Assembly (NCBI GenBank): GCA_943357895.1
Contig: CALRGO010000005.1
Span: forward strand, 1 to 35,554
Direction: 5' to 3'
DNA length: 35,554 nt
Origin: Parcubacteria group bacterium
GTDB taxonomy: Bacteria > Patescibacteriota > Minisyncoccia > UBA6257 > UBA11618
In this document: piece by piece, positions 1 to 35,554 of the stretch
Layout: each line of letters starts with the position of its first letter
How positions within the stretch are numbered: position 1 is the stretch's first letter
The notes under the pieces: generated by a model
Seen by the model: the letters and a program-made list of their open reading frames with translations, nothing else
What the model was told of the DNA's origin: nothing
Databases searched by the model: none
Translations under genes and position numbers: made by a program

Positions 1-64
1 CTGCCGTGACGGCGCCGCCCTCAATGAGCATTTCTTTTAGTTTTTCCTGCGGGATGGATAACAT
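1..64 (-). CDS. 5' fragment of a gene running off the window, possibly a PilB/GspE-type pilus assembly ATPase
   Basis: ATG at 64 reads MLSIPQEKLKEMLIEGGAVTA and stays open to the edge. TATACT -10 lies 7 nt upstream. The KLKEMLI-GG-VT pattern resembles the PilB/GspE N-terminus, and a pilin gene is nearby. Confidence 0.35.
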   Translation of the reverse strand, partial: MLSIPQEKLKEMLIEGGAVTA

Positions 65-77
65 CCCCCTTAGTATA

Positions 78-596
78 CTATATGAGCAACTGTGCGTACC
101 ACGCGTACTGATACAGATATGCGTTAAGGGCAACCGTTACTGCGGCGCAGGGCAGCCAAAAATAATAAAACGATATGCGGGTGCGGGGGCCGTACGCTAC
201 GGTGCCGATAAGCGTTGCGAGTAGGTACGCGCTAAAAACGACTAGAAGATAAAAAATCCATGCGGGGTGGCCGGAGACGAAAAGCCCAATGGCGAGGAAA
301 TATAATTCCTCTTTCTCAAAAAGCATCCCCTCGCGGCGGGCGTTGAGCCATTTAGCGCCCGCGAAAAAAAGCACTGCGACGGCAAACGAAATAACATAGG
401 GCAGCCAAAAATGCATAAAGGCATAACGGAAAAAGTAGCCAATCGATTGATACGGCGGCAAGAGATGCGCGGCACCCGCAACATCCGCATGCCACATAAG
501 AAATTGCGCGCGGCTTAGGTGTAAGGCGTATACGGCAAAGCCAGCACATACCGCCCAAAAGCCCCTGCGCGACCACGTAACTATCTTTTTTTCCAT
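78..596 (-). CDS. multi-pass membrane protein resembling a degenerate A24 prepilin peptidase domain
   Basis: 172 aa with about 5 hydrophobic segments, directly downstream of the pilin. FEKEELYF sits where GxGDxKL is expected and ISFYYFW where IPFGPF is expected. The catalytic Asp is not visible. Confidence 0.45.
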   Translation of the reverse strand: MEKKIVTWSRRGFWAVCAGFAVYALHLSRAQFLMWHADVAGAAHLLPPYQSIGYFFRYAFMHFWLPYVISFAVAVLFFAGAKWLNARREGMLFEKEELYFLAIGLFVSGHPAWIFYLLVVFSAYLLATLIGTVAYGPRTRISFYYFWLPCAAVTVALNAYLYQYAWYAQLLI

Positions 597-628
597 AACA
601 CGTGATTATTACTATATCGAAAAGACGC

Positions 629-659
629 AAAAAAAGAACCCCCTGCGGGGTTCTTTTTT
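629..659. terminator. bidirectional intrinsic terminator after the pilin
   Basis: AAAAAAGAACCCC-CTGC-GGGGTTCTTTTTT perfect hairpin with A/T tails. Confidence 0.85.
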
Positions 660-680
660 ATTCGTAATCGCTAACCGAAG

Positions 681-1259
681 TTAGAGAAGAACGTTCGTAC
701 CGACTTCGAAAAGCGTGTCAACATTACCGCCGTCTGTCTTTTCAACATCATCCGTACCTGTTGCTTTATACCGCGCGCTCTCCATCTTTGCGCTAAATTC
801 CCACGCATTAGAGGAGTCATAGGCGTAGCTATAGAATAACGTTGTGTTGCTCGTCGTACCGTCGCTCGGATCCTTTGGCCATGCCGCAATTGCCGGAGAA
901 GCGCCCAATGCCACCGGAACCCATCCATTGCCGTCAACTTTCTGCGATCCAGCAATGGCAGGAGTAGCTAATGCCGTAATGCTGGAAGCAGCCGCATAAC
1001 GGGTTTTGCAGTCATAGGTTGTCAAAAGCTGATAGCACTTTGTCGTCCCCGAACCCATGCTCGGCTGGGTCGAAGACGTCGCAAGCATCAAGCTCATCGC
1101 GGAGTTCATCTGACCAAGGTCAGCGATACGCTGCGAGTCGCGTGCTTCTTGGAAAATCTTCACGGGGTTGATAACGAGAATGACTGTCGTTGCCAAAAGC
1201 GCGATAAGCGCGATGACGATGATTAATTCGATTAACGTAAAACCTTTCTTATATAACAT
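681..1259 (-). CDS. type IV pilin (class III signal peptide)
   Basis: MLYKKG|FTLIELIIVIALIALLA prepilin cleavage motif with E5, a Cys pair, and a PKDP motif typical of CPR pilins. Confidence 0.95.
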   Translation of the reverse strand: MLYKKGFTLIELIIVIALIALLATTVILVINPVKIFQEARDSQRIADLGQMNSAMSLMLATSSTQPSMGSGTTKCYQLLTTYDCKTRYAAASSITALATPAIAGSQKVDGNGWVPVALGASPAIAAWPKDPSDGTTSNTTLFYSYAYDSSNAWEFSAKMESARYKATGTDDVEKTDGGNVDTLFEVGTNVLL

Positions 1260-1328
1260 TCTTTATTTATTTCTTTTATTTTTATATCGACCTAACGACC
1301 TTTCGACTTTTTTATTTGTATGTATGTA

Positions 1329-1374
1329 AGCATACGAAACGCAAGCGTCGAGCGCAAGGAGCGCCTGTGGATAA
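1329..1374 (-). promoter_or_regulatory. pilin promoter with an upstream DnaA-box consensus
   Basis: TTGCGC-17 nt-TATGCT (1357 to 1329) and TTATCCACA at 1374-1366. Confidence 0.6.
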
Positions 1375-1381
1375 ACTATCT

Positions 1382-1750
1382 TTATGCTTTCAAAAACTCG
1401 CGTACTTTTTGCACAAGTACGTCAATTGGCGTATCCGCTTTTACTAAATAAGAAACTGCACCAAGTTCTTTGCCGCGTGCAATGTCTGACTGCTGACCTA
1501 AATTAGAAATAATAATAATCGGCGTACTACCCACCTGCGGTTCCGCCACAATTTTTTCCATCACCTCAAAGCCACTCGCCCCCGGCAAGATTATATCCAT
1601 TAAAATAACGTCGTGCGGCGCTTCTTTTAACTTTGCTATTGCCTCATCGCCACTTGTAACCCACGTAATATCAAAGCCCTCTTTAATAAAACGGTTTTTC
1701 ATTAACAGCCCTAAAAACTGGTCGTCCTCCACCAAAAGGATTTTCTTCAT
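1382..1750 (-). CDS. single-domain response regulator (REC)
   Basis: ILLVEDD, ILMDIILPG (phospho-Asp), IISN and YLVK motifs in 122 aa. Confidence 0.95.
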   Translation of the reverse strand: MKKILLVEDDQFLGLLMKNRFIKEGFDITWVTSGDEAIAKLKEAPHDVILMDIILPGASGFEVMEKIVAEPQVGSTPIIIISNLGQQSDIARGKELGAVSYLVKADTPIDVLVQKVREFLKA

Positions 1751-1796
1751 ACGCCTATAGTACCATACGCTAATCCCCTACGCCGTATTTCAAAAT

Positions 1797-1853
1797 AAAA
1801 AAAGAAGCCCTGCGGCGCTTCGGGGAATTCCTTCCGCCGAAACGCCGCAGGGC
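1797..1853 (-). terminator. long GC-rich hairpin/terminator closing orphan cassette 1
   Basis: GCCCTGCGGCG...CGCCGCAGGGC stem followed by a T run on the minus strand. Confidence 0.75.
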
Positions 1854-1860
1854 ACACACT

Positions 1861-2553
1861 TCATTTCTTAGACCTGAAAATGCGCGTTCCTACCGGCCAC
1901 TTAGCATCGCTATTTTGAGAATAGTTAGCGAAAAAACGCCATCCGCTATCCCCAAAGCCGCGACGGACGTAATAACATGAAACGAGAATATCCGTGTTCA
2001 TGTAAAAAACGTTCGAAGTGTCTAACGACTGACGAGTAAGAAATAGACGTGAAACTTCCGGCTCCAAAAGGAAGCGAAGTGCCGCAAAATCGACTTCATG
2101 CCCTGTGCCCAGCTCGCGGCGGATATCCGAATCCGTCATTGCACAGGATAAACCGAAGCTCGCAAGGCGCCGTTCCGGTTGCGGATCAACAGCGACGCAC
2201 ATCGTAAGAGCCGTGAAATCCGAACTAACCGAAAAGATTTTAAGGGCAGGATTTTGTGAATGGAAATAGTTATCAACCTTAAAGCCGTCGTCGGACTGCG
2301 GAATGACGATATCGCCATTCACGGGAACCAAGAGCCGCTGATCAGCGACGGGCGCAACGGTAGGTGCGGGAGGCTTTTGCAGGTTCCGCACCTGTAGCTC
2401 ATGCAACGCCTTCCGCACTTCGTCCGGTTCGCACCGCAGCAATTCGGGCCACAGCGCCGGCAAATGCCACGTCCATCGATCCCGCAACTCATCGCTCAAT
2501 CCGTTCGGTAAGCCAAGCCCATCTACCATCTGCAGAAATTTCAATCGCGACAT
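1861..2553 (-). CDS. hypothetical protein (orphan cassette 1) with a C-terminus reminiscent of C-type-lectin-fold CPR proteins
   Basis: 230 aa ORF with GGAGA SD, own promoter (TTGCCT-17-TATTAT, 2635-2607) and terminator. It ends NVFY...GWRFFAN...WPVGTRIF. Confidence 0.75.
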   Translation of the reverse strand: MSRLKFLQMVDGLGLPNGLSDELRDRWTWHLPALWPELLRCEPDEVRKALHELQVRNLQKPPAPTVAPVADQRLLVPVNGDIVIPQSDDGFKVDNYFHSQNPALKIFSVSSDFTALTMCVAVDPQPERRLASFGLSCAMTDSDIRRELGTGHEVDFAALRFLLEPEVSRLFLTRQSLDTSNVFYMNTDILVSCYYVRRGFGDSGWRFFANYSQNSDAKWPVGTRIFRSKK

Positions 2554-2660
2554 ACCAGCATCTCCATTAGAGTTTTCAAAATACGTCCCTATGACGAACC
2601 GCCGTTATAATACAATAATTGCCTCGTAAAGGCAATTTTCCTTAAGCAGTCCACCGATGA

Positions 2661-2817
2661 GCAAGTGGCGCGTGGATATGCTTTTTGGAACATCGCGCAG
2701 ATGCCCGCAGCTTGGTATTTTTGCCGCGCAAAAATTGCGGGCATCGAGCGGGAAGAAAGTTTTCTCGCCGGAAGAAAACTATTCTGGTTCCAAAAAGCAT
2801 ATGCGCGCGGCGCTTGT
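2661..2817 (+). other. branched inverted-repeat structure of unknown function
   Basis: An outer stem of about 30 bp (includes ATATGCTTTTTGGAAC/GTTCCAAAAAGCATAT) encloses GATGCCCGCA/TGCGGGCATC and AGTTTTCT/AGAAAACT hairpins. Confidence 0.6.
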
Positions 2818-2818
2818 G

Positions 2819-2844
2819 AAATAAAGATTTTCTAGTTGTCCCAA
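2819..2844 (-). other. 3' arm of the pre-16S processing stem (pairs with 5837-5862)
   Basis: AAATAAAGATTTTCTAGTTGTCCCAA is the near-perfect reverse complement of TTGGGACAACTAGAAAATTCTTATTT upstream of the 16S. Confidence 0.8.
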
Positions 2845-2959
2845 CAAAGTCGTGACTTTAGGCTCCACGACCAAAACCTTGTATCTCCCAACAACCCGTG
2901 AAGGTGTGTTGGCTTTAATTAAGTAATCCACGAGCAGCTTCCGCTACCCGTGCCTTGTT

Positions 2960-3737
2960 CATGCTTAACCCGCATGTCGCCATGCGGCATGGACTATATC
3001 TTCATCCTGTCTTTCAGAATTTGCGCTTTTATGGGATGAAACGACCCGATGCAACTGGCAAATAGTTTCTGGCTTCGTGCCGAGATAAATATCCGCCAAT
3101 AATCAGGATCAACTCGTTTACTTGGATTATGGATCTTACCAGAGGTAATACCCATAGCTTCCAATATTTCTTTAAGTGCGGCGATTTTCTGATAATTCTT
3201 CTGCACGAGCTGGATATAAAATCTATCCGCCGTGCGTGGAACACCGCCTTCTGCGTCAAAAAATCCCCGCACATATGCAGATTGCGCCTGCTGGCTTTTC
3301 AAAGAAAGCGGATCATGCTTGAAATCCAGTTTTGGACATAATGTTTCCAAAACATGCAAATCACGCATTTTTCCCTCCTTGTAAATCCAAGAATTCGAGC
3401 CGATGTTTTTTAAGAGCACCTGCAAGGTCTTGAGCCAACGGACATCTTTCTGCACGAAACGAATTCTTCTCCCTTTATTTAACGAAGCATCATGCAACGC
3501 TCCGTTCAAATACGCTATTATTTCTTCTTCAGACATAGGAGCTTGGCGTATAGTCTCTGAGGACTCTCTTTCAATAACGCATTGAAAGGTTGCCTGCTGA
3601 TTTTCTGCACCGAACGCATTTTCACACATGTATCTATTATATCATGCGTAGCGTCGGATACTCAGGAGTTCCAGCATATAGCCAAGTTTTTAATGCTGCA
3701 TTACTGCAACTAGTCGCAACTTATGCAGATTGCATCA
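2960..3737 (-). mobile_element. group I intron (778 nt) after 16S U1498
   Basis: Interrupts AAGTCGT|AACAAGG, with 5' exon ending in U and intron ending in G. The IGS GCGACT pairs exon AGTCGT with a U-G wobble. P/Q/R/S elements are ATGCTGGAA, AATCAGCAGG, CAGAGACTA and AAGATATAGTCC. Confidence 0.95.
2994..3536 (-). CDS. LAGLIDADG homing endonuclease inside the group I intron
   Basis: Motifs YLNGALHDAS and YVRGFFDAEGG. The likely start is MSEEE (3536), just after the R element, because the upstream 31 codons overlap the ribozyme core. The stop lies within the S element. Confidence 0.9.
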   Translation of the reverse strand: MSEEEIIAYLNGALHDASLNKGRRIRFVQKDVRWLKTLQVLLKNIGSNSWIYKEGKMRDLHVLETLCPKLDFKHDPLSLKSQQAQSAYVRGFFDAEGGVPRTADRFYIQLVQKNYQKIAALKEILEAMGITSGKIHNPSKRVDPDYWRIFISARSQKLFASCIGSFHPIKAQILKDRMKI

Positions 3738-3821
3738 ACGACTTCGTCCGTGTCACCGATTCTACCCTGATTCGGCGAGGCCGAACTTCAGATATCCCCG
3801 GCTCCCCTGACGTGACGGGCG

Positions 3822-4349
3822 AGAGTCCTCCGTAAACTCGGAGTTGACATCCCCACGTAGCGAGCGGATTTCCCGCACTACGCGAGCTCAAACTTTTTTA
3901 ATTTCGTATGAGAGAATCCTTCCCCAGCACCACTTTTACTCATGGTGTTTATATATATGACATTGTTTTTCAAAAAAACTATGTTTTCTATACACAAACA
4001 TTTTTAGTAAAAGTGGTGCTGGGTACTATGATCCAGCTGACTTCTTACGCCGCGTAAGTTCAATTATATCATATCACGGATATGATAACGGCATAAGATC
4101 TCATCGGGTTAGTACGTATTCTCTTCCTAACATCCCGAGCGAACCTTTTTAAAATATCTTCCCCATCCTCACCGCCTATTTCCTTGATGGGTCGATATGG
4201 TTCTTTTTTTGCTCGGGCTATTATTCGCCTCCGGATCCTCCGCCATGTCCCTCGCGGACCATGACTATCCTTCGACTACGCTCTTTTGACGGACAAAAGA
4301 GGTATGGATTTTAACCATATAGATTACGTACCTGCCGATCGCGGTTTTT
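3822..4349 (-). mobile_element. ORF-less group II (IIC-like) intron (528 nt) at 16S about 1399/1400
   Basis: Interrupts GTACTCAC|CGCCCGTC. Domain V is CGCGTAGTGCGGGAAATCCGCTCGCTACGTG (CGC triad, 2-nt bulge). J2/3-DIII reads GAAGTCAGC..CATAGTACCC..GGGGAAGGA. DI closing pairs are ATCGG/CCGAT and GTACGTA/TACGTAC. Confidence 0.85.
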
Positions 4350-4694
4350 GTGAGTACAGGACTCGAGAACGTATTCACCGTGGTATAGCTGACCCACGAT
4401 TACTAGCGATTCCAGCTTCATGAGGGCGAGTTGCAGCCCTCAATCCGAACTGAGACCAGTTTTGGGGATTAGCTCCGCCTTACGGCTTGGCAACCCATTG
4501 TACTGGCCATTGTAACACGTGTGTAGCCCAAGGCATCAAAGGGCCATGCTGATTTGACGTCGTCCCCACCTTCCTCCCAGCACACAACGCACCTTATATA
4601 TAAGATGCGCTCTGTGCTGGGCAGTTTCCTGCGACACTTGTAACGCAGAATGGGGGTTGCGCTCGTTTCCCCACTGAAGGGAACGTCTCACGAT

Positions 4695-4725
<31 letters not shown>

Positions 4726-6001
4726 CACTTGTCCCTTGAGAGGACTGCCAGTCTTTCGATAGGCATTCAAGTACATGTCTAGCCTTGGTAAGGTTCTTCG
4801 TTTACCGTCGAATTAAACCACATGTTCCACCGCTTGTGCGAGTCCCCGTCTATTCCTTTGAGTTTTAATCTTGCGATCGTACTTCCCAGGCGGCTGATTT
4901 AACGCGTTAGCTACGCCACTCCGAGGGTCGATACTCGAAACAGCTAATCAGCATCGTTTAGGGCGTGGACTACAAGGGTATCTAATCCTTTTTGATCCCC
5001 ACGCTTTCGCGATTGAGCGTCAGGGATGCCCCAGCTACCTGCCTTCGCCTTCGGTGTTCCCCACAATATCAACGGATTTCACCCCTACACTGTGAGTTCC
5101 AGTAGCCTCTAGCACCCTCTAGTCACGCAGTATTTCACGCTAGTCCGAGGTTGAGCCTCGGTATTTGACATGAAACTTACGCGACCGCCTACTCGCTCTT
5201 TACGCCCAATAAATCCGGATAACGCTCGGGGCCCTCGTATTACCGCGGCTGCTGGCACGAGGTTAGCAACCCCTTATTCCATGGGTACCATCATTTGTTT
5301 TTTCCCCATGAAAAGCAGTTTACAGACCAAGGTCCTTCATCCTGCACGCGGCGTCGCTCGATCAGGCTTGCGCCCATTGTCGAATATTCTCGACTGCTGC
5401 CACCCGTAGGTGTACGAGCCGTGTCTCAGTCTCGTCGTTGGAGAATGGCCTCTCAGCCCTCCTATCCGTCATAGCCTTGGTGAGCAGTTACCTCACCAAC
5501 TAGCTGATAGAGTCTAGGCCGTTCCCGAAGCCCCTTGCGGGTTTACTCTTGCGAGACCATCTGGAATTACCCCGTCTTTCGACGAGCTGTGCCAGACTTC
5601 GGGGTACGTACCAAGATATTACTAACTCGTTCGCCGCTAAACTATGTAATCCGCAACCTTTGATGTAATCTCAGCTACTTCAAACATAGTCCCGCTCGAC
5701 TTGCATGCCTTATCCACGCCGCCAGCGTTCATCCTGGACCAGGATCAAATCCTCTGTGTAAAGCTTCCGGCTCATGGCTTTCAGTTTTTAAATTGCTTCA
5801 AACACTCAATGCCGGTCGCCAAAAGCTATTCGTTTATTGGGACAACTAGAAAATTCTTATTTCGTATTGAGTTGCCAATTTGCTGTCAGTTCAGCGTTTT
5901 CTGGAAAAACATATCCGCCTCTATTTCGGCTAAGTAGCCGGAACAGGGGCGGATGCATTTTCGTGTTGCGTGCAGCCGCTTGTAAATCGATAAGTCAGTT
6001 C

Positions 6002-6029
6002 AGCATATCAGATAGATTACGGGTGTCAA
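6002..6029 (-). promoter_or_regulatory. rRNA promoter
   Basis: TTGACA-16 nt-TATGCT with an extended TG, about 240 nt upstream of the 16S 5' end. Confidence 0.75.
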
Positions 6030-6115
6030 GCGTGGTTTAAGAGGCATAATAAAGCTGTATAAAACGGTGAAATTAAAGCCTAATTTTCATGCATTAAAAA
6101 GTGAGAAAATGCCGA

Positions 6116-6144
6116 TTGCCAAAAAACCCAGCATATAGTACTAT
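6116..6144 (+). promoter_or_regulatory. rpmE-prfA promoter
   Basis: TTGCCA-17 nt-TACTAT, 10 nt before ATG 6155. Confidence 0.65.
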
Positions 6145-6154
6145 ACGATTACTT

Positions 6155-6421
6155 ATGAAATCTGACATACATCCCACATATCACGAAAAGGCCAAGGTGA
6201 CGTGCTCGTGTGGCAACTCATTCGAAGTCGGCTCCACGAAAGCCGCTATTGGTGTTGAAATCTGCTCGCAGTGCCACCCGTTCTTTACGGGCGAAGAAAA
6301 GATGCTCGACGTCGCCGGCCGCGTAGAACGCTTTAAGGCGCGTCAGGCGAAAGCCGCAACGACCGTTAAGACGGTAAAGAAGCCGCGCGTACCGAAGGTA
6401 GAAAAAGCGAAAAAGGCGTAA
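6155..6421 (+). CDS. rpmE: 50S ribosomal protein L31 (Zn-binding type)
   Basis: [24 protein letters not shown] and GRVERF. Start set at the internal Met. Confidence 0.97.
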
Positions 6422-6429
6422 ACGCAAAT

Positions 6430-7152
6430 ATGCAGACGGCAATCCTTGAAGTAAGGGCCGGCGCGGGCGGCGACGAAGCCGCCCTTTTCGCGGGCGATTT
6501 GGTACGTATGTACGAACGCTACGCCGCAACGCAGGGCTGGCGCTTTACGGTAATCGACGCAAACCAAAACGACCTGAACGGCTATAAAACATTCGTAGGT
6601 AAAGTGACGGGCGAGGGGGCATTCACCGCCCTCATGAACGAAAGCGGCACGCACCGCGTACAGCGCGTCCCCTCTACCGAAAAACAAGGCCGCGTACATA
6701 CTTCCACCGTGACGGTAGCGGTGCTCCCCGAAGTGGAGGCTAAGGAGGTAGTAATACACCCGAACGATCTCGAGGTAACCTTTTCACGCAGTGGCGGCCC
6801 GGGCGGCCAGAATGTTAATAAGGTAGAAAGCGCCGTGCGCATTCACCACAAGCCCACCGGTATCGTCATCTCCTCCCGCGCCGAACGCACGCAAAACGGC
6901 AACCGCGAAGCGGCGCTCGTAATCTTGCGCGCCAAGTTATTCGAAATAAACCGCCTCGAAGCGGCAGGCCCTTTAAGCGCCGACCGCAAGGCGCAGGTAG
7001 GTAGCGGCGACCGCAGCGAAAAAATCCGTACCTACAACTTCCCCGACGACCGTATCACCGACCACCGCATAGGCAAAAAGTGGCATAACATAGAAAAGAT
7101 CTTAGAAGGCAATTTTGAGCCTATCGCGAAAGCGTTTCGCGAAACGAAGTGA
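6430..7152 (+). CDS. prfA: peptide chain release factor 1 lacking the N-terminal domain
   Basis: [21 protein letters not shown] (PxT), [10 protein letters not shown] and [11 protein letters not shown] in only 240 aa. Confidence 0.9.
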
Positions 7153-7153
7153 A

Positions 7154-7177
7154 TAGTGGGTAGTGATTAGTGAGTAG
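7154..7177 (+). repeat. short tandem heptamer repeat (TAGTGRN)
   Basis: TAGTGGG TAGTGAT TAGTGAG TAG. Related arrays occur at 19748-19774 and 27131-27157. Confidence 0.7.
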
Positions 7178-7189
7178 ATACGACGACGC

Positions 7190-7230
7190 AAAAAAAGAAC
7201 GGCCGCCAGTAAGTCACTGACGGCCGTTTT
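7190..7230. terminator. bidirectional terminator between prfA and orphan cassette 2
   Basis: AACGGCCG-CCAGT...ACTGA-CGGCCGTT stem with A and T tails. Confidence 0.8.
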
Positions 7231-7248
7231 GTTACCCGGCACTTGATT

Positions 7249-7641
7249 TCATCGACGGGCGAGATCACTCACGTGCTCTGGCCGACCTTGCACGACCTTC
7301 AAATGGTCGTTAATTGGCGAAGTCTCACTCAGTGTCGCGTTCAAATCTTCACGAGGCACGGTCGGATCGAACGAATCCGCACCATGCACTTCAGCCTGAA
7401 GCGCCTGCTGCGCCGGATTATCGAGTAGCTCGACGTCAGAATCTCCCCTGTCATCTTTCTTAATGCGACGGGTTAACCCCTCAGGATCGAGCTCCAAGAG
7501 CAAGGCGTCCGCAACCTGAACGAGCTCGTTCATGATACGAGCAGAGAGAATTTTCGCAAGCAATTGCGCGCGAGCGATGTGCGCTTCGTCATGCACCCTC
7601 ATGATTATCTCAACAAAGCCCTGAAATACACTGTCTGTCAC
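7249..7641 (-). CDS. hypothetical protein (orphan cassette 2)
   Basis: 130 aa, GTG start with AAAGGAG SD, promoter TTGACG-17-TATAAA (7721-7693), downstream terminator. Confidence 0.7.
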   Translation of the reverse strand: MTDSVFQGFVEIIMRVHDEAHIARAQLLAKILSARIMNELVQVADALLLELDPEGLTRRIKKDDRGDSDVELLDNPAQQALQAEVHGADSFDPTVPREDLNATLSETSPINDHLKVVQGRPEHVSDLARR

Positions 7642-7728
7642 GGCGAACTCCTTTACTAAATCAAAGTTTTTTTGGAATACGGAACTGCCTTATTTATAAC
7701 ATAAATAATACTATCCGTCAATAGCACC

Positions 7729-9021
7729 TCAAAGCGAAGCTATGCCTGCATTCTGGAGCGCCGCAATATCGTTCTCAAACTGCGCTGCTTTTTTTACCAC
7801 GCGCTCGCCGTATGTCCATAAGTAGTTTTGCCACCGGCCACCGGCGTAATAGCGCGCCGCCGCGCGGCGGTATGCCGTTGCATCCACCTCTGTCCCCGCC
7901 CCCGCGTCTTTCATGTACAAGGCAGTCGCCACAAACGCGTCCGCGTGCCGCCACGGCGACGGCGGGTTATTGCCGGTTAAGGCAGTAATACGCGACACAA
8001 ACCCCTTCCACGTCGCGGGGATAAACTGCGATACGCCCATAGCGCCGCCGTACGCACCGTCTGAATTAGCGCACGAAACGAGCGTCGTATCAGGGTTCAT
8101 CCCCAATTGCGCCGTAAGCTCCAAAAAAATCGATACGTCGCGCGTAGGGTGCATTGATTTCTGGTACGTACATCGGCCGACGTTACGGCCTAAGGCAGAC
8201 TCACCATCAAGCACCGCAAGCAAAAGCGCGGGGCGAATACCCACCATACCCGCTGCAGACTTGGCTATCTGGTACGCCTTCTCGAACGTAAGCGCTCCCC
8301 CGCCCGCAAATTCAAAGATACGGCTACGAATCTGCGCTGCTGTCTTTTGCGATTCTTTTAAAAGCACTTGATACTGGCTTTCCTGCCCCTTGGTTTCTTT
8401 AAGCAAAATATCCTTTTCTTTCTTCGCCGCAAGAACGACTTTATTCTGCTCATCGCGCGCAACCTTCAACTGCGCTGCATCCGTCTTTTTTTCTGCTAGA
8501 TGTTCTTGCAAATCAACCAGTTCATCGCGCGCCGCAACGGTTTTTTGCAACGCCTCCTTCAAGCTACCCTGTAGCGAAAAAAGTCCATCAATATTATTAA
8601 AAAATCCCGAAAGCGTGGGGTTCATTACAAGTATCTCCGCCAAGCTTACACCCCCTTCTTCATGCAGGGACTGTAATGCTGCCGTAAGCATCTGCTTGTT
8701 TGTTTGGAGCTTAATAGTCGTCACCTGAATATCACCCTGATTTTTCTTTATTTCCTTATCGAGTTTCAAAAGCGACAACGATATCGCCTTAATTTCCAAA
8801 TTAAGCTTTTTCGTTTTCGCGTTCATTGTGGCTATTTCGCCGTTCAACGTCTTACCCTGCTTTTGGTACGTACCGATTGTTTTTTCATACGCCTCAATTT
8901 GCGCCTCAATTTCTTTTAATTGCGCCTCAAGGACGGCCCGCTCGGCGGCTGATGTCGTTTGCCCGTGCGCAAAAAACGGCACGGTGAGCAATACCAATAA
9001 CAATGCGGCGAAATGCCTCAT
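7729..9021 (-). CDS. secreted coiled-coil protein with a C-terminal lytic transglycosylase domain
   Basis: Signal peptide MRHFAALLL..AHG, long coiled coil, and GESALG and GGAMGVSQFIPATW lysozyme-like motifs. Confidence 0.85.
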   Translation of the reverse strand: MRHFAALLLVLLTVPFFAHGQTTSAAERAVLEAQLKEIEAQIEAYEKTIGTYQKQGKTLNGEIATMNAKTKKLNLEIKAISLSLLKLDKEIKKNQGDIQVTTIKLQTNKQMLTAALQSLHEEGGVSLAEILVMNPTLSGFFNNIDGLFSLQGSLKEALQKTVAARDELVDLQEHLAEKKTDAAQLKVARDEQNKVVLAAKKEKDILLKETKGQESQYQVLLKESQKTAAQIRSRIFEFAGGGALTFEKAYQIAKSAAGMVGIRPALLLAVLDGESALGRNVGRCTYQKSMHPTRDVSIFLELTAQLGMNPDTTLVSCANSDGAYGGAMGVSQFIPATWKGFVSRITALTGNNPPSPWRHADAFVATALYMKDAGAGTEVDATAYRRAAARYYAGGRWQNYLWTYGERVVKKAAQFENDIAALQNAGIASL

Positions 9022-9085
9022 AGATAGATATAAGCCTACCATGCTTTTGCGAGTACGAAAAAAGCGCCCTGCGGCGCCTGTTTCG

Positions 9086-9748
9086 TTATTCTTTAGCGGA
9101 ATCTTCCTTTTCAGCCTTTGCTTTTTCGCGTGCCGCCTTCTGTTCGTCCGTCTCCGACTTCACGTCGTCCATAGTCATTGTGGGCGCCTCGGCAACTTCC
9201 TCTTCGCGCGGGGCGGCAACGGTTGCAACCATCGCGTCCGGCTCAGCTTGAATAACCGCCTTCTTGCTAATAGCGAGATCCTTCACGAGAATGCTGTCGC
9301 CTACGTTTACGAGCTTATTAAGATCAACAATCAAGGAGTGCGGCATGTCAGCCGGAAGCGCTTCGACTTCGAAGTCGGATGCCGCTTTTATAAGCACTGC
9401 ACCCGCCTTTACTGCCGGTGACTCGCCGACAAACTCAACCGGCACGTATGCCGTAAGCTTTTGATCCATGCGAACTTGGCGAAAGTCGGCGTGCTCAACA
9501 ACGCCCGAAAACGAATCACGTACCACGTCTTGAATAAGCACCGAAACCTTAGCGCCCGCGGCGTTAAGTGTAACAACGGTTGTTTCGCCCGCCGCTTTAT
9601 ATGCCTTTGCAAATTCCTTCGCAGGTACGGCAACATGCACGTTATCGAAACCGTTACCGTACACTTCGCCAATTACGAAGCCCTTCTTACGCCATATTTT
9701 CGCTGCGCTCCGTCCGGTTGCCGTGCGCACTTCTGCCTTAAGTTCCAT
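9086..9748 (-). CDS. rplY: 50S ribosomal protein L25 (Ctc form)
   Basis: LKAEVR, GEVYG, HADF, VPVEFVGESPAVK and an acidic tail. Confidence 0.95.
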   Translation of the reverse strand: MELKAEVRTATGRSAAKIWRKKGFVIGEVYGNGFDNVHVAVPAKEFAKAYKAAGETTVVTLNAAGAKVSVLIQDVVRDSFSGVVEHADFRQVRMDQKLTAYVPVEFVGESPAVKAGAVLIKAASDFEVEALPADMPHSLIVDLNKLVNVGDSILVKDLAISKKAVIQAEPDAMVATVAAPREEEVAEAPTMTMDDVKSETDEQKAAREKAKAEKEDSAKE

Positions 9749-9785
9749 ATAAGTCCCGTAACTATACCACGATGGGGCGGATTAT

Positions 9786-10643
9786 TCAATACAGGCTTAT
9801 TTTCGCCTTAATTGCCTGATAAACAGCTTCTTCCCCTGCGGCGAGCAACTTATAGGGAGCGACCTCGTCGGGCATTTCTTTAAGTGATTCCCCGAGCTTT
9901 TCGCGCCACGCGCGACGGATTTCGGTATTGATATGGATTACGGAAATACCGGCTTTAATTGCCGCGCGGATATCGGCATCGCTGTTGCCGCTCGCCCCGT
10001 GGAGCACCAAAGGGATCGGTTTACCCTGAGCTTGTCGAAGGGCGTCTTTTATTTTTTTGATAAGCGGAATGTCGAGTGCCGGCTCGTTGCCGCTTGCCAT
10101 CATGCCATGCACGTTGCCCACGGCAGGCGCCAACATATCCACGCCCGTTTCTTGCACGAACCGCACTGCGTCTTTTACCGTCGTTTTTTGAACTCCTTTG
10201 GGAACTTTCTTGAAGACTTGGGAGGCGGTGCCGATGTAGCCCAGCTCGCCTTCCACGATGACACGCGGGCTTACAATGCGCACGTATTCCACGGCGCGTT
10301 TTGTTTCGCGGATGTTTTCTGGAAGTGTGAGGCCCGCGCCGTCGAATATAACGGCGTCGAACCCCGTTTCAACCGCCTCTTTTAGTTTTTCGAACGACTT
10401 AGTATGGTCCGCGTTCAAGTATATTTTTAATCCCTGCGCCCGATACGCGCGTACTAACGCAACGGCTTCGCGCACGCCCACAAATTCCCGCTCGCCCTCC
10501 GAGAGCCCCATAATAATAGGCACGTTAAGCTCCCGCGCCACGCGCGCGGCGGCCTTAAGCGCCGAAAGTTCCGAAAAATTAAAATGCCAAATAACGCCCC
10601 CGCGGGAAGTAGCCTCGCTTATAACATCACGCAACGATTGCAT
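9786..10643 (-). CDS. fba: class II fructose-bisphosphate aldolase
   Basis: NADH, VEGELG, APAVGNVHG, LVLHGASG and INTE motifs. Start reassigned to MQSLRD after a TGG-TATACT promoter. Confidence 0.92.
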   Translation of the reverse strand: MQSLRDVISEATSRGGVIWHFNFSELSALKAAARVARELNVPIIMGLSEGEREFVGVREAVALVRAYRAQGLKIYLNADHTKSFEKLKEAVETGFDAVIFDGAGLTLPENIRETKRAVEYVRIVSPRVIVEGELGYIGTASQVFKKVPKGVQKTTVKDAVRFVQETGVDMLAPAVGNVHGMMASGNEPALDIPLIKKIKDALRQAQGKPIPLVLHGASGNSDADIRAAIKAGISVIHINTEIRRAWREKLGESLKEMPDEVAPYKLLAAGEEAVYQAIKAKISLY

Positions 10644-10675
10644 ATAAAAAGTATACCACCAATAAAAAAACCGCC

Positions 10676-11275
10676 CTACGCTTGATGCGTGGGGCGGATG
10701 GCGATAACGCCGGCTCTGATCAATTCGTCGCGATCCCTGCGCCAATCAACCTCTACCGGATGACCGTGCGAAAGGATACTGCCGCGTAACTCCTCATATG
10801 CACCTTCGGATACCCGCATGCTATTGCAATGATGGCATTCTTCAAGCGTCGCCAAAACCATATCAGACCGAGCATACATCAAGCCGTTAATGTCCGGATG
10901 AGTATGCACCACGAGCGTAAAATCGCTTTCAACGCACGCATGCTGCGCGGCGCTCAGCATGCTGATTGCGATACCGTCATCCTCCCTTTTCCGACCATGG
11001 TGGTAGAAAAAGAAATTATTGCCAGCTCCCGCGACGTCGTGCGGGGGGTTGGGGAAGAAATGGATATGCGGAGGAATGGCAAATTTCTTCGGCATCGTTT
11101 CGGCTAAACGCAATCCATCACGCAACCACCCGACATACCGCTTGAATTGTTCGGAGGTCAAGCGAATGCCATCAACGATAACCGGAATGCTATTGTGCAA
11201 TTCGGTTAAAATCTCCGCACGCCAAGAATCCCTTTCGTACAGATCTTCCATCCAATCTAAAGCGTTTTTAGGCAC
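10676..11275 (-). CDS. hypothetical protein with a zincin-like EExxH motif (orphan cassette 3, gene 2)
   Basis: 199 aa, GTG start with AGGGAGG SD, VLATLEECHH helix. The 3' end overlaps the terminator hairpin at 10664-10697. Confidence 0.7.
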   Translation of the reverse strand: MPKNALDWMEDLYERDSWRAEILTELHNSIPVIVDGIRLTSEQFKRYVGWLRDGLRLAETMPKKFAIPPHIHFFPNPPHDVAGAGNNFFFYHHGRKREDDGIAISMLSAAQHACVESDFTLVVHTHPDINGLMYARSDMVLATLEECHHCNSMRVSEGAYEELRGSILSHGHPVEVDWRRDRDELIRAGVIAIRPTHQA

Positions 11276-11299
11276 GATGGCCTCCCTTCTAAGATTTTG

Positions 11300-11767
11300 T
11301 TAGTTAGAACTCGGACGAGGACCTGCTTGCATGCCGAATTTCGTTGCAACCGCTTCGATTTTTCGATATTCAGCCATATGAAGCGGAATCATCGAAATCG
11401 TCGCGTCAGGATGACGCTCTTGCAATCCACGAAAGAGAATTAACGCCCCTGCTTGCAATAACTCAGTGCGCTCCGTTGGAGCCGAAACGAAAGCGATCAA
11501 ATGCGGCTGACTCGGCGTGCGTTTTGGTACGCCCACACCACCAAGTAAATTAGCGGCAGCCGTCGTCAAGATCAGGATATTCCGCTCGGATAAGAAACTT
11601 CTCAATCCAGCCGCGAAACGGGCTAAATCGGAAAGAGATATCCGCGTAGTGATGATTTCGAACGCGAGAGGTTCTGTGAGTCCGTTTTCCGGCACCACAG
11701 GCATCTCCCACCGCAAGTGGTCATACGCGACTACCTCTTCTGACTGCGGAAAACGATTTGTAGACAC
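11300..11767 (-). CDS. hypothetical protein (orphan cassette 3, gene 1)
   Basis: 155 aa, GTG start with AAGGAG SD, promoter TTGACA-17-CAAAAT (11846-11818). Confidence 0.7.
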   Translation of the reverse strand: MSTNRFPQSEEVVAYDHLRWEMPVVPENGLTEPLAFEIITTRISLSDLARFAAGLRSFLSERNILILTTAAANLLGGVGVPKRTPSQPHLIAFVSAPTERTELLQAGALILFRGLQERHPDATISMIPLHMAEYRKIEAVATKFGMQAGPRPSSN

Positions 11768-11867
11768 GATACTCTCCTTCTCAAATAGGTTTTCAGTGAA
11801 CAGCTAACAACAGTGCTATTTTGCACTATTTAATACTTTTTGTCAAATACGAGCGAAGTAAACCTCT

Positions 11868-14129
11868 TTAAGGATAATAGATATTAGCAACTGTCATCGG
11901 CATCTCGATTGGGTTCCAAGTCATGCTAGAGGGCGAACCATCACTCCATGTAATATCCCCTGCATTTTTAATTTGCACGGACAATGAATCCTGGGCATTC
12001 GAGTTGTTCGTAAATAAACTTGAATCAACGCGTATCCAGACTTTTTTAGTTTTTACTCCATTTGGAATTAGAGCGCTATCAAGACTAAAAGTAACTGAGC
12101 ATGACCCTGCTATTCCTGCATTGCAGATTTTTTGATTACTTAACCCCGTGACAGACCCCCACGTTGCATCAGGAAAAGTAGAGCTTGCGAAGGACTTAAT
12201 CATTAAGTCGACTGAAAATGCAGACACAGGAGACGTTGTAGACGTTACGGGCGGCATTATCGCCCTACCCGAAAAATCAAGTTTTACGGTTTTTATACTT
12301 ACGCCGTCCCCTGTTGCCCCCCACTCAAAAGCTGGTATATCTTTAGTCCCGATAAAATCCATCACAACACGGTCATGATAGATAACGGTTTGAGCTAAAG
12401 GCAGGGCGACAGTTGCCTTAGAAGTAGAAGCCGTACTAGATCCATCAACAACAGTCTGTGCGACCCCTGACGGCGTTCCTGTAATTACTGCTAGAACCCC
12501 TGAAGATGAGTCAGATGCCACTACGTCCGCCGTTGAAGCGATGCCAAACGTATGCACGGAACCGCTCTTAGCAATAGTTGATGTTGGTGTAAGAACATTA
12601 GCCCGTACCACGAATGTCTTCGAGGCGCCTCTTGAAATAATTATTGGATTTCCGAATCCATCGGCTATCTGACTAAAAGATATTTTACCAGGAGAATCAG
12701 CCGTAAGACCCATAGTCACTGGCCCTGCCAATAAAACACCCGTATTAGGATCGTATAACCCGATATTATACAAAGAAACTTTACCGGCATCGTTATTCGT
12801 AATCGTATCCGTAAATTTCAAACTTGAAATTTTCACATCACTGTCCGTGGATAATCTTATTTTATAAACGATATTATTCTCAGATCCCATCACCAATGAG
12901 TTCGAAATACCCGTCGTATCACTCGAAACGGTTACTTGTGGGCCAGCAGCCACTGGCGCTGAAATAACAGGAAGACGATTGCCTAATATCTCCCCACTAC
13001 TTACGGTGCCCGACCCCGAAACTGTTGCCACGTTCGCATAAGGAGCGGCAATCAAATTCCCTGAAATCTCCTTAATAACCGCTTGCGACTTGATATCGGC
13101 TTTCACCGATATGACACGCGGCTGGTTCGCGGGAAGGAAATACCCCAAATTCCCCATGGGTAGGCCGAAATCGGCACGATACGAATTAGAAAAAGTACCT
13201 ACAGTACCCCAATTACCGGATGGAACGGCTATAGACGAACCGATAACGGTGCCCCTATTGTCAACAAGCCTGATATTGCTAATATCCGCGGAAACCGGAG
13301 TAAGACCCTGATCTAGCCCAGCCGTAATCCGTACTTGTAAAAACCTTATGTTCCAATCTTCACCTCCAGGAGTCACGACGAATTTCATAAGTGTAGCGTC
13401 CGTTGTCCCGACGGCGACGCTACTCGACGGAGTATCTTGCGCCCTTTCAAATTTAATAGCGGCCTATTGAGTAGAAGTTGAGGAGGAACTGGTAATTGCC
13501 TGACCGCCGACCGAAAAATTCGGTTTAACTAATACCTCTGCGGAAATAAAAGTCAAAAACGGCAACCCGTTATTGATGCGCGAAAATTGCGGCGTTGCCG
13601 TTACCTCAAACACAATCGTTTTACCCGGATCCACGGGAAAACCTGCTGAAGTAGTGCTTGATAATGAAATAGATTGAGTAGTGCTGGTATTTGTAACTGA
13701 AGCGCTAATTGAAAAAGAAGTAGAAGTAGTAGAAGTACCAATAAACGACCTCACGGAGGCCATTGGCGAATTCGGGGGAACGGACAGACCCACCTTTTTT
13801 AGATATATAACGTCGCTACTATTATTTGAAATGGTAAATGACCCCATAACCTGACCAGCCCTGCCTTGACTAAAAACAAGGGGATTTGTTCTTAGTGTAT
13901 TTACCCCTATGCTCAAGAGAGCGGGTGCAGTGGAGGTGGTAGAGCCAAGCACCTGCGCGCGTAAGTCATTATATCGAGATTCGATTATATTAGCGCGGGC
14001 AAACGCCCCGCCAGACGCAACATCATTCCCTTTTTTTAGGAAAACGCCGACACCAAAAACGACTGCGCACGTAAAAATTATCACCATGGCGCCATTCATA
14101 ATTCCTACAGATACTTTTTTATCTCCCAT
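11868..14129 (-). pseudogene. S-layer/Ig-like repeat surface protein interrupted by one in-frame TAG (ORFs 13464-14129 and 11868-13388)
   Basis: Both ORFs share a frame. The 25 codons after the TAG read AAIKFERAQDTPSSSVAVGTTDATL with no stop. There is an N-terminal TM segment and Ser/Thr-rich beta-strand domains. Confidence 0.8.
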
Positions 14130-14169
14130 ATCTAAATATTTATTTTTATTAATTTATATAGTCTTAAAT

Positions 14170-14217
14170 AGGATACCACTATTCCGCCCCCCCCCCGACA
14201 CAAAAAAGTTATCCACA
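14170..14217 (-). promoter_or_regulatory. promoter region with a G10 tract and DnaA-box consensus
   Basis: TGG-TATCCT extended -10 (14175-14170), C10 at 14187-14196, TTATCCACA at 14209-14217. Confidence 0.55.
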
Positions 14218-14225
14218 GGCATCTA

Positions 14226-15482
14226 TTACACCGCAAACCAGCCCTGCACGATGTTTTTGCGGCTTAATTCCTCGAGTTGCTTTACGCTGAAATATTCTGT
14301 AAAAATCTTATTCCATAGCGCTTCTTGCTCGTGATACAGGTAGCGAATCTCTTTGCGCTTTACGAGGGTCATTATAACGTCACCCAGGTTAAGGCTCACG
14401 AGCTCATCCTCACCTAAGTCCGTCTTAAAAAAATCACCCACCCAGCCGGCGCCGTTCCAAAAGCGCAGGTCGTCGCCGCCTAAATGCATCACGTCGTCTT
14501 CCGCCCGCTGCCAGTGCAACGCCTCGGGGTTTACACGCGGCTCCGCCAAGCGCCAATCATTCGGATCAATCTTCGCCAAGTAGCGCTGCACTACAAGAAA
14601 GCGCGGCCGCGCGCCTTCAGGTAATTCCTCCGGCAGACGTTTTTCAATCACATCCCCCCGAAGCATAGAAATAACACTTGCGGCAAACGCTGCCTTATCT
14701 TTTTTATACTCGCGAAACGCGTCTGCGTAATACGCCACTTCGTGGAAGTAGTGGAGAAGGAGCGAAACAAGCCGAAGCGTCTCGCCCGATATGCCAAGGA
14801 AAATCGGGATGACGAAAATAACGCCGAGTTCTTTTAAGTGGCTTACGTTATGGAACTTTTTGGCGACGAACGTTTCGGCAACTTTCGCCCATTTTTCGTT
14901 GAGGGCGCGCATTTCTATATCACGCTCCTCAAAGTCGGCTGGCGTAAGTGCCTCGTATTGCTTAAAAAATATCTCGTTTTGCCACTTTTCGTCTTCCAAA
15001 AAACGAAGGGCGCTATACACTTCTTCCAAATTCTCGTTTTCGAGAAGCGTGTCGACGTTTTCATATTTAAGGGCTTTTAAAATATTTAGGGGCGGCACCG
15101 CACGCAAGAATTCACGCGCTTTCGCATGCTTTAAGAAAAACCCTCTGCGTGACCCGCCATACGCCGACTTAACAAACGAAACGACCGCTGCAGAAGCGGC
15201 ATGCCCCCGCAACGACGCATGACCTACAAGCTCTAAAATCTTTAAGTCATCCGCCTCAACTTTAGAAACCAAGGCATCGTACACCTCTTGTGCCTTCGCT
15301 TCATGGATCACGCCGAGCATTGCAAGTTTTTCGCCCACGATACGTTCGTTTTCGAAAAAAATCTTCTCAATAATCTCCGTCTTCCCCGTTATGCGTTCAA
15401 GAGATGTGATAAATTCAAAAAAACCATTCTTCGGAATTTTTAATATCCGCGCAATTTTTTCTTGGTACAAATTACTATCCAT
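14226..15482 (-). CDS. hypothetical protein translationally coupled to the PfkB kinase
   Basis: 418 aa ORF overlapping the kinase stop by 8 nt. No family recognised with confidence. Confidence 0.85.
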   Translation of the reverse strand: MDSNLYQEKIARILKIPKNGFFEFITSLERITGKTEIIEKIFFENERIVGEKLAMLGVIHEAKAQEVYDALVSKVEADDLKILELVGHASLRGHAASAAVVSFVKSAYGGSRRGFFLKHAKAREFLRAVPPLNILKALKYENVDTLLENENLEEVYSALRFLEDEKWQNEIFFKQYEALTPADFEERDIEMRALNEKWAKVAETFVAKKFHNVSHLKELGVIFVIPIFLGISGETLRLVSLLLHYFHEVAYYADAFREYKKDKAAFAASVISMLRGDVIEKRLPEELPEGARPRFLVVQRYLAKIDPNDWRLAEPRVNPEALHWQRAEDDVMHLGGDDLRFWNGAGWVGDFFKTDLGEDELVSLNLGDVIMTLVKRKEIRYLYHEQEALWNKIFTEYFSVKQLEELSRKNIVQGWFAV

Positions 15483-16440
15483 TTTTTATTTTAAATAGTT
15501 TCCACCGTGCGTCCTTTTCGAATTGCGTGCGCGTAAGGGCTCCTACATGCGCACCCAGATGTTCCGTAACTGACGTGGCATTCGCGCTCGCAAGGCGCAT
15601 GGCATAAGCGATATCTTCTTTCCGGATAAACCCCGCCACAAACCCACTCCCGAAGGCATCCCCCGCGCCCGTGCGACTTACTACATTTTTATCCGCGAAA
15701 ATCCCCGCTTGATATATACGATTACCGTCCGAAACGTGCACGCCGCGCGGCCCATCCGTCATTACGCAGATGCCGTCCACCAGTTCGTCTAAGTACTTAA
15801 AAATCTCTTGCTCTTTTGTGGGCGCGATACCGGTTATTATCGCCGCTTCTTCGCGGTTCACGAGCAGTAGCTTTATTTTAGATACCAGCGGCCGAAGTAA
15901 TGCCCCGCGGTTTGCGCAATATGCAGCAGAAGGATTTAAGGCGACGAGAATACCCTGCGCGTAACAATGGTCGATAATCGCCTCCGTTACCGCCGCGTCT
16001 ATATGCGACGGCGTAATATACACCCACTTCGCCGCAAGCTTCGCAAACGGGACGTCTTTTAGCGGTAAACTATCCGCCGCGCCACGGTGCGCAAGCACCG
16101 TACGCTCGCCATCAGGATACAACAGTATCGCGCTCTGCCCCGTCGCTTCACGGGCATCCGCATGCGCCCACGCCGTAATTCCCTCTTTTTCGACTGCACG
16201 CGTAATTGACTCCCCCGCGCTATCCGTGCCCACGCGAAACAATGCCGCCGTTTTAAACCCCTGCCGCGCAAACGTAACGGCCGCGTTCACCGCCCCGCCG
16301 CCGACGAAGCATTGCGGTGCGCCGACTTCCGCCTTCGCGCCTTTTTCGAATTTAAAACTATCGCTCGTAAGCGGATAAAAAACATCCTGCGTCGCTGTGC
16401 CGATAGTTATAACGTCGAAGACTCCCTCCTCTCTCTCCAT
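15475..16440 (-). CDS. PfkB-family carbohydrate kinase
   Basis: GGGAVNAA, VNREEA and RTGAGDAFGSGF signatures. Confidence 0.93.
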   Translation of the reverse strand: MEREEGVFDVITIGTATQDVFYPLTSDSFKFEKGAKAEVGAPQCFVGGGAVNAAVTFARQGFKTAALFRVGTDSAGESITRAVEKEGITAWAHADAREATGQSAILLYPDGERTVLAHRGAADSLPLKDVPFAKLAAKWVYITPSHIDAAVTEAIIDHCYAQGILVALNPSAAYCANRGALLRPLVSKIKLLLVNREEAAIITGIAPTKEQEIFKYLDELVDGICVMTDGPRGVHVSDGNRIYQAGIFADKNVVSRTGAGDAFGSGFVAGFIRKEDIAYAMRLASANATSVTEHLGAHVGALTRTQFEKDARWKLFKIKNG

Positions 16441-16461
16441 AGGAGGAAGTATAACACGACG

Positions 16462-18222
16462 TTATTCAACCGTGGCGCGGATGCGACGGATACCTTGGGA
16501 GACGGCTTCTTCCTTTATGATTTTGAAAACGCCGAGGGCAGAAGTATGGGTTACGTGCGGGCCGCCGCAGAATTCTTTGCTGTAGGCAGACGCGAGCGTA
16601 GTACCCACGTAATACACTTTTACCGTATCCGGATATTTTTCTTTAAAATAATATAGAGCGCCGGTTTTTTTAGCTTCTACTAGCGGCATTTCAACGAAGG
16701 TCATGGGTAGATCCTCCTTAACCCGAGCATTAACGATATCCTCTACTTTCTTTAACTCTTCTGCCGTTACTTTACGCGCAAACGAAAAGTCAAAACGCGT
16801 GCGCTCTACCGTAATATCCGATCCGCGTTGTTCTACTTCGCTACCGAGCACGTCGCGGAGCGCCTGCTGAAGCAAGTGCGTAGCGGTGTGAAGCCGCGTT
16901 ACTTTTTTAAGCTCTTCTTCGCTACCCGCTTTCAATTCTCCCGTATCCAAAATAAGGCCATGGCCGCCAAACTTCTTTTCTGCTCCCGCGCGGGATATAG
17001 CTTGGTGCTTTTCGAATTCTTTATCAAAATCGGCGCGCGTGAGACTCGCCGTCTTATCAGGCGCCATTTCTTTTATTGCCTCGTACGGCAAGCCGTAGCT
17101 TTCGAAGAGCTTGAATGCCGCTTGCGGCGTTACCGCATCCATCCTGCCGAGTTCTTTTGCGCCCTGCGCCATAGTCTTTTGAAACTTCACGTATTCGTCA
17201 TTAAAAACGCCTGTAATGACAACTTCATTAAGCTCCGGATACACAACGGCATATTTTTTAAATATTTCGCGCGTAAGACCAGCGAACAAGGCCCCGTCCA
17301 TGCCTTGCGCGATAATGCGGCGCATGAGCCGACGCAACACATACCCTGCGCCCTTATTCATCGGGCGCACGCCGTCGCTTACGAGAAACGCGATGGCGCG
17401 CGCATGGTCGGCAAAAATACGCGCTGTGCGCTCTGCCGTACCCGTGGGTAATTTCGTGATGAGTGGTAAAAATAAATCCGTTTCAAAGACCGTCTTTGTA
17501 CCCTGCGAAACCATTACGAGGCGCTCCAAGCCCATGCCGGTATCAACCCCAAACTGCGCAAGGGGCTTTAATTCTTTACCTACTGCGCCTGCAAGTAAAT
17601 CCTCGCGCGAGCCGTTATAAAAAAACTGGTTAAAGACGACGTTCCAAATTTCCGTATCTTCACCCGAACCGCTCTTGCAGTAGATCTCCGTGGTGGGGCC
17701 GCACGGACCGGACGAACCCGTCGGCCCCCAGAAAACGTCTTCCATGCCTTCGTAGCGAACATCCGTAACGCCAAGCTCTTTCCAAATGCCGGCGGATTCT
17801 TCGTCGCGCGGCACCGCCTGCCCTGAGCTTGTCGAATGGGAACCCTCGAAGACCGTGACGTAGGAAATTGGCAATGCCATTTCCTTAGTTATAAAATCAA
17901 ACGCCAACGTTATTGCCTCACGCTTCTCGTAACCGCCAAAAGAAAAATTACCAAGCATCTCGAAAAAAGTAAGGTGACGCTCGTCGCCTACTTCGTCGAT
18001 ATCCGAAGTGCGAAACGATTTTTGGCACGACGCCGTACTCTTAGCACCGAAGTCGCGCACTGCATCTACTTCGCCCGTATAATACGGCTTAAACTGCTGC
18101 ATGCCAGCGGTAGTTAAAAGCACTGACGGATCAGATGGCACTAAAGATGACGAAGCGACGGCAGCATGGCCGTTTGTTACAAAAAAATCTAAAAACCGTT
18201 TACGAATTTCATCCGCTTTCAT
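16462..18222 (-). CDS. alaS: alanyl-tRNA synthetase (short form without C-Ala domain)
   Basis: TTAGMQQFKPY, HLTFFEMLGNFSFG, DTGMGLER, and the HTATH and EFCGGPH editing motifs. Confidence 0.97.
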   Translation of the reverse strand: MKADEIRKRFLDFFVTNGHAAVASSSLVPSDPSVLLTTAGMQQFKPYYTGEVDAVRDFGAKSTASCQKSFRTSDIDEVGDERHLTFFEMLGNFSFGGYEKREAITLAFDFITKEMALPISYVTVFEGSHSTSSGQAVPRDEESAGIWKELGVTDVRYEGMEDVFWGPTGSSGPCGPTTEIYCKSGSGEDTEIWNVVFNQFFYNGSREDLLAGAVGKELKPLAQFGVDTGMGLERLVMVSQGTKTVFETDLFLPLITKLPTGTAERTARIFADHARAIAFLVSDGVRPMNKGAGYVLRRLMRRIIAQGMDGALFAGLTREIFKKYAVVYPELNEVVITGVFNDEYVKFQKTMAQGAKELGRMDAVTPQAAFKLFESYGLPYEAIKEMAPDKTASLTRADFDKEFEKHQAISRAGAEKKFGGHGLILDTGELKAGSEEELKKVTRLHTATHLLQQALRDVLGSEVEQRGSDITVERTRFDFSFARKVTAEELKKVEDIVNARVKEDLPMTFVEMPLVEAKKTGALYYFKEKYPDTVKVYYVGTTLASAYSKEFCGGPHVTHTSALGVFKIIKEEAVSQGIRRIRATVE

Positions 18223-18249
18223 TTCCTACCTATCCTATATCAAAATTTC

Positions 18250-19467
18250 CTAATTGCCGAGTAGCGCCAAAACAAGCTTAATTTCGCGGATTGCCACAAG
18301 GGTTTCGCGCGCAGGAACACCACCTATCGCGTCTGCCACCGCCGCGATACGCTTATCTATAAACGCCGGCTTTACGCGCACCGCATCGTACTGCAATTTC
18401 ACAAACGCTAATTCTTCGCGCAAATCCTGCGCGGATAACGTATTTAAAAGCAATGCGTCGGTTGCGGCACCTGATGCAAGCACGCCGTGCTGAAACGCAA
18501 GGTCATACGCACCCTCGCCCATAAACCGGTTCGCTTGCTGGATAAAGTAGCTCGCTTGATCACTCTTAACGCCCTGCATAGCGGCAACGGATGCCGCGTG
18601 CGCGATTGCCGCACGTGCCTCGTGCGCCGTCATAAACCGCGCCTCGGCTGCCGCCTTTAAAACGCTCTGACTCGCAAGCGTAAGAATATTTTTTGTTTCC
18701 ACGTCGCCGGCGCGGTCGCGCATGGCGGCTATGGAATAAAACCGCATACGGGGGTCACCCGAAAGCGACGCGAGATTATCGGCAGTCACTAAACCCCTCT
18801 TTAACTTACCCACGAGCACGGTTGCCATATCTTCTTTAAAGAGTCCGATCTCCCGCGACATGTCGGGCGAGGCAACTACCGTAGCTAAACCAGCAAGGGC
18901 ATCCAAAGCGTATAATTCGCGGTATGCGCCGGTATCGGTAGTGACAAACTCCTGCGCGCGGCTACGGAAAGCCCCATGACCGTTCTGCCCGAACACTTCA
19001 AGAACAAGGTTTATAAGGTTTTCACGCGAAGCGATAACGCCGGACCGAACACCAACGCTCCCCACTACGCTTTTACCAACAAGCACCGTATTAAAAAATT
19101 GCGTGTGCGTCATAAACAGCTCTGCGACGCCCGTAAACACCTGACTATCCCCAATGCCCCGTGCGACAGTAGTAAGGGAATCAACTTCGTCGTCATAGGC
19201 GCGCAAAGCCGTAAAAATAACTTCGTCATCCTTTCCCGCCACAAGGACTTCTTTAATATCAGCACGCCGCTCGGAAACAAGGCGTAATTCAAGAAGCGCT
19301 TTTGACACGGCATTAAAAGTTAATGCGCGACGCAAGCTCCGCATGCCATCCTGAACGAAATAAAACGGGTTGCCGGGGGGTAATGTTGCCGCGTTTGCGC
19401 TACCCGTAAAAAGCGCAAAAATTACCCCATGGGCAATAAAAAAACCAGATATAATCTGCTTTTTCAT
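18250..19467 (-). CDS. secreted/membrane helical protein with a DUF5667-like N-terminal domain
   Basis: Signal peptide from MKKQII, then an LPPGNPFYFVQ...ERRADI pattern. Start placed after TGG-TATGCT. Confidence 0.65.
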   Translation of the reverse strand: MKKQIISGFFIAHGVIFALFTGSANAATLPPGNPFYFVQDGMRSLRRALTFNAVSKALLELRLVSERRADIKEVLVAGKDDEVIFTALRAYDDEVDSLTTVARGIGDSQVFTGVAELFMTHTQFFNTVLVGKSVVGSVGVRSGVIASRENLINLVLEVFGQNGHGAFRSRAQEFVTTDTGAYRELYALDALAGLATVVASPDMSREIGLFKEDMATVLVGKLKRGLVTADNLASLSGDPRMRFYSIAAMRDRAGDVETKNILTLASQSVLKAAAEARFMTAHEARAAIAHAASVAAMQGVKSDQASYFIQQANRFMGEGAYDLAFQHGVLASGAATDALLLNTLSAQDLREELAFVKLQYDAVRVKPAFIDKRIAAVADAIGGVPARETLVAIREIKLVLALLGN

Positions 19468-19571
19468 GATAGGTACAGCATACCATAGGCTGAGCGCGGG
19501 TACAAGGAAGAATGCATACACACCCTAGAAAGTTATTTGACATTAAAACAACGATGCGTTATATTATATAT

Positions 19572-19744
19572 AGAGCTTAAAAGCTCGGGTCACGGACCGC
19601 CTACGGGAAGGTGAGATATCCCACAAGGCGATGAAGAAAGCGGCACCAAAGAAGGAACGGCATGCCCCCCCTCGCGACGCCAAGTACCCCGTGCCCGAGC
19701 TATACTCCCCGACGCGCCATTCTCTCCGCGTCGGGGATTTTTTT
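19572..19744 (+). ncRNA. candidate structured ncRNA with own promoter and terminator (family unassigned)
   Basis: TTGACA-17-TATATT (19537-19565), closing stem AGCTCGGG-T-CACGG/CCGTGCCCGAGCT, inner CGCCT/AGGCG hairpin, terminator TCCCCGACGCG/CGCGTCGGGGA plus T7. Confidence 0.7.
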
Positions 19745-19777
19745 CTACCCACTACTCACTATCCACTAATCACTTCG

Positions 19778-21082
19778 TCAGTATCCCTCGAGCATGTGCG
19801 CGTGCTCGTGGCCGCGAATACGCGCCAAGGCCTTTGCCTCGATCTGCCGAATGCGTTCACGGGTGACGCCGAACTGCTTACCCACTTCCTCCAAGGTGTG
19901 CGTTACGCCATCATCCAAGCCGAACCGCATGCCCAAAATCTTTTGCTCGCGCGGCGCCAAGTCTTCCAAAATTTTTCTAATGCGTTCGCGCAGCAACGCC
20001 TGCGAGGCAGACTGCTGAGGCGATAAGGTCTTTTCGTCCTGTATGAAGTTTGCGAGTACCGAATCATCGTCGTCCCCGCCGTCACCCAAGGGCGATTCTA
20101 AGGAAATAACTTCCTGCGAAATTTTCTGTATATGGTAGACGCGCTCCACCGGCACGCCCATTTCTATGGCGATTTCTTCCGCTAATGGTTCGCGGCCGAG
20201 TTCTTGGAAAAGGCGGCGCTTCGCCTGCGTGTACTTCGAAATAGTTTCCACCATATGAACGGGGATACGGATAGTACGCGACTGGTCTGCTAAGGCGCGC
20301 GTAATTGCCTGCCGGATCCACCAGTGGGCGTAGGTCGAAAACTTGTATCCGCGGCGGTAGTCGAACTTGTCGACCGCGCGCGACAGGCCGATATTCCCTT
20401 CTTGTATCAAGTCCAAGATAGAAAGGTTAGGGCTGCGGTTCACATACCGCTTAGCGATGGAAACAACCAAACGAAGGTTCGCCTTAATAAACTGGCGGCG
20501 CGCCTCTTCGTCCCCTTTTTCGATGCGCTTGGCGAGTTCGCGCTCATCTTCGGACTTTAAAAGGCTCTCGCGGCCGATTTCCTTTAAATACGATTGCACG
20601 GCGTCGAGTGCGGCAGCGGGGATATGGCCGTCGGCCTCAATACCCTTCACGCTCACACTATCATCCTTCGGTACGTCAATAAGCTGGCTCGTCTCGATTA
20701 CCTTAATGTTCGATTTTTCGAGTTCGTTGTAGATTTCCTCAAGGAAGACGATATCGTCTTCGATCGTCGGGAAATACTGTAAAACCTCGGTATCCGTAAT
20801 AAACCCACGGCCACGGCCACGGTCGATAAGCTCGCCTAATTTTTCCGTATCAAATTTGCGCTTTTCTTCGGCGCGCAAGGTAGCCTTCGGCTTCTTTGCG
20901 GGCTTTGCGGATTTCTTAACAGCCTTACGTGGAGCAACTTTCTTAACCTTGGAAACGGTTTTAGCCCGCGGTGCGGGCTTTTTCACTGCTTTCTTTATAT
21001 TTTTCTTTACTGCCTTTTTAGCAGGCTTCACTTTTACTTTAGCTTTCGCTTTCGCCGTAGGCTTCTTATTTCCTTTTGCCAT
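19778..21082 (-). CDS. rpoD: primary sigma70 factor with a Lys/Ala/Pro-rich N-terminal extension
   Basis: [42 protein letters not shown] and [10 protein letters not shown]. It lies downstream of dnaG. Confidence 0.97.
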
Positions 21083-22727
21083 CAGGGATAGTATGCAACT
21101 GCCGCGTCACATTGTCAAACTCTGTTAGTGCAATTTTAAGCGCCTCGTCGTCACGGGTCGCTTGTGCGGTAAGTATCCGCGCTTTGATATCTAGTAACCG
21201 CTCACGATGCAATTCCTTACGTAATTCTTCCGTAAGGGACGTAACCTCCGCCGCGCGATCTTCGGGGGTTATTTCGTGAGTCTCTAATTCAGCTCGTAAA
21301 TCGGCTATGGGGGAGACTACTACCGCATAATCCGGCATAGCAGCAACAAGCTCGGCATTACCCCCTAACTTAGCGATACGGTCGATTATAAGCGTCTTAC
21401 GAGCTGCGCGTGGCGGCAGAGGTGCGGCGATAGCAAGCGGCGCCTTGGGGCCGACCGGCGCTTCCAGACGCTCCATTTCAGCATGAAGCACGTGCTCCGT
21501 AACGCCGGTAGCCATAGAAAGTGCACATAACCACGCCGATTGCTCGAACGGGCTTTGGAGCGCTTTGATTTTAAGAAGGATAAACCGCGCGCCGCGCTTA
21601 CGGTCGTCGGGATTCGTAAGCGACTGCGGTAAATAACGGTTAAAATAAAACTCGCGTGCTGACTGCGGGTGCGCCACAAGATCCAAAAGAAGCGCCGGAT
21701 CGTTTTTCGCGATATCCGCCGGATCCTTATCTTTCATGCTTATAATACCCACCGAAAAATCGTGTGCGAGGGCAAGGTCGATGCCGCGCTCTATCGCCCG
21801 CTGACCGGCTTCGTCGTTGTCGAAACATAAGAGCAATTTTTCGCTAATGCGGCGTAAGGCCAGCAAATGGTCGGCGGTAAGCGCGGTGCCGGAGGTTGCT
21901 ATCACGTTTTTCACCCCGCTTTGGTACGACATCAAAAAATCCATCTGACCTTCCACAAGAACCGCCGTCCCCGCTTCGCGTATCGCCCCTTTGGACTTAT
22001 GGAAGCCGTATAAAATCTTCGACTTTTGGAAGATGGGGGTTTCGGGCGAGTTCACGTATTTGGCAATGTCAGCCGGTGCAAAAGCCAACGGCATTATGCG
22101 GCCGGTAAAACCCACGACTTTACTCACATGGTTATAGAGCGGGAACATCAGCCGGCCACGAAACCTATCCCAATACGTCCCCCGCTCGGTGCGGAATACA
22201 AGGCCAGAACTTTCAATGTCTTGCATGCTTAACCCTTTTTTAACCAAGTGCCGCAATAGTAAATCCGAAGAGGGTGGCGCGTAGCCTATTTCGAATTCGG
22301 CGATAGTTTCGCGCGTAAGGCCGCGACCAAGGGCGTATTCCCAAATATCGTCCGTCATATTAGCGCGAAAGAATTCCACCGCCGCCTCTTGGGCGGCATA
22401 CAACGCATCGTATTTTTTGTATTCGGATCCGCCGCTCCGCAAACGGGCGGAATCGATGCCGGCCCGCTCGGCGAGCAACTTCAATGCGTCGTAAAACTCG
22501 ACGTTTTCATACTTCATTACGAACGAAATCACGTCGCCGCCTTCATTGCACCCGCCGAAGCAATGCCAATTGCGCCGCTCGGGCGATATCATAAATGACG
22601 GCGTCTTTTCCTTATGAAACGGGCAACACGCCTTGAAATTGCGGCCGGCCGGAAATACGGGAATATAGCTGCGAATGACTTCGACGACATCCAGCTTATC
22701 CTTTACATCTTCTACGACGGTTCCCAT
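21066..22727 (-). CDS. dnaG: DNA primase
   Basis: [11 protein letters not shown] Zn finger, [14 protein letters not shown] and FDNDEAG Toprim motifs. Confidence 0.97.
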
Positions 22728-22818
22728 TACTATTAGTAGTACCGCATATTTACTGCCTTGCGAAGCACTTGCAAAAACCAGCGAAACGGCATATGATTAC
22801 CTTACTTAACGTATTCCC

Positions 22819-23010
22819 ATGAAACACTGCTTATTGTGCGGCAAAGGATCAATTATGGCGGGCACTCGCAAGCTTTTGCGTGGCCACTACAACCCTACGA
22901 ACTGGAGCCGTAAATACCCCAACCTCCAAAAGACCCCCTTAGCCGACGGCCAAACTGTCATGGCGTGCACTCGCTGCCGCCGCACCCTTGTGAAGCCGGC
23001 TCGCAAATAA
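22819..23010 (+). CDS. rpmB: 50S ribosomal protein L28
   Basis: CLLCGK...PNLQ...CTRCRRT. Promoter TTGCAA-17-TATGAT upstream. Confidence 0.88.
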   Translation: MKHCLLCGKGSIMAGTRKLLRGHYNPTNWSRKYPNLQKTPLADGQTVMACTRCRRTLVKPARK

Positions 23011-23023
23011 GATACTAGGACTA

Positions 23024-23094
23024 CGGGGTGTAGTATATGGGTAGTACGCAAAGCTGGGGGTTTTGCAAACCGGGTTCAAGCCCCGGCACCCCGA
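23024..23094 (+). tRNA. tRNA-Pro(GGG), CCA not encoded
   Basis: Acceptor CGGGGTG/CACCCCG-A, anticodon loop CT-GGG-GG, T arm CCGGG-TTCAAGC-CCCGG. Confidence 0.92.
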
Positions 23095-23098
23095 CCGC

Positions 23099-23138
23099 AA
23101 TAAATCAAAAAGCGCCATACGGCGTTTTTTGATTTATT
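23099..23138. terminator. bidirectional terminator
   Basis: AATAAATCAAAAAGCGCC-ATAC-GGCGTTTTTTGATTTATT between convergent units. Confidence 0.85.
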
Positions 23139-23151
23139 GTCAAAAAACCCT

Positions 23152-23520
23152 CTACCCGATATGCGTGTGCACCTTCGCTATAAGGTCATTCGGCGTAAAA
23201 TGCGCCTTTATCAAATAATCTTTCGCACCTAATTTCATCCCCCGCTCCACATCTTCGCGCTGGCCGAGGTTGCTTAAAATAATTACGGGGATAGCGGCAA
23301 CGCCCGCTACCTTCGCTTTTGCCTCTAAGTAATCGAACCCATTCATAATAGGTAATATGATATCCAAGACCACTAAATCCGGCTTCTTTTTCGCCGTCAT
23401 ATCGAGCGCCTCGCTGCCGTCGAGCGCCTCGATCACAGTAAACCCCTCCTTCACAAGCTTCGCCACGAGCACTTCGCGCATGTATTTTTCGTCCTCGACC
23501 ACTAAGATCGTCTTTGTCAT
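23152..23520 (-). CDS. single-domain response regulator (REC)
   Basis: VVEDE, VVLDIILP, ILSN and YLIK motifs. Confidence 0.95.
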   Translation of the reverse strand: MTKTILVVEDEKYMREVLVAKLVKEGFTVIEALDGSEALDMTAKKKPDLVVLDIILPIMNGFDYLEAKAKVAGVAAIPVIILSNLGQREDVERGMKLGAKDYLIKAHFTPNDLIAKVHTHIG

Positions 23521-23532
23521 ATAAGGTTTATA

Positions 23533-25059
23533 TTAGCGCAATGGGAGCGTTATGGTAAACGCCGCACCTTCGTTTTCTTTTGATTCGACTTCTATTGTCC
23601 CCCGATGTCGCTCGATAATATTTTTAACGATATATAAACCCAAGCCAAAACCTTGTACCTGCATCTTTACCACGTTATCCCCACGAAAGAATCGCGAAAA
23701 AATCTGCGCCTTTTGCTGGGCCGGGATCCCCACGCCGGTATCTACCACCCTAATCTTTACCACATGCACTTCACGCACCACAGAAACCGTAACGGATCCC
23801 TTCGGCTTATTGTACCGAATGGCGTTGTCTATGAGGTTACCAATTGCCATTTCGATTTTCTCCGCGTCGAGTGGCACGAGGGGCATACGTAATTTTGTGC
23901 GTTGCTTTTCTACCGTAAGCTTCACGCCGGCATGCCGCGCCTCATCGCGGAAGGAATCCGCAACGTGGGCCACGAGCGCTAAAACGTCGGTCTTTCGCGG
24001 CATAAAATTATACCGTCCCTCCTCGATACGGGTGATATTTAATAAGTCATTTACAAGCTTAATCATCTGCTCATTCGTTTCGTAACTGCGCGATAGGAAA
24101 TGCTTTTGCTTTTCGTTCAGCCTGCCCCAATCACCATCAAGTAATGTCTTTATATTCCACTTCGTGCCGGTAAGGGGCGAACGAAGCTGATGCGCTAAAA
24201 GGGAAATATAGTCCGACTTCGCCTTATGCAACGTTTCTTCGCGCACGGCTATCGCCATAATTTTTTTGAAATTAATAATAAGGATTATGACGAAAATAAC
24301 GCCCATCACCATCAAAATGACGGCGAGCGCAATGGCATTATATTTATTCGCCCATGCTTCGGTAAGCGGATCCTCGGCGACCACTGTCCAGCCGATGCCC
24401 GTGGCACGCAGTGCAACACCCAACACTTCATCCCCTGCCTCGTTAACGTAGGTGCCCGACCCGCCCGATGGTAAGGCGGCATCCGCGCCCATGAACGAAC
24501 GTGCACCCTCGACATCGATATCCGTCACGCCCTCGTATTCATGGAATACAATTCCCCCTTTCGCGTCGACCGCGTACAAGCGGCCGAGGACTCCCACGCG
24601 CTCCGAGGCCATTTCGGCTATCACGTCGCCTATTGTCACTACCATATCAAGTGAAAAATCGGTATACGGCAAGGGCGCCGTAATACGTATAACCTTGCGA
24701 CCAGCCATCGGCATGACAGGGCTCACAACATATTCCCCATATTCCGAAGTAGTGGGAATCAAAGACGCCGCTATAAAATCAGGATGACGCGCAAGGAATT
24801 TCCCAATAATAATATCCGTCTTTTTCTTATTTGTACCCGTTTCCAAAATATCGAGCGCTAAACCGCCCATTTCGCGTAATTTCTTCTCAAGAAAAAAGTC
24901 AGCACGAAGCGCTACGCGCCGCGCGACTTCCGCCTGATACTGCACTGCCGACTGTTCCACATCGCGCATGAAAGGAGCGAGCCATACGGCGTTCGAAAGT
25001 ATAAAAATAACTCCTATCGCGATGACAACTGGCCACGCGAATAATTTTTCTCGGCTCAC
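23533..25059 (-). CDS. membrane sensor histidine kinase (Cache-like sensor)
   Basis: Two TM segments, HQLRSPL H-box, NLIDNAIRY, DTGVGI and GFGLGL. Start probably GTG 25059 after TGG-TATTCT. Confidence 0.93.
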   Translation of the reverse strand: MSREKLFAWPVVIAIGVIFILSNAVWLAPFMRDVEQSAVQYQAEVARRVALRADFFLEKKLREMGGLALDILETGTNKKKTDIIIGKFLARHPDFIAASLIPTTSEYGEYVVSPVMPMAGRKVIRITAPLPYTDFSLDMVVTIGDVIAEMASERVGVLGRLYAVDAKGGIVFHEYEGVTDIDVEGARSFMGADAALPSGGSGTYVNEAGDEVLGVALRATGIGWTVVAEDPLTEAWANKYNAIALAVILMVMGVIFVIILIINFKKIMAIAVREETLHKAKSDYISLLAHQLRSPLTGTKWNIKTLLDGDWGRLNEKQKHFLSRSYETNEQMIKLVNDLLNITRIEEGRYNFMPRKTDVLALVAHVADSFRDEARHAGVKLTVEKQRTKLRMPLVPLDAEKIEMAIGNLIDNAIRYNKPKGSVTVSVVREVHVVKIRVVDTGVGIPAQQKAQIFSRFFRGDNVVKMQVQGFGLGLYIVKNIIERHRGTIEVESKENEGAAFTITLPLR

Positions 25060-25113
25060 CTTACAAGAATACCACACGCGCAACCCGTCGTGTGTGGGGA
25101 TAAAACTACTGTA

Positions 25114-25647
25114 TTAAAAACGAGAGATACGACTCACGAAGTATACCGCAAAAATACCGATAAGGGCGCCGCAAAGGATATCCGTCGGGTAATGCACAAG
25201 CGAATAAACGCGCGCTATACCAACAAGTAAGGCGCAGGCGAAAAACCAGTACCCCCATTTTTTATTTAACTGCCATATGCTCGCCGCAAGCGTAAAAAGC
25301 ATAGTCGCATGAGCCGAGGGGAAGGACGGCGTCGTATCATGTGCCGTAAGAGGTGTCCAACCAAACTCCACAAAGGGACGCATGCGGCCGTAGCCGTAAC
25401 GGATTGCCGGCAGCACAATCCCCGAAGCGATGATAATCGCAAGAAGCGTCATAAGGATAAACTGCAAACGCCGCTTCTTACTGAGTAAGGGCGTAGTTTC
25501 CGAAAACGCGCGCGGCGTAAAAAGAACTACAACAAAAGCAGCCATAAACAAGTACGGCAAATATGAGGCGAAAAAAACCGCTACTCCGTCCAAAAACGGA
25601 AAGCGGCCTATAATCGAATGGGCGAACTCTAGGGTAGCGCCGTCCAT
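25114..25647 (-). CDS. PAP2-family phosphatase (undecaprenyl-diphosphatase-like)
   Basis: RxxxxRMRP, SFPSAH and ARVYSLVHYPTD motifs. Confidence 0.92.
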   Translation of the reverse strand: MDGATLEFAHSIIGRFPFLDGVAVFFASYLPYLFMAAFVVVLFTPRAFSETTPLLSKKRRLQFILMTLLAIIIASGIVLPAIRYGYGRMRPFVEFGWTPLTAHDTTPSFPSAHATMLFTLAASIWQLNKKWGYWFFACALLVGIARVYSLVHYPTDILCGALIGIFAVYFVSRISRF

Positions 25648-25650
25648 TTT

Positions 25651-25860
25651 TTAGTTGGCGCGGACGAATGGCATGAGCCCTAAAACGCGTGCGCGCTTTA
25701 TCGCCTGCGCTAAGCGGCGCTGGTGGCGGGCGCAGACAGAGCTATAGCGCGGGTCAATAATCTTCATCTGACCCGAAATAAAGCCACGGAGTAATTCCGT
25801 ATCTTTGTAATCGATGTCATGCACGTCCTGCGAACAGAAGAAGCACTGGATTTCTTTCAT
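25651..25860 (-). CDS. rpsR: 30S ribosomal protein S18
   Basis: IDYKD, HQRRLAQAIKRAR and LMPF. Confidence 0.96.
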   Translation of the reverse strand: MKEIQCFFCSQDVHDIDYKDTELLRGFISGQMKIIDPRYSSVCARHQRRLAQAIKRARVLGLMPFVRAN

Positions 25861-25890
25861 AAATAGTTTTTGTATACTACCGGAAAATTG

Positions 25891-26391
25891 CTAGAAGTTC
25901 AAGTCTTCGGGCTTGATACCGTCTTCCTCGGGAAAGAAGTCCGCCGGCGTTTCGTGCGGCGCGTCGAGATCGATAGTGGGGATTTCTTGCGCTGGAGCAA
26001 AGCCGCTTTGCGGCGATGCATCCCCCTGCGGACGGGGCGTAAAGCCTCCTCCTTGGTTACCGGCCGATCGCGGCCCGAGCTGCATAAACTCCGCAACGAT
26101 TTCCGTGGTGCGGCGCTTACCGCCCGTCTTATCCGTCCAGTCACGGCTCTGCAACCTACCCTCAATAAGCACCATGCCACCTTTGGTTAAAAAGCGCTGG
26201 GCAACCTCCGCCTGCCTACCCCATACGACGATGTTATGAAACTGCACATCCTCCTTTTTCGCGCCGCTCTTGTCGTTCCATGTGCGGTTCGTCGCCATAG
26301 AAAACGTGGCGACCTGCTGGCCAGCAGGAGTCGTCCGCAGCTGCGGATCCCCCGTTAACCGACCTATAAGCGTTACCTTATTGAGGTTCAT
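25891..26391 (-). CDS. ssb: single-stranded DNA-binding protein
   Basis: MNLNKVTLIGRL, IEGRLQSR and an acidic tail ending in F. Confidence 0.97.
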   Translation of the reverse strand: MNLNKVTLIGRLTGDPQLRTTPAGQQVATFSMATNRTWNDKSGAKKEDVQFHNIVVWGRQAEVAQRFLTKGGMVLIEGRLQSRDWTDKTGGKRRTTEIVAEFMQLGPRSAGNQGGGFTPRPQGDASPQSGFAPAQEIPTIDLDAPHETPADFFPEEDGIKPEDLNF

Positions 26392-26788
26392 TAGTACCCT
26401 GAATGGTTTCGAGAGCGGCTTCGAGCGCCGCGTTGCTTACCGCCTCTGGCGAAAAAGGCTTCGTTTCAAGCTTCTCGGCTTTCGGTTCGCGCGCGTCACG
26501 ACGGCGGGTCATTACGGGTGGAGTGATTAAGATGTGGCGAAGGACTGCCGTGTTCGTACGCACCGACTCCTCCATGACTACGACGTCCTCCGGCGAGGTT
26601 TTCACGACGTATATCGTAAGGAAAGCGGATTCATACTTCTTAATCGGGTAGCCCAACGGAACCGATTTCGGCCCTTCTTTTTTAACTACTTCGATATTTG
26701 CGCCTAACTCAAGAACCGTCTTATCGCTTACCGTAAGCACGGCAAGTTCGTACAGACGCGCATCCCTCTTTTCTACTACAGAATCCAT
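26378..26788 (-). CDS. rpsF: 30S ribosomal protein S6
   Basis: YELAV, LGYPIKK and VLRHILI, in rpsF-ssb-rpsR order. Start uncertain by a few codons. Confidence 0.85.
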   Translation of the reverse strand: MDSVVEKRDARLYELAVLTVSDKTVLELGANIEVVKKEGPKSVPLGYPIKKYESAFLTIYVVKTSPEDVVVMEESVRTNTAVLRHILITPPVMTRRRDAREPKAEKLETKPFSPEAVSNAALEAALETIQGTNEPQ

Positions 26789-26817
26789 ATGCATGAAAAT
26801 TACCAAAAAACACCCCC

Positions 26818-27636
26818 TTAGTCAATCTTCCAGACCGCACGGGCGTTTTGCACCGTTATTCGCGCCACCTCGTCAAAAGCAACGCCTTTTAGCTCAGCTA
26901 GCTTCTTAACGACTTCCTCAACGTATGCCGGCTCGTTACGCTTGCCGCGATAGGGAACAGGGGTAACGTATGGAGCGTCCGTTTCGGCTAGTATGCGACT
27001 CAGCGGGATTACCGCGATTACTTCATCGTAATCGCGGGTAAAGGTTATCACGCCGCCAAAAGTAAAGTAGCAACCGAGTGCAAGCAGTTGCTCTGCCACG
27101 GACACGGAGCCGACGAAAAAATGAATAACAGTAGGTAGTGAGCAGTGGGTAGTAGATAGAATACCAATTAAATCTTCGTAGGCGTCGTCCGTATCCTTCT
27201 TAGGCCGGCAGTGGATCATAAGCGGCTTACCGACCTCTTTCGCAACCGCGATATGCGCGCGAAAAACTTCTTTCTGCTTTTCCTTTATCTGTTCCGCGCC
27301 ATCCTTTAACCGGTAATAATCCAAACCACACTCGCCGATGCCAACGGCCTTCGGGTGCACCGCTAATTCCCGCAACGTATCTATATTAAAACTATCCAAA
27401 CCGCTCGCCTCGCTTCCCGGGCGAAGCGGGCCATCCGCTGGATGCGTACCGACCGTCGCCCACAGGCAACTCGGATACTCTTCCGCGAGGGCAAGTGCTG
27501 CGCGCGACGTAGCCTCGTCCACGCCCACGGTAATTGTTTTTACGCCCGCAGATTGCATACGTAAAATGACATCCGTGCGGTCAGCATCGAATTCTGGTAA
27601 CTGTAAATGGCTATGAGTATCTATGAGTATTATCAT
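26818..27636 (-). CDS. tatD: TatD-family deoxyribonuclease
   Basis: DTHSH, IGECGLDY, IHCR, ETDAPY and RNEP. Confidence 0.95.
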   Translation of the reverse strand: MIILIDTHSHLQLPEFDADRTDVILRMQSAGVKTITVGVDEATSRAALALAEEYPSCLWATVGTHPADGPLRPGSEASGLDSFNIDTLRELAVHPKAVGIGECGLDYYRLKDGAEQIKEKQKEVFRAHIAVAKEVGKPLMIHCRPKKDTDDAYEDLIGILSTTHCSLPTVIHFFVGSVSVAEQLLALGCYFTFGGVITFTRDYDEVIAVIPLSRILAETDAPYVTPVPYRGKRNEPAYVEEVVKKLAELKGVAFDEVARITVQNARAVWKID

Positions 27637-27673
27637 TAATTACTACAATAACATAACTTTATTCTGGATATTT

Positions 27674-27705
27674 AAAAAAAGACCCGCAACTTTTCAGTTG
27701 CGGGT
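27674..27705 (-). terminator. terminator closing orphan cassette 4
   Basis: GACCCGCAACT-TTTC-AGTTGCGGGTC followed by T7 on the minus strand. Confidence 0.85.
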
Positions 27706-27733
27706 CGTGACCCCTACATGCGCACAAGTCATC

Positions 27734-28300
27734 TCATGCAACGGCGAGTTCGGTGTCCGCTACGGCTTCTCCGAAGCCGGAATCGGGTTCAACCCACACG
27801 CACGTCGCGTCAATGAAATGGAGCCCCATACGACATGAATCGGGGACATTCATAAAAAGGGAATTATCGACGAGTAGAAGTGTAACCACACTCGCCGTCA
27901 ACGCCCCACTACTCAATGCCTGCAAAATTTCTTCCGGACTTCGACTAAAACCTCTCTTTCCCTGTGAGCAAACTTCAACAGAAAGAAGCTCGCGACCATA
28001 CTGGTCGTAAATCTTACCTGTTACCTCGTCACGTCGCAAAGAAACGGAAAAAACTTTTGGCTGCCCGCAAGAACCGAGGCTAAATCCCCGACCATCATGC
28101 ATCTCAGCATCTAAAGAAGCTCCCCGCGGCCATTCAGGCGACGCACGGATCGGAATAAGCCGACCCCCAACCTCAAAATCAACAGCACCGAGACAACCAG
28201 ATTCATCCGGTATACTAACCGAAGATGAAGTGGTCCCGCCTTTTTTCGAACGCATCCACCGCACGAATAAGGCAACTAACCAGCTAGTCAAAAAACTCAT
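27734..28300 (-). CDS. hypothetical protein (orphan cassette 4) inserted between metG and tatD
   Basis: ATG 28300 with GGAGGT SD, promoter TTGACT-17-TAAGGT (28402-28374), amphipathic N-terminus. Confidence 0.7.
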   Translation of the reverse strand: MSFLTSWLVALFVRWMRSKKGGTTSSSVSIPDESGCLGAVDFEVGGRLIPIRASPEWPRGASLDAEMHDGRGFSLGSCGQPKVFSVSLRRDEVTGKIYDQYGRELLSVEVCSQGKRGFSRSPEEILQALSSGALTASVVTLLLVDNSLFMNVPDSCRMGLHFIDATCVWVEPDSGFGEAVADTELAVA

Positions 28301-28415
28301 CGATCCTACCTCCAAAAGAAACGAGGAAACAAAAATGCGCGCGCAGCGCATTATCCAAAAACGAACTGTTAATACCTTAACAGATTAGTATTAAAAAGTC
28401 AAGTTTTACTGAGAA

Positions 28416-29810
28416 TTATGTGATACGCGGAAAAAGCATCCCCGTCTCACCTGCTTTAATTTTAGCCGCCGTATTCGGTAGAAAAGGCGCCAGTAAATCC
28501 GCTAGTGCCGTAAGTAGCGCCAAGCCGTTGCCGATAGCGATATTTTTATCGGCTTCCGCCACTTCTTTATCCCACGGCTTCTTTTCGTTCATGTACTGAT
28601 TAGCAAACGTTATAAGGTCCCACACGCCCGCCACCGCCTCGTGTAAAGCGTATCCACCCATTTTTACGCGCACTGCCGCCCGCGCCCTCGTTATCGCTTC
28701 TACCACCGCATCTTCGGGCGCGATAGCTGCCGTAACGCCCGCGCGCACGGCAAGCGCCGTGACACGCGCCGCAAAATTACCTAAGCCGTTTACGAGGTCC
28801 GCCGTATACCGCGCCTCGAACCTCGCTACGCTGAAGTCGCCGTCGTCCGTGGGTGGAATTTCGCGCAATAAGTAGTACCGCACGGCGTCCGCGCCGTATT
28901 TTTTTACGAGCTCAAAGGGGTCGACAACGTTGCCGAGCGTCTTCGACATCTTTTGGCCTTCCGCCGTTATATGCCCGTGGACGAAAAGCGCCTTTGGTAA
29001 GGGCATCTGCGCCGATAAAAGCATCGCCGGCCAGTAAAGCGCGTGGAAGCGCAAAATATCTTTACCGATACAATGTATATCTGCCGGCCACCGGCCCTGC
29101 GGAAACAAATAATTTACCAAGGCGTCGCACCATACGTATATGGTTTGCGTATCGTCCTGTGGCACTGGCACGCCCCACGACAAGTCCTTACGCGGGCGGG
29201 AAAAACTAATGTCTTCCATCCCTTGATTGATGAAATTAATAATCTCCTTCGCCCTGCCGTGCGGAATTATCCGCAACTCGCCGGACTCGATGCGATGCTT
29301 AACCTCATCTGCGTATTTAGAAAGGCGGAAAAAATAATTTTCTTCTTCGATTACTTCGGGCGCCGCGTTATGGTCGCGGCATATACCATCTACCAGATCC
29401 TTTTCTGTCACAAACGCTTCGTGGCCCACACAGTAGAGCCCCGTGTACGTCTTTTTATATATATCGCCGGCCTCTACGAGCTTGTTCCAAACGGATACGA
29501 CGTTCGGCCAGTGCCGTGCAACGTCGGACGTACGGATAAAATCATCCCACGAAAGAGTAAGTGCTTCTTTTAATGCGCGGAATACTTGGGAATTTTTATC
29601 CGTGAGCTCGCGCGGTGTGATTCCCGCCGCTTCGGCAGCGCGAGCAATTTTTGCCCCATGTTCGTCCGTACCTGTCAGAAAAAATACATCGTCCCCCGCC
29701 TGCCTATGAAACCGCGCAATAGCATCCGCCTGCGTGATCTCCAACGCATGCCCTAAATGCGGCGCGCCGTTCACATATGCGATGGAAGTAGTTATATAAA
29801 ATTGAGGCAT
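28416..29810 (-). CDS. metG: methionyl-tRNA synthetase (short monomeric form)
   Basis: YVNGAPHLGH, GTDEHG, YVWCDAL and KMSKT. Confidence 0.97.
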   Translation of the reverse strand: MPQFYITTSIAYVNGAPHLGHALEITQADAIARFHRQAGDDVFFLTGTDEHGAKIARAAEAAGITPRELTDKNSQVFRALKEALTLSWDDFIRTSDVARHWPNVVSVWNKLVEAGDIYKKTYTGLYCVGHEAFVTEKDLVDGICRDHNAAPEVIEEENYFFRLSKYADEVKHRIESGELRIIPHGRAKEIINFINQGMEDISFSRPRKDLSWGVPVPQDDTQTIYVWCDALVNYLFPQGRWPADIHCIGKDILRFHALYWPAMLLSAQMPLPKALFVHGHITAEGQKMSKTLGNVVDPFELVKKYGADAVRYYLLREIPPTDDGDFSVARFEARYTADLVNGLGNFAARVTALAVRAGVTAAIAPEDAVVEAITRARAAVRVKMGGYALHEAVAGVWDLITFANQYMNEKKPWDKEVAEADKNIAIGNGLALLTALADLLAPFLPNTAAKIKAGETGMLFPRIT

Positions 29811-29821
29811 AGTAAAAATGA

Positions 29822-30853
29822 TTATAATCCCAAGCCGCGACGCTTGTGCTTGCTACTTGTCCAATCTTCCACCACCTCCTGTAAAAGCACTGCCGCGGGC
29901 ACGGCGAGTATCAACCCCGCAAAGCCGAACACGCCACCGCCGAGCATAAGGGCGATTATCACGACCGCAGGGTTAAGGTTAGTCGTAAAGCGCATGACGG
30001 ACGGCACCAAGACATGACTCTCCACCTGCTGGATGATGACGAAAAGTGCCAAGGTGTAGAGCGCGACGGTAAGGGAATTCGAAAGCGATATGAGGATAGC
30101 GACGCCGCCCGAAAATACCGGCCCTACGAACGGGATAATTTCAAACATACCAGCGAGGAGCGCAAGTAAGAGGGCGTAGTCTACATCTAAGAGCCATAAG
30201 CCGATGAATACTGAAATAGAAACGATAACGGAGAGTAGTACCTGTGCCTTGAGCCATTTGCCGATTTTGTGCCGCACGCGGAAGTATAAGTCGAGCGCGT
30301 AGTCTTCATATGCCGGCGGCACAGTCGCTAAAATAAATTTCTCCACACCATCCTGCCCAACTGTGAGATAGAAAGATAATACAAATACCGCAACCGCAAG
30401 GAATATACCGCCGAAGAGGAAGCTCGCAACGGCAAGAAGTGACACGTTACCGGTAATAAGAGAGTTAGCGAGTATATTAAAACGCTCGACGATGACATTC
30501 GTCACCTGCGAAATTTTTATGAAGCCAAGCGAACTATCGGCCCGCCCTTGAATACTCGTCGCATTGGCAATAAGGTTAGTGAATTCCGAAATAGCGATAG
30601 GCACAACGGCATAAATGAGGGCGGCCGCAAGCACCAGAAGCGTAGCAAAAATACCGAGCGCCCCCACGACACGCGGTATGCGCTTTTTCTGCAGCCACGT
30701 GATCGGCGCATCAAGCGCGGCGGCAATAACTATAGCGAGACAAAACCCGAGTATCACGTCGATCCCCTTATACACGACAAAAGCGAGCGCAACCGCCACT
30801 GCGATGCGCCATAAACTCTGCCATGTTATGTCAAATGGGTGCGACGGTTCCAT
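29822..30853 (-). CDS. AI-2E (PerM) family transporter
   Basis: Multi-TM protein with IIPFVGP, QQVESHVLVP and GLILAVP. Confidence 0.9.
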   Translation of the reverse strand: MEPSHPFDITWQSLWRIAVAVALAFVVYKGIDVILGFCLAIVIAAALDAPITWLQKKRIPRVVGALGIFATLLVLAAALIYAVVPIAISEFTNLIANATSIQGRADSSLGFIKISQVTNVIVERFNILANSLITGNVSLLAVASFLFGGIFLAVAVFVLSFYLTVGQDGVEKFILATVPPAYEDYALDLYFRVRHKIGKWLKAQVLLSVIVSISVFIGLWLLDVDYALLLALLAGMFEIIPFVGPVFSGGVAILISLSNSLTVALYTLALFVIIQQVESHVLVPSVMRFTTNLNPAVVIIALMLGGGVFGFAGLILAVPAAVLLQEVVEDWTSSKHKRRGLGL

Positions 30854-30873
30854 TATTAAGTAATACGATGATT

Positions 30874-32148
30874 CTACGCGAAACGCAATGCAGCTTTAAT
30901 GGTGGCTTCGTCCCCCACGGGGCCAATAACGGCTATATTTAAACGATCATTGGTAAAAATATCCTGCGCCACGGCACGAATATCCTCTCCTGTAACCGCC
31001 TCCAACTTTTCAACTAATTCCTGTGGTGACATTAAAGGCTCTCCTGCAATTTCTTGCGCGCCGTAAAACGAAGCGAGTTCGTCGGACGCTTCTAACCCCA
31101 ATATGATGCGGCCTACGAGATGGTTCTTCGCGCGCCGCAACTCCACCTCGGGAACAGGCTCGTTTTTCAACACCTCCATTTCTTCCAAAATGGCTTTTAC
31201 AACTGGTATGATTTTTGTCTGGTCGATGCCGGCGTTAATAGCGAGAAAGCCATGATCCGTAAATAAGTCGGCGCCTGCGCGTACGGAATATGCCGCGCCC
31301 ATTTCTTCGCGTATTTTTTGAAACAAGCGCGAGCTCATGCCGCCGCCCAAAATATCAGACAATACTTCGAGTGCGAAGCGGCGCTCGTCGAACGCCGAAA
31401 ACGCGCGACAGCCTAACATGATATGCGTCTGATCCACCGCTTTCTTTTTCATAAAAACCTGCGGACTAACTTGCGCCTCAGTTACCGCCGATTTGCCGGA
31501 CTTCGCCCCCGACATAATACCACCGAACGCGGCTTCGATTTTCTTTATGATTGAGGGCTCGTCGAACGACCCTGCTACGACGACCACCGTCGCCTGCGGA
31601 ACGTAATGCGCGCTACGATACGCGCTAAGCTGTTCTTTCGTAAGCGAACGCACAACTTCTTTCGTGCCGCCGATATCCCACCCTGCCGGCTGGTCGCCGT
31701 ACAAAAGCTCCATGAACAAGTCGCCGACTTTACGCATCGGTAAATCCTCGTACATATTAAGCTCTTCGATGACGACACCCTTCTCCTTTTCGATTTCCGG
31801 AGCGTCGAATACGGGGTTTAAGTACAGGTCAGACACGATGTCGAGCGCTTGATCAAGTTTATGCGCCTCAACTTTAGCGAAGTAACCGGTGTATTCCTGT
31901 GATGTAAAGGCATTGCATTCCGCTCCCAAGCCATCGAGCTCACCAGCGATATCTATCGCCCGTGGGCGCTTTACCGTGCCCTTAAAGCACATGTGCTCAA
32001 GAAAGTGCGACAACCCGCTAATTTCCTTGGTTTCATATTTAGAGCCAGCCTCCACTAAGACCAAAAAGGTCGTTGCAAGATCATCTTTTCTGGGGATTGT
32101 CAAAATCCGCAGGCCGTTTGTAAGGGTGGTTTTGGTGCAGGGACGCAT
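30874..32148 (-). CDS. M16-family zinc peptidase
   Basis: HFLEH inverted zincin motif, NAFT and GGGMSSRLF. Confidence 0.95.
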   Translation of the reverse strand: MRPCTKTTLTNGLRILTIPRKDDLATTFLVLVEAGSKYETKEISGLSHFLEHMCFKGTVKRPRAIDIAGELDGLGAECNAFTSQEYTGYFAKVEAHKLDQALDIVSDLYLNPVFDAPEIEKEKGVVIEELNMYEDLPMRKVGDLFMELLYGDQPAGWDIGGTKEVVRSLTKEQLSAYRSAHYVPQATVVVVAGSFDEPSIIKKIEAAFGGIMSGAKSGKSAVTEAQVSPQVFMKKKAVDQTHIMLGCRAFSAFDERRFALEVLSDILGGGMSSRLFQKIREEMGAAYSVRAGADLFTDHGFLAINAGIDQTKIIPVVKAILEEMEVLKNEPVPEVELRRAKNHLVGRIILGLEASDELASFYGAQEIAGEPLMSPQELVEKLEAVTGEDIRAVAQDIFTNDRLNIAVIGPVGDEATIKAALRFA

Positions 32149-32215
32149 AGTGCAAGCAACAATACACTGGAATCAGTAGCCAGTGCAACTTGACCAAAAA
32201 TAACTATTATTGCGA

Positions 32216-33550
32216 TTAAACTGCGAGTTTTTTAAGGATATAATCCTTCACGTCTGCAATCTGTATGCGCTCTTGTGCCATAGTATCCCTGTCGCGCACC
32301 GTTACCGCATTGTCGTTGATCGTTTCGAAGTCGAGGGTTATGCAAAACGGCGTGCCGATTTCGTCTTGCCTACGGTACCGCTTACCTATCGACTGCGTTT
32401 CGTCGTAGTCACACATAAATGCCTTACGCAATTCGGCATATAAGGGCTCTGCGATTTTTGCGAGTTCTTCTTTTTTAGAAAGCGGAAGAACAGCGGCTTT
32501 ATATGGCGCCATCCAGTACGGGAACTTCATTACAACGCGCACTTCTTTCTCGCCCTCCTCGGCAGTTGGCGCCTCGTCTTCGTGGTATGCCTCGAGCATG
32601 GCAACGAGCACCGTACGGTCCAAGCCAAACGTCGGCTCTATCACATGCGGCAAGAACTTCTCGCTGGTTTCAGGGTCGGTGTAGCGCATATCCCTCCCAC
32701 TCGCTTCCATATGGTTCTTTAAATCGAAGTCTGTGCGGTATGCGAGGCCGTATAATTCTTTACGGCCAAAGGGATAGTCATATTCAATGTCTATTGTGCG
32801 CTTCGAGTAATGCGCACGCTCGCCGTCCTCAATGTCCTTAACGTAGTAATGCTCTTTTTTAACGCCGCAATGCGCGAGCCATGCGTGCATTTCTTCCAAC
32901 CAGTATTCAAAATGCTTTTCCCACTCGACTTCACGCACGAAGTACTCGAATTCCATTAAGTCGAATTCGCGGGTGCGGAAAATAAAATTACCGGGGGTAA
33001 TTTCGTTACGGAAAACGCGACCTTGTGCGGCGATACCAAACGGCAAACGGCGACGCATGGTCTGCGCCACAGCCGGAAAGTCCACAAACATACCCTGCGC
33101 CAATTCGCCGCGCAGATATGCCTGCGACTGCGCGTCTTCCGTAGCGCCTAAAAATGTTTTAAATAAAAGATTAAACTGCCGTGCTTCGCCAAGTTCTCCC
33201 CCGCACGACGGACACTTTCCATCTATACTGCCTGTCCCGAGCGATTCGAGGGAATCCGCACGAAAACGCTCGTGGCATTTTTTGCATTCCACTAGTGGAT
33301 CAGCAAACTGCTTAACGTGGCCACTCGCCTCCCATACCTTCGGGCTCATTACGAGCGCGGCGTCGATGCCCACCATGTCCGTACGCTGTCGCACAAAACG
33401 GTTCCACCACTCATCCTTAATATTCTTTTTAAGCTCCACGCCAAGCGGGCCATAATCCCACGAATTAGCTAAGCCGCCGTAAATCTCCGAGCCGGCAAAA
33501 ACAAAACCGCGTCGCTTCGCCAAATTCGTTATTTTTTCCATCAAGTCCAT
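32216..33550 (-). CDS. glyQS: glycyl-tRNA synthetase (alpha2 type)
   Basis: IYGG, YGPLG, FRNEI, FRTREF, IEPTFG and IGKRYRRQDEIGTP. Confidence 0.97.
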   Translation of the reverse strand: MDLMEKITNLAKRRGFVFAGSEIYGGLANSWDYGPLGVELKKNIKDEWWNRFVRQRTDMVGIDAALVMSPKVWEASGHVKQFADPLVECKKCHERFRADSLESLGTGSIDGKCPSCGGELGEARQFNLLFKTFLGATEDAQSQAYLRGELAQGMFVDFPAVAQTMRRRLPFGIAAQGRVFRNEITPGNFIFRTREFDLMEFEYFVREVEWEKHFEYWLEEMHAWLAHCGVKKEHYYVKDIEDGERAHYSKRTIDIEYDYPFGRKELYGLAYRTDFDLKNHMEASGRDMRYTDPETSEKFLPHVIEPTFGLDRTVLVAMLEAYHEDEAPTAEEGEKEVRVVMKFPYWMAPYKAAVLPLSKKEELAKIAEPLYAELRKAFMCDYDETQSIGKRYRRQDEIGTPFCITLDFETINDNAVTVRDRDTMAQERIQIADVKDYILKKLAV

Positions 33551-33573
33551 GCGTTTTTATACCATGCAACCGC

Positions 33574-35265
33574 CTATTGGACAATTCCCTGCCCTGCCGC
33601 CGTTGCGTCGTCTGGCAAGGCTGTTGTTACTTCGGGTGCCGAAGAATGAATAACAATACCGGTAAAGTCATCTGTTGCGGATAAATCCGTAACGCCTAAA
33701 AGCGGCGCGTTCTTTCCCTTCATGTCCGCAGTCGGCACCGAAGATAACTGGAACACTGCCTCTGGTGCCGTACCTAACAGGCCCGTGGTTGCTGAAATAC
33801 GGTCGAGCCGCCACACGACTTCGCGCGTTGCAAGGTCGTATACCGGCTTGCCGTCTACGTTCGATTTTACCGCACCCGTAAACGTAACGCCCTGTGGCAC
33901 TTTCGCACGCACGGTAACCCCGCGCACGTCTGTTGCGTAGTTTGTTAACTTCCAGTGCACGGTATATTCCGTAAGGTTACCGACTTTCGGCGGCACCATG
34001 CCCTTATTCACGATACCCGACGCCGCGTCGCGGAAGTAACCGCGCGACGAAACATCCGTTTGCCCCGCGAGCTTCGTTTCGTAATCGAGTGTGCCCACGG
34101 TCGTATCCGCCTTCACCTCACCATGCATCTTTAATATGAAATTGCGGTCGCCGAGCCGGCGAATACCATAATCATTTTTAACTTTTATAGAAAAACCAAC
34201 AGAACCGCCTTCGGTATCCGGCTTTGCCATATACCACGTAATGCGCGGCGCACCACCAGCACCGCGGCCGACCGTGCCGCCATCTACCGGCACAACTGTG
34301 GCGATATCAAACAACGGCGAAAGTAAATCGGCCGTCATAGTAAGCCCGCCGCGCGGTGCCTTTAAGCCGTCCATAGTGTATGAGAGCGTATATGAAAGCG
34401 TATCGCCCAAATGCGCCACATAATCCGGCTGGTCGTTCACGTCGGCAAGCACAACAAGTGGCGCGGCCTCTACTTCAACGGAGGTAGACCCCGTGGCTAT
34501 GGGGTATTTTGCAGAGCCCGTTGACCGGACCACGGAAACAGTAAACGGCGCACTACCCGCAGCCGTAAAACGCCCCTTAATTGCTAAACTATCTGCCGAC
34601 CCTTTTTTTAATCCGCCGATATTCCATACGTTATTGCCACTATCAGGATCGGTAGAAGCGGAGGCAAATACAAACGAACTAGGATACGTTATTTTCACCG
34701 CTAAACCGTCCAAATCCTCGCCGGTTTTATTGGCATACGCTATGGTAATTTCGATCTGCTCGCCGCTTGCGGCTTTTTCGGGTGCCGTGACTGCAAGCTC
34801 AAAACCGGATGCGACGACTGGCGGCACCCACTCTTCCGTTTTTTCGAATACCGCGGAGCTGCCGGCTTGGACGTACGACAATTGAGCTTGGAATGAATCG
34901 ACCGGACCCACTATAGCGTCTACGCCATCCGGAAGCTCAGCGACTGCCATTACGGTAAACGGAATTTCGATAAACGAACCAACACCGACGTCGCCGACCT
35001 GCTTTACCATAAAGCTCGTGCCGAGAGAGTCATTCGCAAAAACGAATCCCGCAGGGAGCGAAAGCGAAAGTGATGCGCCCCTCCATACCGCCGCGGATGA
35101 ATTACCCACGCCAATAACAAGCTCAAAAGGCGCCCCGTAGGCAATCTTTTCCGGCCCCTTGAATACTATTTGCACGCCCGCAGAGCTACCACCTAAAAAT
35201 AAAAAATAATATGCCGCGCATCCGGCAATAACGACACCGAGAGTCCACCCCCAAAAGCCCTTCAT
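33574..35265 (-). CDS. membrane-anchored beta-sandwich (DUF11-like) protein
   Basis: N-terminal TM segment from MKGFWG followed by repeated Ig-like strand patterns. Confidence 0.75.
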   Translation of the reverse strand: MKGFWGWTLGVVIAGCAAYYFLFLGGSSAGVQIVFKGPEKIAYGAPFELVIGVGNSSAAVWRGASLSLSLPAGFVFANDSLGTSFMVKQVGDVGVGSFIEIPFTVMAVAELPDGVDAIVGPVDSFQAQLSYVQAGSSAVFEKTEEWVPPVVASGFELAVTAPEKAASGEQIEITIAYANKTGEDLDGLAVKITYPSSFVFASASTDPDSGNNVWNIGGLKKGSADSLAIKGRFTAAGSAPFTVSVVRSTGSAKYPIATGSTSVEVEAAPLVVLADVNDQPDYVAHLGDTLSYTLSYTMDGLKAPRGGLTMTADLLSPLFDIATVVPVDGGTVGRGAGGAPRITWYMAKPDTEGGSVGFSIKVKNDYGIRRLGDRNFILKMHGEVKADTTVGTLDYETKLAGQTDVSSRGYFRDAASGIVNKGMVPPKVGNLTEYTVHWKLTNYATDVRGVTVRAKVPQGVTFTGAVKSNVDGKPVYDLATREVVWRLDRISATTGLLGTAPEAVFQLSSVPTADMKGKNAPLLGVTDLSATDDFTGIVIHSSAPEVTTALPDDATAAGQGIVQ

Positions 35266-35288
35266 GTAGTTCGTATGATAGCGTGCCC

Positions 35289-35554
35289 TTATAAGCGCAC
35301 GCAATCGGCTGCGACGGCACGCTGTGGCAAACAGCTACCGCACAGGAATAACTGCGTGCGGAACGAAAAATAATCAGGGTTACCACCACACCATTCGCAC
35401 GCGGCAAAGGTAGGGTCGTACCCGAGCACAGCAAGCAAGGCCTGCGGCGCAGGTGGAACTTTTTCAGATAACAATGCCCATAGCTCTTCGTCCGGCTCCC
35501 ACTCGGGCGCGAGCTCGCGCACAATACGCGCATTCATAAGCGAAGCAAGCGGCA
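35289..35554 (-). CDS. recO: DNA repair protein RecO, C-terminal part (5' end outside the window)
   Basis: LLAVLGY-P, CEWCG...LCGSC Zn finger, frame open to the window edge, upstream of glyQS. Confidence 0.7.
   Translation of the reverse strand, partial: PLASLMNARIVRELAPEWEPDEELWALLSEKVPPAPQALLAVLGYDPTFAACEWCGGNPDYFSFRTQLFLCGSCLPQRAVAADCVRL

Follow-up and report, generated by a model that had tools for sequence, protein, structure and literature searches.

Shine-Dalgarno boxes before accessory genes in Paceibacteria with no anti-Shine-Dalgarno sequence in their 16S rRNA

Pairing with the tail of the 16S rRNA is the only textbook role of the Shine-Dalgarno (SD) box. In the window analysed here, a stretch of 35,554 nt from a Parcubacteria genome, five orphan ORFs carrying such boxes are found together with a 16S rRNA gene whose tail is without the matching anti-SD sequence, CCUCC. 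This raises the question of what the boxes are for, i.e. whether they are read by another ribosome, read by something else, left over from other genomes or simply there by chance.

The 16S rRNA tail and the start signals of core genes

The genome (G000; 528 kb, 93.6% complete) holds one copy of the 16S rRNA gene according to both BLAST and Rfam. The gene is interrupted by two insertions, and its parts are as follows.

2915..5760, minus strand: 16S rRNA gene in three exons (Rfam SSU_rRNA_bacteria, 1283.6 bits)
5760 to about 4350, minus strand: exon 1 (direct reading)
about 4349-3821, minus strand: insertion of about 530 nt (direct reading)
about 3820-3738, minus strand: exon 2 (direct reading)
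about 3737-2960, minus strand: group I intron (Rfam Intron_gpI, 55.7 bits)
3629-2994, minus strand: LAGLIDADG ORF within the group I intron (Pfam LAGLIDADG_3 match)
from 2959, minus strand: exon 3 with helix 45 and the tail at 2929-2915 (direct reading)

Read across both insertions, the rRNA ends in ...GCUGCUCGUGGAUUACUUAAUUAA, and its 3' tail is GGAUUACUUAAUUAA (2929-2915, minus strand), without CCUCC and of the UUAAUUAA type. A search for CCTCC throughout the minus strand of the 16S gene span (2900-5765) was equally negative. G002, a relative with an intron-free 16S gene, reads gaagtcgtaacaaggcacgg and has a tail identical to that of this genome, and CCUCC is missing from the 16S tail in all 15 same-order relatives in which the tail is readable. 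The resident 16S rRNA is unable to pair with the SD boxes of the orphans, as an earlier note on this DNA had claimed, and no pairing excess was seen between its tail and start regions.

That note had also suggested looking for a second 16S gene with CCUCC, and none was found genome-wide by either method. An unassembled copy, or a mature 3' end differing from the gene, might still supply CCUCC to a subset of the ribosomes: metagenome bins often fail to capture rRNA genes, this bin falls short of completeness, and the 16S 3' end is known here from the gene sequence only. Against this stand the single copy found, the uniform tails of the relatives, and the extra 16S fragments that were examined, which had no anti-SD-like tail. 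Furthermore, the sequences 3' of the 16S gene are not conserved among the relatives and share no CCUCC, and intergenic CCTCC-type matches are mostly the antisense of boxes, hairpin repeats or tRNA ends. We regard such a hidden ribosome as very improbable.

The core genes are without an SD signal. SD 4-mers were found before 50 of the 539 first starts (9.3%), as compared to 638/7524 internal in-frame starts (8.5%) and 1386/20000 random sites, and there is no genome-wide SD peak at starts, which bears out the statement that core genes mostly lack the signal. The pattern TANNNT at -19 to -11 was seen at 171 out of 538 first starts vs 508 out of 5424 internal starts. About one third of the core genes have a -10 box adjoining the ATG, and their mRNAs are therefore probably leaderless.

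Five orphan genes and a wider SD-led class

The five orphans are distributed over four units, with the following structures.

2553-1861, minus strand: orphan 1 CDS, 230 aa, ATG at 2553; box GGAGA at 2565-2561, 7 nt before the ATG
1804..2635, minus strand: orphan 1 unit; promoter-like TTGCCT-17-TATTAT at 2635-2607, terminator at 1821-1804
7641-7249, minus strand: orphan 2 CDS, 130 aa, GTG at 7641; box AAAGGAG at 7654-7648, 6 nt before the GTG
7198..7732, minus strand: orphan 2 unit; promoter-like site at 7732-7705, alternative TTGACG-17-TATAAA at 7722-7694
7228-7198, minus strand: orphan 2 terminator with a 14-bp stem (terminator scan)
11767-11300, minus strand: orphan 4 CDS, 155 aa, GTG at 11767; box AAGGAG at 11779-11774, 6 nt before the GTG
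11275-10676, minus strand: orphan 3 CDS, 199 aa, GTG at 11275; box AGGGAGG at 11287-11281, 5 nt before the GTG
10676..11846, minus strand: two-gene unit of orphans 4 and 3; promoter-like TTGACA-17-CAAAAT at 11846-11818
28300-27734, minus strand: orphan 5 CDS, 188 aa, ATG at 28300; box GGAGGT at 28313-28308, 7 nt before the ATG
27681..28352, minus strand: orphan 5 unit; hairpin and T-run at 28352-28334, terminator at 27706-27681

Direct reading thus confirmed what the earlier note had described, namely a box 5-7 nt before each of the five starts and GTG as the start of three (orphans 2, 3 and 4). Against a canonical anti-SD probe, the boxes of orphans 1, 2, 4, 3 and 5 form duplexes of -6.4, -8.2, -8.8, -11.3 and -10.6 kcal/mol, respectively. 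The ORFs were called unassignable, and indeed none of the five has a family match in Pfam, PHROGs, NCBIfam or PADLOC. A hydrophobic N-terminal segment, judged by eye, is present in orphan 5 only, the proximal leader of which is pyrimidine-rich. The description of the units as self-contained and dispersed is likewise supported, while the claim that every unit has a promoter and a terminator holds in part. Promoter-like sites at the scan threshold were found for three of the four units (2635-2607, 7732-7705 and 11846-11818), with 22 such sites in the whole region vs 16.2 in shuffles, an enrichment that is not significant; for orphan 5 no site at 9/12 or better was found. Terminators were also found for three out of four (1821-1804, 7228-7198 and 27706-27681), and none was detected 3' of orphan 3.

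Matches to orphans 2-4 occur in RNA libraries from two studies, i.e. lake and freshwater metatranscriptomes. Contigs with 0-1 differences cover 7235-7621 of orphan 2 in two runs, and 10858-11277 and 11285-11472 (orphans 3 and 4) are matched by contigs without any difference. These matches show nothing about which cell translates the genes.

The orphans belong to a larger set. A strong box was defined as one with dG <= -8, and leadered genes were counted in three genomes from two families (G000, G004 and G018). With gene calls and starts from a custom, crude ORF caller, and with some matches being artefacts (TTG codons in terminator T-runs, false upstream starts), strong boxes were found before 17/182 leadered genes in G000 (3.5% in the intergenic control; p = 3e-4), 40/303 in G004 (p = 1e-9) and 18/161 in G018 (p = 2e-5), controls in the three genomes being about 3.5-4.5%. 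The same pipeline and threshold applied to 50 kb of E. coli yielded only 8/43, and the pipeline is therefore conservative. Genes with a -10 box adjoining the start have a strong box in 1/95, 2/76 and 1/101 cases in G000, G004 and G018, respectively; for genes with another gene overlapping their upstream region the counts are 5/260, 8/224 and 8/159, the first of these being at or below the control rate. Spacers in the class are mostly 4-9 nt in the three genomes. The SD-led class is accordingly shown to be real and repeated in three genomes from two families, which upholds the earlier idea of a distinct gene class.

The class was also shown to be concentrated on non-conserved genes, the outcome of the genome-wide comparison of orphan and core genes that the earlier note had proposed: SD-like boxes were found before 1.9-3.9% of conserved and 7.7-12.1% of non-conserved genes in the three genomes (Fisher p = 2e-3 to 2e-4). 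By age class, the SD-led genes in G000 number 9/85, 6/137, 0/115 and 2/200, a steep fall with gene age. Members with a known family include Cation_efflux, NUDIX, NTPase_I-T, Cu-oxidase_4, DUF218 and CsrA.

These results bear on two of the possible answers. The first is chance, with the boxes being random purine runs picked up through the choice of start codon. In its favor, the 4-mer counts show hardly any enrichment in the window, and genome-wide the rate at first starts is close to that at internal starts (see above); moreover, orphan 5 uses the third candidate start, and several genome-wide matches are artefacts. However, a box precedes the first possible start in four of the five orphans; homologs of orphan 5 from a database search differ little from it in length (153-189 aa), and most of them therefore keep the start at 28300; and only leadered genes show the enrichment, which recurs in all three genomes. 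Together with the conservation of boxes in orthologs (see below), the enrichment largely refutes chance and start choice, leaving this answer hardly any probability.

The second is that SD-led mRNAs leave the episymbiont and are translated in its SD-using host, which is the reading that the earlier note preferred for its messages formatted for a different ribosome. It has on its side the mismatch in format alone and the character of the class, i.e. fast-evolving, lineage-specific genes. The data give no sign of export and no support for translation by a foreign or host ribosome. No export signal or machinery was linked to SD-led genes, with the N-termini of the orphans judged by eye; the families listed above include cytoplasmic enzymes and regulators that make sense inside the cell, and the units have promoters and terminators of the resident type. 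We give this reading next to no probability.

Inheritance and exchange of the boxed genes

A more serious rival is that the boxes are leftovers from SD-using donors. Cassettes would then come from a shared pool of Parcubacteria and mobile elements, with a box that is useful in hosts with an anti-SD and is here neutral and slowly decaying, the ribosomes starting translation without its help. The anti-SD motif was detected in 48% of Parcubacteria (PMC9297842), so that about half of the lineages keep it, and gene transfer in Patescibacteria occurs mostly between Patescibacteria (PMC12455944).

Gain and loss at fixed slots agree with such a pool. The orphan 1 gene was not found in its slot in G002 or G004, and the slot of orphan 2 is empty in G004 and G001; in G002, the promoter, leader, box and GTG of orphan 2 are all conserved. 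G002 is without orphan 4, and the same leader there leads directly into orphan 3, with AAGGTGG and ATG. Several slots measure 460-940 nt in G000 vs 3-118 nt in G004. SD-led genes with Pfam families are patchy as well, with a Cu-oxidase_4 homolog in 7/81 genomes of the order and no homolog of the NTPase_I-T and NUDIX genes in G002, G004 or G018, and 12 out of 24 SD-led genes lack a G002 homolog. The box of dnaJ, present in G000, is lost in G002 with no visible consequence, and the fall of the class with gene age is also what decaying relics would produce. Codon usage in the class is atypical (lower codon score, p = 1e-7 to 1e-9). GC3 looks like that of an import in G018 only (0.618 in the class vs 0.485 in the core), but it tracks the host in G000 (0.525 vs 0.565) and G004 (0.697 vs 0.758).

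Other observations speak against a pool of this kind. Homologs of the orphans are very few: two other representatives among 1.84 billion for orphan 1 (45% and 31% identity), two clusters among 5.8 billion for orphan 3, and two and six clusters besides the query for orphans 4 and 5, respectively. For orphans 1, 3, 4 and 5, these large protein databases yielded neither a donor nor a homolog from outside, and PHROGs and further phage searches gave no match. Orphan 5 is syntenic in G002 (60% aa identity), G003 (31%) and G004, where similarity at the protein level is undetectable, and GGAGG lies about 7-8 nt before its ATG in all four genus members (G000, G002, G003 and G004). It is thus inherited in place across four species of the genus with the box intact.

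Retention was also assessed in ortholog pairs of G000 and G002, of which 8/12 keep a box with dG <= -6 vs 3.95 expected (p = 0.011), the null resting on a custom alignment that covered positions -60 to -21, with the caveats that the sample is small (n = 12) and that something other than the box may be behind the conservation of start regions. Several pairs keep it at 24-47% protein identity, and in the Cu-oxidase_4 family it is kept in G000, G004, G018 and G070 at 26-34% identity. Orthologs are hereby shown to keep their boxes more often than expected from how far their leaders have diverged. The mobile pool from SD-using donors that the earlier note gave as its alternative is consequently a mixed case: gain and loss between close relatives and slightly atypical codon usage agree with it, while the missing donors (orphans 1, 3, 4 and 5), the position of orphan 5 in four species and the retention above neutral do not. 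As an account of the whole class it is possible but doubtful.

Candidate readers of the box and comparison with known systems

Since the boxes are kept above the neutral expectation, our reading is that they may still function by way of a reader distinct from the 16S tail. The balance for a box that may be functional in this way seems to us about even. On our best explanation, the five ORFs are members of a genome-wide and clade-wide class in anti-SD-less Paceibacteria, made up of lineage-specific, fast-evolving accessory genes that are often gained and lost. Each member forms its own leadered transcription unit, with a canonical box of AGGAG type at a distance of 4-9 nt from the start codon. 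Core genes are either probably leaderless, with the -10 box adjoining the ATG, or lie within operons without SD. The box format may derive from an SD-using ancestry of Parcubacteria accessory genes and, after the loss of the anti-SD, may have stayed useful as a cis element with a non-16S reader. Ribosomes would load on these leaders without SD pairing, the box acting as a control or enhancer site.

The only concrete candidate for a reader in this family is CsrA. In E. coli and B. subtilis, CsrA/RsmA represses translation at GGA sites overlapping the SD, including that of csrA itself, and a typical target carries at least two GGA sites, frequently presented in the loops of hairpins. The likeness lies in that CsrA is encoded here (G000:C1:182399-182554; PF02599 match, 90.9 bits), that the GGA boxes are inside the ribosome footprint and that csrA always has a box: CsrA is found in 10/16 genomes of the family vs 0/14 genomes of other families, and a box of AGGAG type lies 4-8 nt upstream of all ten csrA starts examined, which come from six genera of this anti-SD-less family and whose proteins share 47-75% identity. 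Such constancy is also at odds with a decaying relic. The differences are that SD-led leaders have no extra GGA sites upstream or downstream (0.46 vs 0.47, 0.50 vs 0.72 and 0.24 vs 0.40 in the three genomes) and no unusual folding in the six leaders analyzed (z-scores -0.57 to +1.48 vs shuffles), the usual architecture of CsrA sites therefore not being seen, and that G018 has as many SD-led genes without CsrA. CsrA is a lead only, and takes less than half of the weight that we give to a functional box.

A further-reaching reading for Paceibacteria, possible but less likely than not, is that a non-16S reader has taken over the SD box, be it CsrA or another RNA-binding protein, a protein of the ribosome or an RNA acting in trans. 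The box would then be a switch devoted to the translation of leadered, fast-evolving accessory genes, with core genes being translated from leaderless mRNAs, and SD recognition would in this natural case be uncoupled from rRNA pairing. A whole bacterial order appears to be without the tail sequence, and yet a defined minority of its genes has kept a canonically spaced box, apparently through selection. If functional, the box must have a reader that does not work by rRNA pairing; if a relic, it serves as a time-stamp of recent gene gain or exchange in as yet unculturable bacteria. Both readings are open to comparative genomics and existing metatranscriptomes. In addition, gene finders need two start models for such genomes, and the box flags fast-evolving accessory genes, the likeliest mediators of host interactions.

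Among known systems, genomic islets and phage morons are self-contained accessory transcription units acquired by horizontal transfer. The present units resemble them as single genes or pairs with their own promoter and terminator between core genes, in their presence or absence among close relatives and, by codon score though by GC3 clearly in G018 only, in an atypical composition of the class, and differ in that no donor was found, in that neither a mobility gene nor a flanking repeat was found at the orphan 2 insertion and in at least one unit being inherited in place across the genus.

The loss of the anti-SD in a subgroup of Parcubacteria is already published (Tsurumaki et al. 2022, RNA 28:1041, PMC9297842), and this genome and its 15 relatives resemble that subgroup in lacking CCUCC, as does the 16S gene here in its CPR-type insertions. 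The account of the loss in that paper presumes that SD helices are not formed, and a gene class keeping the box is not described there. Likewise, in the anti-SD-lacking organisms treated by Amin et al. 2018 (PMC6107228), e.g. some Bacteroidetes, Mycoplasma and Carsonella, the SD motif is absent at the genome level, as it is here; what is surveyed there is the dominant motif of each genome, and in that survey no minority class with a canonical SD is reported. The closest counterpart in layout is found in GeneMarkS-2 group C (Actinobacteria, Deinococcus-Thermus), with leaderless first genes and SD sites on others (bioRxiv 10.1101/193490). Both have two start regimes per genome: many starts have a Pribnow box at about 10 nt, and other genes have an SD-consensus box at that distance instead, but group C has an anti-SD and places the SD on operon-internal genes, whereas here the anti-SD is absent, genes with an overlapped upstream region (5/260) show no SD, and the boxes are limited to poorly conserved accessory genes.

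Split 16S rRNA gene and loss of the anti-SD

The genome (G000) comprises 528,474 bp in nine contigs and is 93.6% complete, the window being one entire contig (C5) with almost all of its genes on the minus strand. Besides a tRNA-Pro, Rfam identifies one 16S rRNA gene there, the 3' end of which is forced onto an insertion; on direct reading of the sequence, the true gene extends further. As the Rfam match stops within the first insertion, automated annotation would lose the true 3' end.

Parts of the split 16S rRNA gene
4303-5760, minus: 16S rRNA match (Rfam bacterial model, 1283.6 bits), the sole Rfam 16S in the window
5760 to near 4350, minus: exon 1, ending ...CCTGTACTCAC (sequence reading)
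~4349-3821, minus: first insertion, ~530 nt, at ~E. coli position 1400 (sequence reading)
3820 to near 3738, minus: exon 2, from GCCCGTCAC to GAAGTCGT (sequence reading)
2970-3747, minus-strand 16S: group I intron match (Rfam, 55.7 bits)
~3737-2960, minus: group I intron by reading, just before helix 45
3629-2994, minus: LAGLIDADG homing-endonuclease ORF inside the group I intron
2959-2915, minus: exon 3 and gene end, AACAAGGCACGGGTAGCGGAAGCTGCTCGTGGATTACTTAATTAA (sequence reading)

The first insertion (~4349-3821) matched no Rfam family at threshold. In the close relative G002, the 16S gene is intron-free at the G000 intron site, reading gaagtcgtaacaaggcacgg, and has a tail identical to that of G000.

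The expected mature 16S 3' end is ...UUAAUUAA; GGAUUACUUAAUUAA stands at the place of the E. coli tail GGAUCACCUCCUUA. CCTCC is absent throughout 2900-5765 on the rRNA strand, and neither BLAST nor Rfam identified a second 16S gene in the genome. The statement of the earlier note that the 16S tail is unable to pair with Shine-Dalgarno (SD, AGGAG-type) boxes is thus borne out, CCUCC occurring nowhere in the sole 16S gene, while a second 16S with a normal anti-SD, which the note had proposed to look for, was found neither in G000 nor among the 16S fragments of its relatives. Out of 30 relatives sampled, 17 gave a 16S match, and helix 45 and the tail were readable in 15. All 15 tails are A/U-rich (e.g. 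GGAUCAAUUAAA or GGAUCAUUUAAUUA) and none carries CCUCC, making anti-SD loss a trait of the whole order. A hidden anti-SD was also considered and rejected, as there was none in extra 16S fragments of the relatives and no common CCUCC downstream of their tails; internally, the G000 16S has no CCUCC and 3 of 11 relatives have one copy. The loss itself is already published: according to Tsurumaki et al. 2022 (PMC9297842), the anti-SD motif is detected in only 48% of Parcubacteria, and in the remainder SD helices are presumably not formed.

Two further observations concern the surroundings. The stretch 2670-2959 (minus strand), 3' of the 16S tail, is conserved in the congener G004 and is upstream-adjacent to the promoter of orphan 1, its 2670-2808 part having two more matches elsewhere in G002, on C16 and C1, and the hairpin GGTCGTGGAGCCTAAAGTCACGAC recurs 3' of 16S in several relatives. 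Directly after rpmE (6155-6421), a release-factor-like gene of only 240 aa (6430-7152, plus strand) has a PCRF match that begins at profile position 101 and precedes an RF-1 domain. Compared with a normal RF1/RF2, it thus seems to lack approximately 100 N-terminal residues; its homologs have 42% identity in G004 and 35% in G018, the latter from another family of the order.

Gene starts with and without SD boxes

Starts were surveyed on a set of 543 non-overlapping ORFs (minimum length 80 aa) that takes up ~90% of the genome, in each case upstream of the earliest possible start. There is no genome-wide SD peak, SD 4-mers being found at 50 of 539 first starts versus 638 of 7524 internal in-frame starts and 1386 of 20000 random positions. 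A TANNNT box, which begins between -19 and -11 and peaks at -12, was instead found at 171 of 538 first starts versus 508 of 5424 internal ones, e.g. ggtatagttacgggacttatATG at 9748, tggtatactttttatATG at 10643 and gggattataatcatttttactATG at 29810. Since this -10 box adjoins the starts, many core mRNAs are probably leaderless. Genes without it have an A-rich upstream region and no SD. Pairing of start regions with the cell's own 16S tail was rejected as a substitute, showing no enrichment (12 of 539 at dG <= -4 versus 1.3-3.2% in controls). The leader of orphan 2 does contain CUUUGAUUUAGUAA (7655-7668, minus strand), which pairs with the own tail UUACUUAAUUAAAG at 13 of 14 positions (dG -6.5); given the loss of one pair in G002 and the missing genome-wide enrichment, this match is probably chance.

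The five orphans, i.e. ORFs without family, are all on the minus strand: orphan 1 at 2553-1861, orphan 2 at 7641-7249, orphan 4 (11767-11300) followed by orphan 3 (11275-10676) in a two-gene unit, and orphan 5 at 28300-27734. Pfam, PHROGs, NCBIfam and PADLOC gave no family match for any of them. The earlier note had described their boxes, spacers and start codons correctly. In four, the box precedes the first possible ORF start; in orphan 5, it precedes the third candidate start, the ATG at 28300, which fits the length of the database homologs (153-189 aa). The promoter and terminator that had been assigned to every unit hold in part, with a promoter-like site at scan threshold before three of the four units and a terminator after three, but in each case not for the fourth. 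In place of a promoter-like site, orphan 5 has a conserved hairpin with a T-run and then a pyrimidine-rich stretch ahead of its box. AlphaFold gave no usable model of orphan 1 or orphan 3 (mean pLDDT 36.5 and 36.1, respectively), and the Atlas feature matches of orphan 3 (0.79-0.80) are at chance level. RNA-library contigs from two metatranscriptome runs of two studies (freshwater and lake water) cover orphan 2 (7235-7555 and 7282-7621), orphan 3 (10858-11277 and 10925-11075) and orphan 4 (11285-11472) with 0-1 differences. Having no transcript ends and with DNA carry-over possible, these contigs are consistent with transcription of orphans 2-4 in nature, translation being outside their reach; the adjoining core genes had no contig cover, which is no evidence of silence.

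The observation is confirmed and is more general than the window. When the region from -20 to -3 is scored for duplex formation with a canonical anti-SD sequence, strong boxes (dG <= -8) precede 17 of 182 leadered G000 genes, i.e. those with 25 nt of intergenic sequence upstream and no -10 box, versus a rate of 3.5% among intergenic 17-mers overall (p = 3e-4). The count was 1 of 95 where a -10 box is present and 5 of 260 where the upstream region overlaps another gene. The threshold is strict, since an E. coli positive control (50 kb, same crude pipeline) reached it in only 8 of 43 cases. In G004 (602 kb, 58% GC) and in 400 kb of G018 (47% GC), both with tails lacking the anti-SD, the leadered genes with strong boxes numbered 40 of 303 (p = 1e-9) and 18 of 161 (p = 2e-5), respectively, against only 12 and 5 for a window 25 nt farther upstream of the same genes. 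The boxes are strongly canonical (AAGGAGG, AAAGGAGGT), with spacers of mostly 4-9 nt.

SD-led genes are mostly non-conserved ones. With conserved genes set against those without a BLASTP match in the other two of the three genomes, the frequency check proposed by the earlier note gave SD-led rates of 1.9, 3.9 and 1.9% for conserved and 7.7, 12.1 and 10.8% for non-conserved genes in G000, G004 and G018, respectively (Fisher p = 2e-3, 3e-4 and 2e-4). Artefactual calls, namely TTG "starts" in terminator T-runs and false upstream starts of conserved genes, do not produce this contrast, which sharpens on their removal. By age, 9 of 85 genes found in G000 only, 6 of 137 shared only with G002, none of 115 shared as far as G004 and 2 of 200 shared with G018 were SD-led in G000. 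Beyond the orphans, 5 of 18 SD-led G000 genes have a Pfam domain (Cation_efflux, NUDIX, NTPase_I-T, DnaJ and PaaX_M) and 13 have none above the curated cut-off; Cu-oxidase_4 and DUF218 are two additional SD-led families. Codon adaptation of the class is lower than that of the core (p = 1e-7 to 1e-9), while its GC3 is near the core in G000 and G004 and clearly above it in G018.

A few patterns were noted alongside. A dispersed intergenic hairpin family with arms CCTCC(T) and (A)GGAGG and a loop of the type TCGCTAAAGCT (G000 C1:32552, 47266, 50286 and C4:36211; G004 C1:24220, 41395 and 73550), some copies of which are terminators, inflates intergenic SD-like counts and is the source of a few false SD calls. 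At C4:33805-35740 and 38915 of G004, 3-4 adjacent SD-led genes have the common leader CTTTCCCAATACAATTTCT...GGAAGGAGTATCGT-ATG, which looks like a reusable leader-plus-box module before different small genes. A GAAAAC motif 20-53 nt before the start, present in the leaders of orphans 1 and 4 and absent in G018, was rejected as a class signature: its occurrence in 8 of 56 SD-led versus 6 of 282 other leadered leaders (G000 and G004) was not significant after 6-mer correction.

Gene turnover and box retention

The description of the units as self-contained cassettes slotted between core genes proved apt, given their turnover at fixed slots. G002 has an orphan 2 whose promoter, leader, box and GTG are all intact, while at its slot in the relatives G004 and G001 the flanking core genes abut, with ~80 and ~20-30 nt between them; the insertion borders show no visible repeats. 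Orphan 4 is missing in G002, where the same promoter and leader run straight into orphan 3, and neither G002 nor G004 was found to have orphan 1 at the corresponding slot. Other SD-led slots measure 460, 941 and 699 nt in G000 versus 74, 118 and 3 nt in G004, and for 12 of the 24 SD-led genes of G000 the 544 kb of G002 sequence compared contain no homolog.

Such turnover, together with the atypical codon usage, is explained by a mobile pool from SD-using donors, the alternative offered by the earlier note. A donor was not found for orphans 1, 3, 4 or 5 in large protein databases: out of 5.8 billion clusters, two matched orphan 3 (at 99% and 82% identity); orphan 4 likewise had two clusters (93% and 84%) and orphan 5 six (50-60%), while a set of 1.84 billion representatives held two besides orphan 1 itself (45% and 31%). 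There were no PHROG or phage matches, tblastn against phages gave nothing for orphan 1 or one SD-led gene of G018, and a related-locus search with the SD-led NTPase_I-T gene returned no relative. What a donor pool leaves unexplained is inheritance in place and retention of the boxes. Orphan 5 is flanked by the same two core genes (76-88% identical) in G000, G002 and G003, with a protein identity of 60% in G002 and 31% in G003; the G004 slot holds a 142-aa ORF without detectable protein similarity, its proximal leader still recognisably the same. The leaders of the four genomes are:

G000: tttcttttGGAGGTAGGATCG-ATG
G002: tgctttgGGAGGTAGGATCG-ATG
G003: cttcttGAGGAGGTTGTATCG-ATG
G004: gttctttGGAGGGTGTAGTCG-ATG

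All four keep the box while the protein diverges, i.e. the box outlasts the protein sequence. Retention was also compared with simulated neutral decay of the 17-nt window in 12 G000-G002 ortholog pairs in which the G000 gene is SD-led, divergence being taken from each pair's leader (-60 to -21). A box of dG <= -6 was kept in 8 of the 12 orthologs versus 3.95 expected (p = 0.011), and 2-3 of the "losses" are an effect of the nearest-start rule, a box-led start lying a few codons away. Several box-keeping pairs are only 24-47% identical in protein, and in two pairs the box has altered in sequence or position yet is still SD-like. The evidence for selective constraint, from a small sample and with a null model of our own, is real but modest. 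The Cu-oxidase_4 gene, which is patchy (7 of 81 genomes of the order), has the box in G000, G004, G018 and the further relative G070 at 26-34% identity, and adjoins the same conserved neighbor in G004 and G018. The dnaJ box of G000 was rejected as a class member and counted as chance, since none of G002, G004 and G018 has it at SD distance. In the CsrA-less lineage of G018, none of four SD-led proteins was matched in the family relatives G049 and G074.

In our judgment, there is an even chance that the boxes are functional cis elements with a reader distinct from the 16S tail. That they are relics, or are selected within a shared gene pool as a whole, is a serious but less likely explanation, while a hidden matching ribosome, a foreign ribosome and chance jointly take the remaining probability; formatting of the messages for a host ribosome, as proposed in the earlier note, received no support.

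CsrA as candidate reader, and known systems

In model bacteria, CsrA binds GGA sites overlapping the SD, including that of its own mRNA. The 528-kb genome G000 encodes a csrA (C1:182399-182554, minus strand; PF02599, 90.9 bits), and among the relatives CsrA was detected in 10 of 16 genomes from its family versus none of 14 from other families of the order, G018 being one of those without it. An AGGAG-type box lies 4-8 nt upstream of all ten csrA starts examined, which come from eight loci in six genera and have proteins of 47-75% identity; their leaders are otherwise not alignable, and neutral drift cannot account for this conservation. As to gene content, four genomes have two csrA matches each, which are adjacent in G008, G009 and G013; those of G006 are on separate contigs. 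The match in G004 and G001 is limited to the N-terminal 37 positions and lies within 146-aa open frames, and csrA was not found in G002 (whole genome; 544 kb), where the flanking region is also missing, so absence is not established. A study of ultra-small prokaryotes from groundwater reports csrA as one of their highly expressed genes (PMC9938205).

Where core mRNAs are leaderless, a leader-binding regulator can act only on the leadered class. The expected CsrA site architecture was looked for and rejected, there being no additional GGA sites in SD-led leaders and six leaders folding no better than shuffled ones, and the SD-led class also exists in G018, where CsrA is missing. As a candidate reader, CsrA is therefore a lead for the family of G000, not a general explanation.

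Literature searches, made partly at title and abstract level, returned no paper on SD boxes retained in an anti-SD-less lineage. A comparable known system is that of the GeneMarkS-2 "group C" genomes (bioRxiv 10.1101/193490), described as having starts split between leaderless and SD-led. A similar split is seen in G000, which differs from group C in having no anti-SD and no SD on operon-internal genes.

Follow-up and report, generated by a model that had tools for sequence, protein, structure and literature searches.

The window analysed here, a stretch of 35,554 nucleotides from a Parcubacteria group bacterium, carries on its minus strand a 16S rRNA gene that is interrupted twice, and the first interruption contains a hairpin whose loop is complementary to the 16S sequence on both sides of the insertion. 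The locus raises the question of whether one loop of an intron RNA aligns both exons for splicing, as a sequence-only reading of this DNA had proposed, and, if so, how far into the 3′ exon the pairing would reach. The 16S rRNA gene (Rfam RF00177) is located at 4303-5760, with a further portion after the two interruptions, and is the one such gene seen in a genome of 528,474 bases (9 contigs, completeness 94%). The conserved 16S strand GAAUACGUUCUCGAGUCCUGUACUCAC ends at 4350 and restarts as CGCCCGUCACG at 3821, such that, on a reading of the sequence, the last base of the 5′ exon GUACUCAC would be 4350 and the first base of the 3′ exon would be 3821.

The in vivo junction is exact, beyond what can be inferred from 16S conservation, since assembled metatranscriptome contigs from two runs of two studies (X5 and X8) join 3821 directly to 4350, skipping precisely the 528 nt from 3822 to 4349, with no ambiguity in the position of the joint (‘both’ = 0). 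The intron is thus removed with exact ligation of its exons. The X5 and X8 contigs also carry the joint 2959-3738, at which a second intron of 778 nt is skipped; this break in the 16S gene (3738/2959) is a group I intron (RF00028) with a LAGLIDADG ORF, which begins 84 nt downstream of the first intron. Indeed, a single RNA contig of 274 nt spans all three exon pieces (2865-2959, 3738-3821 and 4350-4444) with 0 mismatches, and both introns of this gene are therefore absent from the rRNA in environmental RNA. Assembled contigs display the joined form and not its origin, to which an intron-less strain with identical exons could contribute; the intron-containing form is present in DNA runs that may be the source of the RNA. 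The intron and the two exon segments that meet at the junction are as follows.

3822-4349, minus strand: group II-type intron of 528 nt without an ORF, the stretch skipped in the X5 and X8 RNA, with homologues at the same site.
4350-4354, minus strand: IBS1, CUCAC, the final five bases of the 5′ exon, with its end fixed by the RNA joint 3821 to 4350.
3818-3821, minus strand: CGCC, the four bases with which the 3′ exon begins, at about 16S positions 1400-1403, placed by the RNA joint.

The insertion site lies between C1399 and C1400 of the 16S rRNA, and we take IBS1 to correspond to about positions 1395-1399, a numbering that follows the register of the 1392R primer. Among uninterrupted 16S genes of the same order, U is present at position 1396 in 85 of 85 matches (201 genomes, 84 with an uninterrupted site), and the 5′-exon sequence CUCAC can be regarded as native to the host lineage.

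When 61 related genomes were searched at the DNA level, the intron was located in 10, including the window’s own, and all copies examined occupy the same 16S site. The related introns are 635-983 nt long and most contain a single-motif LAGLIDADG ORF of about 141 amino acids; the window’s intron is 90% identical to the ORF-bearing copy of genome G002 and 66-69% identical, over domain I, to others. Alignment of eight endonucleases led to 368 relatives in contigs taken from one genome per species, and the loci listed from among these (80 of 80) share both the site and a 5′ exon of the form TG(T/C)ACTCAC. The comparison set comprises 85 distinct introns from 88 loci. An alignment of domains I-III, 354 columns in width, holds 81 of them (L060, L094, L003 and L009, in which an anchor motif was not found, are omitted), and an alignment of domains V and VI (D5 and D6) holds 77, with omission of L027 and L029, whose 3′ ends lie outside the locus, of L058, L087, L091, L003 and L010, which have long insertions in or after D5, and of L009, in which the D5 motif was unmatched.

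The overall anatomy of the intron, outside of the exon-binding hairpin, comprises the following elements.

4345-4349, minus strand: 5′-terminal linker AAAAA, from the splice site to the GUGYG-equivalent, by family alignment.
4340-4344, minus strand: putative GUGYG-equivalent, CCGCG, by alignment of 5′ ends; the part conserved in the family is GCG only.
3909-4035, minus strand: long AU-rich hairpin in domain III, by folding and comparison with relatives.
3852-3886, minus strand: domain V, by alignment of 77 sequences, with helix 1 paired in 99.8% and six pairs compensatory.
3825-3848, minus strand: domain VI, a helix of 3+5 bp in which the 5′ strand carries an AA bulge and eight of eight pairs show compensatory changes.
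3822-3824, minus strand: 3′ tail UCU (family consensus AAU), by alignment of 77 sequences.

In domain V, a lower stem of 10 bp is followed by a 2-nt bulge in the 3′ strand and by an upper stem of 4 bp that is capped by a GAAAU loop. The base of the domain, where CUCG faces UGGG (a CGC triad that includes a G.U pair), does not vary among 72 distinct rows. Taken together, the helices of D5 and D6 are paired in 98% of cells, with 14 of 22 pairs compensatory, and reach a covariation score of 0.529, compared with 0.171 for shuffles (0 of 500 as high) and at most 0.111 for slid partners. This covariation and the exact skip in RNA uphold the proposal that the element is a group II-type intron. In the family alignment, the 3′ strand of domain VI is without a bulged (branch-point) adenosine, and EBS2 is absent from the window’s intron. 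A 5′ linker together with the lack of EBS2 and of a branch adenosine forms a syndrome that is described for LAGLIDADG-bearing group II introns of rRNA genes (Zimmerly and Semper 2015, PMC4424553, summarising Li et al. 2011; Liu et al. 2026, PMC13190283), and the branch-less domain VI of the window’s intron matches the branch-less variants described there.

At the 5′ end, the GUGYG-equivalent has moved 5 nt inward and retains only GCG; the relatives mostly begin with AAUAA followed by AAGCGC, and one of them (L009) has GUGCG at the equivalent position. The displacement of the 5′ terminal consensus that had been read from the window alone is thus borne out as a 5-nt linker, and displaced 5′ ends with a linker are documented for rns-1396 introns (Liu et al. 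2026, PMC13190283) and for fungal rRNA introns. The 3′ end is another matter. The window’s intron ends in CU, as opposed to AU in 51 of 77 relatives, and the tails in the family are AAU (50 of 77), AUU (19), UCU, UUU and ACU (2 each), AGU and CAU (1 each), with U as the last base in 77 of 77. The 3′ consensus, which had been taken as lost, is thus largely kept, with the window’s UCU as a rare variant (2 of 77), and the idea that a longer guide substitutes for it does not hold, since GGYG also accompanies the usual AAU or AUU ends (69 of 77).

The AU-rich hairpin is a 127-nt expansion of a short domain III hairpin in the relatives; in L004 and others, GGUCGCCUAGGCGACU occupies its place and is followed by the ORF. 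Just downstream of the hairpin, only about 20 nt are left in the window of domain IV, the domain that carries the endonuclease ORF in relatives. When the window’s intron was searched against Rfam with E-values up to 10, no intron family was returned, only spurious matches of microRNA families to the AU-rich hairpin. Among the relatives, group-II-D1D4-1 (RF01998) matches the J2/3-domain III region in 9 of 10, with 29-41 bits and the gathering score of 35 reached in three, and RF00029 matches domain V weakly in two. We attribute the lack of recognition of the window’s copy to the loss of domain IV together with the expansion in domain III. On the basis of these comparisons, the intron is classified as a compact, ORF-less group II intron of an IIC-like, LAGLIDADG-associated lineage.

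Within this framework, the hairpin noticed at the outset resides in domain I, where it is flanked by a lower stem and an internal loop.

4162-4191, minus strand: EBS1 hairpin, a 6-bp stem (CCCAUC with GAUGGG) and an 18-nt loop, from the minimum-free-energy fold, with compensatory changes in six of six pairs.
4168-4172, minus strand: predicted EBS1, GUGAG, partner of IBS1 CUCAC, near-invariant in 81 aligned relatives.
4173-4176, minus strand: candidate extended delta-like guide, GGCG, complement of 3′-exon positions +1 to +4 (CGCC), from column counts and covariation at +1.
4192-4198, minus strand: 5′ strand of the lower stem, AUAUC, with compensatory changes in four of four pairs, plus GA, which is invariant in the internal loop beneath the hairpin.
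4154-4161, minus strand: invariant GAA of the internal loop and the 3′ strand of the lower stem, GAUAU, from the alignment of relatives.

The stem is formed by CCCAUC (4191-4186) and GAUGGG (4167-4162), and the final nine bases of the loop, GGCGGUGAG (4176-4168), adjoin the 3′ stem strand and are the exact reverse complement of CUCAC/CGCC, where the slash marks the ligated junction. The minimum-free-energy fold contains the hairpin with its loop open, and the intron as a whole folds far better than its shuffles (z = -9.0). Across 85 relatives, the two stems of the hairpin are paired in 95% of cells, with compensatory changes in 10 of 10 pairs and a covariation score of 0.805, compared with 0.286 for shuffles (0 of 500 reach the observed value), while slid partners score 0.143 at most. 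The nine-base sequence has a single occurrence in the window on both strands, for an expectation of 0.22 (100 dinucleotide shuffles), and would be expected 0.0018 times in the 528-nt intron given the intron’s own base composition. Its calculated duplex energy is -17.1 kcal/mol versus -4.7 kcal/mol for EBS1 alone. The complementarity of the loop to the ligated 16S junction is confirmed as real and lies far beyond chance.

The relatives retain the loop. The motif GGYGGUGAG, complementary to CUCAC/CGCC, is present in 80 of 85 distinct introns (46 with U and 34 with C at the variable position), in agreement with the initial assignment of the loop as the exon-binding loop for both exons, and the remaining guides are AGCGGUGAG (three introns), GGCAGUGAG (one) and GGCAGUGGG (one). 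For one of the AGCGGUGAG introns, L075, the guide is taken from the alignment, as the pattern match at its position 119 is false. Among the 81 aligned sequences, the five EBS1 columns are G (81), U (81), G (81), A (80, with one G) and G (81). The bases facing the 3′ exon are almost as strongly conserved: the guide base for +1 is G in 79 and A in 2, that for +2 is U in 44 and C in 37 and never a purine, that for +3 is G in all 81, and that for +4 is G in 78 and A in 3. The adjoining base, just before the +4 base, is G in 49, A in 16, C in 10, U in 3 and a gap in three.

On a tree of the 81 sequences, this pattern becomes sharper. The +3 base undergoes no change, the +4 base three and the +1 base two, compared with 16-23 changes and 3-4 states in unconstrained neighbouring columns of the loop; the column just beyond +4 undergoes 17 changes over four states, such that conservation ends abruptly at +4. 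The +2 base changes at least 16 times, always from C to U or back, and either base can pair with G1401; the alternation nevertheless affects one side of the pair only and consists of transitions, which are the most frequent type of substitution. The covariation at +1 and the restriction of +2 to C or U support selection on the four guide bases opposite the 3′ exon, of the kind expected from base pairing. The exon itself displays no natural variation at +2 to +4 among the relatives, and compensatory changes for these three pairs are accordingly absent. In addition, L024, L073 and L075 (3 of 85) have A at the +4 guide base opposite an unchanged exon C, and these mismatches are uncompensated.

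The strongest comparative signal is at +1. Both introns with A at this guide position, L054 and L092, are followed by U1400 in the exon, in place of the otherwise universal C. The two are not sisters, their common ancestor covering 34 of 81 leaves, and the +1 guide position is the only one of the 354 columns at which they share a rare state, which amounts to two independent double changes from G-C to A-U. Thus, by covariation, the base directly 5′ of EBS1 pairs with the first base of the 3′ exon, as in the delta interaction of group IIA introns. An EBS3 in the coordination loop, as used by IIB and IIC introns, finds no counterpart here, since none of the other columns among the 354 varies in step with exon U1400 in L054 and L092. 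Similarly, neither mutual information nor shared rare states over the 354 columns revealed an intramolecular partner of the guide, and no intron column covaries with +2 (mutual information at most 0.19 bit). We therefore regard the structure of the hairpin, its conservation and the covariation at +1 as shown at the level of comparative analysis, and the extension of the delta pairing to four base pairs appears to be held by selection across the 1399/1400 family.

Introns inserted at a neighbouring site allow the two parts of the guide to be separated. Table S4 of Liu et al. (2026, PMC13190283) contains 62 introns of the rns-1396 family, which come from giant sulfur bacteria as well as from six CPR or uncultured records and are inserted at the site GUACA/CACCGC between A1396 and C1397, 3 nt upstream of the site in the window. 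The ten-mers given there as ‘EBS1’ all end in G plus UGUAC followed by one base, and a G next to EBS1 that is able to pair with +1 is present in 62 of 62 rows of the table, while pairing beyond +1 is mixed. The same table places EBS3 elsewhere, as inconsistent triplets (CGU, AGA, UGA, UUA, AAA and UAG). Since the junction in the window, CUCAC/CGCC, is located 3 nt downstream, its intron represents a sister lineage and not a member of rns-1396.

Our scan of metagenomes for such sister introns with the D5 of the window’s family followed by CACCGCCCGTCA gave 0 matches. With AWTCACCGCCCGTCA, at least 119 stretches were obtained, of which 80 were inspected; six have an upstream 16S 5′ exon and the rest are unrelated. 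These six sister introns, found on metagenome contigs among the matches listed, are inserted at 1396/1397 with the junction GUACA/CACC. They share the 5′ end AAAUAAAUGCGCCUGGCAG with the window’s family, have a collinear domain I that is 46-57% identical to that family (62-69% inside the family), and display the same CGA-hairpin-GAAG frame, the D5 base CUCGC...GUGGG and a homologous endonuclease. Their loop, G plus UGUAC, matches GUACA at five of five positions and pairs with +1 in 6 of 6, with +2 in 3 of 6 and with +3 and +4 in 0 of 6.

The 5′-exon part of the guide and the +1 base thus follow the target, which points to natural retargeting, and the longer 3′-exon pairing appears to be a speciality of the 1399/1400 family. 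Since the sisters have the same linker and a similar D5 but lack pairing at +3 and +4, the extension would not be required by the backbone. This divides the suggestion that the guide might be reprogrammable, for which covariation at other sites had been named as a check: the part directed at the 5′ exon has been retargeted in nature (G plus UGUAC for GUACA/CACC), and +1 goes with it, but +3 and +4 are left unpaired at the other site.

We consider it probable that the hairpin represents the domain I stem-loop that bears EBS1, in which EBS1 and an extended delta segment contiguous with it align both exons. In such an arrangement, pairing of GUGAG with the five terminal bases of the 5′ exon would place the 5′ splice site 5 nt ahead of the GUGYG-equivalent. 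The G directly 5′ of EBS1 would contact the first base of the 3′ exon in an IIA-like delta interaction instead of a coordination-loop EBS3, and three further bases, GGC (or GGY across the family), would lengthen the helix to +4. This loop alone would hold the freed 5′ exon, and a single 9-nt guide would bring both exons next to each other for ligation, a step to which we infer that the pairing at +2 to +4 contributes. As EBS2 and the branch adenosine are lacking and a linker precedes the 5′ consensus, the first step is probably hydrolytic.

A simpler arrangement, in which EBS1 and the adjacent +1 base alone recognise the exons, GGY is kept for loop geometry, a tertiary contact or protein binding, and the match to G1401-C1403 is incidental, seems to us unlikely. 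It would account for the sister introns that do without pairing at +3 and +4, as well as for the mixed picture beyond +1 in Table S4 of Liu et al. (2026, PMC13190283), and the three uncompensated A.C mismatches at +4 speak in its favour, as does the modest effect of the corresponding extension in the intron C.te.I1 (PMC4024640). Against this stands the identity of the conserved bases, since G, G and Y are exactly what pairing with C, C and G predicts; moreover, the 16 or more changes at +2 never lead to a purine, the conserved segment ends sharply at +4, next to a column with 17 changes and four states, and no covarying partner of the guide was found inside the intron.

It is considerably less probable that the extended pairing is real but serves chiefly as an antisense clamp, which, before exon joining, would prevent the strand 1395-1403 from entering rRNA helices near the decoding centre, or would hold the ligated product. 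The strength of the 9-bp duplex and the highly structured nature of both exons in the rRNA would suit such a function, and the retention of 3′ AAU and of the invariant last U in the family means that other determinants of the 3′ site remain. However, the sister family manages without the extension in nearly the same rRNA context. That the complementarity arose by chance, or belongs to the internal guide (P1/P10) of a group I intron such as the one 84 nt downstream in the same gene, can practically be dismissed, given the expectation of 0.0018 in the intron, the retention of the motif in 80 of 85 relatives, a 5′ exon that ends in C paired with G and not in a U.G pair, an intron that ends in U and not in G, a location 170 nt into the intron, the lack of a match of RF00028 to this intron and the group II character of D5 and D6.

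Returning to the extended delta pairing that we prefer, a far-reaching version of it would have the exon-binding loop of this CPR intron act as a single guide of 9-10 nt that alone specifies both splice sites, such that changing nine bases would move the intron. We regard this version as quite doubtful. The ribozyme lacks EBS2, a branch site and a terminal 5′ consensus, and the shift of 3 nt between the sister families is a hint in the same direction. If true, it would make the loop a natural counterpart of the P1/P10 guide of group I introns or of U5 loop I. Should the extension be functional, the very small, ORF-less introns of the family (447-528 nt) would offer a compact natural model of exon alignment by a single guide.

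Published work already covers both this intron family and pairing of this kind, and the present analysis is mainly a clean annotation of modest novelty. Tsurumaki et al. (2024, J Bacteriol, PMC11270868) report group II-like insertions in CPR 16S genes solely at position 1400 (53 insertions, 14 of them ORF-less), and the window’s intron can be assigned to their LAGLIDADG-type family 16IS9, with which it has in common the gene, the site, the host group, the intron RNA and the existence of ORF-less members. Most 16IS9 copies encode single-domain LAGLIDADG endonucleases, whereas the window’s copy has lost domain IV. The terms EBS, IBS and exon binding have 0 occurrences in that article, and Liu et al. 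(2026, PMC13190283) deal with the 1396 family only. Our literature searches did not bring up an account of such pairing in the CPR family; an earlier depiction in a figure is possible. The rns-1396 introns resemble the window’s family in their 5′ linker, the lack of EBS2, the collinear domain I and the single-motif LAGLIDADG ORF that domain IV holds in the relatives, but differ from the window’s intron in their site, 3 nt upstream, in their EBS1, UGUAC, and in pairing only sporadically past +1.

The closest precedent for the extension is C.te.I1 of Clostridium tetani (McNeil and Zimmerly 2014, RNA 20:855, PMC4024640), such that the extended pairing is not unprecedented. C.te.I1 has an 8-nt 5′ spacer and lacks EBS2 and a branch adenosine; it is described as having switched from IIB to IIA-like 3′-exon recognition, and its delta-IBS3 pairing comprises up to 4 bp, as established by compensatory mutagenesis (PMC4024640). 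Mutation of the extension raised a splicing intermediate from about 10% to about 20%, a modest effect (PMC4024640). The likeness to the window’s intron is extensive, comprising the spacer before GUGYG, the loss of EBS2 and the branch adenosine, IIA-style recognition of the 3′ exon with up to four contiguous pairs and, as reported for C.te.I1 (PMC4024640), an enlarged EBS1 loop. C.te.I1 differs in its class B/IIB backbone, in its location in a protein-coding gene, in its alternative 3′ sites and in lacking a homing endonuclease, and it is a single intron as opposed to a family. The evidence also differs in kind, being experimental for the pairing in C.te.I1 and purely comparative for the window’s family.

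In group IIA introns such as Ll.LtrB, the EBS1 loop likewise meets both exons through the delta-delta′ interaction, usually by one pair (PMC4424553; Enyeart et al. 2014, PMC3898094). The likeness lies in the contact between the base 5′ of EBS1 and the first base of the 3′ exon, while the backbone of the window’s intron is IIC-like and that of Ll.LtrB-type introns is IIA. We suggest that, in an IIC-like, endonuclease-associated lineage, the EBS1 loop serves to recognise the 3′ exon in the manner of group IIA, which bears on the annotation of rns-1396 and 16IS9 introns by Liu et al. (2026, PMC13190283).

At position 1400 of the 16S rRNA, the first base after the group II intron, C is near-universal. 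Two CPR genes carry U instead, at about 1993 in locus L054 and at about 931 in locus L092, and in each of them U1400 is matched by an A within the guide of the resident intron.

Domain III of the group II intron in the window is occupied by an AU-rich hairpin.
3909-4035, minus strand: near-perfect AU-rich hairpin of 127 nt, standing in place of the 16-nt domain III hairpin of the relatives
Because its first 26 nt recur at two places in another genome (G056:C32) with 96% identity, the hairpin may represent a small mobile palindromic insert. Some related introns (loci L003 and L010, as well as L058, L087 and L091) have structured insertions of 40-110 nt that lie inside the 3' strand of domain V or immediately beyond it and that stand between the conserved GGGAAC and the upper portion of the helix. 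The ORF of L168, one of the sister introns between 1396 and 1397, does not appear to resemble a LAGLIDADG endonuclease, and the GLxDGEG motif was not found in its longest frame (146 aa). Five loci with the CPR-type intron and the U1396 signature (L020, L026, L063, L030 and L059) come from assemblies labelled Gammaproteobacteria, Brevinema or Spirochaetia, and their contigs may be mis-binned.

Each of the four RNA runs has contigs with domain I of the window's group II intron (4033-4354, minus strand), at a low depth of 2-13; two contigs cross the 5' splice site by 3-5 nt, which suggests precursor or DNA carry-over. The 16S gene contains a second intron.
2960-3737, minus strand: group I intron (RF00028, 55.7 bits)
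This intron encloses a LAGLIDADG ORF and is inserted between ...GAAGUCGU and AACAAGG, and its 778 nt are skipped exactly in RNA contigs from both X5 and X8, metatranscriptome runs of two studies. The 3' end of the window's 16S, at about 2917-2935 (minus strand), reads ...GUGGAUUACUUAAUUAA and seems to lack the usual CCUCC anti-Shine-Dalgarno; the corresponding place in E. coli 16S reads GGAUCACCUCCUUA.
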